Shown here in pieces: positions 1 to 64,000 of a stretch of 64,000 bases of DNA; position 1 is the stretch's first letter; each line of letters starts with the position of its first letter. The position numbers and the translations under genes were made by a program. Origin of the DNA: an uncultured Spirochaetota bacterium. GTDB lineage: Bacteria; Spirochaetota; Brevinematia; Brevinematales; JAOACQ01. The notes beneath the pieces are model-generated. The model made no database searches. It had not been told where the DNA came from and saw nothing but the letters and a program-made list of their open reading frames with translations. The stretch covers positions 576,001-640,000 of the forward strand of contig CAWIGG010000004.1 in assembly GCA_963835575.1 (NCBI GenBank). Reading direction: 5' to 3'.

Positions 1-336
1 GCCGAATAGAACGCGGACGGGGAATCCCTTGCCGAAAGGCCCGCGGATGCCGATCTCGTCCCCTACGTCCAGCCGGTGCATGGCGCCGGTAAACTTGCCG
101 ATGGCCCTGACGCAGAGGTCGAATGAGTCCCTCTGGGTCGGCGAGGAAGCGATGGAAATGGGGGCTTCCCCGGCCCCGAAAAGCGACGCCTCGACAAACT
201 GTCCGGGCTCATGGTCAAGGCTTTCGCCGTTAAATAAAGACACTTCGAAAAGTTTTTCCGTTTCCGTCAGTTTTTTTGACTTGATGATCTTCGCGCGCTT
301 GATCTCATAGCCGGAATTATTTATCGTGATCTTCAT
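1..336 (-). CDS. FAD/NAD(P)-binding subunit of sulfhydrogenase/anaerobic sulfite reductase type (HydG/AsrB-like); 3' end runs off the window
   Basis: Not in the ORF track. My translation from ATG 336 gives MKITINNSGYEIKRAKIIKSKKLTETEKLF...PGQFVEASLFGAGEAPISIASSP...IRGPFGKGFP, which carries FNR-family motifs. ATGA overlap with the stop of the upstream gene. Confidence 0.85.
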   Translation of the reverse strand, partial: MKITINNSGYEIKRAKIIKSKKLTETEKLFEVSLFNGESLDHEPGQFVEASLFGAGEAPISIASSPTQRDSFDLCVRAIGKFTGAMHRLDVGDEIGIRGPFGKGFPVRVLFG

Positions 337-1373
337 AAAGCCTGGCACTCCTGATAGAGCTGTTTTATTGTTTCCTTGAGATTAATACAGGCCATGCATG
401 TCCTGCTGCAGCGCCCGCAGCCGGTGCAGAAAAAGTGGTTATACCGGTCGACCGGATATTTAAACTTCCGGTTGAAGCGGTGCCTTTTTCTGTCGCTCCG
501 CTCTTTCCTGAAGCTCTCGCCGCCAGCAATCTTCGCGAAAGGCTCGCTCTGGCATGAATCCCAGACGCGGATGCGCTTGCCTGTCTTCAGGTCGAGGTTC
601 GGCACATCGTCCACGTCAAAACAGTAGCAGGTCGGGCAGACATTGGTGCAGTTCCCGCATGATAGACAGCGGTTCCCGATGTCTGTCCATACTTTGGCCT
701 CAAAGCCCTTGACGAAAAGGTCCGGAATTATACTTCTATCGATCCCGACTTCGTTTTTAAACAGCGTCTTTTTTTTCTGCCGGAGGGCCTCCAGGTCCTT
801 CAGGTGAGACGCCTTTGCTTCTTCGAAAAAACCTATTTTTTTTACGATATCGTCGCCGTCCAGCGTGTGCGCCTGCACGACAAAATAATCCCCCAGGTCG
901 GTAAAGAAAAGGTCATAACCGCCGCTCGGAAGTTGGTTGTCCATCATGGCGCAGTTGGCGAATTCGTCGCAGTATTCATTGCATTCTATCCCGATGAGGG
1001 TGATCTCGTTCCTGCGGATGAGGTAATTCAAATCCTTCGGCCTGTCTGAAAAGATGATATCCAGGCATTGGATCCCCGCCAGGTCGCAGGTATGGACTCC
1101 GAAAAGCACCATTTTGTCGTATTCCACGACAGCCTGCATCTTCTGTCCGACTTTTGTGTCGTATTCAATAAGGGTTTCATGCTGGGGCATAAAGTATTTC
1201 TTGGGGGGAAGTATGGTCGGGATGTGCTTCAGCGATATGTTTTTGGAGTTTTTCACTTCCTCAAAACTATAGCTGTTAAAACCCTTCCGGACCGGGGCCA
1301 CAACCTTCATTTTAGCGGCAAGGGCTGTCACAAAATTGTCCAGGTTAGTTTTCTGCAATATGAGATATTCCAT
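333..1373 (-). CDS. 4Fe-4S dicluster protein, sulfhydrogenase beta / AsrA-like subunit
   Basis: Motifs LFGVHTCDL, CLSCGNCTNVCPTCYCF, WDSC and CTGCGRCSRTC. Confidence 0.85.
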   Translation of the reverse strand: MEYLILQKTNLDNFVTALAAKMKVVAPVRKGFNSYSFEEVKNSKNISLKHIPTILPPKKYFMPQHETLIEYDTKVGQKMQAVVEYDKMVLFGVHTCDLAGIQCLDIIFSDRPKDLNYLIRRNEITLIGIECNEYCDEFANCAMMDNQLPSGGYDLFFTDLGDYFVVQAHTLDGDDIVKKIGFFEEAKASHLKDLEALRQKKKTLFKNEVGIDRSIIPDLFVKGFEAKVWTDIGNRCLSCGNCTNVCPTCYCFDVDDVPNLDLKTGKRIRVWDSCQSEPFAKIAGGESFRKERSDRKRHRFNRKFKYPVDRYNHFFCTGCGRCSRTCMACINLKETIKQLYQECQAL

Positions 1374-1452
1374 AACTTAATTCCTCGGAATTATTTATAA
1401 CATATTCTACGGAAAAGTCAATATGGCAGAGGGATGATGATAAGGATTGTAT

Positions 1453-1600
1453 TCACGCAAAGTCGCAAAGAACACAAAGGACGGGGATAAAGATTTAATA
1501 CTGAAGCTTTTGAACAATTATGGATTTTATAAAAGAATTCTTTTTGTAATATCCGATTGTTCACGCGGATTTTCACGGATTTGGGTGGATTTTGAGGATT
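1453..1600 (+). repeat. Left periodic repeats of cassette 1: a CGCAAAG-type arm (1453-1479) and a CGGAT-type arm (1547-1600)
   Basis: tcacgcaaagtcgcaaagaacacaaag. The 24-mer taatatccgattgttcacgcggat (1547-1570) is identical to 23009-23032. Confidence 0.75.
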
Positions 1601-1763
1601 TAGTTATTATTTAAGATAGTTGGGTCAGTAAAATTATTATTTTAATACAGAGGCGCTGAGAACGGGTAGAATGGTATTTAAGGTGATTTAAAACAGGGCA
1701 AATTAAGGGAAATTTGGTAGTGATTGTAATTTTGTTTGTAATTAGTTTAATGAAAATAAGAAA

Positions 1764-1791
1764 TTGACTTATCAAACCGATATTATATAAT
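1764..1791 (+). promoter_or_regulatory. Sigma70-like promoter; probable leaderless transcript
   Basis: TTGACT-N16-TATAAT ending 6 nt before ATG 1798, with no SD sequence. Confidence 0.55.
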
Positions 1792-1797
1792 AAATGT

Positions 1798-2535
1798 ATG
1801 AAAGATTTAAATATTATTCTTGAAGGTGAAGACATTCGTCTTGAAAAAACAGAACCTAATGATGTTCTTATAATACTATTTAATACAGTAAAACTGATGG
1901 ATTTGATTAAAAATAATTTTGATTACGGTGATTACTATATAACATCTTTGAAAACTGGGTCAATCGCCGCTTCCATATCTTGTCCGCCTGATTATACTGA
2001 AATGCTTTCTTTTATTCAGATGAATATTAAATCGGGATTTGAAAAAATAAAAAATTATCTTGAACCACTTCAAGAAATGAAAAAAATTGCACATAAATAT
2101 AATGCTGTGTTTTCTTTCAAAGAAAACACAAGATCTATTTTATCCATAGACAAAGATTTAGAGTTTTCAAGTATTGATTCTATAATAAATGTGATTCTTT
2201 CTGAATTTGGAATTATTGAGCGAATTGGTGGAGCTGAACCATCCATGGTTTTTAAAAATAGACATTCAGAGAGGTTTTCGATCCCTCTTTCTCAAGAAGA
2301 AGCAGTAAATTACAGTGGTCTTCTTTATAAAGAAGTAAAAGTAAAACTGGCCTGTAAAATGGATTTTACAACTAAAAAAATAATTCAGTGCGGACTTACC
2401 GATTTAACTAAATTAGAAGATAATCAAACCATTGAAAATTTTAATAATATTACTAATTCTATAAAAACAAAAATAAAAGGGATAAAAAATCCCTCCGATT
2501 TTATTCATAATCAGCGCCATGAGGAAGATGAATGA
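1798..2535 (+). CDS. Hypothetical 245-aa protein, putative partner/antitoxin of the PIN gene; C-terminal half is beta-rich, possibly an OB fold
   Basis: AT-rich ORF with ATGA overlap to the PIN gene and an acidic tail (DFIHNQRHEEDE). Confidence 0.6.
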   Translation: MKDLNIILEGEDIRLEKTEPNDVLIILFNTVKLMDLIKNNFDYGDYYITSLKTGSIAASISCPPDYTEMLSFIQMNIKSGFEKIKNYLEPLQEMKKIAHKYNAVFSFKENTRSILSIDKDLEFSSIDSIINVILSEFGIIERIGGAEPSMVFKNRHSERFSIPLSQEEAVNYSGLLYKEVKVKLACKMDFTTKKIIQCGLTDLTKLEDNQTIENFNNITNSIKTKIKGIKNPSDFIHNQRHEEDE

Positions 2536-2999
2536 AAAAATCAGTTATATTTTTAGATACGGATATAATCAGTTATTTTCTCTCTGATGATGAAGGATTG
2601 GATGATGATGCTAAAAAAGCAAAGAAAAATGTTTTTAAAATAATAGAGCATATCATTGAAGAAAAATCCCATAATTTTGCAGTTTCTGCCCTATCATACA
2701 GTGAGTTATCAGTAATTTCAGATATAGAAGAAAGCCTGAATAAAGTTTTTTCTTTTTTTCAGATTGTTGATTATGATTTTCAATGCGCTAATTATTATAC
2801 TAAACTACACAGGCAGTATGATAATAGAAGACTTAAAACTGATAGGATGATTTTAGCAACAGCGGCAAGATATGGAGCCGCTTATTTTATTACCAATAAT
2901 ATAAAAGATTATAGTAATTATGATATCAAACCTACTACAATCCTATCATTAGACCAGGCCATGGAAGTATTTGGATTATCTCAAACCCTTTTTGAATAG
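2532..2999 (+). CDS. PIN-domain (VapC-like) ribonuclease
   Basis: IFLDTD...SYSELS...TDRMILATA...FITNNIKDY acidic catalytic pattern. Confidence 0.85.
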   Translation: MKKSVIFLDTDIISYFLSDDEGLDDDAKKAKKNVFKIIEHIIEEKSHNFAVSALSYSELSVISDIEESLNKVFSFFQIVDYDFQCANYYTKLHRQYDNRRLKTDRMILATAARYGAAYFITNNIKDYSNYDIKPTTILSLDQAMEVFGLSQTLFE

Positions 3000-3200
3000 G
3001 GTTACAAAAATAGTTTACTTTACTACATCGACAAGCTAGATAAAAATAAACGCAAATCATGTCTATGTTTTAATTAATAAGGAAAATAGCTCAAATTAGA
3101 TATTCTTATACACCGGACGTAGCCCCAAAACTCCTTCCACAAACGTTCTATAACATTTTCTACATCAAGAAATAGTTAAAGGCAGCTTCCAATAATGTGA

Positions 3201-3282
3201 AATCCTATTAAATCCGTCTTAATCTGTGCAAATCAGTTCTTCAACAACAGTGCCGTTCGATACATAAATGGCTTTGCGGTCT
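3201..3282 (-). repeat. Right periodic repeats of cassette 1, inverted relative to 1453-1600
   Basis: aatcctatta-aatccgtctt-aatctgtgca-aatcagtt (10-bp period), plus a truncated ctttgcggtct at 3272-3282. Confidence 0.6.
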
Positions 3283-3302
3283 GATTAATTATAAGGCTTT
3301 TG

Positions 3303-4550
3303 TTATCGGTTCAATTCCAAAAACTTTTTAGCATAATTCCGGATAATAGCTTTTGTGCCGGCGTCGGTATCATAAACGCTGTACCAGCCCTGGTTTTCGT
3401 GCGGCGGGTCTCCAATCCACGGATCGCCGGCCTTCCAAATTTTACCGGAAGCCGGGTTTGCCCTTCCTTCGCCTCCCCAGGCCCAAAAGTTTACGCCGCA
3501 AGCCTTTAATCCTTGTACTGCGGCCTTATAGACCTTATCAAATACTGATTCATAAAACTTATCCCTGGTAGTGGTCAGTGAAGATGGGTCCAGGCTGTTG
3601 CCTTCTCTGGCCAACCCAAATTCCTCAAGTACCAAGGGCTTGCCGAGTTCATCGGCCTTCTTGATGTGGTCTTCTATATACGAAAGTCCTTTGTTTAGAC
3701 CGGTAATATAGCTGGCCGGAACGGCGGGATCATACAAACCCCAATTTTGTATCCAAAGATGGGCCGTCATATAGTCAATCGCGGCATAAGAATGGTTCAA
3801 TTTAAAATCCAGCCCGCAGAATCCAGGGTCAAGGGTTTCTCCCTCACAGCCCGTGGCAACAAGGTGGTTTGCATCCAGGTCTTTAATGGCTTTCGATGTT
3901 TCATCAAGCCAATTGTTAAATTCAAGGGTATGCTTTATTCCTCTCGGCTCATTAGCGAGCTGCCAGGACATGATCGCCGGATCATCCTTGTAAAATAAAC
4001 CTGTGTAAGGATTTTTACGATTGATGATGAACCGGATATGGTCCAGAAACCATTGTTTCGCTTGAGCAGATTTATAAAACCTGGAAACATAATGCTGAAA
4101 TTTGTTCCAATCCCTGCTGTCACAGGGATAGGGAATGGTAGTGCCTTCAGCCCAGGCGACATACTGTGCCATGCCTCCCGACCATTCCCAGAAGTTGTTC
4201 AGACACATAACGGCCGTCATTCCCCGCTGGTTCATCTCGGAAAGAAGGTAATCCAAACCATCCAGAACATCGGGATTGTATTTACCCGGCGCCGTCTGCA
4301 ATGAGGGCGCCATACGCCATGGCTCAGTGTCTGGTCCCTCTGATCCGGCCATAATACGAAGGTTCATAACGGCTAAAGATTTTAAATGGTCAAGTTCCCG
4401 GATGAGCCTGGCCCGGTCTCCGCCGGGGCCTTTTGAACCAAGGTTAATGCCGTACCAAAAATTAGTTCCCAGATAATAATAGGATTTACCGTTGCGAACA
4501 AACCGTTCGTTTTCAATCTCTACAAACATTTTTTGATCCATTATGCTCAA
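3303..4550 (-). CDS. GH5 beta-mannanase/mannosidase
   Basis: WQLANEPR acid/base motif, LVLEEFG nucleophile, NFWAWGG and GDPPHE motifs. Confidence 0.9.
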   Translation of the reverse strand: MSIMDQKMFVEIENERFVRNGKSYYYLGTNFWYGINLGSKGPGGDRARLIRELDHLKSLAVMNLRIMAGSEGPDTEPWRMAPSLQTAPGKYNPDVLDGLDYLLSEMNQRGMTAVMCLNNFWEWSGGMAQYVAWAEGTTIPYPCDSRDWNKFQHYVSRFYKSAQAKQWFLDHIRFIINRKNPYTGLFYKDDPAIMSWQLANEPRGIKHTLEFNNWLDETSKAIKDLDANHLVATGCEGETLDPGFCGLDFKLNHSYAAIDYMTAHLWIQNWGLYDPAVPASYITGLNKGLSYIEDHIKKADELGKPLVLEEFGLAREGNSLDPSSLTTTRDKFYESVFDKVYKAAVQGLKACGVNFWAWGGEGRANPASGKIWKAGDPWIGDPPHENQGWYSVYDTDAGTKAIIRNYAKKFLELNR

Positions 4551-4571
4551 GGTTTACTCCCCTTCCGCGGC

Positions 4572-5858
4572 TTACTTAAAACACTTTTCTATCTCATTCA
4601 ATGCCTTCACGCTGCAGAATTCCCCGCACATCGTGCAGAACTCTTTCGCCCCCGCGCCGCTTTCCGCCCTTTTCCGGCGGGCGTTTTCAGGGTCGACGGA
4701 CAGCCGGCACATGGTTTCCCAGTCCAGTTTTTTCCGGGCCTGTGACATTTCATTGTCGATATTTCGGTATTTCGCGCCGTATTTCACCATATCGGCTGCG
4801 TGGGCGGCGATGCGCGAGGCGATGACGCCCTGTTTGACATCGTCGGCGGTCGGCAGGGAGAGATGTTCGGCCGGCGTGACATAACAGAGGAAATCCGCGC
4901 CGGCGGAAGCGGCCAGCGCCCCGCCGATGGCCCCGGCTATATGGTCGTAGCCGGAGGCGATGTCCGTCACGAGCGGGCCTAATATATAGAAGGGTGCGCC
5001 GTCGCAGAGGGCTTTTTCCATCTGCATATTGGAAACAACCTGGTCCAGGGGCACATGACCCGGTCCTTCGATCATCACCTGAACGCCGGCCTCCCGCGCC
5101 CTGCGGGCCAGTTGGCCGAGCGTGATGAGTTCCTCTATCTGGGCGCTGTCGGAAGCGTCGGCTGTGGCGCCGGGACGCATACCATCGCCCAGGCTGACTG
5201 TCATATCGAAGCGGCGGCAAATCTCCAGTATTTTATCAAAATGGGAATAAAGCGGGTTTTCCTCATGGTTGTGCTCCATCCAGAGGCAGAGCATGGAGCC
5301 GCCCCGGCTGACAACGTCCAGAATACGGCTTCTTTTTTTGATATAATCCCAGGCTTTTAAAGTTACGCCGGAGTGGATGGTGACAAAATCAACTCCTTCC
5401 TTCCCCTGGGATTCAAGTACGGATAAAAAATCCTCAATTGTGAGTTCCTGGATTTTCTTTTTCTTCCGCGACAGCTCGAAACCGGCCTGGTAAATGGGAA
5501 CAGTCCCGATGGGGACTGCCGCTTTTTCGAGTATTTTATTTCTGACCTCGTTTAGTATAGCGCCCAGGCTCAGGTCCATCACAGTATCCGCGCCGTATTT
5601 TTCTGAAACGGCCAGTTTATTCAGTTCTTCGTTTAAATCCATTTTTTCCGGCGATGTGCCGATGTTCGCGTTTATTTTTGTCCGCAGGCCGGCGCCGACT
5701 CCGACAGGTTTGACTGAATGGCCTGTGTTTTTTAATATGACGGCTTTTCCGAGCGCAATATTTTCGAGAAGAGTTTCCGGGGAGACTTTTTCCTCCGCGG
5801 CAATTGTTTTCATTTCCGGCGTCAGAATTCCTTTCCTTGCCGATTCTATCTGGGTCAT
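4572..5858 (-). CDS. thiC: Phosphomethylpyrimidine synthase
   Basis: TKINANIGTS, VSRGGS, SLGDGMRPG, EGPGHVP, YVTPAEHL and CTMCGEFC motifs. Confidence 0.97.
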   Translation of the reverse strand: MTQIESARKGILTPEMKTIAAEEKVSPETLLENIALGKAVILKNTGHSVKPVGVGAGLRTKINANIGTSPEKMDLNEELNKLAVSEKYGADTVMDLSLGAILNEVRNKILEKAAVPIGTVPIYQAGFELSRKKKKIQELTIEDFLSVLESQGKEGVDFVTIHSGVTLKAWDYIKKRSRILDVVSRGGSMLCLWMEHNHEENPLYSHFDKILEICRRFDMTVSLGDGMRPGATADASDSAQIEELITLGQLARRAREAGVQVMIEGPGHVPLDQVVSNMQMEKALCDGAPFYILGPLVTDIASGYDHIAGAIGGALAASAGADFLCYVTPAEHLSLPTADDVKQGVIASRIAAHAADMVKYGAKYRNIDNEMSQARKKLDWETMCRLSVDPENARRKRAESGAGAKEFCTMCGEFCSVKALNEIEKCFK

Positions 5859-5904
5859 ATCTTATCTCCTGTTTTAAGTTTGTCGAAATATAACGATTAA
5901 ATCT

Positions 5905-6078
5905 TCCGCGAAGTCACGCTAATACACACTAATAATCCCTGTTTTTTTAAATTTATTTCCAATTTATTAATCTTTAGTGGAAATCAACTAAATTTAAATG
6001 AATATATTAATTCAACCCGGAGAATCGCAAATAAAATCCTTTTTCCCTATTTCGCGTATATTCGCGTGAATTAGCGGA
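5905..6078. repeat. Empty pair of 10-bp-periodic inverted repeats (5905-5933 / 6049-6078)
   Basis: tccgcgaagtcacgctaatacacactaat versus the reverse complement tccgctaattcacgcgaatatacgcgaaat, around an AT-rich spacer. Confidence 0.7.
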
Positions 6079-6102
6079 TTATCTGTTCCCAGTATTTTGC
6101 CC

Positions 6103-6906
6103 TCAGTTTCTGATTAAGTAATGCGGCAAAGCGCCGTTCCCTTTTCCTATTTTATGCCTGGCCGCGAGCTTAATCAATTGAAACACATAATCAACGGCAA
6201 GATATACGGCCCTTTTTATTTTTTCGCCGCGCGCCAGATAAGCGGTTATGGCGGAGGAAAGCGTACAGCCTGTTCCGTGGGTATTGACTGTCTTAATGCG
6301 GGGATGCGGAAAATTATAATTATTAATTGCTTTCCCTTCTTTAATAAGAAGCGTATCTGTAACAGTCTTTTCTTCTTCCTCAATATGCCCGCCTTTAACC
6401 AGTAATGCTCTGAGATGATCATATTTTTCCAACAGGGCCTGACCGGCTTCCAGGGGATTTTTATATTTCATATCAGTTAATCTCATCAGTTCATGATAAT
6501 TAGGCGTCAGGATAGTGGATTGAGCTATAATATGCTTTTTTAACGCCTCGACGGCCTTGTCTTGAAGAAGGGGCTTGCCGCTTTTTGAGACCATCACCGG
6601 GTCGCAGATTATAAAATAGCCCTTGACGGCTTTTCCGGCAGCTTCCGCAGTCTCGGCGTTCCCCAGCATGCCTGTTTTTATATAGGAGATGTCAATGTCT
6701 TCCAGGACCGTTTGAATCTGTTCCTTTACAAATTGAGGCGGGAGATATAATACATCTTTCACATTCCGCGTGTTCTGGACCGTCAGGCCGGTGATGACGG
6801 CGCTTCCGTAAACACCAAGCGATGTAAAGGTTTTTAAATCGGCCTGAATGCCGGCCCCTCCGGAGGGGTCCGAGCCGGCGATGGCCAGGACTTTTTTATA
6901 TTTCAT
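6103..6906 (-). CDS. thiD: Hydroxymethylpyrimidine/phosphomethylpyrimidine kinase
   Basis: IAGSDPSGGAGIQADLKT, DPVMVSKSG and HGTGCTLSSA motifs. Confidence 0.96.
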   Translation of the reverse strand: MKYKKVLAIAGSDPSGGAGIQADLKTFTSLGVYGSAVITGLTVQNTRNVKDVLYLPPQFVKEQIQTVLEDIDISYIKTGMLGNAETAEAAGKAVKGYFIICDPVMVSKSGKPLLQDKAVEALKKHIIAQSTILTPNYHELMRLTDMKYKNPLEAGQALLEKYDHLRALLVKGGHIEEEEKTVTDTLLIKEGKAINNYNFPHPRIKTVNTHGTGCTLSSAITAYLARGEKIKRAVYLAVDYVFQLIKLAARHKIGKGNGALPHYLIRN

Positions 6907-6916
6907 TAAAATAAAC

Positions 6917-7900
6917 CTATTTCGTAAAAATGATCTCCGAATCAGGCCCGACGTTAAATTCCTTGGGCGACTCGGATAAATAAGAATTATCGCCGATTAG
7001 AGAGCTGTCCAGAATCGTATTTTCGACTATTGTTTCGATGCCGATGATGGAATTGGTGATCACGGCGTTCTTGACGCATGAACCCTCGGAGATAGAGACA
7101 TACGGGCCTATGATCGAATTCTCTATTGTTGTGTCATTTCCTATAAAAACCGGCGGGACAATAATACTGCCGGGGATCTTATCATTCGTTGCGTGCCTCT
7201 CCAGCATGATTTTATTTGTCTGGAGAAGGGTTTCTTTTTCCCCGCAGTCGTACCATTCCGGGACATTAAAGACCTTGAATTTATCACCCCTGTACATCAT
7301 TGTTTTCATGGCGTCAGTCAGCTGGTACTCATCGCGGGTCTTGATTTTTTCATCTATGATATGCTTTATGGAATCAAAAAGCTTGTAAGCGCTTGTGAAA
7401 TAATAAATACCGGCTATCGCCAGGTTGCTCGGCGGCGTTTCAGGCTTTTCTATCATGTTTGTGACATATCCGTTCTTGTCAACCATGACAATGCCGTATT
7501 TACGGGGATCGTCCGGTGTCATGGTGCCGATCATATTGGTTTCCGAATTAATAATGCCGCCGATATCGGCGGAGAATATAATATCGCCGAGGAGGATCAG
7601 CACCGGCTCATCCTGAGTAAATTCGCCTTTAGCCTGGTCTATGGCATGCCCCAGCCCATTATAATCCGTCTGGCGTATGAATTTCATGGGGCTGTGATAG
7701 GTTGCCCGGAGATAGCTTTTTATCTGGTCGCCCAGGTGGCCGATGATAAAAATTATTTCTGAAAAATCAATGTTCTGCACCTGTTCCATGATGTAACCGA
7801 TGATCGGTTTGCCGGCAACACGGATAAGAGACTTCGGGATCACATGGGTGTGAGGCCTGAGCCTTGTCCCTTTTCCGGCTATCGGCATGATGATTTTCAT
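6917..7900 (-). CDS. Sugar-phosphate nucleotidyltransferase (long-form glucose-1-P thymidylyltransferase-like)
   Basis: AGKGTRLRP...PK motif, EYQLTDA, and a C-terminal hexapeptide-like region. Confidence 0.85.
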   Translation of the reverse strand: MKIIMPIAGKGTRLRPHTHVIPKSLIRVAGKPIIGYIMEQVQNIDFSEIIFIIGHLGDQIKSYLRATYHSPMKFIRQTDYNGLGHAIDQAKGEFTQDEPVLILLGDIIFSADIGGIINSETNMIGTMTPDDPRKYGIVMVDKNGYVTNMIEKPETPPSNLAIAGIYYFTSAYKLFDSIKHIIDEKIKTRDEYQLTDAMKTMMYRGDKFKVFNVPEWYDCGEKETLLQTNKIMLERHATNDKIPGSIIVPPVFIGNDTTIENSIIGPYVSISEGSCVKNAVITNSIIGIETIVENTILDSSLIGDNSYLSESPKEFNVGPDSEIIFTK

Positions 7901-8095
7901 TCTGTTCCTCCGTTGTTTCTGACAGGTTTATTATAATTAAAAAAAGGGGAGATGTAAACAGAATAACCCTGTTGTTTTCAAAATCCGGGAAATGACGCCG
8001 CAATGGCAAAAAAAAGTAATTCAATTGAGTTGACGAAAACCCCGCCGCCCTTTAAAATAAATATCTTTTTTTTTTAAGTACCCATGAGAGGATTT

Positions 8096-9784
8096 ATGGA
8101 CGAGAACAAGGTTATTACGATACAATCAGATAAAACCATCCTGCTTGACACGCATCATCCTCAATTTGAAGAAGTTAGAAAAAAGCTGGTCAATTTTTCA
8201 GAGCTTGTCAAGACGCCCGAGCACATTCATTTTTACCGTATTACGCCCATTTCTCTCTGGAATTCCGCCGCTAACGGCGTTCCGCTCGATGATATTCTGA
8301 ATACTCTGGACATCTATAAAAAATATGATATACCCAGGAATGTTTTTGAATATGTCAAACGGCATTACACGATTTACGGTAAAATTTTATTTGAAAGTGT
8401 TGATAATGAAAAGATGATGATCCGCATTGAAGAAGATAAAATTTTTGAAAGGGTCAAAAGCCTGATTGAGAAATACATCATTGAGGAAAAAGCGGATAGG
8501 GTCCTGATCGTCGAGAAGAAATGGCGCGGCAGCATCAAGACGGAACTGATCAAGCATCTGATGCCCGTAAAGGACGTGGCCGGTTTTGACAGCGGCAATA
8601 AGATGGAATTTGATCTCAGAAAGCAGAGCCTTGAAGAAAAGGATTTTGCCATGAGGTATTATCAATCGGAAGCGGTTTACAGTTTTTCAAAATGGAAGGA
8701 AGGCAGCGGCATCATAGTACTCCCATGCGGCGCGGGGAAAACGATAGTCGGTATCGGGATTATGCGCGATATCAGCGAATATACCCTGATTATCACGACC
8801 AGCGTCGAAGCCATCAGGCAGTGGAAAAGGGAGATCCTCGATAAAACGTCGCTTTCGGAGGATGATGTCGGCGAATTTACAGCCCAGGTCAAGGATATCA
8901 AACCGGTCACCATTACAACCTATAATATGCTGATCCATAAGAGCAATAAAAGCGAGGAGATGCGCAACATCAATATCTTTACAGATAAAAACTGGGGTCT
9001 CATCATTTATGACGAGGTCCATATCCTTCCGGCGCCGATTTTCCGTATGACAACCATCATACAGAGTAAGCGCAGGCTCGGCCTGACGGCCACTCTGGTG
9101 CGTGAGGATAACCTGGAAAGCGAAGTCTTTACCCTGATCGGGCCCAAGATTTATGAATATCCATGGAAGGCCCTTGAAAAAGAGGGCTGGATAGCGCAGG
9201 CCATCTGTTATGAGATTAAAGTCCCTCTCAGCGAAAAGGATTATAATGAATATATCAATTCCAATCAGCGGTATAAGTTCCGCATAGCTTCCGAGAATTT
9301 ACGTAAGGATATTATTGTTAAAAAGCTGATGGAAAAATATAAAGACAACCATATTCTGATCATCGGGCATTATATATCCCAGCTTGAACAGTTATCGAGG
9401 ATGCTTAAAATCCCTCTGATCACCGGCGAAACCCCGAACCAGGACCGGGAAAAGATGTACAGGGATTTCCGAAAGGGTAATATTCCCGCGCTGGCCATTT
9501 CGAGAGTGGGTAATTTTTCCATAGACCTTCCTGTCGCGGATGTGGCCATCCAGGTTTCGGGAATATTCGGTTCAAGGCAGGAGGAAGCCCAGAGGCTCGG
9601 CAGGATACTGCGGCCGCAGGTCGGGAAATCCTATTTTTATACCCTGGTATCAAAGGATACTCTCGAAGAAGAATTTGCGAAAAAAAGGCAGATGTTCCTT
9701 CTGGAACAGGGATATCAATATAACATTATAAACACAAGCGAAAGGGACCATCTGACGGAATTAAAGGAAATGGCTTTCGGATAA
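8096..9784 (+). CDS. XPB/Ssl2-like DNA repair helicase
   Basis: N-terminal helicase-associated domain (KTPEHIHFYRITPISLWNSA), LPCGAGKT, DEVH, LGLTATLVRED and QRLGRILR. Start chosen at the ATG after GAGG. Confidence 0.92.
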   Translation: MDENKVITIQSDKTILLDTHHPQFEEVRKKLVNFSELVKTPEHIHFYRITPISLWNSAANGVPLDDILNTLDIYKKYDIPRNVFEYVKRHYTIYGKILFESVDNEKMMIRIEEDKIFERVKSLIEKYIIEEKADRVLIVEKKWRGSIKTELIKHLMPVKDVAGFDSGNKMEFDLRKQSLEEKDFAMRYYQSEAVYSFSKWKEGSGIIVLPCGAGKTIVGIGIMRDISEYTLIITTSVEAIRQWKREILDKTSLSEDDVGEFTAQVKDIKPVTITTYNMLIHKSNKSEEMRNINIFTDKNWGLIIYDEVHILPAPIFRMTTIIQSKRRLGLTATLVREDNLESEVFTLIGPKIYEYPWKALEKEGWIAQAICYEIKVPLSEKDYNEYINSNQRYKFRIASENLRKDIIVKKLMEKYKDNHILIIGHYISQLEQLSRMLKIPLITGETPNQDREKMYRDFRKGNIPALAISRVGNFSIDLPVADVAIQVSGIFGSRQEEAQRLGRILRPQVGKSYFYTLVSKDTLEEEFAKKRQMFLLEQGYQYNIINTSERDHLTELKEMAFG

Positions 9785-9797
9785 AGGGGGACATGCT

Positions 9798-11531
9798 ATG
9801 TTTCAGGGAGAAACCAGCGCGTTATCAAGCAAAGCGGTGAAGGATTGGTTAATAAAAGAAGAACCCAAACTCATTAAAAAAATATATGATTTTTATTTTA
9901 AAACTGAAGAAGAGCTTTCCTTTGACAGCGCGGAAAATTCAAAGAGGCTTGAGAAAGTATCGGATTATTTATCGCAGAACGCCGCTGTCATTTACTCGGG
10001 TTTGAATCAATACGAAAAACTGCTGCTCTATATCATGAAAAGCGGTTTCGGCTGGATTGTTTATGAAAATATTGAGTCGACTTTAAAAATTATATCAAAG
10101 ATCTTTCATTTTGACTATGATGATCTGTCAAAAGCGATGGAATCGCTCTTTAAAAAATTCCTTATTTTTAAATTTGAAAGGTTGAAAAATTACAGCTTTT
10201 TCTTTTCCCCGCCCGTTTTCCTGAGGAATATCGACAATACCATGAATAAAGAGGAAATTTTCGGGGAAGAAGATTCCCCGCAGTTTTCCAAAGACCTGTT
10301 AAGCCACCAGTACATACCGCTCATAGCGGGATTAATATCCTATGTCGTGACGTATTCCCCCCGGAGTTCTGAAACAAATGAAATTCATAAAATCGACCTG
10401 GCAAAAATGCTTGAGTTTTTTGAGGATTTTTCAGAAAAGGAATATCTGGAGCAGGTGATAAAAAAGCTGACACGCTTCGGTTTCTTCCAGAAGTTCAACA
10501 ACAGGATCATCATCAACAAGTCGCTTTTTGACGCCATTATCAATTTATCCATCAATGAACAGCTCTTTATCATTTTTCTTTATGAATTTATGGATAAATT
10601 TGATTTCAGGAAAAGCGCTTTTATGACGCTTAAAATACTCGCCGTTCAGACATTTACTAAAAAGACCGGGATGCCGCTCCGTGAGCTTTTCTTCCATTAT
10701 CTGAATAATGAGATATATATTTCATTGAAAAATGAGCCGAAGAACCTCAAATTCCTTCTCAAGCAGGAAGAACTGAAATTCATGTATTTTGTCAAAAGCC
10801 TGGAATTGGAAAATATCGCCGTGCTGAAAAGACAGTATCCCGATGTCATTTCGATTGCCACCGATTATATCATTATGAACGAGCCGCATACATCACTCCT
10901 GAATAATATTGATTTTTCACACAAATTCGTGGAAGAGAAATTCATTGTGGAAACCAATTATGAGACGATAGTGGAGCCATATCTCAGACCGGATATTCTC
11001 TTCAGGCTTGCTTTGATTTCCGAGCCGCTGACCATACAGACGATTTCCATGTTCCGGATAACAAAAGAATCCATATACCGCTCTTTTGCTTACGGGATTA
11101 AAAAAGAAGAAATACTCGAATTTCTGAACATGTATTCCAAGCATCCGGTGCCGGCGATCGTCAGCGAGGGCATCAGAAGTTTTGTCGGCAGCCTGACGCC
11201 TGAAAATATGAACACCTATAAAATCATCCAGGTCAGCGCGCATTTCTCTTCATTAATTAAAGATCATTTCAAAAATCAAATCATCGAAGTGGAGCCGCAT
11301 ACATTTCTCGTTTTTGAGGCGGAGCTGTTAAAAAGAATAGAGGCATACTGCAAGAGCCAGCGTATTACCATCCGCTTTATCAATGATTTTTTAAACGAGA
11401 AATACAGCGCGTCTCTCATACAGAACATGTTCTCGCATAATATTAAACATCTCCATACGATGAAGGACTTTTTCGATTATTACGGTAATGAGCCGATGGG
11501 CGTGAATTTAAAGATCGATAACGGCATTTGA
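9798..11531 (+). CDS. XPB-associated helicase-associated-domain protein
   Basis: C-terminal IVETNYE...FRITKESIYRS...EILEFLNMYSKHPVP resembles the XPB N-terminal domain; cotranscribed with XPB. Confidence 0.7.
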   Translation: MFQGETSALSSKAVKDWLIKEEPKLIKKIYDFYFKTEEELSFDSAENSKRLEKVSDYLSQNAAVIYSGLNQYEKLLLYIMKSGFGWIVYENIESTLKIISKIFHFDYDDLSKAMESLFKKFLIFKFERLKNYSFFFSPPVFLRNIDNTMNKEEIFGEEDSPQFSKDLLSHQYIPLIAGLISYVVTYSPRSSETNEIHKIDLAKMLEFFEDFSEKEYLEQVIKKLTRFGFFQKFNNRIIINKSLFDAIINLSINEQLFIIFLYEFMDKFDFRKSAFMTLKILAVQTFTKKTGMPLRELFFHYLNNEIYISLKNEPKNLKFLLKQEELKFMYFVKSLELENIAVLKRQYPDVISIATDYIIMNEPHTSLLNNIDFSHKFVEEKFIVETNYETIVEPYLRPDILFRLALISEPLTIQTISMFRITKESIYRSFAYGIKKEEILEFLNMYSKHPVPAIVSEGIRSFVGSLTPENMNTYKIIQVSAHFSSLIKDHFKNQIIEVEPHTFLVFEAELLKRIEAYCKSQRITIRFINDFLNEKYSASLIQNMFSHNIKHLHTMKDFFDYYGNEPMGVNLKIDNGI

Positions 11532-11735
11532 CCGGAACCGGGTTGTGCTGTAATTATATTGTTCGTTTTTTATAAACCGGCTTGATTTTTTAATTTGTAA
11601 TTTATACCCCGGAGAGGGTATCAAAAAATCTTACTTTGATATAAATTCGGTAAAAATTTGTTATTTGCTTTTTATTTCATTATAATACTTTGTGGAATTG
11701 AGACTGGGGCTTTTTCCCTGAGAAGGAGGAAAAAT

Positions 11736-12203
11736 ATGAGATTGTCTGAGTTATTAAAACAGGAATATGTAAAAATAGGATTGAATGGAAAGATAAAAGA
11801 CGAGCTCCTGCAGGAAATTGCGGGATTTATTTCACAGGCCCATCCGGCCATAGAGAAGAAAGACGCCTATAAAGCGATTTCCGAGAGGGAAAAGAAGGGT
11901 TCTACAGGCCTGGGCAACGGGCTTGCGATTCCGCATGGAAGAAGCGCCAAAGTCGACGGCATGCATCTTGTTGTTATTTACGACGCGGATGGAAAGGATT
12001 TTGAGGCATATGATAAAAAACCGTCGCATCTCTTTTTTGCGGCAGTCACTTCAGAGGACTACAGTCCCCATGAACAGCTTGAAATCCTGCGTATTATCGC
12101 TGAAATTTATGAAAAAACAGATATCGGAACCGCCATTTCCAAAGTTAAAAACACAATGGATGTTTATAACCTCCTTATGAAAAAGGAAGATGAGATATCC
12201 TGA
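11736..12203 (+). CDS. PTS EIIA (fructose/nitrogen-type) protein
   Basis: EREKKGSTGLGNGLAIPHGR; AGGAGG RBS before ATG 11736. Confidence 0.9.
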   Translation: MRLSELLKQEYVKIGLNGKIKDELLQEIAGFISQAHPAIEKKDAYKAISEREKKGSTGLGNGLAIPHGRSAKVDGMHLVVIYDADGKDFEAYDKKPSHLFFAAVTSEDYSPHEQLEILRIIAEIYEKTDIGTAISKVKNTMDVYNLLMKKEDEIS

Positions 12204-12215
12204 GGGGCTTAAATA

Positions 12216-12926
12216 ATGCCTCAGAAAAGAAGAAGAAAAAGAAGTAAATTCGCGCCGCTGGTCTGGATCCTGACTGCGGCTGTAATAGCTTTTTTTGTCG
12301 CCTTTTCCAATACGTATAAATCAATCCCTTTCTTTCAAAAAAGTCCTCAAACAAACGCTCAGGCGCCGGTTTTTAATTTAACCAATCTTCTGCCCGGGAT
12401 AACGCCGGTCCAGAATGTTTCTTCAAGTATATCCTCTCAAGGCGAATCTTCGAAGATAAGCATTATTGCTCCCACAAATATCGTGACAAATACGGGTCAG
12501 CCAGTTGTCAGGGTAAAAATATACCTGGCCAAGCAGGGGGCTTCCGATATCAGCCTGGTGGAAAAAATAGTGGAAATACCGAGGACTCAGGCCCTTTTAA
12601 AAGATACGCTCCAGACATTGATCGGTTATAATGATGAAAAGCTTCTTAACCTTGTTCCCATTCATACTAAAATCAGAAAGATCTGGATCAAAGACGGGAT
12701 CGCCCATATTGATTTGAGCGATGAATTTTCATACAATTCGAACGGCCCTGTCGGCTATAAAGTGCAGGTTTATCAGATAGTCTATACCGCGGCGCAGTTC
12801 GCGTCCGTCAAGGCTGTGACATTTTATATCGAAGGTAAACTCGCTCAATATCTGGGAGGGGACGGATATCCTCTGAACAATCCTATTTATCCCTATTCTT
12901 ATCTGCCTAAATTCCCTCTGCAGTAG
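12216..12926 (+). CDS. GerMN domain membrane-anchored protein
   Basis: N-terminal TM helix; IAHIDLSDEF...QIVYTAAQFASVKAVTFYIEG. Confidence 0.85.
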   Translation: MPQKRRRKRSKFAPLVWILTAAVIAFFVAFSNTYKSIPFFQKSPQTNAQAPVFNLTNLLPGITPVQNVSSSISSQGESSKISIIAPTNIVTNTGQPVVRVKIYLAKQGASDISLVEKIVEIPRTQALLKDTLQTLIGYNDEKLLNLVPIHTKIRKIWIKDGIAHIDLSDEFSYNSNGPVGYKVQVYQIVYTAAQFASVKAVTFYIEGKLAQYLGGDGYPLNNPIYPYSYLPKFPLQ

Positions 12927-12957
12927 AGACAATGCACTGCATTGTCTCTACTGCAGA
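12917..12957. repeat. GTAG-type REP-like palindrome between convergent genes
   Basis: tctgcagtagagacaatgca-c-tgcattgtctctactgcaga with perfect 20-bp arms; a degenerate relative lies at 50510-50532. Confidence 0.75.
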
Positions 12958-12995
12958 TTACCATCCCACCATTCTGTAATTTGAGGGTTCTAAGT

Positions 12996-14420
12996 TTATT
13001 TTCCTGTTTTTATTGTCAGCACGCTGGTTTTTACTGCTCTTTCATTATAAATACCTGGCAGTTGTTTCCTGACCATCGCGGCAAGCTCATCTTCAGAAAT
13101 AGCTGTTATGCGGCCTTCCTCATACTCTTTCTGGACCCAGGAATATATCTCCTTAACGGAAGCGTTGTCCTTATGGATTTCTTTTGACTTGTCCAGATTA
13201 AAATAGACATTAATCCACGCGCATATCCCGGCGGTCCCGGATTTATCCGTAATGATGACTTCCGGCTGTCTGTCCAGTATTTTTTTTGTATCGAAAATAT
13301 TATAGATTTCCTCGTCTTTTAAAAGCCCCCCCGCTCTTGTCGTGTTAAAATCCTTGCCGACAAACGGCATATTGCCGGGGATCAGCGTATTTGTATAAGT
13401 TTCCAGGAAATTGCGGATTTTGGTTATGACGTTTAAGTCCATGCCGTTTGTTGATCCGAAAAGCTGTGCATATTCAACTGCCATGCCTTCAAGCGGAGTA
13501 TTGCCCGTTCTTTCCCCGAAACCGAGGATGGTGGTATTGACCGCGCAGCAGCCGTAAAGCCAGGCCGTCGACGCGTTGACCAGCGCTTTGTAAAAATCAT
13601 TATGGCCGTGCCATTCCAGCTGTTCGGACGGCACGCCTCCGTATTCCTTCAGGCCGTAAATGATCCCCTGTACCGAACGGGGCAGGGATGAGCCCGGATA
13701 TGTAACGCCGAGGCCCAGCGTATCGCAGGCGCGGATCTTTATGGGGACTTTCGCTTCCGCGGCCAGCTTCATCAGCTCCGCGGCAAAGGGCACGACAAAG
13801 CCGTAAAAATCTGCGCGGGTAATGTCCTCAAAATGGCACCTTGGGGTGACGCCGGCCGCCAGCGCGTCTTTCACGATGCCCAGGTACTGGTCAAGGACCT
13901 TTCCGCGGGAGAGCTTCATCTTTTTAAAAATATGATAATCGGAAACGGAAGTGAGGATCCCTGTTTCCTTCATGCCTATTTTTTTAACCAGTTCAAAATC
14001 TGATTTATTCGCCCGGACCCAGGAAGTGATTTCCGGGTATTTATAGTCAAGCGCCATGCATTTTTCCATGGCTTCCCGGTCCCTTTTGCTGTATATGAAA
14101 AACTCGGTCTGGCGGATCATGCCCTTTTTCCCGCCCAGCTGTTTGAGAAATTTAAAGATCTGCACAATATGCCCGGTTTCATAAGGCGGGTGCGCCTGCT
14201 GGCCGTCGCGGAATGAAGTGTCGGTTATCCAGACTTCCGGAGGCGTCTGCATCGGGACAAAACGCTCGTTGAAAGGTATTTTAGGTATTTCAGTATAGGG
14301 AAAAATATTACGGTAATACTGGCCTTCATCTGTATCGACAAGATGGTAAGTGTCCGGAACGGCGCGCAGTCTGCCGGTCCTGTCCGATTTAAAAAGCGGT
14401 TTATCTAAATCGAATTCCAT
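12996..14420 (-). CDS. DRE-TIM metallolyase, Re-citrate synthase-like (LeuA family)
   Basis: YRNIFPYTEIPKI...ITDTSFRDGQQ, RCHFEDITRAD, EWHGHND and GERTGN motifs. Confidence 0.8.
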   Translation of the reverse strand: MEFDLDKPLFKSDRTGRLRAVPDTYHLVDTDEGQYYRNIFPYTEIPKIPFNERFVPMQTPPEVWITDTSFRDGQQAHPPYETGHIVQIFKFLKQLGGKKGMIRQTEFFIYSKRDREAMEKCMALDYKYPEITSWVRANKSDFELVKKIGMKETGILTSVSDYHIFKKMKLSRGKVLDQYLGIVKDALAAGVTPRCHFEDITRADFYGFVVPFAAELMKLAAEAKVPIKIRACDTLGLGVTYPGSSLPRSVQGIIYGLKEYGGVPSEQLEWHGHNDFYKALVNASTAWLYGCCAVNTTILGFGERTGNTPLEGMAVEYAQLFGSTNGMDLNVITKIRNFLETYTNTLIPGNMPFVGKDFNTTRAGGLLKDEEIYNIFDTKKILDRQPEVIITDKSGTAGICAWINVYFNLDKSKEIHKDNASVKEIYSWVQKEYEEGRITAISEDELAAMVRKQLPGIYNERAVKTSVLTIKTGK

Positions 14421-14489
14421 AATATGCCCCCGCATGGATTTATTAAAAAACCGGCAATTATTATAAAGTATGAAATAAAAAAAAACAAT

Positions 14490-14551
14490 GCCTCACCCCC
14501 GTCCCCGTCCCCTCTCCAAATTTGGAGAGGGGACGGGGACGGGGGTGAGGC
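14490..14551. repeat. Perfect 62-bp GC-rich palindrome (REP-like)
   Basis: gcctcacccccgtccccgtcccctctccaaa followed directly by its exact reverse complement. Confidence 0.85.
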
Positions 14552-14616
14552 GGGGTGAAGTATTTTGCCAAAATCACTGCTTCGGTTTAAAATATAAGCT
14601 TGTATAAGGAGCACAA

Positions 14617-15294
14617 ATGAAAGCATTACTCTTTGACATTGACGGGACTCTTTTAAATTCCCATGGCCTCGGACGCAAGGCGTTTGAGTCGGCTATAGAA
14701 GAAGCTCTGGGAATTCCTGCCGATCTGAGCGGAATAGATTGGTTTGGACGGACGGACCATGATATCCTCTCAAAATTTTTTGAGTTAAAGGGGATAAAAG
14801 ATAATCGGGCTGAAAAGATGCGGACGGTTTTCAGTATTTTTATCAAGCGCTTTGAAGATTTTGCCGGACAAAACCCTGCCGGTTTCACGCTTCTGCCCGG
14901 AGTAAAATCCCTGCTGGAATCCTTGAAAGGAAGTTGTCTGGGCCTTGTGACCGGAAATGTCATGGAAGCGGCCTATGTCAAGCTGAAGATGGCCGGCATA
15001 GCGGATTATTTTCCTTACGGCGTCGGCGGCTTCGGCAATGAGGCCGGGGACAGGTGTAGTTTATTACCTATCGCTGTTGACAGGATGAAAGGATATTATA
15101 AAGTTGGGAAATTTGATAAAGTTTACATCATCGGCGATTCGCCGCGGGATATAGAATGCGCCCATGCGAACGGGGCGCTGTGCCTTGCCGTTGCCACGGG
15201 AAAAATGAAGCCCGCCGAACTCGGTTCGTACCGGCCTGATTTTTTATTTGAGAATTTCAATGACATTCAGGCTGTTTCGGCCGTTCTGAAATAA
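14617..15294 (+). CDS. HAD-superfamily hydrolase
   Basis: FDIDGTL, VTGN and IGDSPRDI motifs. Confidence 0.9.
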   Translation: MKALLFDIDGTLLNSHGLGRKAFESAIEEALGIPADLSGIDWFGRTDHDILSKFFELKGIKDNRAEKMRTVFSIFIKRFEDFAGQNPAGFTLLPGVKSLLESLKGSCLGLVTGNVMEAAYVKLKMAGIADYFPYGVGGFGNEAGDRCSLLPIAVDRMKGYYKVGKFDKVYIIGDSPRDIECAHANGALCLAVATGKMKPAELGSYRPDFLFENFNDIQAVSAVLK

Positions 15295-15322
15295 GCCCGT
15301 CCCCTTCAGGGGACGGGCTATT
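15294..15322. terminator. Intrinsic terminator-like hairpin between convergent genes
   Basis: agcccgtcccc-ttca-ggggacgggct. Confidence 0.65.
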
Positions 15323-15362
15323 TAAAAGCCTTTAAATGAATGACACAGTTTTTGAACTGTTT

Positions 15363-15833
15363 TTATTCCTTGACCTGCGTTGTCAGGAAAACAGGAAGGC
15401 CCATATGCCCGATCTGGTCCTGCAGGTTTTCAATATCGTCTATATGCCGGTCCTCATCCTTGAGGATCATTTCGAGGATTTCGCGCGTGGCGAAGTCCTT
15501 CACGTCCCCGGCGAGTTTAATCGCGTCATTATAAGATTTGATCGCGCCGTCTTCCAGCGAATGGTCGTTTTCAAGCTGTTTGGGTATTTCGGCCCCTATA
15601 GTGATCTTCCCATAATTTGAAACAACCGGAATGCCTTCCAGAAAGATAATCCTTCCTATGAGTTTCTCCGCATGCTTCATTTCATCGATCGCGCGTTTTT
15701 CAAAATGCTCATGAAGCTTCGCGTATCCCCAGTTTTCAGCGATTTCCGCGTGCACAATATACTGGTTGATGGCGGTCAATTCGTCCGACAGCAGTGAATT
15801 TAGGGTTTCGATTAATTCCTTGTTTCCTTTCAT
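15363..15833 (-). CDS. bfr: Bacterioferritin
   Basis: MKG...ELTAINQY, DEMKHAEKLIGRI and EDRHID ferroxidase pattern. Confidence 0.93.
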   Translation of the reverse strand: MKGNKELIETLNSLLSDELTAINQYIVHAEIAENWGYAKLHEHFEKRAIDEMKHAEKLIGRIIFLEGIPVVSNYGKITIGAEIPKQLENDHSLEDGAIKSYNDAIKLAGDVKDFATREILEMILKDEDRHIDDIENLQDQIGHMGLPVFLTTQVKE

Positions 15834-15927
15834 GATTTATTCCTCCTATATAATTATAAATAAATATTATAGAAACTCATTGTGTAAAAAGGCCGGTTTT
15901 TTTAAACCGGACCGGTCAAAGTCCGGA

Positions 15928-16341
15928 TTATCTCCATACCGCCAATATTATTCCGATAACCAGCGCTCCGACCGCCTGATATCCCCCTTCGATAAGGAAC
16001 AGGACCGGCTTATTCTTGAAAAACAATGTGCCGGAGTTGATGGGAAAAACGAATAATATTATTGTCAACAGCGCTGTTTTAACGCCGATCCAGATCCCGG
16101 GTTTACCGGTCAGCTGTATTATAACAGCGATGCCGATAGCGAATAAAATGGCTGATACAAACTGGCCGATCATCGGCAGGACCGCCGGGTTCTGCGGTTT
16201 TTTGCCGTCCATTTTTAAGCCTATTTCCCTGCCCCAGGCGGTCCCGAATAGAGACCGGCTGTACCAGAAAGCGCCGATCGCAAAATATACGATGGAGGAG
16301 ACGATCACCGCCAGGTAATTGAGATTTAAAAAGGTTGTCAT
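15928..16341 (-). CDS. DUF1761-like four-TM membrane protein
   Basis: NYLAVIV...IGAFWYS..LFGTAW; GGAGG RBS before ATG 16341. Confidence 0.75.
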   Translation of the reverse strand: MTTFLNLNYLAVIVSSIVYFAIGAFWYSRSLFGTAWGREIGLKMDGKKPQNPAVLPMIGQFVSAILFAIGIAVIIQLTGKPGIWIGVKTALLTIILFVFPINSGTLFFKNKPVLFLIEGGYQAVGALVIGIILAVWR

Positions 16342-16540
16342 AAAACCTCCAATATTTATTAATATCTTCAATAGAATATATTGAATGCCGGCGGTATCGG
16401 CAAGTCTATTTCAACTATTATTCATTAAACCGGAAGTTTATTAATAAAACTCAAATTTATTCGGGCGGGAATTTCTTTCGGATGTTTCGGCGGAAACTTT
16501 CCCGTGTGATAACCTGGAGGCTTTGCACAAATTAATGCTG

Positions 16541-16610
16541 TAAAATCCCGGCCTTGACATTTCAATACCGCTTTATTAAAATGATGAATGGAAGTTCGGA
16601 TATTATGCGA
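16541..16610 (+). promoter_or_regulatory. Diverged copy of the recurring promoter module
   Basis: TTGACA(16554)-N17-TAAAAT; the ccggYcttgaca...gctttattaaRatga pattern is shared with 23116-23153. Confidence 0.55.
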
Positions 16611-16657
16611 CGCGTCGATGAAACATTTAAAATTACAGTTTGCCTAAAGGATATAAC

Positions 16658-17413
16658 ATGAATAAATCTTACAAATCATTAGCCGGATATTATGACTTAA
16701 TTTTCCAGCAAAAAAATTATGAAAAAGAAGCAGACTTTATTTATCAGATTAAATCCAGGTATAAACAAGACGCGGCAAAAATACTCGATGTGGGGTGCGG
16801 GACAGGCGAACATTTAAATTTACTAAAGGATAAATTTGAAATACTCCAGGGTGTCGATTTAAATAAAGAAATTATAAAAGCCGCAAAGAAAAAATCCTCA
16901 AAAATAAAATATGCCGTTGCCGGGATGGCAGATTTTAAATTCAATCAAAAGTTTGATATTATCACATGCCTTTATTCGGTATTTAATTATAATTTAACTC
17001 TTGAAGAGGCTGATAGAACTATAAAGAATTTTAAGGAACATTTGGCTGCAGGCGGCATTTTAATAATTGCCTTATATAAACCAATGAATACTAAAAAAGA
17101 GATTAGTATCCATACCGGCAAAAAAAACAATATAGAAGTTGCCAAGATCAATCAATTTTCTATAGATAATGAAACAAATATAGAAACTTCTGATTTTATA
17201 GTTCTGATAAAGAAAAATGGTAAAGTGGATTTTTCAATAGAAAACGGTCATAAAATGAAAATATTTCAATTAGAGGAATTTTCAGAACTTTTAAGAACGA
17301 ATAAATTTGAAGATATATCTGTTTATGACAATTTTACAGATACTTATGCTGTAAGTGAATCAAAGTATCCGGTTTTTGTAGCGCGAAAAAGTTTGCATCA
17401 GCGCACGGCATAG
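16658..17413 (+). CDS. Class I SAM-dependent methyltransferase
   Basis: ILDVGCGTG and FDIITCL motifs; AT-rich. Confidence 0.9.
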   Translation: MNKSYKSLAGYYDLIFQQKNYEKEADFIYQIKSRYKQDAAKILDVGCGTGEHLNLLKDKFEILQGVDLNKEIIKAAKKKSSKIKYAVAGMADFKFNQKFDIITCLYSVFNYNLTLEEADRTIKNFKEHLAAGGILIIALYKPMNTKKEISIHTGKKNNIEVAKINQFSIDNETNIETSDFIVLIKKNGKVDFSIENGHKMKIFQLEEFSELLRTNKFEDISVYDNFTDTYAVSESKYPVFVARKSLHQRTA

Positions 17414-17459
17414 CAAAGCTCTAAGCCTCGCGGATTTCGTAAAGTCCGGACGTTATGCG
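17408..17459 (+). other. Degenerate attC-like site
   Basis: GCATAGC, which contains the gene's stop codon, ... GTTATGC. There is one mismatch to a perfect R''/R' pair and the site is shorter than canonical attC. Confidence 0.4.
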
Positions 17460-17518
17460 GCATACTGCCGAGAGATATTTACAGATTTTCAAAATTACTA
17501 TAAGGGAGAAATAAAAAA

Positions 17519-18705
17519 ATACTGAAATCTTTAAAAAGAGTCAATTATCAGGTTAATAATCTTGATACAGCCAGGAAATGGTATACAAATATGTTAAATA
17601 TGCGGCCGTTTTTTGATATGCCGTATTGTGTTATTTATAAAATCGGCGGCACGTTTTTATCTCTTCTTCCCGGCACACAGGCGCCGGCGGCCGATAGCGA
17701 GAGGTCCGCGATTTACTGGGAGGTTGATAAAATTGAAGAGGCTTATCAGCGTCTGATTGAACTGGGAGCGTCCCCCTATCTGGAAATTAAAACCTTATTT
17801 AATATAAAAATCGCGCAGGTCATTGATCCATTCGGCAATACAATTGGTTTGACCAGCGATGTCAAAGATGCCAAATCGAGTATAAACCGTCGGAAACTGC
17901 TATAAACACCGCTCTCTGCCGCGCATTGGCGTATCATGAAGAGAGATTGGAAATAAAAGTGGCGGACAATCTGGCCGAACTGTTTTTAACTAAAGAACAA
18001 AAGAAGTATTTAAAAGACCGCTTGTCAAGAGAGCGGTTAATAGCGAAGTTATTAGGCCCGCAATTATACGGATTTATTATTGCCCGTACGGCTTTTATCG
18101 ACAATATCTTTGAACAGGCGGTCCGGGACAATATTCCTCAAATAGTATTTTTCGGCGCCGGTTATGATACCAGACCTTACCGTTTCAGCGGCTTGATTAA
18201 ACAGACAAAAATTTATGAGCTGGATGTCCCGGCAACACAAAAGAGCAAAAAGGATATATTAGAGAAATCAAAAGTTATGATCCCGCCCCAGCTTTCTTAT
18301 GTCGAAATAAACTTTGAAAGTGATAAACTTGAAGAAATCCTGTTCCGGAGAGGATATGATAAAAATAAAAAAACACTCTTTATCTGGGAAGGAGTCATTT
18401 ATTATCTGAATAAAACAGCGGTTGAAAGGACATTGGAATTCGTAAAATCAAATTCGGCGGCTGGAAGCGCCATTGTCTTTGATTATATGAAAGAAAAAAT
18501 GATTTCCATGGTTTCCAGCGAACCTGTTTAATTCTGGATTAATGATAGTGAGATAAAAGCTTTCTTGTCAGGACATGGTTTTTTCATTAAAGAGCAGCTA
18601 ACTGCTCCGGAAATTGAAAAAAGGTATCTGACTCAGAACGATGGTTCATTATTGATAAACTTTCTCCCTTATTTCAGCTTTTTATATGCCGCAGTTTCTG
18701 AATAA
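17519..18705 (+). pseudogene. VOC/glyoxalase + LCM-type SAM methyltransferase fusion pseudogene
   Basis: ATA in place of the start after the AGGGAG RBS; frameshift near 17880 (KPSETAINTALCRALA is in the second frame); premature TAA at 18529, with coding-like continuation to TAA 18705. Motifs DPFGNTIGL, GAGYDTR and WEGVIYYL. Confidence 0.8.
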
Positions 18706-19070
18706 TGGCAGTAATTGGCGAAAGAAAAGTCTGTATCAGCGGTTTTATTTGAAAGGCAGCCGCTATCCATTCTGGCATGAATTTGGAAGTTAGAAAGAAT
18801 TTTACTTTTGTTGGCATGTCCAATGGAAAGCAATATGATTTTAAGTCTCTAGACCGGAATTTTTGAGTTGTTGTTTGCGGTGAAGGGGGATAATGGACGG
18901 TGGTTATAAACCATTGCCTTTTTTGTTGGGGGGAAAGAAGGTCATTCTGAGGAATTTTAATTAGACGAAGTGATTATGAATGCTTATATTAGAAATAGCA
19001 TATAATCTGTTAGGGAACAACATTATTCATGCCCATGTGAAAAAACATCACAATCAGGAGGAATAATTAT

Positions 19071-20489
19071 ATGAAAAGCAGAGGGCAAAAAACAATCCTC
19101 CTCGTTGAGGATGAAGCATATATCGGCATGGCTGAATCAATGGAATTGAAAGACTATGGATATGATGTTATCCATGTGCTGAATGGCCTGAAAGCGATTG
19201 ATGCTGTCAGAAATGATAAAACTGTCATTGATCTTATTCTCATGGACATAAACCTCGGTCATGGAATAGACGGCACTGAAACAGCTAATATAATACTTAA
19301 AGAACACGATATCCCTGTTCTATTCCTTTCAAGCCATACAGAACGTGAAATTGTGGATAAAACAGTGGACATAACTTCCTATGGATATGTTGTTAAGGAT
19401 TCAGGTATTACCGTACTTGACGCCTCAATTAAAATGGCATTTAAACTTCATGAATCTTATCTGAAGTTAAAAAATCAGAAGGCTGAAATTGCAGGCAAAG
19501 AGAAAGAACTGCGGTTTTATGAAAAACGGTACCGCAGGCTTTTTGAGTCCGCCAGAGACGGGATATTGATCCTTAACGCCGATACCGGAATGATTGTTGA
19601 CGTTAATCCATATTTAATTGAAATGCTGGGTTATTCCAAAGAACAGTTTATTAAAAAAAATATCTGGGATATCGGTGCTTTCAAAAATATTGATTATTCA
19701 AAGCAATTGTTTAAGGAATTACAGGATAAAGAGTATGTCCGCTATGAGGATTTGCCTCTGGAAACCTATGATGGCAAACTGGTACATGTTGAATTTGTGA
19801 GCAATGTTTATTTAGTCGACAAAGAAAAGGTTATTCAATGCAATATTCGTGATATCACAAAACGAGTGAAATATGAAAAAACACTCACCAATAATATTGA
19901 TGAAAAGGAAGCTCTATTTAAAGAATTACAGCACCGGACGAAAAACAGTTTTAATATGATAACGAGTTTAATCAATCTCAGATCCAGCGCCGCCGATTCA
20001 AAAGAAACAAAAAACACACTCAGGGAACTGACTTTAAGAGTAAATTCAATTTCCGATCTCTATTCATTATTATATGAAACCGGTTCAATTAATGAGGTCC
20101 GGCTTAAGACATATTGTAAAAAAGTAATCGAATCAACGGTTAAACTTTCGGAAAATATTGCGATAAATAAAACTATTGAAGAAATTACCGTTTCCGCCAA
20201 AGACGCTGCTACCATCGGTATGATCCTTGTCGAACTATTATCCAATTCGATTAAATACGCGTTTCCCAAATCCCGGAAAGGAACAATCGATATTGAACTG
20301 AAAAAAATAAAATCTAAAATAATGTTATCTGTCGTGGATAACGGTGTCGGTTTACCAAAGGATTTCGATATCGATAATACTAAAACCCTCGGGCTTCATC
20401 TGGTAAATTTAATGGCCAGCCAGCTTAATGGAAGTATGAAGTTCATTTCGGAAAAAGGGACGAAAATCATTGTTGAATGTAAGTTATGA
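19071..20489 (+). CDS. Hybrid sensor: receiver + PAS + HisKA_2-type histidine kinase
   Basis: LLVEDE/LMDINL receiver, ELQHRTKN, and ELLSNSIKYAF/DNGVG ATPase boxes. Confidence 0.9.
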   Translation: MKSRGQKTILLVEDEAYIGMAESMELKDYGYDVIHVLNGLKAIDAVRNDKTVIDLILMDINLGHGIDGTETANIILKEHDIPVLFLSSHTEREIVDKTVDITSYGYVVKDSGITVLDASIKMAFKLHESYLKLKNQKAEIAGKEKELRFYEKRYRRLFESARDGILILNADTGMIVDVNPYLIEMLGYSKEQFIKKNIWDIGAFKNIDYSKQLFKELQDKEYVRYEDLPLETYDGKLVHVEFVSNVYLVDKEKVIQCNIRDITKRVKYEKTLTNNIDEKEALFKELQHRTKNSFNMITSLINLRSSAADSKETKNTLRELTLRVNSISDLYSLLYETGSINEVRLKTYCKKVIESTVKLSENIAINKTIEEITVSAKDAATIGMILVELLSNSIKYAFPKSRKGTIDIELKKIKSKIMLSVVDNGVGLPKDFDIDNTKTLGLHLVNLMASQLNGSMKFISEKGTKIIVECKL

Positions 20490-20562
20490 AATACCTGCCT
20501 GACTTTGTGCCCGGACACCGAGCATAGGTGTCATTTCCACTACCAGGTATAAAAGACGGGGT

Positions 20563-20590
20563 TTAGCCACAGTCACAGAAGGACACAGAG
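20563..20590 (+). repeat. Periodic repeat, left arm (CCACAG type); inverted partner at 28991-29020
   Basis: ttagccacagtcacagaaggacacagag versus the partner's reverse complement ttaaccacagagttcactgaaggcacggag. Confidence 0.65.
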
Positions 20591-20656
20591 TTTATATTTA
20601 TAAATCAATGCCTTAAAGAATGATTAAAAACTCAAATAATGCTACTTGATTGTACT

Positions 20657-20705
20657 GATCCGATTCTGCACGCGGATGACGCGGATTATTCGGATTCGCG
20701 CGGAT
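20657..20705 (+). repeat. Left terminal inverted repeat L1 (CGGAT, 9-10-bp period)
   Basis: 40/49 identity to the reverse complement of 29088-29136. Confidence 0.85.
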
Positions 20706-20706
20706 C

Positions 20707-20856
20707 GGCTGATTGCTTCCGTTATCATAAAGTCAGCGCATCAGATTTTTTTTAAAAATAACGGTCTTGACAGTAAAACATTAATTTTTAAAATGATTGT
20801 AATAAATTTCGTATATTTTATAAAAAACGAAATGTTTTTTTTTGGAGTTAGCTGCC
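20707..20856 (+). promoter_or_regulatory. Recurring promoter module, copy 1
   Basis: TTGACA(20767)-N16-TAAAAT; colinear with 23060-23175 and with the reverse complement of 53800-53905. Confidence 0.7.
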
Positions 20857-20959
20857 AAACCCATTTTTATATCTTAAATCATTAATAAACGATTCTTGAT
20901 TTCTCCTCAGTTATATTATAGAATTAACTAAAATTATTAAAGGATTTTTCGTACCTGAA

Positions 20960-22355
20960 GAGTTTTTGTCAAATGTTGTGTATGACATACCCTCTCATTT
21001 TTTTATGCTGCCTTTTTTACAAGCTCTCCGTTCTCAAAAACAGCGCCTTCCAATACAAGGCTAATCTTTTCATAACCTCTTAATTTTCTCCATCGCCTGG
21101 ATGCCTTATCCAGTAATTTATAGACCATTATTAGAATCGTTTCCCTGGTTCCGCAGCCTCTCATCTTTTTAGTTCTTAATCGAACTGTAGAGAAGGTAGA
21201 TTCTATTACGTTTGTCGTACGGATATGTACCCAATGTTCCGCCGGACAGTTATAAAATTCGATCATAAGCTCCCAATCCTTTTCTAAACATTCGACAGCT
21301 GCTGGATATTTAGGATTAAAAACCGCCTGGAATAATTCAAAAGCTTTGATAGCATTATCCTTATCAGGAGCATTGCATATCTCATGAAGCATCTCTTTTG
21401 CCTTTGACTGTAATACTTTGGGCAGCTTGTTTAGAATGTTCTTTATCTTATGAACCCAGCATCTCTGCCATCTGGATTCAGGATATACTTCTTTGGCTGC
21501 TTTCCAGAATCCAAGGCTTCCGTCTCCGATAAAAAGAATAGGACCTTTCAAACCTTTTTCTTTTAGGTTTCTTAATATCCCTAACCAAGTCTCGGAATTC
21601 TCTCTGTAACCTTCTTCAACAAGAATAATCTCCTTTTCACCATTCTCATTGGCTCCGATCATTACAAGAGTGCATAAACGGTCTTCGCTGCCCTGTACAT
21701 TGAAGTAAATGCCGTCAACCCATATATAGCAATACTTTTTATCGCTTAAATCGGATGTCCGCCACTCATCATATTCTTTACCCCATCCTTGTTTCATTCT
21801 GCTTATACTTGAGGCTGATAATCCTTTCGCTTCTTCACCAAGCAATCCTCTCAAGGCATTCTCCATATCCATCTCTGAGACTCCATAGAGATACAACAAT
21901 GGAATGGCTTCCTCAATTCTCAGGCTTTTTCTCATATACGGCGGTACTATTAGGCTTTGAAAATTGTCGCCTCCGAGTCGGTTCCTTGTTCTCGGAATAC
22001 ATACATCAATAGCCCCTCCACCAATGAGAATCTGACGGGCTTTATGATACCCATTTCTTACTATTGCCTTTCTCCCGTCTTCGATAGTTAAATGCTCTCT
22101 CTCCTGAAGAAACCCATTAATTTCATCTTCCAGAGCCTTCTTGATTATTTCCCTGGCCCCGATCCTTGCCAATTCTTCAAGACATAAAAATTCTACTGTT
22201 TCATCTTGATTAAAAGCCTGTAAGAGCTTAAAATCTTCGTTGTGCTTCGGCATATGGCGTATTCCTCCTTTTGTTTATTGTCGTAAATAAATTATAGAGG
22301 GTACGCCATCTTTTTTATAATATTTATTCCTATACACAACTTTCTATTATAACTC
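20960..22355 (-). mobile_element. IS256-family element, 1396 bp, copy 1
   Basis: Imperfect IRs beginning GAGTT; 8-bp TSD TACCTGAA at 20952-20959 and 22356-22363. Confidence 0.95.
21003..22253 (-). CDS. IS256-family (mutator-type) transposase
   Basis: RNGY, YIWVDGIY, IGDG, WQRCWVH and RTTNVIES motifs; protein identical to 24923..26173. Confidence 0.96.
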   Translation of the reverse strand: MPKHNEDFKLLQAFNQDETVEFLCLEELARIGAREIIKKALEDEINGFLQEREHLTIEDGRKAIVRNGYHKARQILIGGGAIDVCIPRTRNRLGGDNFQSLIVPPYMRKSLRIEEAIPLLYLYGVSEMDMENALRGLLGEEAKGLSASSISRMKQGWGKEYDEWRTSDLSDKKYCYIWVDGIYFNVQGSEDRLCTLVMIGANENGEKEIILVEEGYRENSETWLGILRNLKEKGLKGPILFIGDGSLGFWKAAKEVYPESRWQRCWVHKIKNILNKLPKVLQSKAKEMLHEICNAPDKDNAIKAFELFQAVFNPKYPAAVECLEKDWELMIEFYNCPAEHWVHIRTTNVIESTFSTVRLRTKKMRGCGTRETILIMVYKLLDKASRRWRKLRGYEKISLVLEGAVFENGELVKKAA

Positions 22356-22656
22356 TACCTGAAAGAGATTATATTATATTCATTAATGAAGTCACTCGTT
22401 TGTATATCTATTTTAATTATAATAGAACTGAATTATTGAATTTTGTTGTTAAATTAGAGATAATATATTTAAATAAATGGACTGAGATTGAACGTTATGA
22501 CTGCTATCATGACATTGTCCATAAGGACATTTTAAATAAAAAAGGGAAGAAAATTAAATCCATTCGTTTTCCTCTGGTTGATAGAAAAGCAGGTGTTAAT
22601 TTTGCCGTTAATGATTTTAGAGAAAATTTTGAATTGTATGTCTGGAGGTTCTTAAA

Positions 22657-22830
22657 ATGAAAAAAAATAAAAGAACTGAAGTCGAACAGGTCATAGAATA
22701 TCTTGAAAAAGAGGGATTCAGAGAAATCAAGCCTGAAGAACGAAACCTGCCGGAATTTCGAGATTCCATAAAAGAAACCCGCAAATTAATTAAAGAAATG
22801 AATTCTAAAAAAAAGAAAGTTAAAATATAA
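22657..22830 (+). CDS. 57-aa charged protein, putative antitoxin (below the ORF-track cutoff)
   Basis: MKKNKRTEVEQVIEYLEKEGFREIKPEERNLPEFRDSIKETRKLIKEMNSKKKKVKI; GGAGG RBS and ATGA overlap with the upstream gene. Confidence 0.65.
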   Translation: MKKNKRTEVEQVIEYLEKEGFREIKPEERNLPEFRDSIKETRKLIKEMNSKKKKVKI

Positions 22831-23008
22831 ATCTGCGTTTAAACAATTTTTCTAATTGGTTCCGGGCACGGCATCTTATACGACGTTTGACGCTGTGCTC
22901 CCCGGCCTTCGCAAAGCCGCGGCCTGCGGCGCTCGTGTTCGCCCTGCCGCGGGTAGGCAGGAAATTATTATATTCACAAGCCTTTTTAACTAAAACATAA
23001 GCATGTTC

Positions 23009-23175
23009 TAATATCCGATTGTTCACGCGGATCAGCACGGATAGGACGGATTTGCGCAGAGCAGCCTGATTGTTTCCAGCATTATAAAGTCAACACATCA
23101 GATTTTTAAAAAAATACCGGTCTTGACAGTAAAGTATTGCTTTATTAAGATGAATGAAATAAATTTCATATATAA
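23009..23175 (+). promoter_or_regulatory. Left repeat L2 (23009-23057) plus promoter module copy 2
   Basis: CGGAT periodic repeat followed by TTGACA(23123)-N17-TAAGAT; GAGGAG RBS before ATG 23202. Confidence 0.75.
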
Positions 23176-24820
23176 AGAGTTGAATAAAGAGGAGATTAAT
23201 TATGAATAAGACAAATCAGGCTGTTATTAAAATAGATCTGTGTGGTTCTAAAAAATATTACGAAAAAAACAAATATTCCGAACCAAATATTACTCAAATA
23301 ACTTTAGATAAACTTTTATCCGTTGTTAAAGAAATATTTCCATATTCAAATTTAGATTTTCCAAAAGGTAGTTTATATGCAAGGCAAGGTGATTGTGTTT
23401 ATATAATTTTAGATAAAGCCACAATTGCATTACGATCATCAATAGAGTTTATGAAAAAATGGTTTAGTATTTTACCAAGTTTACCAGATTGTAGAGCAAT
23501 AATTGATTATGGTGAAATATCAATTGATGATAGTAGACCTAGAATTGAACTTATTTCAGAATGTTTTGAGAACATTAGTGTAATAGAAAAATCTTACGGC
23601 GCTGGAGAAATTGGTGTCACGGAGGCATTAAAAAATAATTCCGATAATACATTAGTCCAATTTATTAAAAAAAAGAAAATTGATATAACAGAAGGTAGAT
23701 TTGTTAATGTTTTTCAAGCCAATTATGAAGACCCTCGATTATTTCAAGATAGTAGTTTAATTCATTCATTATTCGTGGCTTCATCGGACACAAGTAATGC
23801 AAGAGAAATGGCTATTGAAGCCCTAATTCTCGAATGTTTAATTGAAAGAATCAACAAACCGATTTCATTAATAGATTTAAATTACTGGTTAAAATATAAA
23901 AATTGCCCTCAAATTGATCAATTATTAATAGATGGTATTATACAAAAATCAAAGTACATATCGAAAGATAAGGAAAATAACATTGTTTTTAAAAGTTCAG
24001 ATACAATTAAGGAGTTAAATGTTATTAAAGAAGATTTTGAAGCACAACGTGATGATACTATTAAAAAAATAGCTTTATATTTAAGCGATGGTTTGGGTTT
24101 GGACACCTCGATAGTGAATAAAGAATTAAACTTGACTGATCTTGTTGAGAAATATTTATGCGCTGTATTTTTAGAAATTCGTTTTATGGCAAATTACTTC
24201 AAATCCACACAACTATTGTTTGAAAAATTATCTTCTGATGAAGATTTTGATTATATAATAAAATCGCATTTATCAAATAGTAATTCCATAGGTATAGAGC
24301 AATTTGCATTATTAAAGAAATTATTTCTTGATGCATTGACAAATGTAGCAACAAAAAACAATAAATATATTGCATCAATATTCCATAATATACTTATGAT
24401 ATATTATTTAAACCGCAGTGAAAAATATATCCACTCTCAATTAGAAATAATGAAACAAAAGGAAATTTATATTGATACAAATGTTCTTTATTCAATAAAA
24501 TGTAAATATAGTCAATATCATGATATGCTGACATATATAATTGATAATTTAAACAGACTTGGAGCTCAGATATTTGTTTTTGAAAAAAGTGTGGCTGAAT
24601 ATAATGATTCATTAACTACAACTTTTAAAAAATATAAAAATGATACACTCAATTTTTTACATCAAGAGAAAAAACCTTGGATATGGTATGAATATGAAAA
24701 TAATATTAATTCATACCAAAATAGTTTTGAATATTGCATTTCTTTGCATCATATACCAATAAATACAAATAATTCAATTGATGATAGTTTCGAAGAAGCC
24801 AGAAAAGAATTATCTCAAAG

Positions 24821-26216
24821 GAGTTATAATAGAAAGTTGTGTATAGGAATAAATATTATAAAAAAGATGGCGTACCCTCTATAATTTATTTACGACAATA
24901 AACAAAAGGAGGAATACGCCATATGCCGAAGCACAACGAAGATTTTAAGCTCTTACAGGCTTTTAATCAAGATGAAACAGTAGAATTTTTATGTCTTGAA
25001 GAATTGGCAAGGATCGGGGCCAGGGAAATAATCAAGAAGGCTCTGGAAGATGAAATTAATGGGTTTCTTCAGGAGAGAGAGCATTTAACTATCGAAGACG
25101 GGAGAAAGGCAATAGTAAGAAATGGGTATCATAAAGCCCGTCAGATTCTCATTGGTGGAGGGGCTATTGATGTATGTATTCCGAGAACAAGGAACCGACT
25201 CGGAGGCGACAATTTTCAAAGCCTAATAGTACCGCCGTATATGAGAAAAAGCCTGAGAATTGAGGAAGCCATTCCATTGTTGTATCTCTATGGAGTCTCA
25301 GAGATGGATATGGAGAATGCCTTGAGAGGATTGCTTGGTGAAGAAGCGAAAGGATTATCAGCCTCAAGTATAAGCAGAATGAAACAAGGATGGGGTAAAG
25401 AATATGATGAGTGGCGGACATCCGATTTAAGCGATAAAAAGTATTGCTATATATGGGTTGACGGCATTTACTTCAATGTACAGGGCAGCGAAGACCGTTT
25501 ATGCACTCTTGTAATGATCGGAGCCAATGAGAATGGTGAAAAGGAGATTATTCTTGTTGAAGAAGGTTACAGAGAGAATTCCGAGACTTGGTTAGGGATA
25601 TTAAGAAACCTAAAAGAAAAAGGTTTGAAAGGTCCTATTCTTTTTATCGGAGACGGAAGCCTTGGATTCTGGAAAGCAGCCAAAGAAGTATATCCTGAAT
25701 CCAGATGGCAGAGATGCTGGGTTCATAAGATAAAGAACATTCTAAACAAGCTGCCCAAAGTATTACAGTCAAAGGCAAAAGAGATGCTTCATGAGATATG
25801 CAATGCTCCTGATAAGGATAATGCTATCAAAGCTTTTGAATTATTCCAGGCGGTTTTTAATCCTAAATATCCAGCAGCTGTCGAATGTTTAGAAAAGGAT
25901 TGGGAGCTTATGATCGAATTTTATAACTGTCCGGCGGAACATTGGGTACATATCCGTACGACAAACGTAATAGAATCTACCTTCTCTACAGTTCGATTAA
26001 GAACTAAAAAGATGAGAGGCTGCGGAACCAGGGAAACGATTCTAATAATGGTCTATAAATTACTGGATAAGGCATCCAGGCGATGGAGAAAATTAAGAGG
26101 TTATGAAAAGATTAGCCTTGTATTGGAAGGCGCTGTTTTTGAGAACGGAGAGCTTGTAAAAAAGGCAGCATAAAAAAATGAGAGGGTATGTCATACACAA
26201 CATTTGACAAAAACTC
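24821..26216 (+). mobile_element. IS256-family element, 1396 bp, copy 2
   Basis: 9-bp TSD ATCTCAAAG at 24812-24820 and 26217-26225; inverted copy of 20960-22355. Confidence 0.95.
24923..26173 (+). CDS. IS256-family transposase
   Basis: Same protein as 21003..22253. Confidence 0.96.
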   Translation: MPKHNEDFKLLQAFNQDETVEFLCLEELARIGAREIIKKALEDEINGFLQEREHLTIEDGRKAIVRNGYHKARQILIGGGAIDVCIPRTRNRLGGDNFQSLIVPPYMRKSLRIEEAIPLLYLYGVSEMDMENALRGLLGEEAKGLSASSISRMKQGWGKEYDEWRTSDLSDKKYCYIWVDGIYFNVQGSEDRLCTLVMIGANENGEKEIILVEEGYRENSETWLGILRNLKEKGLKGPILFIGDGSLGFWKAAKEVYPESRWQRCWVHKIKNILNKLPKVLQSKAKEMLHEICNAPDKDNAIKAFELFQAVFNPKYPAAVECLEKDWELMIEFYNCPAEHWVHIRTTNVIESTFSTVRLRTKKMRGCGTRETILIMVYKLLDKASRRWRKLRGYEKISLVLEGAVFENGELVKKAA

Positions 26217-27015
26217 ATCTCAAAGTAAAATACATTTAGTAAAATTAGAACCTTATTTAGATGAAAATTCCTTAAAGAATGTATTCAACTTAGTTTATAA
26301 TGCTAAGAAAGATTATAAATCTGAATTTGACCTCTATGGTGTTCCATATGATTCGGAATTTTATAAAATGAAGGTTTTACATGACTCAAATTGTTTATAT
26401 AAATTGAAATCAAAAGCGTCAAACCCCTTTGAAGCCAAACAATTATTTGTCACATGTGATTATCATTTAACTAAGGTCCGAAAAATTGAAAGAAATGAAT
26501 ATGAATTTTTAGTAGCAATAACTGAATTCTACGAATTTATATTACCTTATTTATTTCTATCAGATTCTGTAACTGCAAATCCAATCGAGATGCCTAATTT
26601 TTTATTAGCATCTGCACTTTCTATTGATCTATCAAATATTTTAGATTTAGACTCAATGATTGGTAGATATTTAATTCACGATAAAAATATTAACCAAAGA
26701 CATGAAATAATATCGAAATTAAAAGAAACAGAAAGATTTAATTCAATAAAGAAAAAACATGAAACTTTATTTAAACAAAAAAATGATGTAATTACAAAAG
26801 AAGAAATTAGTGATTTCATTTTTGAAGTTAATAATTTATCAAAAGATTATAAACAAGAAGTAAAAAATCAACTTGTAAAAAACATTACACAAAAAACAAT
26901 TTTTGATAAAGATAGTCAGATTTCTCAGCTAAAAGAAGTAAATGAAGCTTTACTTCTTGAACTTGAAAAATATAAGAAAAAAGAAAAAGGTACTAATTAT
27001 TACTTTAAGATGATG

Positions 27016-28690
27016 TTGCCTGTCGGTTTTTATAACATGCTTCATGGACATACGGCAGGGTTCCCGTTAAAATAAAACGGGAGAAAAAGATGGCAAGATT
27101 TGAAAAGAACAGCCTGGAGCAGGGTGAGTTCCTCGCGATCAATATAGGCGAGCAGTTTGATGAGAATTCCAGAGAATTTATACTAAAAGAATTCATCAAA
27201 AACCGTATTAAACTGGAGGATTTCGCGGCTTACTATAAGAACGACCATAGAGGCAGAGAGATTAAAAATCCTCGGGATGTGATCTGTGCGGTACTCTACG
27301 GTTACATTACGGGAAATCGTATCAGCCGAAAGATAGAAGATTTGCTGAAAAAACACATTGGGTTTATGTATGTTTCAAACCGGCTGAAAATTGACCATTC
27401 GGTAATTTGCGAGTTCAAGGTACTTTTTCAGGAAAAGATCGAGGAGTTGTTCAGCCAGCTTTTATATATACTCAACGAAATGGGGTCTATAGATTGGGAC
27501 ATGGTAGTGGGTGACGGCACAAAGATCAAGGCCTACGCGAGTAAGAATAAGAATGTGGGAAAGAAACATACCCGGAAGCTGATGGACACTTACCAGAAGA
27601 TGGCGGAAAAGATTGTGAAACAAGACCTGGAACTGGAAGAATCTTACCGGGAAGGCAAGCTGGAGCAGCCTTATTACGAAGCGGAGAAGAAGCGGGTATC
27701 AAGGCGGAAAAAGATTTACGATAGTGTTTTGAACCAAATCGATGAATACAAAAAACAGGTAGAGAGAGGGGAAAAGACAGACGAAGAATTCACCAACCTG
27801 ACTGATCCCGAAAGCAAGCTGATGTCTGGAAATCCGCATAGTGTGTTTATACAGGGATATAATTCGGCGATGATGGTCAGTAATAATGATGTGATTATAG
27901 ATTTTGAAGCAATCACAACACCGGAAAAACAGCATACGGAAGAAATGGTAAAGAGGGTGGAACAGAAAAAAGCGGAATTAAAAGTTGATAAGGCTAGCAA
28001 ATACCTTTTTGATTCGGGTTTTCAGGACATGGAAGAGACAATCCGGATGGTGGAGGAAGGAAAAGACCTTTATGTGGATACGAAAGAGCGGGATTTCAGT
28101 GATAAATCACAGAAGCGAAGAGACTTTAAACTGGAAAAGATTGATGACGAATATATCCTGGGATGCCGGGGCGGCCGTAAGGAAAATGGGTATTTAGATC
28201 GAAATAACCAAAGATATACATTTTTGTATTCACGGAAGGGCTGTGAAAGATGTCCATTTTTCAGTGAGTGTTATAAAAACATCAAACCGAAAACACAGCA
28301 AAAGACAGTAATTTTCAGTGAGTTTGAATTGAATAATCGGTCTAAGATTGATGCTTATTTAACAAAACTTTACAGCGAAGAAGGGCAAAAGATATACAAC
28401 CGCAGGATAGGTAAAGAACACGTATTTTCAAACATCAAAACACAGAAGGGTTATGTTCAGACAGTTTACAGAGGTCAACGGAAAGTGAATTTGGAGCTAT
28501 GCTGGGTATCCCTTGCGCATAATTTTATGAAATATGCCCAATATTTGAGAAAATAGAGAGGATTTTGTATAGTCTGAGTATCGATTATTCGAAATTTATT
28601 ATTAAAATCAGCTAAGCTGACAAAATTTTTATTTGCCCGCTTATTGTAAGGGGCTGGTTTGACTCCGAAAATGAAATAACCGACAGGCAA
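27016..28690 (+). mobile_element. IS1182-family element, 1675 bp
   Basis: IRs TTGCCTGTCGGTT / AACCGACAGGCAA; 4-bp TSD GATG at 27012-27015 and 28691-28694. Confidence 0.9.
27090..28556 (+). CDS. IS1182-family DDE transposase
   Basis: SRKIE, DHSVICEF, DGTKIKAYAS, TDPESKLM, QGYN, FDSGF and EHVFSNIK motifs. Confidence 0.92.
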   Translation: MARFEKNSLEQGEFLAINIGEQFDENSREFILKEFIKNRIKLEDFAAYYKNDHRGREIKNPRDVICAVLYGYITGNRISRKIEDLLKKHIGFMYVSNRLKIDHSVICEFKVLFQEKIEELFSQLLYILNEMGSIDWDMVVGDGTKIKAYASKNKNVGKKHTRKLMDTYQKMAEKIVKQDLELEESYREGKLEQPYYEAEKKRVSRRKKIYDSVLNQIDEYKKQVERGEKTDEEFTNLTDPESKLMSGNPHSVFIQGYNSAMMVSNNDVIIDFEAITTPEKQHTEEMVKRVEQKKAELKVDKASKYLFDSGFQDMEETIRMVEEGKDLYVDTKERDFSDKSQKRRDFKLEKIDDEYILGCRGGRKENGYLDRNNQRYTFLYSRKGCERCPFFSECYKNIKPKTQQKTVIFSEFELNNRSKIDAYLTKLYSEEGQKIYNRRIGKEHVFSNIKTQKGYVQTVYRGQRKVNLELCWVSLAHNFMKYAQYLRK

Positions 28691-28868
28691 GATGGAAAAA
28701 AGAAATAAAAGAAATAAAAAATAATACACCATCTGTAGTTTTCCTTTAAAGCAAGTTTCGGCCCCTCACAGTAGATTCTTTTGTAGAACCTAATTTTTAA
28801 TGACGGCAATACGGCTTTGACACTTGCTTATAAAGCCGGAGCTAAATAAATTAGAAATGTCTTGCGAT

Positions 28869-29160
28869 AAATCCCGAACAATCCTGTTAATCCTGCAAAA
28901 TTGGGGTCAGTACAATAGTTTCAATCAAATAAAAAAGGACATTTGTATTAAAATATTTTGTCTATCGGTCGTAGCCTATATCTTCACCTCCTCCGTGCCT
29001 TCAGTGAACTCTGTGGTTAATTTAAAACGTATATCAGATATAACCCAGTCACGAATTGAACTAAAAAGCAGTTCGGCATAAAATAAAATCCGTGCAAATC
29101 CGCCTCATCCGTGTTATCCGTGTGCTGAATCGGATCGATACCATAGCTTCAATCAAAAAA
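28869..29160 (-). repeat. Cluster of three right-arm periodic repeats (28869-28929, 28991-29020, 29088-29160)
   Basis: Tandem aatcc units. The first and third arms share the tail GG-TC--TAC-ATAG-TTCAATCAAA. Confidence 0.8.
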
Positions 29161-29226
29161 ACAGTTTAAATCACATTTTACAAACCCCGATTAATTATAT
29201 ATAATAGACGGTATTGGAGATTTAAA

Positions 29227-29631
29227 ATGCAGGAAATCATTGAAATCAGAACAACCGCGGCCGAAGGGCTTTATGATATCACGGAAAAGGTCAGATCGCT
29301 TGTTCTGAAAAGCAAAATCCAACAGGGCCTTGTCAATGTCTATGTCAGGGGAGCGACGGCCGCCGTTATGATACAGGAAAACTGGGACGCGAGCGTCCAG
29401 ACGGATGTCATCACCCTGCTGCGGAAGCTCATCCCGCCCGGCGTCTGGCAGCATGACGCGCAGGACAATAACGGCGACGCCCATTTAAAATCCGGCCTGA
29501 TCGGCCCGAGCCAAACAATCCCTCTTATGGACAATAAACTCTTGCTTTCCACTTGGCAGAACATCTTTCTCTGCGAGTTCGACGGGCCGAGGGAAAAGAG
29601 GGAAATCGTCGTAACTATAATGGAGATGTAA
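29227..29631 (+). CDS. yjbQ: YjbQ/UPF0047 family protein
   Basis: QENWD, HD...NGDAHLKS and LSTWQNIFLCEFDGPR motifs. Confidence 0.9.
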   Translation: MQEIIEIRTTAAEGLYDITEKVRSLVLKSKIQQGLVNVYVRGATAAVMIQENWDASVQTDVITLLRKLIPPGVWQHDAQDNNGDAHLKSGLIGPSQTIPLMDNKLLLSTWQNIFLCEFDGPREKREIVVTIMEM

Positions 29632-29638
29632 TAAACAT

Positions 29639-29677
29639 AAAAAAAAGCCGGAGATATATAAATTCCCCGGCTTTTTT
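29639..29677. terminator. Bidirectional intrinsic terminator
   Basis: A-run-gccgg...ccggc-T-run between convergent genes. Confidence 0.7.
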
Positions 29678-29695
29678 ATTAACTATATAGGAAGA

Positions 29696-30127
29696 TTATA
29701 GTGTTTGAAGTTCTTTTAATTTACTCTGCGCTTCCTCTTTGACGGACTTCGGGGCCGTGTCATTGCCGATTATATCTTTCAGCCTGGACTGGGCTTTATC
29801 TTTGGCATCGCTTACCAGGAAAGTGATATCTTCATCGCTCATGCCTGATTTCTGCACTTTTTCCTTGTCCGTATGAATGAACTTGATCAGTAGAATATAA
29901 GCTTTGGCCGTATTGAGCTTTGTTGTGGAATCGTTATTCGATTTTTCCGCGTCCAGGGATTCCTTTAAAACTGCCATTACATTTTCAAAAGCCGTATCAT
30001 TCATTTTATCGTAAGCCGGCTTTTTGACTTCCTGGACATCCTGTTTTACCGTCGTTTTTTCGCCGCAGGAAACTAACAGGCCCGCAGCCAGAAAACCGAA
30101 TATAATAACAACTGAAATTCTTTTCAT
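29696..30127 (-). CDS. Putative lipoprotein
   Basis: Signal peptide ending LLVS-C; AGGAGG RBS. Confidence 0.7.
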   Translation of the reverse strand: MKRISVVIIFGFLAAGLLVSCGEKTTVKQDVQEVKKPAYDKMNDTAFENVMAVLKESLDAEKSNNDSTTKLNTAKAYILLIKFIHTDKEKVQKSGMSDEDITFLVSDAKDKAQSRLKDIIGNDTAPKSVKEEAQSKLKELQTL

Positions 30128-30151
30128 AATAAAACCTCCTTTAACTTTAAA

Positions 30152-30598
30152 CTACCACCGGATATTTTTCATCGCGTTCCAGGCTTCTTTAATTGTCGCG
30201 TCCCTGTGCCTTTTTGAATAAAGAACTATTCTCAGCAGAGCCGGGAAGCACTTCTGGCTCCCGTTTTTACCCATTATTTTAACCAGTTCCTCTGCGATAA
30301 CATCATCATAGTATTGTCCCTGGTCATTTTCCTTAAAATTAGGGATATCATAGTTATAGATCAGCACATCAGCGATGATTCCTACAACCCTCTCTTCTTT
30401 ATAATTATCTTTTAATACTTTGAGCACGCCTTTCTTTTCATCATAGTTCCCGTTTTTTATCAGGATTCTATGCGCCTTGTTTATTTCTTCCTCAACTGAA
30501 GTATTATGAATTGAAAATACCGAAGAACTCGACGCGGAATCTTCCCCAAAACAGAAGCCGGCTAAGAAAAAAATCAATAATACAATGATTTTCTTCAT
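30152..30598 (-). CDS. Exported helical-repeat protein
   Basis: Signal peptide; C-terminus paralogous to 30603..31346. Confidence 0.6.
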   Translation of the reverse strand: MKKIIVLLIFFLAGFCFGEDSASSSSVFSIHNTSVEEEINKAHRILIKNGNYDEKKGVLKVLKDNYKEERVVGIIADVLIYNYDIPNFKENDQGQYYDDVIAEELVKIMGKNGSQKCFPALLRIVLYSKRHRDATIKEAWNAMKNIRW

Positions 30599-30602
30599 AA
30601 AA

Positions 30603-31346
30603 TTACCATTTCAGCTTCTTCATGGCTTCCCATCCGGCTTTTATTGTTTCATCCCTGTGGGTTTCCGGGCTCATAACCGTGCGGAGCAGAACTGAAAAAG
30701 CCCTCGGGTCCCCGATATCCCCAAGCGATTCAATAATAGCCTGAGCAACTTTATCATCGTCAAATCTCTTCTGGTCCCCTTCGCTGAATTTGGCCCTGCT
30801 CGCGCCGTATTGGTTTTTCAGAAGATCAACCATTTTAGGCAGTATTAAATTGGGATCGCCTAAAGCCGGGAGGGCCTTCGCGGCCGCCATTCTGGGCTTT
30901 AAGACATCGTCCCTTTCAATAATCATCAGCATAACCGGAATATAAGCCGAATTTGAGCTTTCGCTTAAAGCCTTTATGGCCAATACTCTCGCGTCGGGAG
31001 ACACAATAATAATCTTGTTTTCAGTTTGCTTTGCGGTTCTTACATCCCATTTGACAACTTCTTCCAGAAAATCATATTTTTTTGCGGAATTATTGGTGAT
31101 CTTCGTTGTCAGAAGAACAATCTTGAACTGGGTGTCAAAGGCGGCGTCTTTTCCGATTGAATTATTAAACTCCGCTTTTAAATACGGCAATACCACATCC
31201 GGAAGCATTAAATCCTTCGGGATCTGCTCAACCGGCATATTCGGACTGATCAGCGGCCCCAGTTCTTCAGCGGTAACCCCCTTGGCTGACTGCAGAAAGC
31301 TGAATAGAAAAAGAAAAAGTGCAATAAAAAAGAAATTCCTTTTCAT
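30603..31346 (-). CDS. Exported HEAT-repeat protein
   Basis: Signal peptide; RVLAIKALS, RMAAAKALPALGD and SLGDIGDPRA repeats. Confidence 0.7.
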   Translation of the reverse strand: MKRNFFFIALFLFLFSFLQSAKGVTAEELGPLISPNMPVEQIPKDLMLPDVVLPYLKAEFNNSIGKDAAFDTQFKIVLLTTKITNNSAKKYDFLEEVVKWDVRTAKQTENKIIIVSPDARVLAIKALSESSNSAYIPVMLMIIERDDVLKPRMAAAKALPALGDPNLILPKMVDLLKNQYGASRAKFSEGDQKRFDDDKVAQAIIESLGDIGDPRAFSVLLRTVMSPETHRDETIKAGWEAMKKLKW

Positions 31347-31528
31347 AAAACTTACTCCTCCACTACATTTTCAGCAATGCCGGAAAATTAATAGGCAATT
31401 TTTCCGCATTGCTGTTAAGTCATTTTAACTTAATCTCATTAAAAGTCAATAGAAAAAAATAAATTGCTGTGAAAAACAAATACCAGATCTAAATGATTAA
31501 TTTTTATATATCTTTAGCGTATTTATTT

Positions 31529-31601
31529 GCAGATTTCCACCCCGCGCCGGTTCCTGAGTAGCCCGATAGGGCGTATCGAAGGACGCGGGATGGAAATCTG
31601 C
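31529..31601. repeat. REP-like hairpin with CCTGAGT...GTATCGAAGG core
   Basis: gcagatttcca-c-cccgcg...cgcggg-a-tggaaatctgc; the core recurs at 48933-48981. Confidence 0.65.
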
Positions 31602-31763
31602 CTATTATAAAGCTTTTGTTAAACAAATCACTTGGCTTAGGAAAGATTGAATTTTTCATACTGAATATTCAACTAAGCAGAACAATATAATAGAAAAGGG
31701 CTGTTCCAAAAAAAATGTTTTTTGAAACAGCCCTTTATTAAATTGCCGTTTTGCAGATTATTC

Positions 31764-32750
31764 CTACCAGAGTTGATGAACGGAAGGTTTTATATATTTC
31801 TCATAAACCGCGTAGACCGCTTTCATCTGTCCTGCAGAGAGCGGTTTAATATTTCCGGCTTTGATATTTTCAAGCACCTGCTCCGGCCTCGAGGCGCCGG
31901 GTATGACGCATGATACTTCTTTAAACATCAATATCCACCGGATGGCCCATAGGGCGAGCGCGGTATCGCCCTTAAAAACCGTCTTCAGTTCCTCGACAGC
32001 TTTTAAGCCTGTATCAAAATCAATACCGGAGAATGTCTCTCCCCGGTCAAACCATTCGCCATGCCTGTTCCCGAAACGGTGGTCGCCTTTTTCAAAAACA
32101 GTGCTTTGCGTGTATTTCCCCGAAAGAAGGCCGCTGGCCAGCGGGACCCGCGCCAGGATACCCACATTCTTTTTCGCCGCGATGCCGAAAAAGAGCTCGG
32201 AAGGGCGCTGACGGAACATGTTGAAAATGATCTGGACCGTCGTTACATTTGGAAATTCAACGGCCTTGACCGCTTCCTCGACTCTTTCAACGCTGACGCC
32301 CATATTCAGGATTTTACCCTGCTTTTTCAATTTATCAAAGGCGTCAAATATCTCCGGCCTGTAATAGACCTCCGCGGGAGGGCAGTGCAGCTGGATCAGG
32401 TCCAACGCGTCAAGCTTCATGTTTTTCAGGCTGTCCTCTACAAACCGCATGAGGGCTTCTATCGTATATGCCGCGTTATTATGCTCTTTCAGCCTCCTGC
32501 CGCATTTTGTCGCCATGTATATTCTTTCCTTCCTGGATTTTACAACCCTCGCCGCAGCCGCTTCGCTTAAACCGTCCGAATAGACATCGGCGGTGTCAAT
32601 AAAATTTATTCCGTTATCAATCGCCTGGTTTATAATGACTTCGGCGTTTTTATCATCGAAAGAACTGCCCCATTTCCCGCCGACCTGCCATGTGCCAAGC
32701 GAGATTTCCGAGACTTTAAATCCGGTTTTTCCCAGCGTCCTGTATTTCAT
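31764..32750 (-). CDS. Aldo/keto reductase
   Basis: LGKTGFKVSEISLGTW, IDTADVY, ATK, LQLH-like and VPLASGLL motifs. Confidence 0.93.
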   Translation of the reverse strand: MKYRTLGKTGFKVSEISLGTWQVGGKWGSSFDDKNAEVIINQAIDNGINFIDTADVYSDGLSEAAAARVVKSRKERIYMATKCGRRLKEHNNAAYTIEALMRFVEDSLKNMKLDALDLIQLHCPPAEVYYRPEIFDAFDKLKKQGKILNMGVSVERVEEAVKAVEFPNVTTVQIIFNMFRQRPSELFFGIAAKKNVGILARVPLASGLLSGKYTQSTVFEKGDHRFGNRHGEWFDRGETFSGIDFDTGLKAVEELKTVFKGDTALALWAIRWILMFKEVSCVIPGASRPEQVLENIKAGNIKPLSAGQMKAVYAVYEKYIKPSVHQLW

Positions 32751-32759
32751 ATGCCCTCC

Positions 32760-35111
32760 TTATTCCCTCAGTTCCGCATTGTATTTTTCTTTTAAGACCG
32801 CCACAAGCTTCACCATGACTTCATTTACTTCCGCGTCGGTCAGCGTGCGCTCTTTACTCTGGAATGTTATGGAAAATGTGACGCTCTTTTTATTCTCGCC
32901 GATCTGCGCTCCTTTAAACAGGTCAACATATTTCACATCCCGGATCCATTCATGGAACGATTCGATTGAGAGCATGATAGTTCTTGAAAGAGCATCCTTT
33001 TCTATGACAAGGGAAATATCGCGGCTGTTCGGCGGGAATTTACCGGCATCTTTAAGCGGATTCTCCTGATTTAAATAATCTCTCAGCGGCAGCGTCTCAA
33101 ACTCGCCGATATACGCCCCGAAACGGAGATCAAGCTTTCCCATAATGTCCGGATGGATTTCGCCGGCGAACCCGATGGGTTTTCCGTCCACTAAAACCTC
33201 GGCGGAATTAACCGGGTGGAGAAACGGCAGCTGAACCTGCCTGAAATCAATTTTCTCCGCTCCCATTTTTCTTAACAGATATTCCAGAATACCCGATGCC
33301 GAGTAATAATCATATTTCTCGCCGTAGAAGATGAACCCCGCTTTTTTTGTCTCAATAAAATTATTCTTCTTTTTATGAAAAGTCCTGCCGATTTCATAAA
33401 AACATGTGTTGTTTTTATAAGCGTTCTTCGCGTTGTACTCCGCTGTTTTAAGAAGCCCCATGAACAAATAGTTTCTCATGATGGCCGCGTCGCTTGAAAG
33501 CGGGTTCTGGAGCTTGAGGAGGTTTTCCTCTTTAGCATTGAAGAGAGAGAGTTCTTCCTCGTTTGTAAAGCTGAAATTATAGGCTTCCGAAAAACCCCTG
33601 TTCGATAATATCTCACGTATTTTTGTTTCCTCATCTTTTTTAAGCAGAAGCCCGTCCACATCCACCGGCGGTTTGAACATATTCTGGGGAATATTATTAT
33701 AGCCGTAGATCCGGGCAACTTCTTCGACTATATCAATAACGCGGCAGACATCCGAGCGGAATGTGGGGACCTTTACCTCAAGCGCGTCTTCCCGTTTAGC
33801 CAGGATATTAAATTTAAGCCGTTTCAGGATCGCTTCAATCGCCCGCAGAGTGAGTTTGACCCCTAATTTTGAAGAAACAAAATCGGCTTTAACATTGATT
33901 ATAACGTCCTTGAAAATATTGACATATTCATCCCTGATTTTTGAGATTTTCGGCGTACAGGTCATCAGGATTATTTCCGCCGCCCTTTCGATCGCGCTGA
34001 CCGTAATACCCCAGTCGGCCGTCCGTTCAAAACGGTATGAAGCTTCGGTGCGGAGCCCGAGCTTTTTAGCCGTTTTCCGTATGCAGACGGGGTCGAAATA
34101 AGCGCTTTCCAGAAGGATATCAACAGTTGAATCCATCACCTGGCTGTTCTCGCCGCCCATAATGCCGGCAAGCGCGACGGATTTTTTGCCGTCGGCGATC
34201 AGGAGCATGGAATCGTCCAGCGCATGGCTCTGACCGTCAAGGGTTTTAAATTTCTCGCCTTTTCCCGCTTTCCGGACTATGATCTTCTGACCGTCCAGTT
34301 TTTCAAGGTCAAAGGCATGCATGGGGTGGCCGATCTCCAGGAGCACATAATTTGTCGCGTCGACGATATTATTGATGGCGCGGATGCCGCAAAGCTCGAG
34401 CTTTCTTTTCAGCCATTCCGGCGATTCTTTTACTTTAATGCCGCGTAAAATCTGCGCGGAATACCGGGGGCAGAGATTTCTTTCTTCTATAGTAATGTCT
34501 GGTATTTCATCGCCGGATTCCTGCTCGGCAGGATTTGGAATAATGAGTTCTTTATCCAGCATGGCCGCGACTTCCCTCGCCAGGCCGATGACTGAAAGGC
34601 AGTCGGAACGGTTGGAAGTCAGCTCCACTTCGAGAAGGTAATCCTCTTCGGTATATATTTCAAATAAGGATTTCGCCGTCTTTTCCTCTTTTCCAAGTAT
34701 CCAGATATCCGGACTTTTTTCTTCCAGGTTAAGATTTTCCCTGGCCAGCATCATCCCTTCGGATTTTTCCCCTTTAATGACCGCTTCCTTGATCTCGATG
34801 CCGTTCGGCAATACAGTGCCGGGAACAGCCATGACCACAAAATTTCCCTTTTCCAGGGCCTTGCTGTTTGTAATCAAACGGTATGTTTTTTTCGCGGCCG
34901 TGACAACCGCGACTCTAAGATTATCAGCCTGGGGATGCTTAATCAATTCGGTTACTTTTCCCAGCAGGATCTTTTCAATGTTTTCCTGGCCGATGCCGAT
35001 GTTTTTTACGCCGACAACCTCAGGGCCGACGGAAGTCAGTCTTTGCGCGAGGTCCTTTACCGGGATATCTATCTTTACAAATTCTTTAAGCCAGTTATAT
35101 GTTACTTTCAT
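32760..35111 (-). CDS. pheT: Phenylalanyl-tRNA synthetase beta subunit
   Basis: NRSDCLS, VDATNYV, GHPMHAFD, ASYRFER and a C-terminal FDX-ACB domain. Confidence 0.97.
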   Translation of the reverse strand: MKVTYNWLKEFVKIDIPVKDLAQRLTSVGPEVVGVKNIGIGQENIEKILLGKVTELIKHPQADNLRVAVVTAAKKTYRLITNSKALEKGNFVVMAVPGTVLPNGIEIKEAVIKGEKSEGMMLARENLNLEEKSPDIWILGKEEKTAKSLFEIYTEEDYLLEVELTSNRSDCLSVIGLAREVAAMLDKELIIPNPAEQESGDEIPDITIEERNLCPRYSAQILRGIKVKESPEWLKRKLELCGIRAINNIVDATNYVLLEIGHPMHAFDLEKLDGQKIIVRKAGKGEKFKTLDGQSHALDDSMLLIADGKKSVALAGIMGGENSQVMDSTVDILLESAYFDPVCIRKTAKKLGLRTEASYRFERTADWGITVSAIERAAEIILMTCTPKISKIRDEYVNIFKDVIINVKADFVSSKLGVKLTLRAIEAILKRLKFNILAKREDALEVKVPTFRSDVCRVIDIVEEVARIYGYNNIPQNMFKPPVDVDGLLLKKDEETKIREILSNRGFSEAYNFSFTNEEELSLFNAKEENLLKLQNPLSSDAAIMRNYLFMGLLKTAEYNAKNAYKNNTCFYEIGRTFHKKKNNFIETKKAGFIFYGEKYDYYSASGILEYLLRKMGAEKIDFRQVQLPFLHPVNSAEVLVDGKPIGFAGEIHPDIMGKLDLRFGAYIGEFETLPLRDYLNQENPLKDAGKFPPNSRDISLVIEKDALSRTIMLSIESFHEWIRDVKYVDLFKGAQIGENKKSVTFSITFQSKERTLTDAEVNEVMVKLVAVLKEKYNAELRE

Positions 35112-35119
35112 ACATCCTC

Positions 35120-36145
35120 CTACTTCACAAACTGCTCAAGGAGCCGCATATCATTCTCAAAGAACTGCCGGATATCCTTGATCCCGTACACGGTCATGGC
35201 CACCCTTTCAATGCCCAGGCCGAACGCGAACCCGGAGTAAATATCAGGATCGATCCCGCAGTTTTCAAGGACGATCGGGTCCACCATACCGCAGCCCATC
35301 AGCTCCACCCAGCCTGTCTGCTTGCAGACGCCGCATTTTTTCCCATGGCAGACGGGGCATGTCACAGCCAGTTCAGCTGAAGGCTCCGTAAAGGGAAAGT
35401 AGTCCGGGCGCAGGCGGATATTGGTGCCTTCTCCGAACATCAGTTTTGCCCAGAGGAGCAGTGTCCCCTTGAGGTCCGCGAATGAAACGCCTTTGTCCAC
35501 AACAAGGCCTTCCATCTGATGGAAAACAGGGGAATGCGTCGCGTCCACAGCGTCCCTCCGGTAGCACCTCCCGGGCACAATAATAGCGATCGGGGGCTTT
35601 TTAATTTTCATGGTCCTGATCTGGACCGGGGATGTATGAGTCCTTAATAACTTTCCTGAACCGAAAAAGAATGAATCATGATCGTCGCGCGCCGGATGAT
35701 GCGCCGGAATGTTGAGCGCTTCAAAATTATAGTACTCCTCTTCCATTTCCGGACCGTCGGCCACGCTGTAGCCCATGCTTTTAAAAACATTGACCATTTT
35801 ATCGACAACCTGAGTCAGCGGGTGATAATAGCCGATAAACGGAACGTTCTTCGGGATTGAAATATCATCCACTCCGGATTTTAATTTCGTTTCTTTTGCC
35901 GCCTTTTCAATAGACGCGGAAGCCTCATCCAGCATACGGGAAATTTCATCCTTGATTTCGTTCGCTATTTTTCCGGTCTCCCTGCGGGCTTCATCGCTTA
36001 AACTTCCAATTTTGCTTAATATATCCTTCAGGAAACCTTTTTTCCCAAGATATTTAATACGCAATTCTTCCAGCATTTTCGGGTCGGCGGTTTTGGACAA
36101 TTCCTGTCTGGCTTCATCCCTTATCTTCAGTAATTCTTCCTTCAT
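35120..36145 (-). CDS. pheS: Phenylalanyl-tRNA synthetase alpha subunit
   Basis: HHPARD, LRTHTSPVQ, YFPFTEPS and GFAFGLGIER motifs. Confidence 0.97.
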   Translation of the reverse strand: MKEELLKIRDEARQELSKTADPKMLEELRIKYLGKKGFLKDILSKIGSLSDEARRETGKIANEIKDEISRMLDEASASIEKAAKETKLKSGVDDISIPKNVPFIGYYHPLTQVVDKMVNVFKSMGYSVADGPEMEEEYYNFEALNIPAHHPARDDHDSFFFGSGKLLRTHTSPVQIRTMKIKKPPIAIIVPGRCYRRDAVDATHSPVFHQMEGLVVDKGVSFADLKGTLLLWAKLMFGEGTNIRLRPDYFPFTEPSAELAVTCPVCHGKKCGVCKQTGWVELMGCGMVDPIVLENCGIDPDIYSGFAFGLGIERVAMTVYGIKDIRQFFENDMRLLEQFVK

Positions 36146-36525
36146 ACCCTCTTCTCCATATACAAACATGAATCATTTTATATTAAAAATGAAATTTTGA
36201 CAATTACAGGCCAATCTAAAAATTATCAGGATTGACATGAAATGAGCTGTGAGGATATTCGATACCTGATTTTATTATTGATAAAATGATACGGCTGCTT
36301 AAAGCTAACTGTCTTATAAATCTCAAATTATACATAATATGAAAAATTATCATCATTGACAAAATCGTATGATGAATTATAATATTTTTTGTAGCGCTCC
36401 TCATAATTGAATTTTATCGACAGAAAAGGAATCTGAAAAACCGGGTTGCTTGGATTTTAAACAATACGCATCCGGATCTTTAAACCTGATTCGGATAATA
36501 AAAAGTAAAGATGGGCGGCGAAATC

Positions 36526-39519
36526 ATGGATCATAAAAAAGTTGTTCTCCTTGTCGAAGATGATGCCATTTTAGGCATGGCCGAAGCTGAGATGTTATCA
36601 GGACATGGTTTTAAAGTAATCACCGCCGTCAGCGGGGGAAAAGCCGTTGAAGCGGTAAAAAAAACCCCGGATATCAGCATGGTCCTGATGGACATCAACC
36701 TCGGCAAAGGCATCGACGGCACACAGGCGGCGAAAGAAATATTAAAAATCAGAGAACTGCCGATCGTTTTTTTAACATCCCACTCGGAAAAGGAGATGGT
36801 GGACAGGGTTAAAAACATTACGAGCTACGGATACGTATTGAAGAACTCGGGCGAATTCGTATTGACTGAATCCATCAGCATGGCTTATGAATTATTTAAC
36901 GCTCATCAGGACCTGAAAAAAGATATCGAAAAGCGTAAAAAGACAGAGAAAGCCCTGCGGGCAAGCGAAGAGAAATTCCGCTCCATCTTTGAGAATTCTA
37001 CGGCCGGGGTCGCTCTTGTCGGGCTCGACGGACGTTACCAGATGGTCAATCCGGCTTTCAGCGGGATATTCGGCTATTCAGCCGAAGATTTATTAACAAT
37101 CGATTTCTTCAAGATCACCCATCCGGATGATATTGAGCTCAGCCGGAACACTTTGCAGAATGTTCTGGACAACAAAGGTAAAAGTCTTCATTTTTCCAAG
37201 CGCTACATCCATAAAGACGGGCATACAATCTGGACCGAAGTCAGTTCGGCGCTTGTATATGGAACGGATGGCAAACCGGCCTATTTTGTTACCCATATAA
37301 TCGATATCACCGAAAGGATAAAAGCGGAACAGGCGCTCAAAGATAGCGAAGAACGCTACCGGTTAATCGCCGATGTTACCACCGATTATTTTTTTAAAAT
37401 CCGTGTAAATGAACAACGAAAGATAATAATTGAATATGCTTCGGAAAATTTTACAAAAACTACAGGTAGATCTCCTGATGAAGTCAATTCCATGGCATCC
37501 TGGGACAAAATCTTTCATCCTGAGGATTTTCCCCTGGTGCTTAAATTTATGGATCATGTTTTTTCGACAGGAGAACCGGATTCCATGGAATGCAGGACTC
37601 TCGCACGGGGAAAAATGCGCTGGATCAGTATTCTGGTCAATCCGCAGAAAGACCCATTAAGCGGAAAAGTAAACCTGATCTTTGGAGCTGTTAAAGACAT
37701 AACGGCGCGTAAAAATGCGGAAGAAGCCCTGCGCGACAGCGAAGAACGGTATAGATTTCTATTTAATAACACACAGGTCGGCATATTCCGGGCAAGGCTG
37801 GAAGATGGAAAAATCATTGAATGCAATGATTTTTTTGCCCATCAAGCCGGATATTCATCAGTTGAGGAGTGCTGTAATGACTATGTGACCTCAGAACACT
37901 ATGTTGATCCTGAAAAACGCTCCCAGTTGATAAAAGAACTGCTCAAAAAAGGAACTAATGAAAACATTGATGTTCAAATGACAATAAAGGACGGCACGCC
38001 TATCTGGGTAAGTTTTTACTCCAAGGCTTATCCGGAAGAAGGTTTTCTTGTCGGAGTTGCGGTTGACATAACAGAGCGCAAAAAAGTTGAGGAACAGCTG
38101 ATAAATACAAAGGCCATGCTTGAAACCGCTTTCATGCAGACCCCGATCCCGATGGTTCTTGTCAGTGTACCGGACTATATTATCCGCATCGTCAATCCGG
38201 CCAGCATAGAATTCCTCGGTTTACAGGATGAACCTGATCATCAGGGAGAATCATTTTTCCAGTTCAAACAAACCTGGCAGGACTATGACGCGAAGGGGAA
38301 CCAAAAACCAATTAACGAAATGCCGCTTGCTCTAGCAATGACAGGCATAGAAACTAAAAACAAAGAGTTTTTTGTTAAAAGAAAGGGCGGAAGCATACGC
38401 TGGGAAATCGTAACCGCTTCTCCGGTCCGGAATAATTCCGGGGAGATCATTGCCGCTTACCTGGTATTTCCGGACATCACAGTACGGAAAAATGCGGAGG
38501 AAGCCCTGTTCCGCGAACAGGAAAAATCCAGAATGTATCTTAATATAGCGCCTTCCATTATATTAGTTCTCGATTCTCAAGGCAATATTACACTTATTAA
38601 CGAGCAAGGCTGCCGGATACTTGAGTGTGTGCAGTCTGAGATCATCGGTAGGAACTGGTTTGACACTTTTATACCGGAAAAAAGACGCGAGCAGGACAAA
38701 ATGATTTTCAGACGATTAATAGCGGGAGAAGTAGAGCCTGTTGAATATATGGAAAACAGCGTTTTGACCAGAAAAGGCAGTGAGCGCCTCATGCTCTGGC
38801 ATAATACTGTTATGAAGGATGAAGCCGGCCGGAACACCGGAACTATCGCCTCAGCCGAAGATATTACAGAACGTAAAAAGGCTGAAAATGAAATCAGGCT
38901 GCTTCTGAATGAACGGGAACTTCTTCTGACTGAGGTACATCACAGGATCAAGAATGATATGAGTATCATCAGTTCCATGCTCTCGGTCCAGGCAAATTCA
39001 AGCCGGGAAGAAATAATTAGAACCGAGCTTCTGGAAACGCAGGCCAGGATAAATATCATGTTTAATATTTATAATGAATTGTATAAAGGAAAGAATTTTT
39101 CAGTTATTCCGCTGAAAACATTTATTATTGATCTGATTAAAAATATTCAATATCTCTACAGTGTAATGAACCCTGTTAATGTCGGTACTGATATTGACGA
39201 TGCCAATATCAGCAGAAAAATATCTTTCCCTGTCGGGATGATTGTTAATGAAGTGATAACCAATTCATTCAAATACGCTTTTCCAAAAAAAGACAATAAA
39301 AATCAAATAAAGATTTCTGTAAAGAAAAATAAAAACAACCGGCTATTCATCTGCATTTCTGATAACGGCATAGGCTTCCCTGAAGAGATATTAAAAACCG
39401 GCTCCGGCGGCTTCGGCTTAAAACTTATTGAGATGCTTTCCCGGCAGACAAACGGCACAACAAGATTTTATAATTATAACGGCGCTGCTTTTGAGCTGAC
39501 AATCCCGCTGGAAGAATAA
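36526..39519 (+). CDS. Hybrid sensor: receiver + multiple PAS + HisKA_2 histidine kinase
   Basis: Receiver paralogous to 19071..20489, five DIT(E/A/V)R PAS ends, EVHHRIKND and DNGIG. Confidence 0.9.
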   Translation: MDHKKVVLLVEDDAILGMAEAEMLSGHGFKVITAVSGGKAVEAVKKTPDISMVLMDINLGKGIDGTQAAKEILKIRELPIVFLTSHSEKEMVDRVKNITSYGYVLKNSGEFVLTESISMAYELFNAHQDLKKDIEKRKKTEKALRASEEKFRSIFENSTAGVALVGLDGRYQMVNPAFSGIFGYSAEDLLTIDFFKITHPDDIELSRNTLQNVLDNKGKSLHFSKRYIHKDGHTIWTEVSSALVYGTDGKPAYFVTHIIDITERIKAEQALKDSEERYRLIADVTTDYFFKIRVNEQRKIIIEYASENFTKTTGRSPDEVNSMASWDKIFHPEDFPLVLKFMDHVFSTGEPDSMECRTLARGKMRWISILVNPQKDPLSGKVNLIFGAVKDITARKNAEEALRDSEERYRFLFNNTQVGIFRARLEDGKIIECNDFFAHQAGYSSVEECCNDYVTSEHYVDPEKRSQLIKELLKKGTNENIDVQMTIKDGTPIWVSFYSKAYPEEGFLVGVAVDITERKKVEEQLINTKAMLETAFMQTPIPMVLVSVPDYIIRIVNPASIEFLGLQDEPDHQGESFFQFKQTWQDYDAKGNQKPINEMPLALAMTGIETKNKEFFVKRKGGSIRWEIVTASPVRNNSGEIIAAYLVFPDITVRKNAEEALFREQEKSRMYLNIAPSIILVLDSQGNITLINEQGCRILECVQSEIIGRNWFDTFIPEKRREQDKMIFRRLIAGEVEPVEYMENSVLTRKGSERLMLWHNTVMKDEAGRNTGTIASAEDITERKKAENEIRLLLNERELLLTEVHHRIKNDMSIISSMLSVQANSSREEIIRTELLETQARINIMFNIYNELYKGKNFSVIPLKTFIIDLIKNIQYLYSVMNPVNVGTDIDDANISRKISFPVGMIVNEVITNSFKYAFPKKDNKNQIKISVKKNKNNRLFICISDNGIGFPEEILKTGSGGFGLKLIEMLSRQTNGTTRFYNYNGAAFELTIPLEE

Positions 39520-39571
39520 AAATATTTATGTGATCATTACAAACTTTATTTAGGGTTTGCTAAATAATAAC

Positions 39572-39729
39572 AAAAACCGTCATTGCGAGCGGCCAATTTT
39601 ATCCTTCGACGATTATTCTTATGCGAAGCAATCTGTTTATTCATTAAGTTATCTTTATTTGCAGACAGATTGCTTCGCGCTGTAACCATTACCGGGGTAC
39701 AGCGCTGGATGCTCGCAATGACGGTTTTT
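39572..39729. repeat. GTCATTGCGAG-type palindromic element
   Basis: Perfect 19-bp outer IR (39572-39590 / 39711-39729) and 14-bp inner IR gcgaagcaatctgt / acagattgcttcgc. Confidence 0.8.
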
Positions 39730-39731
39730 AT

Positions 39732-40508
39732 TCACACATCCTTCATCTTCAACACCATGAATTTATAAAACATATTGTCCAGAATTTTCGGGGCGAAGAA
39801 ATTCATGATCCCGAGAAAGCCGCCTTCAACGACTTCCCTTTTCCCTTTTATCATGGCTTTTATTATCCTTCCGGCCACTTCCCCGGCCGTGGCTATTTTC
39901 ATATTTCCGTAATTCCTCGTCCCTTCTCTTCTGATAAAAGGCGTGTCCGTCATCGGCGGGCCGTATGTCAGCACTTTTATTCCGTACTTCCGGAGCTCCA
40001 TCCGCATCCCGTCCGACATCGAGTTCAGCATGCTTTTTGTGCCGCCGTAAGCGGATAGAAAGGGCAGGGCCCGCCGGCTCAATCCGGAAGAGATGTTTAC
40101 GATCATGCCTTTTGCTTTCTTTAACCATGGCAGAGCCGCCTTCAGCATATAAAGCGGGCCGTACAGGTTCGTTTTGACCACGTTGTCAAATTCGCTCATG
40201 GACATCTTTTCCAGCGAGCCGAAAAGGCCGACCCCCGCGTTATTCACAAGAATATCAATACGGCCGAAACGCGCGGCGGCTTTTTTTACCGCTTCTTTGA
40301 CCCTTTTCTCGCTTGTCACATCCGCCTGAACAGCGATAACTCCGGTTTTTTTCGACAGCTTTGCCGCGATTTTATCCAGTTCCGGCTTTCTGCGCGCGAA
40401 GAGCGCCAGCTTCGCACCCTTACCGGCCAGATCAAAAGCGAGCGCTTTTCCGATGCCGCTGGAGGCCCCGGTTATAACAACGACTTTGTCTTTTACATTC
40501 ATAAACAT
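39732..40508 (-). CDS. SDR family oxidoreductase
   Basis: TGASSGIG, NNAG and YGGTK motifs. Confidence 0.93.
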   Translation of the reverse strand: MFMNVKDKVVVITGASSGIGKALAFDLAGKGAKLALFARRKPELDKIAAKLSKKTGVIAVQADVTSEKRVKEAVKKAAARFGRIDILVNNAGVGLFGSLEKMSMSEFDNVVKTNLYGPLYMLKAALPWLKKAKGMIVNISSGLSRRALPFLSAYGGTKSMLNSMSDGMRMELRKYGIKVLTYGPPMTDTPFIRREGTRNYGNMKIATAGEVAGRIIKAMIKGKREVVEGGFLGIMNFFAPKILDNMFYKFMVLKMKDV

Positions 40509-40571
40509 CTCCTATTCAATTGAATGTCTATTTTAATATATGATGAAATTAAGAAAAAGGAAAGCGGGGTT

Positions 40572-40751
40572 TTATTTTTCCTTGTTTAAGCATTTACCGC
40601 AAAGCTTTCTATTCAGGCAGAGTTCGCATCTTTCATCACAGCAGAACCGGCAGGCATAGCAGTCCGGGCAGTCATGTTTTTTCTTCTTTGCCGGTTCTTC
40701 ATCGGGAGTATAGACCCTGCCGATAACGCCGGGGATTTCAATAAAAGGCAT
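40572..40751 (-). CDS. 59-aa cysteine-rich small protein (below the ORF-track cutoff)
   Basis: MPFIEIPGVIGRVYTPDEEPAKKKKHDCPDCYACRFCCDERCELCLNRKLCGKCLNKEK; GGAG RBS. Confidence 0.7.
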   Translation of the reverse strand: MPFIEIPGVIGRVYTPDEEPAKKKKHDCPDCYACRFCCDERCELCLNRKLCGKCLNKEK

Positions 40752-40870
40752 TTCCGCTCCATTTCACATGTGCGGTTCTAAAAACTTTGATTTTTAAACC
40801 GCACATTATCTATATATAATAATACTGCGGGCTAAAGTCAAACAAATTTTTATTTTCAACCGGAATAAAT

Positions 40871-42389
40871 GTAACTATCCAGCCACTAAAAAATAGTCAC
40901 ATGAAATATTTGCATTGAGCATGAACCATGCTATTCTATAGCATGAATGAAGATAGAAGAGAAAAAGACTGTGCGGCCTGCTTAAAACGATTTGAAGGCA
41001 TCATTGCTGATTTACAAAACCAGATAAAGGAGCAGGGTTTAATCATTCAAAGACAAGCGGAAAAGATTAAGAAATTGGAAGAACAGCTTAATAAGGACAG
41101 CCATAACAGCAATAAACCGCCGTCTTCCGATAATCCATTCCAAAATACAGTAAAGAATTTACGGAAAAAGAGCGGTAAAAAACAAGGCGGCCAGTTTGGA
41201 CATAAGGGAAATACTCTGAAGAAAGTAGAAAGCCCTGATAAGATCATAGAACATCAGGTTGAAAAATGTTCCTGTTGTGGAATTGATTTAAGTTCCGAAT
41301 CAGTTAAGCGGACGGAAAGAAGGCAGGTGTTCGATATACCTCCGATAAAAGTGGAAGTTACCGAACATCGCTCGGAAGTAAAAGATTGTCCGCATTGCGG
41401 TGCGAGAGTAACGGCGGAGTTTCCGGAAGGCATAACCAATAAGGCACAGTATGGAAAAAACATTAAAGCGCATCTGGTCTATATGAAAACATATGGGTTG
41501 ATACCCTATGAAAGGCTTTCGGAATACGCCGAATGTTTATTGGGAGTGCCGCTCAGCAAGGCAACGATTGAAGGATTTATCCGGGAGACCTACAATAAAT
41601 TAGAAGAGTATGAACAGAAAGTCATAGAACTGATACTAAAAGAAGTGGTTCTTCACTGTGATGAAACCGGTATTCGGATAAAAGGGTTATTAAAATGGCT
41701 CCATGTTGCCTCGAATGAACGTTTTACCTATTATTTTTCTCATGACAAACGCGGCACAGAGGCGATGCGTGCGATGGACATTCTCACAAGATTTACCGGT
41801 ATTATTATCCACGATGGATGGAAAAGTTATCTGGAATTCTTATGCCGTCATGGATTGTGTAATGTACACCATTTGAGAGAGCTAATCTGGATACATGAGG
41901 AAATGGGTCAGGAATGGGCTAAGGAGATGGGTAATCTTCTTATAAGGATTAAGAATGATAAAGAGGCAAGTTTTCCAATACCGGCGGAAAGGATTATAGA
42001 ATATGATACGGAATATGACCGGATCATCGCGAAAGGATTTGCTGTAAATCCAACGCCTGAAAAGCCGGAAGGACTTGTTAAACGCGGCAGAAAAAAGCGG
42101 GGCAAGGTTTTATGCCTATTAGACCGATTAAGAAAATATAAAGAATCTGTCCTTTTATTTATGCGGGAAAAAGATGTTCCATTCAGCAACAATTTGGCGG
42201 AACGGGATATCAGAATGATAAAAGTCCAGCAGAAAATATCAGGTACATTCAGAAGCTGGAATGGAGCGGCTGCCTTTTGCAGAATCAGGGGTTATATATC
42301 TACAGTAAAAAAGATGGGCGTCAGTGTTTATCAAGCCCTTATTGACGCGTTGAACGGCTCCGCTATTAAATATGCGGCTGGATAGTTAC
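40871..42389 (+). mobile_element. IS66-family element (single-ORF type), 1519 bp
   Basis: 14-bp IR GTAACTATCCAGCC; 8-bp TSD GAATAAAT at 40863-40870 and 42390-42397. Confidence 0.95.
40928..42385 (+). CDS. IS66 TnpC transposase
   Basis: NSNKPPSSD, GGQFGHKG, zinc ribbon, HCDETG, CNVHHLRE and NNLAERDIR motifs. Confidence 0.95.
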   Translation: MLFYSMNEDRREKDCAACLKRFEGIIADLQNQIKEQGLIIQRQAEKIKKLEEQLNKDSHNSNKPPSSDNPFQNTVKNLRKKSGKKQGGQFGHKGNTLKKVESPDKIIEHQVEKCSCCGIDLSSESVKRTERRQVFDIPPIKVEVTEHRSEVKDCPHCGARVTAEFPEGITNKAQYGKNIKAHLVYMKTYGLIPYERLSEYAECLLGVPLSKATIEGFIRETYNKLEEYEQKVIELILKEVVLHCDETGIRIKGLLKWLHVASNERFTYYFSHDKRGTEAMRAMDILTRFTGIIIHDGWKSYLEFLCRHGLCNVHHLRELIWIHEEMGQEWAKEMGNLLIRIKNDKEASFPIPAERIIEYDTEYDRIIAKGFAVNPTPEKPEGLVKRGRKKRGKVLCLLDRLRKYKESVLLFMREKDVPFSNNLAERDIRMIKVQQKISGTFRSWNGAAAFCRIRGYISTVKKMGVSVYQALIDALNGSAIKYAAG

Positions 42390-42427
42390 GAATAAATTAT
42401 AATAATAAACCGGGTTTTTATATAATA

Positions 42428-44003
42428 CCTAAATTCCCAGAGTTCCGCGATTTCCGCTTGAAATCAGCCTTGCGCGGCACTGCTTGGCATCGGTTTATCA
42501 TCCCAGTCTCGCGGCTGTTGCAATTACAAGCCTTGGCGATGCCTGAATACTCGTAAATCCACAAATTCCGCTGCTCCGGGCGCAACACACCCTTGTGGCG
42601 GCCTTCACATCATCCGGTTGGGAACTCGCTATATCTGCAGCTCACATAAGTGGCAGTAAAATTTCCGCCACCGGTCCTTATCCGCAAAATAACGGCTCAA
42701 CACCAGTTTTACCTGATGGCCCTGTCTCACGATTTTCCCCGCAACCCGAATAAACCACGCCCGGAATGTTTCCGGTTCTTCCCGATGACTTTTCCGGTCA
42801 ACCAGATACCGCAGCCAGATTCCAACGTTATACGCCAGCACGCTGCAGCTCCACAGAAAATCATTCACCCAGAAATCTTGCGTCAGAAGCATCCCGGCGA
42901 ACATCTGCTGCTTCACGGCTTCGATCCAGTTTTCACACGTACCCCGGTCACCGTAAAATTTATGGCCCTGCCAAGGTTTCAAACGCATATTCGTACAATA
43001 GCAAAAATAGTCATAAACCGCTTTCGGGAATACCAGCCCTTCCGTTTCTATCCGGATCAGCTTTCTGACAGCTATGAACCGCCTCGCATGTTTCCATCCA
43101 TGCGCCCGGTACTCAAATTCCGCCTGTTCCCAGCCGCTTCGATCCGGAACCGCTGTCCAACCCCTGTTTTCCAGAAACGCCGCGAGGTTTTTCATTTTGG
43201 CTTTGACCAGAAAAAAAGCCCCTTTCATTTCTTCGATGACATCGAAAATCCTTCCGTCGAAAAATCCGCTGTCCATCCGGAACACAAGTTTTTTCCAGCC
43301 GGTATGGAGTATTCCGTAAATGTGCCGGATAAATTCAGGCGCGTTATTCGCTGTGTAAGCGTCGCCCGGCCTGAAATAGGAGAGAATACATTCCCTTGTG
43401 CTGTTCAGGAATGCCAGAAGCGGATGATAGCTCTTCGCTCCCTTTTTATGCGGATTGTAGCCTACCGCCGCTCCTTCCTGGCTTCCGTAAACCGTCTTGA
43501 CGGTCGAATCGCAGTCCACGATTTTCGTTTTTACCCGGAACTTCGCGTGGACTTTGCGGGAAAGCTTTCCGTTCAACTCATTCATCGCGTAAGATTCTTT
43601 CATACCAACGTTTTCAATCCGCTTGATGATCGTAGAATCACTGATCGGCCCTTTCAAGCCCAGAGCTGCCCGGAACAATGGATCTTCAGTAAAATTCTCG
43701 ACCTTCTTGATCCGGTTATACCCTGCCATCAGCGCGCACACGATTCCCGTAATAATTTGCTCGAACGAGAATTTCTGGTTACAATATTCCCGCACTGGAA
43801 TAAATTTTTTGAGCAACTGATTGAACCCAATCTTTTTCAAAAATACCAGCACGGGATAAATCCCGCTCACGCTGCTCAAATCCTGCGCCGTAAAACCAAC
43901 TTTGATGTTTTTCACCATTTGGGTGCTCCTTCTGTTGTTTTGTAAAGCAATATATTATAACAGATTGGGGCCCCATTTGGTATTTTTACTTTGGGAATTT
44001 AGG
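42428..44003 (-). mobile_element. IS1380-family element, 1576 bp
   Basis: IRs CCTAAATTCCCA(G/A)AGT; 5-bp TSD TAATA at 42423-42427 and 44004-44008. Confidence 0.93.
42629..43918 (-). CDS. IS1380-family transposase
   Basis: DCDST, YHPL, RMDSGF and RGTCENWIEAVK motifs. Confidence 0.93.
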   Translation of the reverse strand: MVKNIKVGFTAQDLSSVSGIYPVLVFLKKIGFNQLLKKFIPVREYCNQKFSFEQIITGIVCALMAGYNRIKKVENFTEDPLFRAALGLKGPISDSTIIKRIENVGMKESYAMNELNGKLSRKVHAKFRVKTKIVDCDSTVKTVYGSQEGAAVGYNPHKKGAKSYHPLLAFLNSTRECILSYFRPGDAYTANNAPEFIRHIYGILHTGWKKLVFRMDSGFFDGRIFDVIEEMKGAFFLVKAKMKNLAAFLENRGWTAVPDRSGWEQAEFEYRAHGWKHARRFIAVRKLIRIETEGLVFPKAVYDYFCYCTNMRLKPWQGHKFYGDRGTCENWIEAVKQQMFAGMLLTQDFWVNDFLWSCSVLAYNVGIWLRYLVDRKSHREEPETFRAWFIRVAGKIVRQGHQVKLVLSRYFADKDRWRKFYCHLCELQI

Positions 44004-44029
44004 TAATATTATAATTCGGGAGGAATATT

Positions 44030-45085
44030 ATGCCTGAGGGTTTTATTCAATCCCATATCAAGCGGACAAACAGGAATTTTATACTGACAAACATCATCAT
44101 TCTGGCGGTTACAGTCTTAATAGCGGCGGGCTCGCACCGTTATCTTTATAATTTTTTTAACGGACCCTTTGAAACGGATTTGGAAACAATATCTTCCATG
44201 GCAAATCCCAGCAACAGTTTGAAGTATTATTTTTCCATAAAAGGCGAAAAATCATATCAGACGGGACTTCAGCATATTGTAAAACGGTATGATAAATACA
44301 CAAAAAAAGTGAAAAGCGAGACCATTGAATCCGATTATCTCTATCTTCAATTAAAAAAGAAGCTGCTGGTCATTAAAGTTCCCCATGGGCGGGAGGGCAC
44401 GCAATTTTCCGGCACTCTGGAAATAATGCCGTCCGATGTTGAACATGAATTAAAAAATATAGAAAAAGAAGACAATAACCGGCCGGAGGCCGATTTTAAG
44501 AAACATGTACTTCCCGTGATGATGGACGCCTCGGATTTCAAACTCGCCGGTTATATCGGGATCGCCGTCTGCTCCATTCTCATTCTCATAGCCTTATTCA
44601 ATATCATCAGGTTTATAAAAAGATCCCAGGACCATAAACTCCATCCGATATATAAATCCCTTTCAAAATTCGGTAATCCCGAAATATTGATCAGCAATAT
44701 CAATAACGAGCTTAAACTCAAGGCTGAAACCCAGGCCGGCAAACTAATCCTGACGGATTCATGGCTTTTTATTCCTACAGTTTATACCCTTAAACCGGCG
44801 CTATTAAATTATGTGGTCTGGGTGTATAAAAAAATAACACAGCGCCGTGTTAATTTTATTCCTACCGGTAAAACATTTTCTATTGTTATTTATTTAAAAG
44901 ACAAAAGCGAATTATCCGCACAGATGAACGAAGGGCTTGTCAACCAGGCGATTGTACAGATCCAGGCTAAAATACCATGGGTCATCGCCGGCTATTCCGA
45001 TGAAGTCCAGAGATTGTGGAATAAAAATTTTCCTGAATTCCTGGCGGCCGTTGAGCAGAGAAAGGCTGAAAAGACGGAGAGTTAG
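44030..45085 (+). CDS. Two-TM membrane protein of unknown function (possibly DUF6709-like)
   Basis: Two hydrophobic segments; GGAGG RBS; VVWVYKK and PWVIAGYS in the cytoplasmic domain. Confidence 0.6.
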   Translation: MPEGFIQSHIKRTNRNFILTNIIILAVTVLIAAGSHRYLYNFFNGPFETDLETISSMANPSNSLKYYFSIKGEKSYQTGLQHIVKRYDKYTKKVKSETIESDYLYLQLKKKLLVIKVPHGREGTQFSGTLEIMPSDVEHELKNIEKEDNNRPEADFKKHVLPVMMDASDFKLAGYIGIAVCSILILIALFNIIRFIKRSQDHKLHPIYKSLSKFGNPEILISNINNELKLKAETQAGKLILTDSWLFIPTVYTLKPALLNYVVWVYKKITQRRVNFIPTGKTFSIVIYLKDKSELSAQMNEGLVNQAIVQIQAKIPWVIAGYSDEVQRLWNKNFPEFLAAVEQRKAEKTES

Positions 45086-45110
45086 GCTTTTTTATAATAC
45101 CCCAATAAAA

Positions 45111-45147
45111 CGCTGATTTACACGGATGAGGCGGATTTACGCGGATT
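45111..45147 (+). repeat. Solo CGGAT-periodic repeat arm
   Basis: cacggatgaggcggattt is identical to the reverse complement of 29096-29113. Confidence 0.7.
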
Positions 45148-45191
45148 ATTTTTTTCAACTCTGCCATTCATTCTATAATATGCTTTTTCAG

Positions 45192-45407
45192 CTAAAAAAG
45201 CTTTTTTAATTCTTCAATGGTGATTCCAGCTTTTTTTAGAATATTGTGAAGAGTACCTTTCTTGATTTTATTATGATTGGGAACAACAACAGAAATATTC
45301 TTTTCCAGATTATGCAAAAAGATATGGCTTCCCCGTTGATGATCGACGATAAATCCTATCCTGCGTAATGCCCTAGTAATTTCCTTGCCGGAAAAAGTCT
45401 TGCTCAT
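45192..45407 (-). CDS. hicA: HicA toxin
   Basis: GF...QRGSH...VVVPNH...GTL.NILKKAG. Confidence 0.93.
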
Positions 45408-45619
45408 AAAGCAATTTCAAGCTCTTTTATCTTTTTATCAGGTTTGGACTTTATCTGGTTCAGCTTTTCAATACCCTCAAGATAACAGATAATGGCTTCC
45501 CTGGCGTTTTCCAATGCTTCCTCTTCAGTATCACCTTCTGTATAACAGCCGTCCAGAGCCGGAACGGTAACATTAAACCCGCCTTCTTCCGCTTTTTCAA
45601 GAACAATATTAAATTTCAT
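45404..45619 (-). CDS. hicB: Short HicB antitoxin
   Basis: [41 protein letters not shown] before ATG 45619. Confidence 0.92.
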
Positions 45620-45682
45620 TTTATTCTCCTGATTAAAACTAATTATATTCAATAAGAATAAAATAGTCAAACGCTTTTAATT

Positions 45683-45712
45683 AAAAAACCGCCGGTTTAT
45701 CCGGCGGCTTTT
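45683..45712. terminator. Bidirectional intrinsic terminator; intron target
   Basis: aaaaaaccgccgg-ttta-tccggcggctttt. Confidence 0.8.
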
Positions 45713-45718
45713 ATCTTT

Positions 45719-46552
45719 GTGCGCCCGGCAGGGCGCACGTTCTTGCGGGTGAAAGTCCCGTATGCACCCGGTAAGGGGAAGCATTAGCCGGACGGCAAGG
45801 GTGTCCGCCGTGAGGCGGAATCTGAAGGAAGCTGCAGGCAAAGCACTGGTCTGACGAACAGAAACCGCATAGAGGCGGCACTGCTGGGTGAGACGGCAAT
45901 TATCGTTAAAGCCCGATACTTACACAGAAAGCAATGACGTAGATGCGGCAGACATAAGTGTGAAGGAACGAGCGCATTACCCGGGGAGGTCTGACAGCCT
46001 GCCACATATTGGCTATTGTCATCGAAAGGTGATAAGAGGGGTTTTCAGAAGTCAGCAGAAGCCATAGTAACCTCTTGACCGGAGGCGAAGGGCAGAACCA
46101 AACTATAGGAGTACCGCTATGAATCCTGACACGGTAACTTACGCAGAAGCGGAAGGAAACTTTCCGGCTTTGACAAAGGATAGGGACGGAATTCCGAAGA
46201 ATAGCCAAAGCGCGTGTATCCGTGCAGAGAGTCAAAGAAGGAGTACACCGGATGAAACAAATTTAATAGAGCGTCTGGTCAAACGCGAGAACATGCTGGA
46301 AGCTTATCACAGGGTGGTAAGCAATAAGGGGGTGGCGGGAGTTGACGGAGTCACTGTAAAACAGCTAAAAGGCTTCATCAACAAACATATGAACATCGCC
46401 TTTCCTAAGAAATTATTCGACAGTATGGGACTCGTATCGATGCTGAACAAGATTTGTATTTATCAGAAATTATATTTTGGAACCGCCGTATACGGAACCG
46501 TACGTACGGTGGTGTGAGAGGTCGGCGGGTGTAAACCCGCCTCCTACTCAAT
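45719..46552 (+). mobile_element. Class C (IIC) group II intron with internally deleted ORF, 834 nt
   Basis: 5' GTGCGCCCGGCA...GGTGAAAGTCC. Short D5 GAACCGCCGTATACGGAACCGTACGTACGGTGGTG, D6 hairpin and 3' ACTCAAT. It starts 6 nt after a terminator. Confidence 0.92.
46119..46517 (+). pseudogene. Remnant of intron RT/maturase
   Basis: RT0 (ENMLEAYHRVVSNKGVAGVDG) joined to a maturase-type tail (HMNIAFPKKLFDSMGLVSM); no YADD motif. Confidence 0.85.
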
Positions 46553-47077
46553 TTAATATTTTTTATCAGCATAGTCCACCCAGCCGCCTGCCTTGACCAG
46601 TTCTGCGTCGAAAGGATCGAGTTTAAACGGAATGCCGTCATGTTTGCCGCCGCCTTCGATTTCAAAACTGGATTTGTCCAGATTAACAGTAATAACAGCG
46701 TCAGAGCCTTTATATCTTTCAAAAAGCATTGAAATAGTTTCTTTCGGGAGCTCGATGGCCAGCATTCCGCCGTTGAACATATTCTGCCGGAATATGCGCG
46801 CGTAGCTTTCCGCTATGACCGTCGTTATGCCGTTCATTTCCAGCGCCCATGGAGCATGCTCGCGGGAAGAACCGCAGCCGAAGTTGGCCCTTGATATGAC
46901 AACTTCTTTCCCGGCGATATCCTTCGCCGCATTAAAGCCTTCCAGCTTGAGGTCTTCCAGCAGGAAAGGCTTGAGAGCCTCTTTTGTGATTTCCGTCAGG
47001 TACTTTGCCGGGATGATCTCATCCGTATTGATGTCATTTTTATCTAAGAATAATACTTTTCCTTTAAAACTTTTCAT
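46553..47077 (-). CDS. leuD: 3-isopropylmalate dehydratase small subunit
   Basis: DINTDEIIPA, NFGCGSSREHA and ARIFRQN motifs. Confidence 0.9.
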   Translation of the reverse strand: MKSFKGKVLFLDKNDINTDEIIPAKYLTEITKEALKPFLLEDLKLEGFNAAKDIAGKEVVISRANFGCGSSREHAPWALEMNGITTVIAESYARIFRQNMFNGGMLAIELPKETISMLFERYKGSDAVITVNLDKSSFEIEGGGKHDGIPFKLDPFDAELVKAGGWVDYADKKY

Positions 47078-47087
47078 ATAATTCTCC

Positions 47088-47468
47088 TTATTTTTTGCTT
47101 AATTTACAGCAGAGGACATAAACAAGCCCGCCGATTACCGGCACAATAAACACTGTACCTGATAGAAATAACAGACGGTCGGCAAACCCTTCGTTTCCGA
47201 TGTCCCTCCAAATGAATGTATGGGTTATTAATGCTGTTACGGCGGCCAGGATTGCCATCAGGAAACCCATCATCAGGGAAAAAACCAGCGGTTTTTCCGG
47301 TTTTCTAAAAAACACATAGATGATCGCCCCTATCTGGATGATGAGGGGAGTTAATACATACCGTGCGTTTAAAGGCACGCCGGTCCATTTCAAGATGAAC
47401 AGTATGAGAAAGCAGATCAGGAAAACCGGTATTAACAGAAGCCATGTCCTTTTATTCAACATACCCAT
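47088..47468 (-). CDS. Four-TM membrane protein of unknown function inside the leuC-leuD operon
   Basis: Hydrophobic ORF with 10-13-nt gaps to both neighbours. Confidence 0.6.
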   Translation of the reverse strand: MGMLNKRTWLLLIPVFLICFLILFILKWTGVPLNARYVLTPLIIQIGAIIYVFFRKPEKPLVFSLMMGFLMAILAAVTALITHTFIWRDIGNEGFADRLLFLSGTVFIVPVIGGLVYVLCCKLSKK

Positions 47469-47481
47469 ATTGTTTTCCTAA

Positions 47482-48768
47482 TTATCCTTTAAACAGCGAT
47501 GAATTGGTTATTTTTCCTTTGATCGCCGTCGCGGCCGCCGTGGCCGGGCTCATCAAATGCACCATTCCTCCCTTGCCCATTCGGCCGTAGAAGTTGCGGT
47601 TTGTCGTTGATGCGCAGGCTTCGCCTGCCGCCAGCACGCCGTTACTCATACCAAGGCATGCTCCGCATGTCGGGTTGGTAACGCAGAAGCCCGCATCGGC
47701 AAAGATGCCGATCAGCCCTTCCTTCAAGGCCGCCGTGAAGACCTTCGGCGTAGCCGGAGAAAGGATGGCTCTTACTGTGTCCGCAGTTTTTTTGCCTTTG
47801 ACGATTTCAGCCGCGATCCGTAAATCCTCAATGCGGCCGTTTGTACAGCTCCCGATATAAACCTGGTCGACCGGAGTCCCTTCCATATCGCGGACGGTCT
47901 TGACCTGGTCGGGCTTATAACCGAATGTGACCATGGGTTCCAATTTACTTAAATCATACTCGATCACTTTTTCATACTTCGCGTCTTTATCGGATATCCA
48001 TTTCGAGTATTCTTTTAACGCCGCTTCTTTTGATTTAAATTCATCCTTGATGAATTCCCAGAGATAATCAACTGTCGTCATGTCGGGATAGCAAACGCCG
48101 CTTGTTCCGCCGGCCTCAATCGCCATGTTGCAGAGAGTCATTCTCGATTCCATCGACATATCGTCCACAACCGGCCCTGTGAATTCCATCACATGGTCCG
48201 TCGCGCCGTTAACCGTGACCTGCGAAATGATGTACAGGATCACATCCTTGGCGTAAACACCCGGCTGAAGCTTTCCTTTTAAAACAAATTTGATCGTTTT
48301 CGGGCATTTAAAAGCGCAGACGCCTTTTAAAATCCCCACTTCAAGGTCAGTTGTACCGACCCCGGCCGCGAAGGCGCCGAATGCCCCATGCGTGCATGTA
48401 TGCGAATCTCCCATAATGACGGTATAGCCGGGCCGTACAAAACCCTTTTCAGGGAACAGGGCATGGCAGACGCCGTTATGTCCGATATCAAAGAAATCCT
48501 TTATTTTATTCCGCCGCGCCCAGTCGCGCAGGATCTTTCCCTGTTCGGCTGTTTTCGAGTCCTTGGCCGGTGAGACATGGTCTATCACAGCTTTGATTTT
48601 ATCCGGATCGAACACCCTGTCTTTTCCTCTCGCCATCAAGTCCGTGATGGCTATGGGAGTTGTGATCTCATGGCAGAAAACCACGTCCAGCTTTAATACA
48701 AAGCTGTCCTCAAAAGGTTTTTCCACCAGATGCGCATCAAAAATCTTTCCCGCAATCGTCTTGCCCAT
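47482..48768 (-). CDS. leuC: 3-isopropylmalate dehydratase large subunit
   Basis: DSHTCTHGA, IGSCTNGR, CGACLG and TTNRNF motifs; GGAGG RBS before ATG 48768. Confidence 0.9.
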   Translation of the reverse strand: MGKTIAGKIFDAHLVEKPFEDSFVLKLDVVFCHEITTPIAITDLMARGKDRVFDPDKIKAVIDHVSPAKDSKTAEQGKILRDWARRNKIKDFFDIGHNGVCHALFPEKGFVRPGYTVIMGDSHTCTHGAFGAFAAGVGTTDLEVGILKGVCAFKCPKTIKFVLKGKLQPGVYAKDVILYIISQVTVNGATDHVMEFTGPVVDDMSMESRMTLCNMAIEAGGTSGVCYPDMTTVDYLWEFIKDEFKSKEAALKEYSKWISDKDAKYEKVIEYDLSKLEPMVTFGYKPDQVKTVRDMEGTPVDQVYIGSCTNGRIEDLRIAAEIVKGKKTADTVRAILSPATPKVFTAALKEGLIGIFADAGFCVTNPTCGACLGMSNGVLAAGEACASTTNRNFYGRMGKGGMVHLMSPATAAATAIKGKITNSSLFKG

Positions 48769-48843
48769 ATTGTTCCTCCTAAGAATACCTGTCATTAACT
48801 TAATATTATTATTACAATTAAAACATTGCCTGGCGCCTGGGAT

Positions 48844-49098
48844 TTCACCACAGAGATCACGGAGATTGATTTTTTAAATATTTATTTTACTTCTAATAAT
48901 ATTATCCTCAGACTGTGTGAAAAGTAAAAAAACGCTCCCTGAGTGTGTTCTCCCTGCTTTTACGCTTGTATCGAAGGGAGCATAATATAGGGTCCCATTT
49001 GATACAATTTGCCTTCGGCAAATCACACTTCGATAAACTCAGTGCAACGCTCAGGGAACGCTCTTTTCACACAGTCTGCCTGCGTCCTCCGTGGTGAA
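48844..49098. repeat. Three-level nested palindromic element
   Basis: Outer ttcaccacagag / ctccgtggtgaa, middle perfect 16-bp IR (48909-48924 / 49063-49078), inner CCTGAG...TCGAAG units. Confidence 0.75.
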
Positions 49099-49152
49099 TT
49101 AAAGTAACATTCAGGATATTCAGATAAGCTATCCTTAATTAACTAATAGTTA

Positions 49153-49195
49153 ATATACTTAAGTATATATTAAGTTATTTTTATTGTATTGTCAA
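49153..49195 (-). promoter_or_regulatory. leuCD promoter with palindromic operator
   Basis: Minus-strand TTGACA-N17-TAATAT; perfect palindrome ATATACTTAAGTATAT at 49153-49168. Confidence 0.7.
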
Positions 49196-49209
49196 CTTTT
49201 TTTGAAAAA

Positions 49210-50085
49210 TTATTCCCATATACCTTCCGCCACCGGAACAACTTTCCCGCCGACAAATACATCTATTCCTTTCTCATTCCCGCCCGCTTTCAAGTGAAGC
49301 AGCGAGGGTCTGCCTATTTCATATCCCTGTTCGCAGCGTATGTTAATCACATCTTTATTAAAGTATCTGTTTTTCACAAGGTATCCCGCCAGACAGCCGT
49401 TTCCGCTGCCAGTCGCCGGATCTTCAGGAACACCGTAATAATCGACAAATACCCTCACGCTCAATGTGTTCTCACTATTTCGTGTTTCAAGGCAGAACAC
49501 CAGAATTCCCTTGGCTTGTTTATCCCGAACAAAATCAAATAATTTGTCTTTATTTATTCTGCAATTTTTCAAAGCAGTGAGGTTTTTAAGCGGTACAATC
49601 CAGAACGGCAATCCTGTCGATACTTCCTGAATGGGAAACCGTCTATCAAAATTATTATCATCAAGGCCTAAAAACTCAGCTATTTTTTCAACTTCGGCTG
49701 TCGAAAAAAATTCCGGCGTGATCTGTTTCATCCATAAAAGGCCGTCCGGATTAAATTCTACAGGGATCTGCCCGGCTTTTAGATTAAGGACGACTTTTTT
49801 TATCTCTTTTTTTATGATTTCTTTCTGTATAACAAAAGCCGTCCCGAGGGCCGGATGGCCGGCAAAAGGGACTTCGGAGCCGGGAGTGAAAATCCTGACG
49901 TCATAGCCGCCGTTATTTTCCCTGTCCGACAGGATAAAAGCTGTTTCCGAGAAATTGATCTCGCGGGCAATCTTCTGCATTTCCTCATCCGAAAGGCCGC
50001 CGGCGTTTCTGAAAACAGCCAGCTGGTTCCCCTGGTATTTTCCCTCAGCGAAAACATCAATAAAATTATAAATAAGCTTACTCAT
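49210..50085 (-). CDS. PhzF family isomerase
   Basis: GNQLAV, NFSETAF, EVPFAGHP and EDPATGS motifs. Confidence 0.92.
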   Translation of the reverse strand: MSKLIYNFIDVFAEGKYQGNQLAVFRNAGGLSDEEMQKIAREINFSETAFILSDRENNGGYDVRIFTPGSEVPFAGHPALGTAFVIQKEIIKKEIKKVVLNLKAGQIPVEFNPDGLLWMKQITPEFFSTAEVEKIAEFLGLDDNNFDRRFPIQEVSTGLPFWIVPLKNLTALKNCRINKDKLFDFVRDKQAKGILVFCLETRNSENTLSVRVFVDYYGVPEDPATGSGNGCLAGYLVKNRYFNKDVINIRCEQGYEIGRPSLLHLKAGGNEKGIDVFVGGKVVPVAEGIWE

Positions 50086-50133
50086 ATAAACTTCCTTATT
50101 GCGTTAAACTTTTCCTGTATCGATCCTTTCATA

Positions 50134-50496
50134 TCATTTTTTCCTTTTGAAAATTTGATATACCCAGCCTGACAGGAATGGGACTATTATCGAATATGCC
50201 GGAAGGACCAGATATCTCAATAGAAAATCATGACTTATGATAAAATGCATGATGATGACCAATAAAGTAACTGTCAAGCCCAAAGTAAAGGCCAGAAGCC
50301 TGCTTAAGGCAAAGGAATTTTGAGGCTTCACAATAAAAAAGAAAGGAGTTATGATAATGAATAGAATTAAGAATGCCGTAAAAAACCTGAAAAATTCCGG
50401 TACAAATACTCTCTGATAGGTAATCAAAAAATATCCTGCGGCAAACAGGACCGCCAGTATCAGCCATTCATACCATTTCAAGCGTTGAAAAGTCAT
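50134..50496 (-). CDS. Small membrane protein
   Basis: Four hydrophobic segments; AAGGAG RBS before ATG 50496. Confidence 0.6.
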   Translation of the reverse strand: MTFQRLKWYEWLILAVLFAAGYFLITYQRVFVPEFFRFFTAFLILFIIITPFFFIVKPQNSFALSRLLAFTLGLTVTLLVIIMHFIISHDFLLRYLVLPAYSIIVPFLSGWVYQIFKRKK

Positions 50497-50535
50497 ATAT
50501 TTCTCCTTATAGAGACGCAATAAATCGCGTCATTA

Positions 50536-51474
50536 TTAGTGAATATTATCCACAATTTTATTATAAACAAATTCTGTTTTCGGTACAGGAACCGCATACT
50601 TTTTTCCCATTATTATAACTGCTCCTCCGAATAAATCGCCTTCGTTCTTCCTACCGCGCGTTTCCACATCCCTCTGATAGGAAGTCCTTGTCTCAAAAGG
50701 AAAAGACCGGGCTTTTTCCAAAGTTTTTTCAATAATATCCGGGTCCAGTTTAATTCCCTTTTTATCGGCTATTAACTTAATCTCAAGAATGATGCTTTGA
50801 GTCAATAATTTAAGTTCAGGATCATTATAAACCCCGCCGATGGTCTTTCCGGAATATGCCGTCACAAGCCCGTAAGAGGTCACGAAGAGATACTTTTCCC
50901 AGATCGCCGGATAAGGGTCCGTCAGCCATTGATAATGAATACCGGCCTTATCCAATATTTCCTTCACATCCCCGGCCTGATAATTATTATGAAGCGGGTC
51001 CGTCCCGAACAAAATTCTCGCGTCTCCGCCTCTCTGCAATACAACACCGGGCTTTTCGATATGTGTGCCGACATAGACACATGCAGGCAGGATAATTCCT
51101 TTTTTTAAATCTTTCCTGATCCTTTCGACAATGTCCACACCGTTCAAAAGCGGAAGTATCACCGTCTTTTCATCAGCAGTTTTCTTTATTTCCCGGGCCG
51201 CGTTCTCAAGATCGTAGCTTTTAACGCAGAGAAGAACAATGTCCGGCTTCGGAAGCTTTTCAATCGATTCGGCCGCGCTTTCCGGCCGGCATTTAAAAGT
51301 CCCTTCGGAAGAATCCAGAATCAGGCCGTTCTCTTGTATTGCCTTGAGATGTTCCCCCCTGGCTATGAAATAAACATGGGCAGATTGTTCCCTGTCATTC
51401 TGAAAATAATAGGCCAGCTTCCCGCCGAAATAACCGCCGACCCCGCCGGTGCCGAAAACAACTATATTTTTCAT
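50536..51474 (-). CDS. panE: 2-dehydropantoate 2-reductase
   Basis: GTGGVGG, VKSYD, LNGV, WEK and TSYQRD motifs. Confidence 0.88.
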   Translation of the reverse strand: MKNIVVFGTGGVGGYFGGKLAYYFQNDREQSAHVYFIARGEHLKAIQENGLILDSSEGTFKCRPESAAESIEKLPKPDIVLLCVKSYDLENAAREIKKTADEKTVILPLLNGVDIVERIRKDLKKGIILPACVYVGTHIEKPGVVLQRGGDARILFGTDPLHNNYQAGDVKEILDKAGIHYQWLTDPYPAIWEKYLFVTSYGLVTAYSGKTIGGVYNDPELKLLTQSIILEIKLIADKKGIKLDPDIIEKTLEKARSFPFETRTSYQRDVETRGRKNEGDLFGGAVIIMGKKYAVPVPKTEFVYNKIVDNIH

Positions 51475-51484
51475 GTACTTCCCT

Positions 51485-52174
51485 CTATTTTACAGCGTAA
51501 AAACCGGCCTGCATAACGGAATACCAGAATAGCTCAACCGTCCTGAAACCCGTATCATTGAGTAAATCCAGATGCTCTCTTACCGTAATGGGAAAATATT
51601 CCCTGTCAAACCGGACCATATGCGCTTCAACAGCGGAAACCGGCCTGCCTTTTTCAAGCTGGAAATTTTTCCACCGCTTCATTCCCAGATCAATCGAAGG
51701 GGATGATGAAGGCCGGATATTCTCAAAAGTGATAAATAATCCTTTTTCCTTTAACATAGAATAGCAGTTTTTCACCGCTCTTTTTCTTCCTTCCCGGTCA
51801 AAATAATGATGAGCCTGTACGGCCGTTATCACATCCGGCTTCTCTTTTTCCTTCCATTCAAGACTCTCCGAACCTGAAAGGGGCAGAAAATGAATCCTCT
51901 TATATCTCCTTTTGTCAATTTTCTCTTTCGCTTTTTCCAGCATGGCCGCCGAAGGGTCTGAAAGATAAAATTCGGTGCTGTGAAATTGGCCATAAGCCTG
52001 CATTATTAATGTGCCGGTGCCGCAGCCAGTATCCAGCCAAATTTCAGGTGATGGACAATATGCCTTGACTAATTCAATAGTTTCAGTATGAATTGCGTCA
52101 TAATACGGGATTGTTTTTCTGATCTGTTCATCATATTCGGATGATACATGCGCCGTCGAATTATCCTTATCCAT
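51485..52174 (-). CDS. Class I SAM-dependent methyltransferase (CmoA-like)
   Basis: IRKTIPYY and LDTGCGTG motifs. Confidence 0.85.
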   Translation of the reverse strand: MDKDNSTAHVSSEYDEQIRKTIPYYDAIHTETIELVKAYCPSPEIWLDTGCGTGTLIMQAYGQFHSTEFYLSDPSAAMLEKAKEKIDKRRYKRIHFLPLSGSESLEWKEKEKPDVITAVQAHHYFDREGRKRAVKNCYSMLKEKGLFITFENIRPSSSPSIDLGMKRWKNFQLEKGRPVSAVEAHMVRFDREYFPITVREHLDLLNDTGFRTVELFWYSVMQAGFYAVK

Positions 52175-52177
52175 ACC

Positions 52178-52987
52178 TTACTCCTTAACCGCGGTCAGAT
52201 AAATCCTGTTGAAAATCAATTCCACATATCCGTCCGGTCCCGCCTGCTTTTGAAACTCTTCCCGGACAATATTTTTAAAATTCTCTTTATATTCCGGTGT
52301 TAAAGCGCAGGTATAATATTCCTGGTTTAAATAGCCCGCTATCGCTCCCGATGCAAATATGGTATAAACATCGCCGGGAGTACGATACGATATATCTTCA
52401 TGGATTCTGGAATATTTTACTTTAAATCCGGCTTCCCTGAAGAGCCTGGAATAATCTTCCGCATCCTGCCGCATAAAGAAAGGGTTTGTCCAGCAGTAAA
52501 AGATTTCCTTTGTCTGAGGATCCGTTTTTATACGTTCAATCGCGTTCAAAAAATTCATGCAGTATTTTTTTCCGCCGGGTGCCTGAATTCCAGCTATCCC
52601 GTTTTTCCTGAGGGCCTGATAAAAATTCCGGACGCTTTTTAAAGGGTCCTTAAACCATTGAAAAGTGGAATTGCAGAAAATCACATCGAATTCATTCTTG
52701 AAATTAATGTCATCCGCTTCCATCCGGTAAAATTCAATCTCAGTATTATCATACTTTTTCTTCGCTTCACTGATCATTCCCTCCGACGGATCGATCCCGG
52801 CAACCCTGCCTTCAGTTAATTCCGATATCTTCTTTGTCAGATTCCCGGGCCCGCAGCCGGCATCCAGGACGTCATGATGCTTTTGAATGTTTAATAAAGA
52901 AAACAATGTGTCAGCCGCTCCTTTCTGGACAATGGATGTGTTTTCATATTTTGGCGAAATTGTTGTAAAATTGATATTTTCAGACAT
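52178..52987 (-). CDS. Class I SAM-dependent methyltransferase (Tam/BioC-like)
   Basis: LDAGCGPG and FDVIFCNSTFQW motifs. Confidence 0.85.
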   Translation of the reverse strand: MSENINFTTISPKYENTSIVQKGAADTLFSLLNIQKHHDVLDAGCGPGNLTKKISELTEGRVAGIDPSEGMISEAKKKYDNTEIEFYRMEADDINFKNEFDVIFCNSTFQWFKDPLKSVRNFYQALRKNGIAGIQAPGGKKYCMNFLNAIERIKTDPQTKEIFYCWTNPFFMRQDAEDYSRLFREAGFKVKYSRIHEDISYRTPGDVYTIFASGAIAGYLNQEYYTCALTPEYKENFKNIVREEFQKQAGPDGYVELIFNRIYLTAVKE

Positions 52988-53038
52988 AATGAACCTCGTT
53001 TATAAAAAATCGGTTTGGGCGGTCTAAAAAAACTAAAT

Positions 53039-53125
53039 TCTCACGCTAAGCCGCAAAGCACGCAAAGTATATAATAATATATTCCAAACAATTTACCTTT
53101 GCGGTCTTTGCGTCTCTGCGTGAGA
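53039..53125. repeat. Empty pair of 9-bp-periodic CGCAAAG inverted repeats
   Basis: tctcacgctaagccgcaaagcacgcaaag / ctttgcggtctttgcgtctctgcgtgaga with a 29-bp spacer. Confidence 0.8.
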
Positions 53126-53142
53126 AAAACCCCCAAAGGAAT

Positions 53143-53712
53143 TTACTTACCGAAAATCATTTTCGGCGGCGTCATCACCCAGAAGGCCTTAATCGGTTTA
53201 TTCCCCGTATTTTTTAAAACATGCGGCGAATCGGATGAAAAAGAAATGCTGTCGCCGGCTTTCAATTCGTACGATTTCGTGCCGATCTCGAACGCACCCT
53301 CGCCTTCGATGATCACGCCCAGCTCTTTGCCGATGTGGCCGTACTCATGGCTTCCCTTTTCACCGCCAGGCTTTATCTCCAGAAAATACGCCTCTATGCC
53401 ATGCACTTCATCGGGCCCTGTCGTGCGGGACAACTGCTCGTATGTCATACCCTGCTGGACCGTTTTCTGCCTTTCGCCGGCGCGGACGATATTGACGATC
53501 CTGTCTTTCTTAAAATCGCTGAACAGGTACTCCAGGTCGATGTCCAGGATCTCTATTATGGAAAGGAGCGTGTCCATGGCAGGCGAAACGCGGTTGCGCT
53601 CGATCTGTGAGATCAGGCTTTCGCTCAGACCAGCTTTCAGGGCCACTTCCTTCATCGTGAGGTTTTTTCTTTCCCGTACCTCGCGGATCTTGTCGCCGAA
53701 GGGATATTTCAT
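53143..53712 (-). CDS. XRE-family HTH regulator with cupin domain
   Basis: N-terminal HTH (LSESLISQIER); cupin HIGKE...GDSISFSSDSPH. Confidence 0.93.
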   Translation of the reverse strand: MKYPFGDKIREVRERKNLTMKEVALKAGLSESLISQIERNRVSPAMDTLLSIIEILDIDLEYLFSDFKKDRIVNIVRAGERQKTVQQGMTYEQLSRTTGPDEVHGIEAYFLEIKPGGEKGSHEYGHIGKELGVIIEGEGAFEIGTKSYELKAGDSISFSSDSPHVLKNTGNKPIKAFWVMTPPKMIFGK

Positions 53713-53750
53713 AATAACACTTCCTTTTTTTGTTGATTCATAATTTTAAC

Positions 53751-53797
53751 ATATAGTTAAGTATATACAGTATAATTTAAGTCGGAAACTTTGTCAA
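53751..53797 (-). promoter_or_regulatory. Regulator promoter with operator
   Basis: Minus-strand TTGACA-N17-TATACT; ATATAGTTAAGTATAT at 53751-53766. Confidence 0.7.
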
Positions 53798-53799
53798 GA

Positions 53800-53905
53800 G
53801 GGCCCAACTCCATATAAACACATTTCGTTTTAATAAAATATATGAAATTATTTTTATTCAACTTAATAAAGCAATACTTTACTGCCAAGGCTGTTTTTTT
53901 AAAGA
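53800..53905 (-). repeat. Recurring promoter module, copy 3 (-35 changed to TTGGCA, no cargo)
   Basis: The reverse complement of 53862-53884 is identical to 23127-23149, and the tail matches 20806-20850. Confidence 0.75.
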
Positions 53906-54225
53906 ATATTTAATAATAAATGATAAGTATAATAACTAAAAAGTTGCCCAACAAATCGTCCGTTCCCGAGGCCATTTTCCTCTTGGCTATAATCTGTACA
54001 TAAAATAACTCAATATCAAGTTGTGTTATCCGCTAACATAATAATAGAAGAGAGGCAAAACCGGCGCATAAAGCCACGCCCAGCACCACTTTGATTGCCC
54101 GTCCTCAAAGTGGTGCTGGGCAAGGACGGCGACATAAGAAGGCTATTTTAATAAGGGATCATTTTTTAAAAACCAGATGACACACATCTATACGATTCGA
54201 CTGCTTAGTATGAAAATGGCCAAAA

Positions 54226-55002
54226 TTATAAAATATCCAGTATTTCCAATAAACTGCTTATCGTTCTGTCCGGTCGTATTGTCTCATCCTCCGCCTTATT
54301 ATCCCTGTTAATCCATACGGATGCGATGCCGGCGTTTTTAGCTCCGGCTATGTCTGTTTTGAGAGAGTCGCCGGTCATTATGCATTCTTCTTTATTAACA
54401 TTAAATCGTTTCATTGCTTCTATAAAAATAGCGCCTTCCGGTTTGCCGACACCCAGTTCCCCTGAAATGATGATGTGCTTGAAAAAAGGGCCGATTCCGC
54501 TCCCCCGGATTTTTTCATACTGAAGGTCAGGGACCCCGTTCGATATGATGCCCAAGGGATATTTTTTTGATAAGGCTTCCATGACCTGTATTGTTTCGGG
54601 AAATGTTTTGTGCAGTTTTCTCCTTTCAGCCGGGAAAGTCTCGGCCAGAAGTTCTGCCAGTTCACCGTCCTGTATATTAAATTCCTGAAGCGCGTTCTTC
54701 CATGAATGAAATCGGTAAAGCGGGGAGAGAAGACCTAATTTTTTTATATTCTCATCTTCGTCCGCAAAATTTGCCCAGAGCGCTTCCCATGAACTGATGC
54801 CGATTTTCATGGCATAAGGGTAGGTTTCCATCTGGTACCATATTTCGCGGGCTTTTTTCCTGACGGCCTGATGCAGGTCTCCGGATTTGATGCCGTACTT
54901 TTCCTGCGCGATAAGGCCGGTTTTGATAAAAGCCTCTTCGGCCGCGGCGAGTTCGACGATCAGCGTATCGTCGAGATCAAAAAAGACGGCTTTGTACTGC
55001 AT
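54226..55002 (-). CDS. HAD-superfamily hydrolase (YjjG/YfnB-like)
   Basis: FDLDDTL, ISNG, KP and GDSLKTDI motifs. Confidence 0.9.
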   Translation of the reverse strand: MQYKAVFFDLDDTLIVELAAAEEAFIKTGLIAQEKYGIKSGDLHQAVRKKAREIWYQMETYPYAMKIGISSWEALWANFADEDENIKKLGLLSPLYRFHSWKNALQEFNIQDGELAELLAETFPAERRKLHKTFPETIQVMEALSKKYPLGIISNGVPDLQYEKIRGSGIGPFFKHIIISGELGVGKPEGAIFIEAMKRFNVNKEECIMTGDSLKTDIAGAKNAGIASVWINRDNKAEDETIRPDRTISSLLEILDIL

Positions 55003-55015
55003 TATCAGGTCTCTT

Positions 55016-57487
55016 TTATTTGTTTGAAATGTTTCTATTTGTCATGCTTTGTATCAATTCGCTGTAATTATTCCCGATATACACGGCGCCGTTATAAATG
55101 GCGACGATCTTGACCAACTGGGGCATGCTCATCTGTTCCGACTCCAGAAAAATCGGTTTGATGTAAAAAATATCCCTGCCTATCGGAATAAATTTAACAT
55201 ATCCTTTGAATATTTTTGAGCCCTTCTGGCTCCAGAGCGTAAAGAAGCTGGACATCCGGTCGTCCTGATTGATTTTTGATTCGATCTGCATCGGACCGAA
55301 GGAAGCAAAGGAAATATCAGGATAATAGAGGGAGATTTTCAGGCCCTGTGAATAATACCCCACTATCCAGCCCGATAAATTTTCCCTGCCCCGCGGTGTG
55401 AAAGGCTCCACGACTGAAAAATGCGTTGATATATTCGAAAGTATGCCGGTTTTGTTTGTTTCAAATGACGAAAGCATATAGAAAGGCTCAAAATTGGTTA
55501 CTTTATCGCCGTAAATCTGCCTTGGGATTTCCCAGACATTATCGCCGTTATAAAAGCTGTCTTCATTGTCCGTATGGTAGCGGCAGAGCACGGCCGACTG
55601 GATTTTCATGAGGTTGTAAGGATAGCGGAAATGGGCTTCAATACCGGCGGGGAAATCAGTTTGAAATACTCCCGGGAACAGAGTGCGGTAAGTTTCCGCG
55701 ATGGGATCAGATTTATCGATAATATAATAGGCGGCATCGCCGGTATAAGCGTCGACGGTTACCTTGACAGAATTCCTGATATAGTTGATCCTGCCGAAAG
55801 AAGTGTCAAATCTCTCAGCCAGCGGGAAACGGCGGGAGGTGGTGTACGCGTCAATGATCCAGATGAGCTTTCCGTTTAAAATGACGGGATAGGGATCGGG
55901 GTCGTATTCAAGATAGGGGAAGATCATTTTGACCCGCTCAAGAATATTCCTGTAATATATGATCCTGGAGTCTTTTGTCAGGTACTGGCTGAGGAGGATG
56001 TTTTTTTCCTTGAAAGACATGCTGTACAATAGTTTGTTAAGTAAATTTCCGACCGGGACGCCGCGCTCCAGAAGATAGCGGTTCGTTATCCTGTTTGTTT
56101 CCGTCGTGTATTCAAATTCATCCGCTTTTGTATGAATAATGATATAATGGCCTGTCATCTCGCCGAAATAGATCTGAGGAAAGTCCAGGGCCAGGTTTGA
56201 AAAAACAGGGCTCTGGTCGAGGCCGCCGAGCCAGTAAACCGGACTTCCTTCCTTATCGACCAGATGGGAGGGTGAAAGAACAGCCCCATGCCCATGCGTG
56301 TACCGCAGGTGAATATTGTCCCAATTCATAGCTTCAGGAGAGAGATTGGAAATATTGAGCTCCCTGGCGGACAGGACAACCTGCGTCAGATTTGTCCGCG
56401 AGGGGGAAGTTTCAAAAGGATAGGCGTCGACATCGACATCCGCGAAATCGAAATAGGTTTTGAGCGTCTGCATCTGGTCGATGACTTTTTTATACGGGTC
56501 TGTATCCCAGATACGGAGTGAATTGACAACGGTTTCAAAGCCCTTTGCCGGGTTTTCGTAATCAGGATAATAAAGGGGCGTAAAATTGAGGGCAAAAGCG
56601 TTCCGGGTCGCTTCGATCCTGTTTTTAATGAAAGGCTTCTGCAGCATGAGTTCATTGGGCTTTACGAAAAAATTCTCCATGATGATGGGATAGAGCCCGG
56701 TCAGTCCGAAATATAGAGTAACAATTATCCCGGCGGAAAAGAGCAGAACTCTGAAACGGATGCCTTTGAAGGATTTTATTATGAGAAAGAAGATGGCGGC
56801 AATACAAATTCCTATCCAGATGATAGCGCCCAGCAGAAGTCCGTAAAAAGAGGAATAACTTATCCCCAGTTTCGGGCTGGGCTGGCTGACCAGATTTTCC
56901 AGAAGGGAAAGAAAAAAATAGAAAAGCCAGACGAACGCTGTTATGAGGAATAATAACATGGTTGAAAAATGAAAATGGATTTTACCGTCTTTTACTAATG
57001 TCTTTTTCTTTCTATGATAATAAATAATATCAAAAAACATGATAAAAGAGACTAATAAAGAGGCCATTAAAACAATTACTTTGACAAGGGGAAGCAGGCT
57101 CATATAAAAGTAGGCGCTGAGGCGGAAAAACGGGTCGGAATAGGAAGCGGTTTGAATAAAAGGATTAACCATCAGGAGATCACGGTTCAAAAGGCCGTAA
57201 ACGCCGTTCAGTATGGATAAAGCACAGATAAGGATATTTAAGATCAGACTTTTTTTGATCTGCCGGAAGATGTAAAACCAGCAGAATAGAATTATAAAAG
57301 ACAGAATGACCGGTATTACAAAAGATAAAGCCTGGAGCATGAAAACTTTTGCAATGACGGCGGAAAAACCGGCGTTTTTAAGCCATATCCAGTCCGTAAT
57401 CCACCGGCAAAAAAAGAAATACACGGCGGCAAAAATAAGTATAATAATGATCAGGATTAATATAATATATTTTAAAACCTTTTTCAT
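55016..57487 (-). CDS. UPF0182 family membrane protein
   Basis: LRIWD, DVDVDAY, YTHGHG, IYFGE and NYIRNSVK motifs. Confidence 0.92.
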   Translation of the reverse strand: MKKVLKYIILILIIIILIFAAVYFFFCRWITDWIWLKNAGFSAVIAKVFMLQALSFVIPVILSFIILFCWFYIFRQIKKSLILNILICALSILNGVYGLLNRDLLMVNPFIQTASYSDPFFRLSAYFYMSLLPLVKVIVLMASLLVSFIMFFDIIYYHRKKKTLVKDGKIHFHFSTMLLFLITAFVWLFYFFLSLLENLVSQPSPKLGISYSSFYGLLLGAIIWIGICIAAIFFLIIKSFKGIRFRVLLFSAGIIVTLYFGLTGLYPIIMENFFVKPNELMLQKPFIKNRIEATRNAFALNFTPLYYPDYENPAKGFETVVNSLRIWDTDPYKKVIDQMQTLKTYFDFADVDVDAYPFETSPSRTNLTQVVLSARELNISNLSPEAMNWDNIHLRYTHGHGAVLSPSHLVDKEGSPVYWLGGLDQSPVFSNLALDFPQIYFGEMTGHYIIIHTKADEFEYTTETNRITNRYLLERGVPVGNLLNKLLYSMSFKEKNILLSQYLTKDSRIIYYRNILERVKMIFPYLEYDPDPYPVILNGKLIWIIDAYTTSRRFPLAERFDTSFGRINYIRNSVKVTVDAYTGDAAYYIIDKSDPIAETYRTLFPGVFQTDFPAGIEAHFRYPYNLMKIQSAVLCRYHTDNEDSFYNGDNVWEIPRQIYGDKVTNFEPFYMLSSFETNKTGILSNISTHFSVVEPFTPRGRENLSGWIVGYYSQGLKISLYYPDISFASFGPMQIESKINQDDRMSSFFTLWSQKGSKIFKGYVKFIPIGRDIFYIKPIFLESEQMSMPQLVKIVAIYNGAVYIGNNYSELIQSMTNRNISNK

Positions 57488-57528
57488 TCACAGCTCTTTT
57501 TTTAGATTAATAATAGAAATAAACTCTT

Positions 57529-58122
57529 TTATTTTTCCCGGTATTTTTCCGGGATAATGATGGATTTTTCAGTAACGATCATATCAACAGGGTAGTCGTT
57601 TTCAGTATGGGGAATGTCTTCGGCGATCTGAAAGTCAAAGCAGATGCCGATAATTTTATTTATCCGGGTTTTCTTTAAAAAACGGTCAAAATAGCCTTTC
57701 CCGTAACCGATACGGTTTCCATCCCTGCCGAAAACGACGCCGGGGATCAAAGCCAGTTCAATCGATTTAAAATAAGGCTTTGTGGCCGGTTCGGGAATAT
57801 TATAGGCGCCGGGCTTAAAGTCAAAATAGAGGTCTTCGACAATACGGGGCACGACATCCTTTTTTTCGACTAAAGAAGGGAATAAAATCATCTTTTTTTG
57901 AAGAAAGAGATCTTTTGCCAGCGGCAGGAGGTCCACTTCATTCATGATCGGAATATAAAAAAGAATGGATTTTACTTCCGGTCCTATTAATTTTCCGAGA
58001 TTACCGATTAATTTTTCGGATCTATTCTCAACACTGTCTTTTGACAGCGCTTTTCTCAAGTCAAGGTATCTCTTGCGGAGCCCTTTCTTTTTTTTAAAAA
58101 TCTCTTCGGAATTTATCTGCAT
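57529..58122 (-). CDS. 5-formyltetrahydrofolate cyclo-ligase
   Basis: IPEP, PGVVF and RIGYGKGYFDRFL motifs; start at 58122 after GAGGA. Confidence 0.92.
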   Translation of the reverse strand: MQINSEEIFKKKKGLRKRYLDLRKALSKDSVENRSEKLIGNLGKLIGPEVKSILFYIPIMNEVDLLPLAKDLFLQKKMILFPSLVEKKDVVPRIVEDLYFDFKPGAYNIPEPATKPYFKSIELALIPGVVFGRDGNRIGYGKGYFDRFLKKTRINKIIGICFDFQIAEDIPHTENDYPVDMIVTEKSIIIPEKYREK

Positions 58123-58129
58123 TTTTTCC

Positions 58130-58768
58130 TCACTCGGACTCAGATATTTTTTTGTATTCCATGATTTTATCCCGGATGAGGGCGGCTTTCTCATAATTTT
58201 CTTCATTGATCGCGGATTCAAGCTCTTCTTTTAATTCCAGCAGGGAATGGTTCTGTCCTATAAATAAACGGGGGTTTTTACGGGTTTCCAGGGGCAGTTC
58301 TTCCCATTTTTGACCCTCGGGGCCGGAATCTGAATGAGAATTAATTATCTGCAGTATTTCCCTGACAGCCGGATCTTCTTCAATTTTTTTAAGAATTTCC
58401 TCGGAAACATAAATCGGGGCATTGGCGCGCAGCGTGAGGGCAAGGCCGTCCGAAGGCCTGATCGGGTATACGCTTGTCCCGGCGCTGTTTTTAATACTGA
58501 GCTCTGAAAAGAAGATGCCGTCGTTCAGTTTGTTTATGACCATTTTTTCCAGAATAAAGGAATTATCCTCTATGAATTGAAATAACAGATCGCTTAAAAA
58601 CGGCCTGTCAGGGATTATTTTTTCAAGAGCCATCAGGATGTTGCTGGCTTCAAATGAACCGATCAGCATCGGAAGAAAACGGCTTTTATAGCCGTTTTCT
58701 TTGAGTAAAATAAGAAAGTCGCTGCCGTTCATATAAATATTGTAAAAAGATAGATCAGAAAAATTCAT
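58130..58768 (-). CDS. Bifunctional nuclease (DUF151) with C-terminal UVR domain
   Basis: LIGSFEA, RP..SDL, RPSDGLAL and ENYEKAALIRD motifs. Confidence 0.88.
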   Translation of the reverse strand: MNFSDLSFYNIYMNGSDFLILLKENGYKSRFLPMLIGSFEASNILMALEKIIPDRPFLSDLLFQFIEDNSFILEKMVINKLNDGIFFSELSIKNSAGTSVYPIRPSDGLALTLRANAPIYVSEEILKKIEEDPAVREILQIINSHSDSGPEGQKWEELPLETRKNPRLFIGQNHSLLELKEELESAINEENYEKAALIRDKIMEYKKISESE

Positions 58769-58778
58769 ATGAAAATCC

Positions 58779-59492
58779 CTATTTATTTGTTTTACCCTTA
58801 TTATCCTTAATTTCATTAGTGCTGTTTTCATCTTCAGTACTCTGTCCCGTGGCGTTGAGTTTTTTTACAATTTCATTGATATAGGACCTGAGATTCTGCG
58901 GGGCCCTTTCTTTTAAAGAATAGAGGACATTGATCGAATCCTTTGAATTATGGGCCGCGATGGAGTCGACCAGGGTTTTAACCACCCTGTAGTCGGATCT
59001 GTTGTCTATTAATTCCGAATATTGGTGTAGATATTCCAGTGCGACTTTTGACATCGAAAGGTCGCCCAGGGCCTGTAAAATACATATCTCGCTGATTTTA
59101 TCCGGAGTTTCTCTTAATAATTTTGACAGCATAATGGCGTCTGTCGCGTCGCCGATCTTGCCCAGTACCATGACCCCCATATTAAAGAGATGGGTGTATT
59201 CCGATCTCTGTTCGGGCTTTCCCTGGTTTGCGATTGGATTGGATTCGCCGACTATTTCCTCAACCTTTTTTCTGGCCGCCACTATTTTAAGCTGACCAAC
59301 CCTTTTCAGCGCGGAGAAAACAACATCTGTTTCCTTGTCGTTTAATGAAGCTGTGATAGTATTGACATCGGTCATTTCCTTGAACATGGCGTCATATTTA
59401 CTCTTATAAGGGTATTCGGAAATATCATAAGAATAACCCTTCAATGCTAAAACAAAAAGCGTCAGCAATATGAACTGGAAGAATCTCACCAT
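58779..59492 (-). CDS. Exported HEAT-repeat-like protein
   Basis: Signal peptide; LGKIGD and LQALGDL helical repeats. Confidence 0.6.
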   Translation of the reverse strand: MVRFFQFILLTLFVLALKGYSYDISEYPYKSKYDAMFKEMTDVNTITASLNDKETDVVFSALKRVGQLKIVAARKKVEEIVGESNPIANQGKPEQRSEYTHLFNMGVMVLGKIGDATDAIMLSKLLRETPDKISEICILQALGDLSMSKVALEYLHQYSELIDNRSDYRVVKTLVDSIAAHNSKDSINVLYSLKERAPQNLRSYINEIVKKLNATGQSTEDENSTNEIKDNKGKTNK

Positions 59493-59547
59493 ACTAAACC
59501 TCCTCAAAGTGTTTTTGGCAAGTATTTTATAGATAGCGGTAATAAAC

Positions 59548-61305
59548 TCATTGTGTTATTGTATCGTTATTCTGCTCAAAATCAAGATGTATATATATCG
59601 GTTTTTCTATTATTAATCCAAAGCTGCTTAAATCCCCGTCTGTCAGAAGGAAATATGCCGCGCTGCTGAAACAATAAGCTTCTTCAACGGATTCGATGAC
59701 TTTTTTCCCGTTTGTCAGCCGTTCCCCGTCTATTTTCTTGTCAAACACAATGACTGCGTCGGGATTTTCTATTATTTTACGGTGAGTCTGATAATCGGAA
59801 AGCAGGAACAGGAGTTTTTGAGAAAATTCCTCAAAAAATTCCTTCGCGTCTTTGCGCATGGTGCGTGAAACCTGGCTTCTCTGGAGAGAGTACTGGTTAG
59901 AACGGGAGCTTCTTTCCTGTAAAGATACGAAAGAATCGTTTTCCAGTTTTTTTATTTCCTTGATGATTTTAAGATATTCATTTACCCTTTCCAGCATGTT
60001 ATTGAGCTTATAGTATGTATCGGAAAGCTCCCTCTTCATGTCGCTCCTTTTCCCTTCAAGAAAACCGATGTTGAGCTCAACCTTATTGGATGTAAAGATG
60101 TATGAGAACTCCTTGTCGAAAAAATCAATCAGACAATAGGTGACAAAAACCCTGTCCTTAATGGAAAACAGGGAACGGATGTCTTTCTGTTCCGTATAGC
60201 CGTTTAATATATCATTTAATTTAAGGTTTTTTTCTATAATTCTGAGGCCTTTTTTGATCGGATCGTTATCATCCATTTGAATAAAACCCGGAGGCTGGGA
60301 TTCGCCGCTTGCGGATAGAAGCGACCGCTCGGCGTCTTTCGATTTATCACCATCTTTTTTAGCGGCGGCCGCCAGTTCCTCTTTCCATTTATTGGTATAA
60401 TACCCGATCACATCCTCATCATAAAACTTAAGAAAATCCTTGAAGCTTTCTTCTTTTACCAAAGCGTCGGTTTTATAATACCAGTCGATAACGGTAAATA
60501 ATCTCGGATATAATTTTAAAAAAACAAAATCGATAAAAGAATAGATTTTTTTTAAATTGTCATAGGTAATGGAAGGGTCGAACCTCCGTATGTTTTTTTC
60601 GGCAATGAGGGCCTTTTCGACAGCCGTTTTAAGATAAACATAATACGGCTGGATGACCAGTATGGATTTGAAGATCTGTATCAGGAGGGGCTTTATTTCC
60701 TTGACCAGCTGGAGGGAATGCCTGAGAATGCTGAGTTTGTCAAAGAGCTCATTTGTGTAAAGATTATCAAAACGGTATATGAGCTCGTAATTATAGGGAA
60801 AAATGGTATCCATAAAAAAAGATTTCTTAATTTCATTGGCGACTAATTTATCCTGATAAAGTATGGACGCCAGAATCATACGCGAATTCAAGAGGACATT
60901 CTGGTATTGATTGAGGACAAGATCGCGGAAAGAGTTTTTAAAGCTGTCGCCGTTAAAAGAAAGTATCCCGCTGAAAACACAGCCGAGCCTGGCTGAAAAT
61001 CTTTCTATCCATTTATTGATCGGATTGTCTTTCGGGTCTATGATATTGAAAGTTTCCCTTCTTTTCCTTTTCCATTCGGGCGGCGGGATATCTTTATGAT
61101 GTCTTCTGGCTTTAAGAACCTGGTTTTTCTCCGGGTGCTCTCTGGAGAAATCGCTTTTAGAATGGGATTTTTTACTCTTTTTATTGATATCGACAACCTG
61201 GCCGCCCGCCTGTACGAATTTATTGAACATATCCTTTTTTATATTATCTTCCAGTGAATCCAAACGGAGCTTTTCCCTTATTTCGTCAAGCTTATCTTTC
61301 TGCAT
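59548..61305 (-). CDS. Hypothetical helical protein
   Basis: 585-aa ORF with AGGAG RBS in an operon; no motif recognised. Confidence 0.6.
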   Translation of the reverse strand: MQKDKLDEIREKLRLDSLEDNIKKDMFNKFVQAGGQVVDINKKSKKSHSKSDFSREHPEKNQVLKARRHHKDIPPPEWKRKRRETFNIIDPKDNPINKWIERFSARLGCVFSGILSFNGDSFKNSFRDLVLNQYQNVLLNSRMILASILYQDKLVANEIKKSFFMDTIFPYNYELIYRFDNLYTNELFDKLSILRHSLQLVKEIKPLLIQIFKSILVIQPYYVYLKTAVEKALIAEKNIRRFDPSITYDNLKKIYSFIDFVFLKLYPRLFTVIDWYYKTDALVKEESFKDFLKFYDEDVIGYYTNKWKEELAAAAKKDGDKSKDAERSLLSASGESQPPGFIQMDDNDPIKKGLRIIEKNLKLNDILNGYTEQKDIRSLFSIKDRVFVTYCLIDFFDKEFSYIFTSNKVELNIGFLEGKRSDMKRELSDTYYKLNNMLERVNEYLKIIKEIKKLENDSFVSLQERSSRSNQYSLQRSQVSRTMRKDAKEFFEEFSQKLLFLLSDYQTHRKIIENPDAVIVFDKKIDGERLTNGKKVIESVEEAYCFSSAAYFLLTDGDLSSFGLIIEKPIYIHLDFEQNNDTITQ

Positions 61306-61948
61306 AAAAATCTCCTAACCACTCAAAAAGAGACCTGCTGGAAGAGACATTGATCTCTTTAAAACCCGGCGTATTGACGGCAAAATCATAATTATCGTAA
61401 GAGAGTATGTCAAATACGAGCCTGTCATTATTCATCTGAATTATCAATCTTTTCGGCCTTCCATCATCAAATCTTTTAGCTATTTCTATTTTAATGCTTT
61501 GTTCAAAATATGTAAATATAATTTGCTTTATTCTATTATTTTCTTTAACAACATCCCGGACCCAGTTATCCTTCCCGATTTTGTGAAATTCCGGAGTCAG
61601 CAGGCTGTAAAGATAGTGTGATGTAATGAGGGAGAAAGCCGGATCGTCCCTGTTATAAATTGTCCGGCTTTCCGGCAATATGACCGAATTTTTACCGCCG
61701 GCTTCAGCCAGAAGGTCAAACAGATGGTTATTCAGTATGTTGTCGTAAATCCTGAGCTTGAAAACATTGTCCATGATCAGGACCGCGTCGCCGGCGCCGT
61801 TAAGGTTCCGGTCTTCTGTTATTAAAAAAATAAAAAAATGAAAGGAAAGAAGATTGGGCGTATTGCTTTTTACCAGCCCTTGTTTTGAACAGTTCAGGTT
61901 TATAGAGGCGATCAAAATCATGATAAGCAGGAACAGCGCTTTTTTCAT
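61292..61948 (-). CDS. Putative lipoprotein
   Basis: Signal peptide ending NLN-C. Confidence 0.55.
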   Translation of the reverse strand: MKKALFLLIMILIASINLNCSKQGLVKSNTPNLLSFHFFIFLITEDRNLNGAGDAVLIMDNVFKLRIYDNILNNHLFDLLAEAGGKNSVILPESRTIYNRDDPAFSLITSHYLYSLLTPEFHKIGKDNWVRDVVKENNRIKQIIFTYFEQSIKIEIAKRFDDGRPKRLIIQMNNDRLVFDILSYDNYDFAVNTPGFKEINVSSSRSLFEWLGDFYAER

Positions 61949-61951
61949 AAT

Positions 61952-63262
61952 CTATCCCGTAATAGAAGCTTTGCTGAAAAGGATGTGAGGGGCGTAAAGA
62001 GAACCTTTTTTATGGACTTTACTTTCGATTGACCGAATGGATGTGAGCAGGTCATAAATATTGCCGGTCAGCATGACATCTTTGACGCGGCCTTTTATTT
62101 TCCCTTTTTCAATCAGGTAACCCAGCTCGACATTAACGGAAAAATCGCCGGCCACGATATTGCTCATACCGCCGCCCAGGAATTCATAGACCAGAAGCCC
62201 GTACTGGACCGATTCAATCATTTCTTCAAGGCTGGATTTGCCGCTTGAGACCATCAGATTGGAGAAGGAAGGGGAAGGCAGAGAACTGGTGTTTCTTGAG
62301 CCATGGCCAGTGCTTTTTTTATTCAATCTCCTGGCTGTTGTCAGGTCGTAAATAAAGTTCCTGAAAACCCCGTTTTCAATTACCGGGAGCGACTGCGGAA
62401 TGATCCCTTCATCATCAAAAGGATAGCTGCCGATGCCGTTTTCAAGGAGCGGGTTATCTATAAGAGTGAATGCCGGATCGGCGATCTTTTTATCCAGTTT
62501 TTCTGAAAGAACGGAAATGCCCTTGTAAAGGGTCTTGGCATTTGCCGCTATTTCAATGCCTTCAAGAAGCAGGCCGAGCGCCTCCGGGGTAAATATAACA
62601 GGGTAATAGCCCGTATTCATGCCGACTTTTTTTAACGCGTTTTTGTAGCGCCATTCGATATTACCGCAGATTGCGTCGATATCTATATCCGAAGAATAGG
62701 AAGCGTCGCCGTCGCTTACAGAGAGAAGCCCGCCTCCTTCCTCAACACGCAGCATATTGGCCGAAACGCCGTAATAGGTTTCCTCGTAGCTGCCCCAGAA
62801 TCCGCTGGTATTCGCCAGATAATTCCGGGAATAGGAAGTTGATACGCCGGCGTTAATTTTCGCTTCTTTATCAATTTCTTTAAGCCTTTTTATTATTTCC
62901 TCTCCTGTGGCGACAGCCTTTTCCTTCCGGTAATTTTTAATATCGGGATAATAAGTTTTCAGGATTGGATAATCAGAACTGGATGGAAGGTCTAAATCGA
63001 TTTCATCGCCGAGTGCGGCGCTTTCCAGCGCATTTTTAATAAGAATATCCCTGTCCTGAAGCGAATTGATGAAAGAATTTCCGACCCTTCCGTTGCTGAA
63101 GGCCCTGAGCCCGATGCTGAAACGGCTGATATCCTCAATTGTTTTTAATTGGTCCATCTCAAATTCGACAGGAGTATTTTCCGAATAAACGGCAAGTACA
63201 TCGCCTTTCGGAATCCCGGCGCAGATGCTTTTAACAGTTGCTTCCAATTCTGAAAAGTCCAT
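61952..63262 (-). CDS. pmbA: PmbA/TldE family protein
   Basis: IGLR, PFDDEG, STGHG and GDFS motifs, no HExxxH; GAGGAG RBS before ATG 63262. Confidence 0.85.
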   Translation of the reverse strand: MDFSELEATVKSICAGIPKGDVLAVYSENTPVEFEMDQLKTIEDISRFSIGLRAFSNGRVGNSFINSLQDRDILIKNALESAALGDEIDLDLPSSSDYPILKTYYPDIKNYRKEKAVATGEEIIKRLKEIDKEAKINAGVSTSYSRNYLANTSGFWGSYEETYYGVSANMLRVEEGGGLLSVSDGDASYSSDIDIDAICGNIEWRYKNALKKVGMNTGYYPVIFTPEALGLLLEGIEIAANAKTLYKGISVLSEKLDKKIADPAFTLIDNPLLENGIGSYPFDDEGIIPQSLPVIENGVFRNFIYDLTTARRLNKKSTGHGSRNTSSLPSPSFSNLMVSSGKSSLEEMIESVQYGLLVYEFLGGGMSNIVAGDFSVNVELGYLIEKGKIKGRVKDVMLTGNIYDLLTSIRSIESKVHKKGSLYAPHILFSKASITG

Positions 63263-63317
63263 TATATCTCCTCGCTTGTTTAATATACGCCATAATATAT
63301 GGCCCTGCTGAAAAAAT

Positions 63318-64000
63318 TCAAACACAAGCATAGGGGATATTCCGGCAAATTTTCAACCGCACAAGGAAAAAGATTAAGAAATCAAAGGCCATGTCGGCGG
63401 CAGCCTTCGATTTATCAGCCAAATAGCCCCGATATCTCTTGAAATTAATCCCGATTCCCCTTAAAAGCATGCGGGTTTTGACTTTTACCAGACCACGGAA
63501 CAAAATCCTGCCGCTCAAATACTTTGGTTTCAATAAACTCATCAATCCTTCTACGGCAGGGCGTAGTCCCATCAGAAATTTTCCTGCATCCATACATATC
63601 AATTCCAAAAATTCATCCATCCATTCCCTTTTGGCGTCTATTACCAGCCGACTTTGCTTCTTGCCGACACAGGCCAGACAATTTTCTTTCTTATCGCAGG
63701 CGGCACATTTTTTTACATCAAAATTCAATACCACGGAACCATCTTCATTTTCAATAATGCTATTCGGGATTTCTCCCGCCGGACACATCCCATATTTGCC
63801 GGTTTTTGGGTCTGTATACTCAGAAAGTTTCGCTTTGTTTTTTATCCCTTCCAGATCGACGCCGCGTATCGCGCTCATTACCAGTTGAACGTCTTCGCCG
63901 CTCTCATTCCGAAGGTCTTCAGAATTATAACCGCCATCGCTTATCGCTGTTTCAATATTCGTTTCCTTTTTTAAATTAGATAGTTGCCTGCGGAATAAAT
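63318..64000 (-). CDS. DDE transposase C-terminal part (IS1182/IS5-like); 5' end lies outside the window
   Basis: The frame stays open to the window edge (…TAISDGGYNSE…); CPAG, CAAC and RPAVEGLMSLLK...FRGL motifs. Confidence 0.8.
   Translation of the reverse strand, partial: LFRRQLSNLKKETNIETAISDGGYNSEDLRNESGEDVQLVMSAIRGVDLEGIKNKAKLSEYTDPKTGKYGMCPAGEIPNSIIENEDGSVVLNFDVKKCAACDKKENCLACVGKKQSRLVIDAKREWMDEFLELICMDAGKFLMGLRPAVEGLMSLLKPKYLSGRILFRGLVKVKTRMLLRGIGINFKRYRGYLADKSKAAADMAFDFLIFFLVRLKICRNIPYACV

Follow-up and report, generated by a model that had tools for sequence, protein, structure and literature searches.

Word arrays in the window

The window, by which we mean the whole stretch of 64,000 nucleotides that was analysed, contains between its protein-coding ORFs a series of short arms, each built from repeated words and occurring alone, in pairs or in co-oriented modules next to genes such as thiD and thiC, hicA, a PIN gene and a cupin-HTH gene. 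The features are the following:

1456-1488, plus strand: solo arm with the words CGCAAAG, CGCAAAG and CACAAAG (spacing 8 and 9), a word type that flanks PF13366 genes in relatives (loci L039, L051 and L053).
1539-1601 (words 1564-1599), plus strand: GGAT-class arm, leader AATATCCGATTGTTCAC followed by four units, a solo module.
3199-3238 (words 3199-3236), minus strand: degenerate GGAT-class arm that points to the PIN gene and is regarded as a separate solo copy.
5900-6085 (arms 5907-5933 and 6050-6076), minus strand: gene-less hairpin pair in the thiD-thiC spacer, words CGCGAAG/CGCTAAT/CGCGAAT, 116-bp loop.
20563-20591 (words 20567-20590), plus strand: solo CACAG-word arm (CACAGAG/CACGGAG).
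20647-20708 (words 20671-20705), plus strand: GGAT-class arm with leader, then an 84-bp tail common to the copy at 23026.
23005-23051 (words 23026-23051), plus strand: GGAT-class arm, overlooked in the initial annotation.
28871-28920 (words 28871-28896), minus strand: GGAT-class (CAGGAT) arm with leader CCCCAATT, likewise overlooked.
28991-29015, minus strand: CACAGAG/CACGGAG-word arm in a co-oriented minus-strand module.
29088-29140 (words 29088-29122), minus strand: GGAT-class arm with leader.
45095-45147 (words 45121-45146), plus strand: solo arm of the GGAT class, within a convergent spacer and ahead of the hicA 3' end.
48840-49100, no strand assigned: CACAGAG/CACGGAG pair with forward arm 48844-48868 and a reverse arm split by a MITE (48900-48908 and 49079-49098); the word type flanks a PF13366 gene in the relative G002 (locus L049).
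48909-49078, no strand assigned: MITE of 170 bp with terminal inverted repeat CAGACTGTGTGAAAAG, bordered by a CCT duplication; it derives from an IS of 1695 bp that carries an IS1182-like transposase.
53039-53125 (arms 53044-53067 and 53097-53120), no strand assigned: gene-less hairpin pair, CGCAAAG words, 29-bp loop, between the cupin-HTH and methyltransferase genes; absent from the same spacer in the relative G006.

Every arm of the initial annotation was located where it had been placed, including the solo arm set at 45111 near hicA. The two empty pairs (5905/6078 and 53039/53125) form long bulged hairpins with folding z values of -7.8 and -5.1, and reading of the pair stems examined revealed no T-run after them. 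A search of the whole window at Rfam gathering scores gave nothing at the arms and no rRNA, a group II intron remnant at 45804-46552 being the sole match. RNAalifold applied to 19 solo GGAT modules returned 0 pairs and no conserved RNA fold, and a structured-RNA reading of these copies was rejected on this result.

A genome-wide family of arrays

The arms belong to a family of 641 arrays in the 4.39-Mb genome, each made of three or four seven-base words at 8-10 bp spacing. Arrays of degenerate words number 530 genome-wide against 37 after shuffling, and chains of exact 5-mers (at least three repeats, 7-11 bp apart) number 630 against 70 when the sequence is shuffled inside 200-bp blocks. The pattern CRCRRAD taken three times has 158 matches in this genome and its reversal has 0. 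Together with the orientation counts given below, these numbers bear out the initial view of a single window-wide family of non-random, periodic, inward-facing arrays. The spacing is fixed for each word class, at 9 bp for AGAT, 10 bp for GAAT, AGAA and TAAG, 9-10 bp for GGAT and 8-9 bp for AAAG. In the window the density is ordinary (14 arrays in 64 kb, against a genome mean of 9.4), and two of these 14 lie inside ORFs and are probably noise. The organism itself was found in one public DNA run, as short low-depth contigs, and in none of the RNA runs listed.

By our own rough ORF calls, on which all gene positions and the division into ORF and intergenic sequence are based, the 15% of the genome outside ORFs holds 496 of the 641 arrays. 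Their density amounts to 1.33 per kb between convergent genes, 0.74 in tandem and 0.35 in divergent spacers, and the last fifth of the spacer ahead of a start codon is avoided. Approximately 100 pairs face inward across 10-250 bp without a gene; the remaining arrays are solo or co-oriented, the solo ones lying in the sense of the upstream gene in 98 cases and opposite to it in 53. Between the two arms the words are 87% complementary and the spacers 45%, as expected if the words, and not a continuous helix, are selected; phased protein binding along the arms, a reasonable proposal, would fit with this complementarity.

Orientation of arms and content of pairs

Neighbouring arrays separated by 0-250 bp face inward in 98 cases and outward in 10, those separated by 250-500 bp in 15 and 3. 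At larger gaps the inward-facing cases are 7 against 9 outward (500-1000 bp), 22 against 43 (1-3 kb) and 26 against 56 (3-10 kb), and neighbours sharing the same word at 1-3 kb are divided into 21, 16, 15 and 20 among the four orientations. Because the inward excess is confined to 500 bp or less, the short empty pairs 5905/6078 and 53039/53125 are real units, as had been proposed, whereas the supposedly filled pairs 1547/3238, 20657/29136 and 20563/29020 are best taken as independent copies that face each other by chance. The four arms near 20.6 and 29.1 kb follow the order A B ... A' B' and are not nested, and inside 20657/29136, for which the absence of a recombinase had been stated, lie two copies of IS256 and one transposase gene of the IS1182-like type. 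The fourth filled pair, 48844/49098, is actually an empty one with the 170-bp IS-derived MITE inserted in one arm; this MITE is also the only feature of the window that combines terminal repeats shared with an IS and a target-site duplication.

The enclosed genes had been described as toxin-like, which applies to the PIN gene (2532-2999) and to the hicA gene neighbouring a solo arm and to nothing else; PADLOC gave no match among the seven window proteins tried, the pair of 245-aa and PIN proteins included. Among the 53 window ORFs scanned, DDE transposases were found and no tyrosine or serine recombinase domain. Genome-wide, the interiors of arm pairs consist of PF13366 genes, PF13366 remnants or sequence without an ORF, the nuclease gene and its remnants being the only enriched content, and the orientation counts give no genome-wide sign of arms enclosing kilobase-scale cargo.

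Comparison with orthologous loci confirms that at least one pair is an insertion lacking in relatives: the thiD-thiC spacer measures 245 bp with the pair here and 12-50 bp without arrays in five of five relatives, which are about 70% identical and too diverged for a target-site duplication to be read at this place. The region 1400-4560 comprises arms, the 245-aa gene, the PIN gene and a GH5-like gene; the two genes that border it stand side by side in four of four same-genus relatives. From the cupin-HTH gene to aconitase there are five genes here with an arm pair at each junction, and the two abut in G001-G004.

PF13366 cassettes and their nuclease

The genome contains nine PF13366 (PDDEXK_3, 'GxxExxY') genes, none of them in the window. 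A complete cassette is 350-450 bp long and consists of a leader with three words at 8-10 bp, a nuclease gene of about 120 codons and the same words inverted. By reading, word arrays are present on both sides of all nine genes; the strict array catalogue contains an upstream array for nine of nine and a downstream array for five. In relatives, about 17-18 of 20 PF13366 loci have inverted arrays on both sides. A scan across phyla found at least 600 relatives, and the 80 loci retained come from many bacterial phyla and two archaeal MAGs. Among 73 usable loci an array occurs upstream in 29, downstream in 35, and the same word is found inverted on both sides in 17, compared with 0 of 146 shuffled flanks. 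This sample covers clade B only, because the loci were searched with a six-sequence clade-B profile, the variation among all 18 proteins being too great for a common one.

In 18 of 18 aligned PF13366 proteins the catalytic D...ExK and the motif G..G.LE..Y are invariant. The predicted structure (pLDDT 96) has as nearest folds the PD-(D/E)XK nucleases Cas4, lambda exonuclease and Hjc resolvase, all Foldseek matches being weaker than E 0.001, and no solved structure matches the protein by sequence. A final G is typical of the words that occur with clade A proteins (GPGLLE, INFN), a final T or A of those that occur with clade B (GxGFLE, INFG). Covariation between residues and words, which reached its highest z, 4.6, at the position just ahead of the invariant Q, was not used as evidence, since 28 of the 38 labelled loci share one word and kinship is uncontrolled. 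The family is listed with the function 'Unknown' in the PD-(D/E)XK enzyme survey (PMC3424549), and the literature searched on GxxExxY, PDDEXK_3/PF13366 and the TIGR04256, TIGR02436 and IVS-protein families contained nothing on arms or mobility. The sole gene of the IVS-protein family PF05635 in this genome has short-period arrays on its flanks (AGCTAAN, period 7).

Each of the word types CGCGAA/CGCTAA, CGCAAAG, CACAGAG/CACGGAG and CGGAT flanks some PF13366 gene. The words and the left/right asymmetry of the 5905/6078 pair match the cassettes C4:157450, C6:78869 and C6:112747 of this genome; in the same-genus G002, PF13366 genes are bordered by CGCAAAG arms at L039 and by CACAGAG/CACGGAG arms at L049; CGGAT-word arms are found at a PF13366 gene in other phyla, on both sides in L132 and on one side in L138, L128, L110 and L089. 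The window arms share with the cassettes the build of at least three seven-base words at 8-10 bp, and 5905/6078, 48844/49098 and 53039/53125 share the inward inversion, which the solo GGAT arms do not have. The gene between the arms is lacking from all window copies, the nine genes being elsewhere. A decay series is indicated by two of 14 gene-less pairs with interiors of 250-450 bp, which keep parts of a PF13366 gene, in one case in two frames.

The arrays and the PF13366 gene also co-occur across genomes. Among 31 related genomes, all 11 with a PF13366 gene have 6-158 arrays. Of the 20 without the gene, 14 have no array and three have one, the remaining three having 9, 14 and 25 (one of these genomes is 73% complete); as the genomes are kin, these counts are not independent. 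The lineages f4, f6 and g4 contain neither arrays nor the gene.

Interpretation

We consider it rather probable that the window arms are gene-less copies of the word arrays of PF13366 cassettes, likely non-autonomous or decayed and predicted to depend on nucleases encoded elsewhere. The cassette itself is probably a selfish element and not a system for capturing cargo genes. The initial proposal of a non-autonomous system is in line with this, since the window arms carry no enzyme of their own; as to its trans-acting recombinase, a candidate enzyme encoded elsewhere does co-occur with the arrays, but it belongs to the PD-(D/E)XK nucleases (PF13366) and to none of the known recombinase families. 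The nuclease would recognise the words, probably through several molecules sitting in phase on a single arm, or alternatively on the bulged hairpin or cruciform into which a pair of arms can fold. It would then cut at the arms and start copying or transposition, whether or not the element bears the gene, in the way that RAYT transposases are thought to act on REPINs. Loss of the gene would leave empty pairs, and subsequent loss of one arm solo arms. Mobilisation of the arrays by the nuclease is what we infer from these associations.

Several features fit this cassette model less well. A resident gene exists for the words of 331 of the 641 arrays, about half; the largest class, GGAT, with 120 arrays and seven window arms (half of those in the window), has none in this genome. 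Only 12 of the 120 GGAT arrays are in close pairs, and many stand in the same orientation within modules some 200 bp long, which the model does not predict, so the GGAT-word arms are partly unexplained by it. The three genomes with 9, 14 and 25 arrays and no PF13366 match count against the model too. The sense bias of the solo arrays also speaks against it and hints at a role at the level of the transcript.

With more doubt than confidence, we further suggest that this small nuclease (about 120 residues), together with its inverted arrays of tandem seven-base words, could constitute a class of mobile elements not described before. Every lineage of the nuclease would read a word of its own, gene-less hairpins and solo arms would arise from the cassette by the hundreds per genome, as a REPIN-like population, and orphan word families such as GGAT, with its 120 copies, would persist as fossils or be moved by a related nuclease.

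Alternative explanations

In the model first put forward, the arms are phased sites at which a trans-acting recombinase captures and exchanges cargo, much as in an integron. The regions bounded by arms are indeed accessory, as seen at 1400-4560 and between the cupin-HTH and aconitase genes, but accessory regions tolerate any insertion, the inward-facing excess stops at 500 bp, the 8.4-kb 'pair' is not nested and contains three transposase genes, the interior of 48844/49098 is a MITE, and the 53 window ORFs scanned gave no tyrosine or serine recombinase domain. The core sites of attC have the form RYYYAAC...GTTRRRY, and none was read at the outer ends of the pairs. We therefore regard this model as very improbable. 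Just as improbable is the movement of the arrays as REPINs by the two RAYT-like Y1 transposases of the genome, or as MITEs by a DDE transposase. The two IS200-like Y1 genes (C2:500548-501097 and C2:456246-456894) each have arrays 100-250 bp upstream, but what borders them directly is another hairpin, GTAGAGACG...CGTCTCTAC, whose 9-mer occurs 53 times, on both strands; the RAYT reading was rejected since it is these hairpins that the genes carry. As to DDE transposition, a few CACGAAG pairs are contained in MITEs that have an IS1182-like terminal repeat at their ends, yet such a repeat is present on both sides of only two of 98 close pairs and on one side of four more, and this reading was rejected as well.

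It could also be argued that the arrays are primarily structures tolerated or used by the host, namely bulged 3' stem-loops with a part in RNA stability, processing or termination, comparable to REP sequences or to the stems that RNase III cuts in intervening sequences of 23S rRNA, and that the nuclease genes are guests inserted in the hairpins and not the driver. Such a role would account for the highest density between convergent genes, the avoidance of the last fifth before start codons and the preference of solo arrays for the sense orientation. It would also fit with the success of the GGAT class without a resident gene, with the three genomes that have arrays and no gene, and with the insertion within arms of the IS1182-like IS and its MITE, a further mobile element; in the Coxiella intervening sequence an ORF lies between terminal inverted repeats and is excised by RNase III (PMC4990558). 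On the other hand, a passive landing site offers no explanation for the word type following the clade of the enclosed protein across phyla; the arms surround the gene tightly, and whole lineages of relatives do without both arrays and gene. Moreover, the insertion of the thiD-thiC pair is recent, the spacer concerned working in five of five relatives without such a pair, and neither a T-run after the stems read nor a conserved fold in the 19 solo GGAT modules was found. On balance, we judge a primarily structural role unlikely.

Comparison with known systems

One of the systems closest in organisation to the preferred one, gene-less copies of a nuclease cassette, is REPIN/RAYT (Bertels and Rainey 2011; PMC3116915, PMC3337134). 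Both have inverted repeats with a short spacer in gene-less, hairpin-capable units of many intergenic copies (98 pairs within 250 bp here), the same repeats flanking a small enzyme gene of few copies, and gene-less units thought to be moved in trans. A REPIN is built on a single REP palindrome, there is one RAYT per REPIN family, and the RAYT is a Y1 HUH transposase (PF01797), whereas the arms here contain three or four tandem words with non-pairing spacers, of many types, and flank nine genes for a PD-(D/E)XK nuclease of about 120 residues. The inverted doublet with short spacer is thus shared, and the repeats here do not flank a PF01797 gene. The 23S rRNA intervening sequence of Coxiella burnetii (PMC4990558) resembles the cassette by a small ORF between long-stem terminal inverted repeats and by being regarded as selfish; it differs in that the elements here lie between protein-coding genes, and not in a 23S rRNA helix (the window contains no rRNA), encode a different ORF family and have stems bulged at every word.

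MITEs of DDE transposons are likewise short, intergenic, non-autonomous derivatives that share their ends with a gene-bearing form and may be nested (C2:77500-77960), but the complete form here is without a DDE transposase and its ends are tandem word arrays. Integron attC cassettes have in common with the arrays imperfect inverted repeats bounding small promoter-poor genes, and empty and filled states; an integron has one attC per varied cassette, whereas here two arms enclose one gene family, attC core sites and varied cargo between sites are lacking, and in the window no array lies beside an integrase (53 ORFs) and there is no excess of cargo. Tandem seven-base intergenic words of several sequence types per genome resemble the STRR repeats of cyanobacteria. 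These are said to have been described by Mazel and co-workers in 1990 as contiguous heptamers without spacers, and they are not known to occur in inverted pairs enclosing a nuclease gene; by that account, the arrays here differ in being spaced, inverted and placed around such a gene.

Significance

For annotation, the cassette model accounts for about 640 otherwise puzzling repeats in one genome, with the caution that solo copies facing each other are not to be taken for cargo-bearing units. The arrays provide a specific candidate DNA partner for the widespread PF13366 family. If it is true that the nuclease moves them, they would represent a second kind of enzyme-plus-hairpin replicator beside REPIN/RAYT, with an enzyme of different fold and with modular words, and this modularity could ease the reading of target recognition and perhaps its re-programming.

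Arrays in the window and in the genome

All of the arms listed in the initial annotation were confirmed by reading the window sequence. Each consists of 3–4 words of seven bases of the form C-R-S-N-R-A-D with 1–3 variable bases between them and a short leader in front (for example TTCAC, GGAAC, GTAATC or ATATCCGATTGTTCAC). The period depends on the word class, being 9 for AGAT, 10 for GAAT, AGAA, TAAG and TAAT, 9–10 for GGAT and 8–9 for AAAG and AGAG. In the assembly under study (4.39 Mb, 7 contigs; the window is C4:576001–640000), an exact 5-mer chained at least 3 times at 7–11 bp occurs 630 times (70 after shuffling of 200-bp blocks), and degenerate-word arrays number 530 (37 in the shuffled control); the array pattern gives 158 matches versus 0 when read backwards. 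Degenerate-word arrays and GGAT chains were merged into a catalogue of 641 arrays, 496 of which lie outside ORFs (greedy calls made for the analysis), in 15% of the DNA. Twelve convincing arrays fall in the window, and 2 further ones, inside ORFs, are probable chance matches; with these 14 in 64 kb and an average of 9.4 across the genome, the window is representative. Two catalogued arrays had not been listed initially:
23026–23051, array
28871–28896, array

Orientation of neighbouring arrays

Neighbouring arrays were tallied genome-wide by orientation and separating distance.

Table. Orientation of neighbouring arrays (distance: inward-facing; outward-facing)
0–250 bp: 98; 10
250–500 bp: 15; 3
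500–1000 bp: 7; 9
1–3 kb: 22; 43
3–10 kb: 26; 56

Counts of all same-word pairs are even across the four orientations at 1–3 kb (21, 16, 15, 20) and at 3–10 kb (38, 29, 38, 36). Arm orientation is thus random at kilobase range, but not at short range, where pairs are real. The array family and the empty pairs 5905/6078 and 53039/53125 therefore stand, with counts beyond shuffling and a short-range inward excess. The pairs 1547/3238, 20657/29136 and 20563/29020 had been regarded as filled units; because kilobase-range orientation is random, they are what chance facing of independent copies would give. With no inward excess at this range, there is no sign of the cargo capture proposed earlier.

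The four arms near 20.6 and 29.1 kb run A B ... A' B' without nesting, and two co-oriented modules on the minus strand (29140–28871) head into the IS. The four arms bracket two copies of IS256 (1428 bp each), a gene for an IS1182-like transposase and an ORF interrupted by one of the IS256 copies:
20928–22355 and 24821–26248, IS256 copies, mutually inverted, 99% identical
23202–24820 and about 26249–27075, halves of the ORF split by the second copy, neither with a family match in Pfam, NCBIfam or PADLOC

The remaining "filled" pair, 48844/49098, began as a normal empty pair whose loop measured about 35 bp. Its reverse arm received a 170-bp MITE (48909–49078; terminal repeat CAGACTGTGTGAAAAG, CCT duplicated), one of 17 copies in the genome, the other 16 being of 93 bp. 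The parent IS (1695 bp, 7 full copies) encodes a 498-aa DDE_Tnp_1_6 + DUF772 transposase (IS1182-like). The IS or its MITEs repeatedly lie within word arms or in the middle of minimal arm pairs and show 3-bp duplications (C2:1749630, C2:1987871, C3:53901, C6:115055, C6:217746, C6:326307 and window 48909–49078), and other MITE copies occupy a different hairpin (…GGTTCGACAG / CAGGCTCACCAACCAAG…); they seem to target hairpin-type repeats.

Arrays flank PF13366 genes

The genome contains nine genes of PF13366 (PDDEXK_3, "GxxExxY"), none of them in the window. By reading, word arrays flank the gene on both sides at all nine loci.

Table. Arm words of the PF13366 cassettes
CACGAAG: C2:137455, C2:747052
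CGCTAA/CGCGAAT/CGCGAAG: C4:157450, C6:78869, C6:112747
CACAGAA: C2:377388
CACAGAT: C5:384649, C6:107908
CAGGAAG/CGCGAAG: C5:453298

The words of 5905/6078 are those of C4:157450, C6:78869 and C6:112747, and its arms show the asymmetry of these three cassettes, one beginning GATAATCCGCTAA and the other TCTTCCGCGAAG. Judged by its sequence, 5905/6078 is a gene-less copy of such a cassette in reverse orientation. In relatives, about 17–18 of 20 PF13366 genes are bracketed likewise, among others by CGCAAAG words (L039 from same-genus G002, L051, L053), CACAGAG/CACGGAG words (L049, also G002) and mixed CACAGAT/CACGGAT words (L056). A cross-phylum sample, restricted to relatives in clade B, comprised 80 loci, and in 73 of them each flank was at least 150 bp long. 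Here a strict array lies upstream in 29/73 and downstream in 35/73, and the same word is inverted on both sides in 17/73, against 0/146 shuffled flanks; CGGAT words also occur, at one locus (L132) on both sides of the gene. As CGCGAA/CGCTAA, CGCAAAG, CACAGAG/CACGGAG and CGGAT words all flank PF13366 genes, every word type of the window has such a gene somewhere.

Because this genome and the 30 relatives compared are kin, co-occurrence is given as plain counts. Each of the 11 genomes that match PF13366 carries arrays (6–158). Among the other 20, arrays are absent from 14, three have one, and the rest have 9, 14 and 25, the last being 73% complete. Three lineages (f4, f6, g4) lack both arrays and gene throughout.

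Signs of mobility and decay

The thiD–thiC junction is 12–50 bp long and array-free in 5/5 relatives; here it spans 245 bp including the pair 5905/6078. The pair 53039/53125 is absent from the cupin-HTH to methyltransferase spacer of another relative, G006. About 95 kb of relatives' DNA near orthologues of window genes holds a single weak array, and the genes bounding window 1400–4560 are neighbours in 4/4 same-genus relatives. Pairs are also nested inside loops of other pairs (C2:77500–77960). Among 14 gene-less pairs with 250–450-bp interiors, two contain PF13366 remnants (C5:37894, two frames, E 1.5e-6 and 3e-4; C2:635771, E 0.0025), which points to a route from cassette through pseudogene to empty pair.

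In window 48796–53142, five genes (PhzF-like, 128-aa unknown, PanE/ApbA, two methyltransferases) separate cupin-HTH from aconitase. These two abut in relatives G001–G004, and G006 has a different four genes between them; the operon interior is variable.

The GGAT class and co-oriented clusters

GGAT is the largest class (120 arrays, including 7 window arms) and has no resident PF13366 gene in this genome. Only 12/120 of its arrays are paired, against 34/51 for AGAA. They often build co-oriented modules, each some 200 bp long, whose moderately conserved tail ends near GGGCTACGCC; a search of these modules for a conserved RNA fold found none. In a further relative, G022, three GGAT arrays follow one another on one strand about 232 bp apart. 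Solo arrays more often lie in sense with the upstream gene (98 vs 53) and array density is highest between convergent genes, so that a role at the transcript level is conceivable, as is mere tolerance of insertions at 3' ends. Co-oriented clusters mixing several word types lie downstream of a gene, their sense strand rich in purines:
window 1539–1640 and 28871–29140
C4:710250–711000 and C4:995550–996150
C5:158450–159100
C2:1083000–1083500
Many of them are followed by the motif GGCTACGCC together with a small hairpin, and GGAT modules recur every ~200 bp. The cassette model leaves these clusters unexplained.

Comparison with known systems

REPIN/RAYT is the closest analogue in manner of working. 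The word arrays are not members of it, because the two RAYT-like Y1 (IS200-like) genes (C2:456246–456894, C2:500548–501097) carry a different hairpin, GTAGAGACG...CGTCTCTAC, on each flank. Its 9-mer occurs 53 times in the genome, both strands counted; a conventional REP/RAYT system thus looks likely to coexist with the arrays. 23S rRNA intervening sequences with an ORF (PMC4990558) share the ORF-between-stem layout, but differ in location and ORF family. The sole PF05635 (23S rRNA IVS-protein family) gene (C6:1994–2589) has long period-7 arrays, AGCTAAC/AGCCAGA upstream and AGCTAAN downstream; arrays of a similar kind (AAAGCTN or GCTAAN) occupy ~30 other sites, pointing to a possible parallel system of gene plus words. 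The arms failed membership tests for integron cassettes and DDE-MITEs; at most 6 of the 98 close pairs could be hitch-hiking within the IS1182-like MITE. Window 45804–46552 has group II intron RNA domains (RF02001, RF01998, RF00029) and a sole ORF of 132 aa with a weak maturase match, and looks like a reduced intron adjoining hicAB.

The nuclease and a proposed mechanism

The function of PF13366 is entered as "Unknown" in a table of PMC3424549, GxxExxY is an annotation label only in the relevant part of PMC8934634, and the papers searched on either name do not describe the arms. The G..G.LE..Y motif, D63, E73-x-K75 and Q87 are invariant in 18 aligned proteins. A sequence search against solved structures gave no match; the folds closest to the confident AlphaFold model (pLDDT 96.3) are those of PD-(D/E)XK nucleases, namely Cas4 SSO0001, lambda exonuclease and the archaeal resolvase Hjc, each with a match weaker than E 0.001. 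Two clades track word type across this genome and the relatives' loci.

Table. PF13366 clades and words
Clade A, GPGLLE...INFN: words ending in G (CACGAAG, CGCAAAG, CACAGAG, CGCAGAG)
Clade B, GxGFLE...INFG: words ending in T or A (CACAGAT, CGCAGAT, CGCGAAT/CGCTAA, CACAGAA)

The arms fold as stems with a bulge at every word. In 81 pairs, the two arms are complementary at 87% in words and 45% in spacers, no more than for unrelated copies (59%); selection thus probably targets the words rather than one uninterrupted helix, which would suit a protein that reads the words either in duplex DNA or in a bulged hairpin or cruciform. A trans-acting recombinase had been suggested initially; the window holds derivatives only and its arms are non-autonomous. 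A trans-acting partner is plausible, the candidate being a nuclease. Beyond the observed anatomy, association, orientation bias, single insertion and decay series, we propose that this nuclease would recognise its own words, several at once and in phase, and that cleavage at the words would set off copying or transposition, both of units with a gene and of those without.

Follow-up and report, generated by a model that had tools for sequence, protein, structure and literature searches.

A broken cyclase-like/PIN fusion gene in a Spirochaetota genome belongs to an unnamed protein family with a probable role in anti-phage defence

Introduction

What did the gene at this locus encode before two insertion sequences broke it, and did its product serve immunity? 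The window analysed here is a stretch of 64,000 nucleotides, to which all positions refer, and an earlier note on its sequence proposed that three fragments of one gene encode a class III cyclase-like domain, a helical middle, a PIN-like domain and a C-terminal coiled coil. It read the product as a candidate single-gene defence system, in which a domain that senses or synthesises a nucleotide gates a fused RNase. We found its observation confirmed and its interpretation partly supported: all of its coordinates and motifs are present in the sequence, the nine quoted motifs lying at residues 9-16, 61-68, 98-106, 123-129, 135-141, 422-429, 463-467, 591-594 and 614-618.

Results

One reading frame interrupted by two insertion sequences

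Excision of both insertion sequences (IS) from positions 23202..28724 restores a single frame of 812 codons, as the note had claimed. Such a frame is far beyond chance, since it is open in DNA of 25% GC and has homologues at E = 0. All features given below lie on the + strand. Fragment 1 (23202..24820), whose translation retrieves those homologues, holds codons 1-539 in full and breaks off two bases into codon 540; it comprises the cyclase-like domain (~23202-23740), a winged-helix-like and helical middle (~23741-24450) and, from ~24451, the first half of the PIN domain, with limits taken from a structure model of the homologue P0005 and from fold searches. An IS256-family insertion sequence of 1396 bp follows (24821..26216), and its transposase ORF (24923-26173) matches Transposase_mut at E 3e-63. 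This element is bounded by 24-nt terminal inverted repeats and flanked by a 9-bp target duplication, ATCTCAAAG, at 24812-24820 and 26217-26225; its ends are fixed by at least 32 other full-length copies in the genome, all 100% identical. It interrupts the PIN domain within a large insertion, between acidic residues 2 and 3. Fragment 2 (26226..27015) provides the third base of codon 540, restored as Ser (AG+T), and a further 263 codons (541-803); it carries the second PIN half to ~26620, then helices and a long C-terminal helix, and matches positions 520-792 of the 799 in the family profile.

The second element, an IS1182/IS5-type insertion sequence of ~1675 bp (27016..28690), contains a transposase ORF (27090-28556) with matches to DDE_Tnp_1_6 (E 2e-16), DUF772 and DDE_Tnp_1. 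It has inverted ends and a 4-bp duplication, GATG, at 27012-27015 and 28691-28694, and the common range of its further genomic copies (at least 23) stops at 27016/28690. It severed the last nine codons of the gene, which form fragment 3 (28695..28724; EKRNKRNKK plus stop), a basic tail; deletion of the IS together with one GATG copy brings it into frame with fragment 2. A basic C-terminal tail is also seen in the homologue at locus L013.

The first join is backed by P0004, a fragment of an uninterrupted relative that is 83-85% identical and collinear over the break: its residues 6-371 align with residues 172-537 of fragment 1 and its residues 375-559 with residues 1-185 of fragment 2 (85% identity), and the gap between the two alignment blocks is exactly three residues on both sides. 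The second join, and with it the placing of the final nine residues, is drawn from the IS ends and the GATG duplication only. A consensus scan, as the only source, places a promoter-like site (TTGACA, 17 nt, TAAGAT) at 23123..23151, 51 nt 5' of the start codon; the repeat that contains it recurs upstream of a neighbouring cassette.

With its PIN domain split and its tail lost, the window copy is a pseudogene, and the gene is dead. It is also foreign to its host genome and accessory. Its GC content is 25%, against 42% for the window; it was found in none of the 40 related genomes searched; and among 401 genomes sampled from the phylum a full match occurs in one, the window's own. The family was not found in a viral contig collection.

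An unnamed, modular and frequently decaying family

The search for intact homologues that the note had suggested gave 58 matches, of which ~45 are intact (770-842 aa, ~800 aa as a rule) and all of these are annotated as hypothetical. Neither Pfam, NCBIfam nor PADLOC gave a family match for the homologues, in keeping with the note, which did not recognise the architecture as a named system; the family is unnamed, rare and undescribed. In a representative library, 284 relatives were retrieved at E <= 1e-3. Some carry additional N-terminal domains (alpha/beta-hydrolase, PNP_UDP_1, Metallophos, GT4-conflict), and the alpha/beta-hydrolase domain matches a Lamassu effector model. Others, of 620-750 aa, lack the cyclase-like domain and begin at the middle region, some of them with a C-terminal Mrr nuclease. 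Such modularity is typical of conflict systems. Moreover, the homologue at L008 is frameshifted, that at L013 has one in-frame stop, those at L051, L054 and L055 are each broken into two ORFs, and those at L015-L017 are partial matches within long contigs; judged from these sequences, decay is recurrent in the family and pseudogenes appear frequent.

A class III cyclase-like domain with an altered active site

In structure-model comparisons, residues 1 to ~175 have a class III cyclase-like fold, as the note had proposed. The VIA comparison gave Z 19.6 against Rv1264 (rmsd 2.4, 154 residues aligned), Z 15.2-15.8 against solved Pycsar cyclases and Z 10-12 against GGDEF domains; class III cyclases filled the top Foldseek rows (E 7e-7, TM up to 0.80), and the family profile matched the Ma1120 cyclase at E 1.4e-6. 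At the same time, the domain fails Pfam Guanylate_cyc and all PADLOC models of PycC. By hhalign it reached a probability of 84% (E 7.5e-6) against canonical cyclases and 62% against neighbouring PycC proteins, so that at the sequence level it appears no closer to PycC than to housekeeping cyclases.

Both metal-binding Asp are kept. Asp12 (KIDLCGSK; 23235..23237) is invariant in 43 full-length homologues and in two other alignments, and falls on the first of the catalytic Asp residues in PycC and class III cyclases; Asp64 (QGDCVY; 23391..23393), which lines up with the Ma1120 GD motif, shows at least 90% conservation among the same 43 and is invariant in the two other alignments. The change that the note had seen in the N-x-A-x-R segment was borne out by three independent alignments in the same register (HMM alignment to Ma1120, hhalign to PycC and hhalign to canonical cyclases), all of which put ENISVIEK (23568..23591) in place of this helix. 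Glu123, which is invariant, occupies the position of the transition-state Asn, and Val127 that of the Arg/Lys, where the family has Val, Ile, Thr or Lys. Ordinary cyclase chemistry is doubtful because of this invariant Glu and this variable position. The invariant polar residues of the domain are D12, S16, K17, G63-D64, E123 and E129-K130; furthermore, R98 is invariant among 12 aligned sequences, and K10 is invariant in one alignment (12 sequences) and at least 90% conserved in another.

A PIN domain with four invariant acidic residues

Residues ~420-640 adopt a PIN fold, which establishes the cyclase-PIN architecture. In the VIA comparison (Z 8.9), ranks 1-9 were all VapC- or PIN-type chains (Z 8.9-7.7, ~130 of ~134 residues aligned), and PIN-domain proteins made up most of the 37 rows at Z >= 5. 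Foldseek returned PIN matches at probability 0.95-0.97 with weak E-values (0.02-0.1). Pfam PIN or PIN_3 gave weak, below-cut-off matches in 5/43 family members, and two distant relatives, P0187 and P0168, passed the PIN cut-off. A D/E/D/D acidic set is invariant in the 43 full-length homologues: Asp425 (IYIDTN; 24474..24476; D421 in P0005 numbering), Glu466 (SVAEY; 24597..24599; E462), Asp593 (LHDS; 26383..26385; H576-D577) and Asp618 (FVTCD; 26458..26460; T600, D602). Roughly 90 residues are inserted into the core; the 130 aligned residues extend over positions 22-243 of the model. The middle region is predicted to be winged-helix-like and helical, and the stretch from the cyclase-like to the PIN domain showed no cyclic-nucleotide-binding domain. 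In the P0005 model the C-terminal helix is predicted to span ~89 residues, which agrees with the coiled coil of the note; it is probably a coiled coil for self-association.

Homologues often adjoin anti-phage systems

Genes of Pycsar, which pairs the pyrimidine cyclase PycC with PycTM or PycTIR, adjoin the homologue in 7/38 loci (L009, L011, L013, L022, L024, L025, L046). A complete PycC and PycTM pair is adjacent in five of them (L009, L011, L022, L024, L046), while in the other two, L013 and L025, the homologue directly follows a PycTM gene on the same strand, and no PycC was found in the flanks. The defence-island check that the note had proposed found at least one adjoining PADLOC match in 17/38 loci, a raw count, from a collection in which some families, methyltransferases and helicases for example, are generic; the matches include type I and IV restriction, DruE, TIR, IetA and a PNP effector. 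Not every one of the 38 loci counts as independent, since L009, L011 and L012 are close kin. No PADLOC match adjoined the homologue in 21/38 loci, and no Pycsar genes lay nearby in 31/38. The window holds no defence neighbour, and its genome has no PycTM and no Pycsar genes near the broken copy. Integrase, recombinase or transposase genes were present near the homologues in L005, L011, L012 and L037. A small antitoxin-like partner gene was not seen to recur across the homologue loci. The note's description as a single-gene system is qualified by the Pycsar genes next door in seven loci, and by PycTM directly before the homologue, with no other cyclase nearby, in two of these. Given these neighbours, the protein may work with partners in some genomes.

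Discussion

We favour, with confidence somewhat above even, the view that the window gene was acquired horizontally and inactivated recently, and that its unnamed ~800-residue family most likely has a part in defence, against phage or by abortive infection, with a link to Pycsar-type cyclic-nucleotide immunity. Since this rare, unnamed family often adjoins anti-phage systems, what the window carries is probably the defunct gene of an undescribed immune protein, and it is the gene neighbourhoods that make an anti-phage role of the family probable. We hypothesise that the cyclase-like domain would bind NTP and metal and that, upon sensed infection, it could quite possibly act as a divergent enzyme whose product is a nucleotide, cyclic or otherwise, a step to which we give slightly less than even credence; that it is a non-catalytic nucleotide switch or receptor we consider less likely still. 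The cyclase-like domain would then gate the PIN nuclease: its nucleotide state would free the fused nuclease, which would cleave RNA and halt the infected cell. Where a PycTM membrane effector is encoded next door, as in some genomes, this product could drive it as well.

A rather unlikely alternative, though one with several points in its favour, is that the cyclase-like domain is a receptor or switch that does no catalysis and unlocks the PIN domain upon binding a ligand, be it an NTP or a cyclic nucleotide (pyrimidine or purine) made by a separate Pycsar-type cyclase. Pycsar would then have a third kind of effector, one that senses through a degenerate cyclase domain. Replacement of the transition-state Asn and the Arg while the metal and phosphate site is retained would suit such a receptor, as would the full PycC and PycTM pair beside the homologue in five loci. 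Moreover, the fold matches include 6yii, a class III cyclase-like protein of solved structure that only binds ATP, and conflict-system cNMP cyclase domains that are inactive, possibly merely nucleotide-binding, are described in the portions of Kaur et al. 2020 (PMC7159879) drawn on here. Yet the flanks of L013 and L025 hold PycTM without any other cyclase, which leaves the homologue in the cyclase slot; most loci (31/38) and the window's genome lack Pycsar genes nearby; and the strictly invariant metal Asp pair, with several charged residues, suits an enzyme equally well.

The modularity of the family bears on another, improbable, reading, in which the middle region, PIN domain and coiled coil form the core (sensor, nuclease or both) and the cyclase-like domain is one among several exchangeable N-terminal outputs, sending a nucleotide signal to effectors in trans, such as PycTM, without gating the PIN domain. 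The shorter relatives that begin at the middle region, some with Mrr, the members with other N-terminal domains, and PycTM immediately before the gene in L013 and L025 all fit an exchangeable module; but a trans effector is lacking near most loci, the full-length P0077-P0079 carry extra domains ahead of the cyclase domain and not instead of it, and short proteins with other N-terminal domains may be contig-truncated. We consider it very unlikely that the protein lies outside immunity, whether as an RNA-processing enzyme with a housekeeping or stress role or as a selfish gene of a mobile element that works by toxin-like addiction. Toxin-antitoxin modules and RNA processing commonly involve PIN domains, VapC toxins are the best PIN fold matches, over half of the loci (21/38) lack a defence match nearby, and four have integrase, recombinase or transposase genes close by. 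Against this, presence in one of 401 phylum genomes, the GC contrast and frequent pseudogenes do not suit a housekeeping role, no antitoxin-like conserved small partner was seen across the loci, and the viral contig collection yielded no member of the family.

Comparison with known systems

Among known proteins, the class III cyclases Rv1264, Ma1120, CyaC and Cya2 are the best fold matches to residues 1-174 (Z 19.6-16, rmsd 2.3-2.9), and the family retains their metal Asp pair and the Arg of the R-x-G-I-H-x-G strand. It differs from them in the exchange of the transition-state Asn for Glu, in an Arg that is not conserved, in a variable base-specifying Lys position, and in a domain that falls below Pfam thresholds and is fused to a nuclease. 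The 6yii protein of Pseudomonas aeruginosa, whose entry title gives ATP binding, shares the cyclase fold (Z 12.6) and is a precedent for a non-catalytic domain of this fold, although true cyclases match more strongly and the architecture of 6yii is unlike that of the family. VapC-type PIN toxins have in common with the family the PIN fold (~130/~134 residues, Z 8-9) and four invariant acidic residues, whereas the family's PIN domain has its roughly 90-residue insertion, is a single domain of an 800-residue protein and has no conserved adjacent antitoxin.

With Pycsar the family shares the class III cyclase fold, both metal Asp and a place beside PycC and/or PycTM in seven loci, twice in the cyclase slot straight after PycTM. 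PycC has A-N-x-A-S-K where the family has F-E-N-I-S-V, and in the family the cyclase-like domain is fused to ~600 further residues that make up the helical, PIN and coiled-coil parts, in which a cNMP-binding domain was not detected. In the portions of Kaur et al. 2020 (PMC7159879) and bioRxiv 10.64898/2026.08.12.744502 drawn on here, the partners of conflict-system cNMP cyclase fusions are vWA/VMAP, STAND NTPases, AGS-C and similar domains, some cyclase domains are inactive, and multi-cyclase loci are noted. The former mentions PIN solely as a separate effector; the latter covers immune cyclase clades, and 'PIN' is absent from its main text, figures and supplementary tables apart. As described there, the cyclase of these fusions is a module of modular, fast-diversifying proteins in defence contexts, as it is in the present family.

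Reconstruction of a gene interrupted by two insertion sequences

For the cyclase-PIN gene at positions 23202-28724 of the window, we found three in-frame pieces separated by two insertion sequences, which when joined encode a protein of 812 aa. Fragment 1 (23202-24820) consists of 539 codons and two bases of codon 540, fragment 2 (26226-27015) finishes this codon (AGT, Ser) and adds 263 codons, and fragment 3 (28695-28724) contributes nine basic residues followed by the stop. The first insertion (24821-26216, 1396 bp) carries a 416-aa ORF for a Mutator-family transposase (Pfam Transposase_mut, E 3e-63), has 24-nt terminal inverted repeats and is bordered on both sides by the 9-bp target duplication ATCTCAAAG. 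Elements of the IS256 family are expected to duplicate 8-9 bp of their target, and the features of this family are all present: a Mutator-type transposase, inverted repeats, and duplications of 9 bp for this element and 8 bp for a second copy in the window. The other insertion (27016-28690, about 1675 bp) has inverted ends, a GATG target duplication and a 488-aa transposase matching DDE_Tnp_1_6 and DUF772 in Pfam, a pair which we take to place it in the IS1182/IS5 type.

The ends of the first element are fixed to the base, since at least 32 other full-length copies, approximately 100% identical, occur in the 4.39-Mb genome; the second element has at least 23 more copies in the genome, whose common range stops at 27016-28690. 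The first join was independently verified by P0004, a partial protein from a relative with no interruption; at 83-85% identity it is collinear across the first break, with exactly three residues between the aligned blocks on both sides. The second join is suggested by the IS ends. The three-fragment reconstruction of 812 aa proposed in the earlier note is thereby upheld by the fragment frames, the IS ends and the collinearity of P0004 at the first join, and all nine of the peptide motifs it quoted are present in the sequence. The IS256 element lies inside an insertion within the PIN domain and parts the first two acidic residues of the nuclease site from the last two, so the PIN nuclease is dead in the window. 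This copy is a pseudogene that arose through the insertion of two elements from a large IS expansion, and for the genome that carries it the finding is more modest, namely one more casualty of that expansion.

Both elements have multiplied in this genome as near-identical copies, and matches to the second often extend a few bases beyond its ends, so that it may prefer similar target sequences. The second IS256-type copy (20960-22356, minus strand) is flanked by the 8-bp duplication TACCTGAA and lies just upstream of a DUF7718 gene. Arms of 1428 nt, or a flank shared by the two IS256 copies, were considered and discarded, the extra 31 nt being an artefact of ungapped extension. The DUF7718 gene belongs to a low-GC (29%) unit of two genes (22400-22830), which encodes an 86-aa DUF7718 protein (E 1e-19) and a 57-aa ORF of no family that overlaps it by 4 nt; this may be a small accessory cassette, of a toxin-antitoxin-like or some other kind. 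Both this unit and the cyclase-PIN gene are preceded by a composite repeat of about 165 nt (20649-20816, 23010-23175 and, inverted, 29088-29144), with 79% identity. Its first 50 nt or so, rich in GGAT, are found at about 30 places in the genome, and its second part, which includes the promoter-like site, in just about 6 copies. Another two full copies lie ahead of an alpha/beta-hydrolase gene and adjoin an IS21 element, and the repeat may mark the boundaries of cassettes.

An unnamed family with a patchy distribution

A search with fragment 1 matched 58 proteins, about 45 of which are intact homologues of 770-842 aa (95-100% query coverage, 29-50% identity), all of them unnamed and with no precomputed Pfam domain. 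A family profile built from 43 full-length members (A1) retrieved 284 relatives at E <= 1e-3, including 93 at E <= 1e-30, from 1.84 billion representative sequences. Neither the window fragments nor the full-length members tested gave a family match in Pfam, NCBIfam or PADLOC, weak PIN hits aside, in agreement with the earlier note, which did not recognise the architecture as a named system. Current defence-finding tools miss the family because it is absent from these three resources.

The distribution of the family is patchy, foreign and decay-prone. GC content is 25% in the cyclase-PIN gene, 42% in the window and 39-40% in its two interrupting insertion sequences, and the family was not found in any of the 40 related genomes searched, 4 of them of the same genus. 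Among 401 sampled genomes of the phylum, a full match occurred in the window's own genome only, and four others gave weak hits confined to the cyclase part. Homologues come from Desulfobacterota, Zixibacteria, Spirochaetia, Planctomycetota, Acidobacteriota and Gammaproteobacteria; a pattern scan of viral contigs returned no relative. Several other loci carry damaged copies: one homologue (L013:8001-10400) is broken by a single stop codon in the frame, in place of the Tyr that is conserved in the MANYF motif, another (L008:7986-10400), inside a restriction-modification island, by several frameshifts, and in L051, L054 and L055 the homologue is split in two ORFs. L015-L017 are partial matches within long contigs.

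A class III cyclase fold and its divergent catalytic helix

The earlier note had assigned a class III cyclase fold to the N-terminus, and structural and profile comparisons concur. P0005 is an intact homologue of 804 aa that shares 50% identity with the window protein; its AlphaFold2 model has a pLDDT of 85 and a pTM of 0.82, with a pLDDT of about 90 over residues 1-180, and contains the palm-type beta-alpha-beta-beta-alpha-beta cyclase fold. In Foldseek, the top rows for this model consist of class III adenylyl/guanylyl cyclases only (E 7e-7, TM up to 0.80). The VIA search, which is independent of Foldseek, aligned 154 residues (model residues 1-172) with the known class III cyclase Rv1264 at Z 19.6 and rmsd 2.4; three Pycsar-type pyrimidine cyclases of solved structure scored Z 15.2-15.8 and GGDEF domains just Z 10-12. 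Consistently, the family profile matched the Ma1120 cyclase (E 1.4e-6), and hhalign against the seven canonical cyclase domains encoded in this genome gave E 7.5e-6. Pfam Guanylate_cyc (PF00211) detects 7 other cyclases in this genome while missing the cyclase-PIN gene, and it gave no hit in the window protein or in the 43 homologues.

The two metal-binding Asp noted earlier, D12 and D64 in the window protein, are invariant or at least 90% conserved and align with the catalytic Asp of Ma1120, of the Pycsar cyclase PycC and of canonical cyclases. S16, K17, E123, E129 and K130 do not vary within the family, and R98 is invariant in one alignment of 12 sequences and replaced by Lys in two sequences of another. 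The transition-state Asn and Arg of the N-x-A-x-R helix are absent, as had been read from the window sequence: the Asn position is the invariant Glu123, and the Arg position, which is Lys in PycC, is Val in the window protein and Val, Ile, Thr or Lys in the others. The register of this altered helix is the same whether the family is aligned to Ma1120, PycC or canonical cyclases, the three alignments being independent. Conservation of this kind suggests that the nucleotide-metal site is kept under strong constraint, and ordinary cyclase chemistry is not assured. A complex prediction for a homodimer of the N-terminal domain scored 0.00, a value with no bearing either way on dimerisation.

A PIN nuclease site, a middle region and a long predicted helix

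For the PIN region, a model built from the homologue at L003 (pLDDT 79) was matched by VIA to VapC/PIN chains at ranks 1-9 (Z 8.9-7.7), with non-PIN rows below Z 5, and Foldseek placed PIN proteins at positions 2-14 with probabilities of 0.95-0.97 and weak E values (0.02-0.1). Because the aligned residues of the VIA matches, about 130 of about 134 in the targets, are spread over model residues 22-243, the domain comprises a PIN core with an insertion of about 90 residues. Four acidic residues of the nuclease site (D421, E462, D577 and D602 in P0005; D425, E466, D593 and D618 in the window protein) show no variation among 43 sequences. Pfam detects the domain weakly: the window fragment scored 15.5 bits against PIN_3 (E 0.033, cut-off 27), weak PIN hits were obtained in five of 43 members, and two distant relatives lie above the Pfam cut-off (P0187, 25.2 bits against 23.6; P0168, 27.2 against 27). 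The PIN-like fold claimed in the earlier note thus stands, on the VIA scores and the invariant acidic set. Both fold assignments of that note, which it had left open to refutation by profile searches, are supported, with weak Pfam scores for the PIN domain.

The last 89 residues or so form one predicted helix in the P0005 model; of the coiled coil previously described at the C-terminus, the single helix is borne out by prediction, and the coiled coil itself is suggested by that helix. Between the two domains, the middle region (about residues 185-415) is predicted to contain three helices and a beta-hairpin followed by a helical bundle. Searches of the ESM Atlas gave leads only, with a best score of 0.88 to unnamed clusters for the middle region and 0.77 to a Guanylate_cyc cluster for the whole protein.

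Domain composition varies among the relatives. An additional N-terminal alpha/beta-hydrolase, matching the PADLOC Lamassu effector model, is present in P0078, P0079 and the homologue of L010, an additional N-terminal PNP_UDP_1 domain is found in P0077, and in shorter, possibly truncated proteins a Metallophos, GT4-conflict or hydrolase domain is joined to the cyclase-like domain. Proteins of 620-750 aa (P0144, P0169, P0174, P0180, P0183, P0187) form a sister group with the middle, PIN and coiled-coil parts and no cyclase domain; three of its members end in an Mrr_cat nuclease, and the middle region of P0180 gave a weak PADLOC Drt3b hit (E 2e-5). A search of the 401 phylum genomes with P0169 is uninformative, as it returned no match even in the window's own genome. 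Shuffling of effector-type domains is described as typical of conflict systems in Kaur et al. 2020 (PMC7159879).

Pycsar and other defence genes beside homologues

To describe the neighbourhoods, ORFs were called by a simple script and those within about 4.5-5 kb of the homologue were scanned, five small ORFs being left out. The loci comprised 13 of the 16 from genomes (L015-L017 were left out as fragments) and 27 of the 47 from metagenomes, chosen for having flanks, from which L036 and L038 were dropped as duplicates of L035 and L037.

Pycsar genes adjoin the homologue in 7 of 38 loci, a raw count across loci of which some are kin. PycC and the membrane effector PycTM lie upstream of the homologue in L009, downstream in L011, and upstream and divergent from it in L024; in L046 the order is homologue-PycTM-PycC, and in L022 (2165-7456) it is PycTM-PycC-PycC-homologue on one strand. 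In the remaining two, L013 and L025, the homologue comes immediately after PycTM in the same orientation (the two genes overlap by 8 nt in L013), and PycC was not found in the flanks. The seven loci span the diversity of the family (29-51% identity to P0005). As a side observation, the three consecutive cyclase-fold genes of L022 bring to mind the loci with several cyclases that the 2026 Pucsar preprint mentions (bioRxiv 10.64898/2026.08.12.744502).

Other defence hits were obtained nearby as well: a type IV restriction enzyme in L005, a PNP-EAD7 effector in L006, type I restriction-modification, HEC-01A and a kinase in L008, DruE, PDC-S11 and a restriction enzyme in L032, TIR in L034 and IetA in L043, with further PADLOC hits in L028, L039, L042 and L052. 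At least one PADLOC hit was present in 17 of the 38 loci and none in 21, again as raw counts and with some PADLOC models being generic. No conserved partner emerged: the DUF7718 gene and the 57-aa ORF of the window do not recur beside homologues, and no small ORF is conserved across the examined loci. In the window the neighbours are housekeeping genes, with no PADLOC defence hit save a generic methyltransferase, and no PycTM was found in the window or its genome. This 257-aa class I methyltransferase (16640-17413) matches PADLOC mad2 (E 2e-14) and is probably not a defence gene, because it also has many generic Pfam methyltransferase hits. The defence reading of the earlier note therefore gains contextual support from the Pycsar and PADLOC counts across the family and finds none in the window itself, and a defence role of the cyclase-PIN family is plausible.

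Possible modes of action

The family combines its fused architecture with a conserved metal site, a conserved nuclease site and frequent defence and Pycsar neighbours. We hypothesise that the cyclase-PIN protein is an infection-triggered nuclease under the control of its N-terminal domain, depending on the nucleotide state of that domain. We favour the reading in which this domain would be a divergent but active enzyme, because the site is strictly conserved and because the protein takes the cyclase slot beside PycTM in L013 and L025. Alternatively, the domain would catalyse nothing and serve as a nucleotide receptor for what a separate cyclase makes, which suits both the changed catalytic helix and the five loci where the Pycsar pair is complete. 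In a third reading, the PIN module would be the core of the protein and the cyclase an exchangeable output domain.

The active-enzyme reading could be taken further, towards a self-contained cyclic-mononucleotide immunity in which a divergent cyclase with Glu in place of the transition-state Asn would make the signal on infection, the winged-helix and helical middle region, as a receptor unlike CAP-type cNMP-binding domains, would sense it in cis and release the PIN RNase, and this signal would also drive the PycTM pore in trans in some genomes. We consider this elaborate version rather unlikely; if true, Pycsar-like signalling would gain both a cyclase chemistry and a receptor fold that are new to it.

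Comparison with known systems

In the text of the literature searched we found no description of a cyclase-PIN fusion, though a table may hold one, and the word cyclase does not occur in the PIN classification paper PMC5499597. With regard to Pycsar, the proposed likeness is in the way of working. The cyclase-like domain does not qualify as a PycC family member, all PADLOC PycC models having missed it at E <= 0.01. No cNMP-binding domain was hit within the cyclase-PIN protein; PycTM adjoins homologues in 7 of 38 loci. A special kinship to PycC is not supported by hhalign, which gave a probability of 62% against 6 neighbouring PycC proteins, below the 84% obtained against the housekeeping cyclases.

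We rate the family as probably belonging to cyclase-fold nucleotide signalling in defence. Cyclic-nucleotide immunity, as in CBASS, Pycsar and type III CRISPR, normally keeps the signal maker apart from the receptor-effector protein. In the present family, which recurs beside Pycsar genes, one polypeptide carries both a cyclase-fold domain and a nuclease and has no recognisable receptor domain. If the link to Pycsar is real, this could be a one-protein cyclic-nucleotide pathway, offering a compact system in which to study the sensing of infection by such cyclases, or else a case of a degenerate cyclase serving as a nucleotide receptor. In outline, the cyclase-PIN protein would also resemble the CARF/SAVED-nuclease effectors in the way it works.
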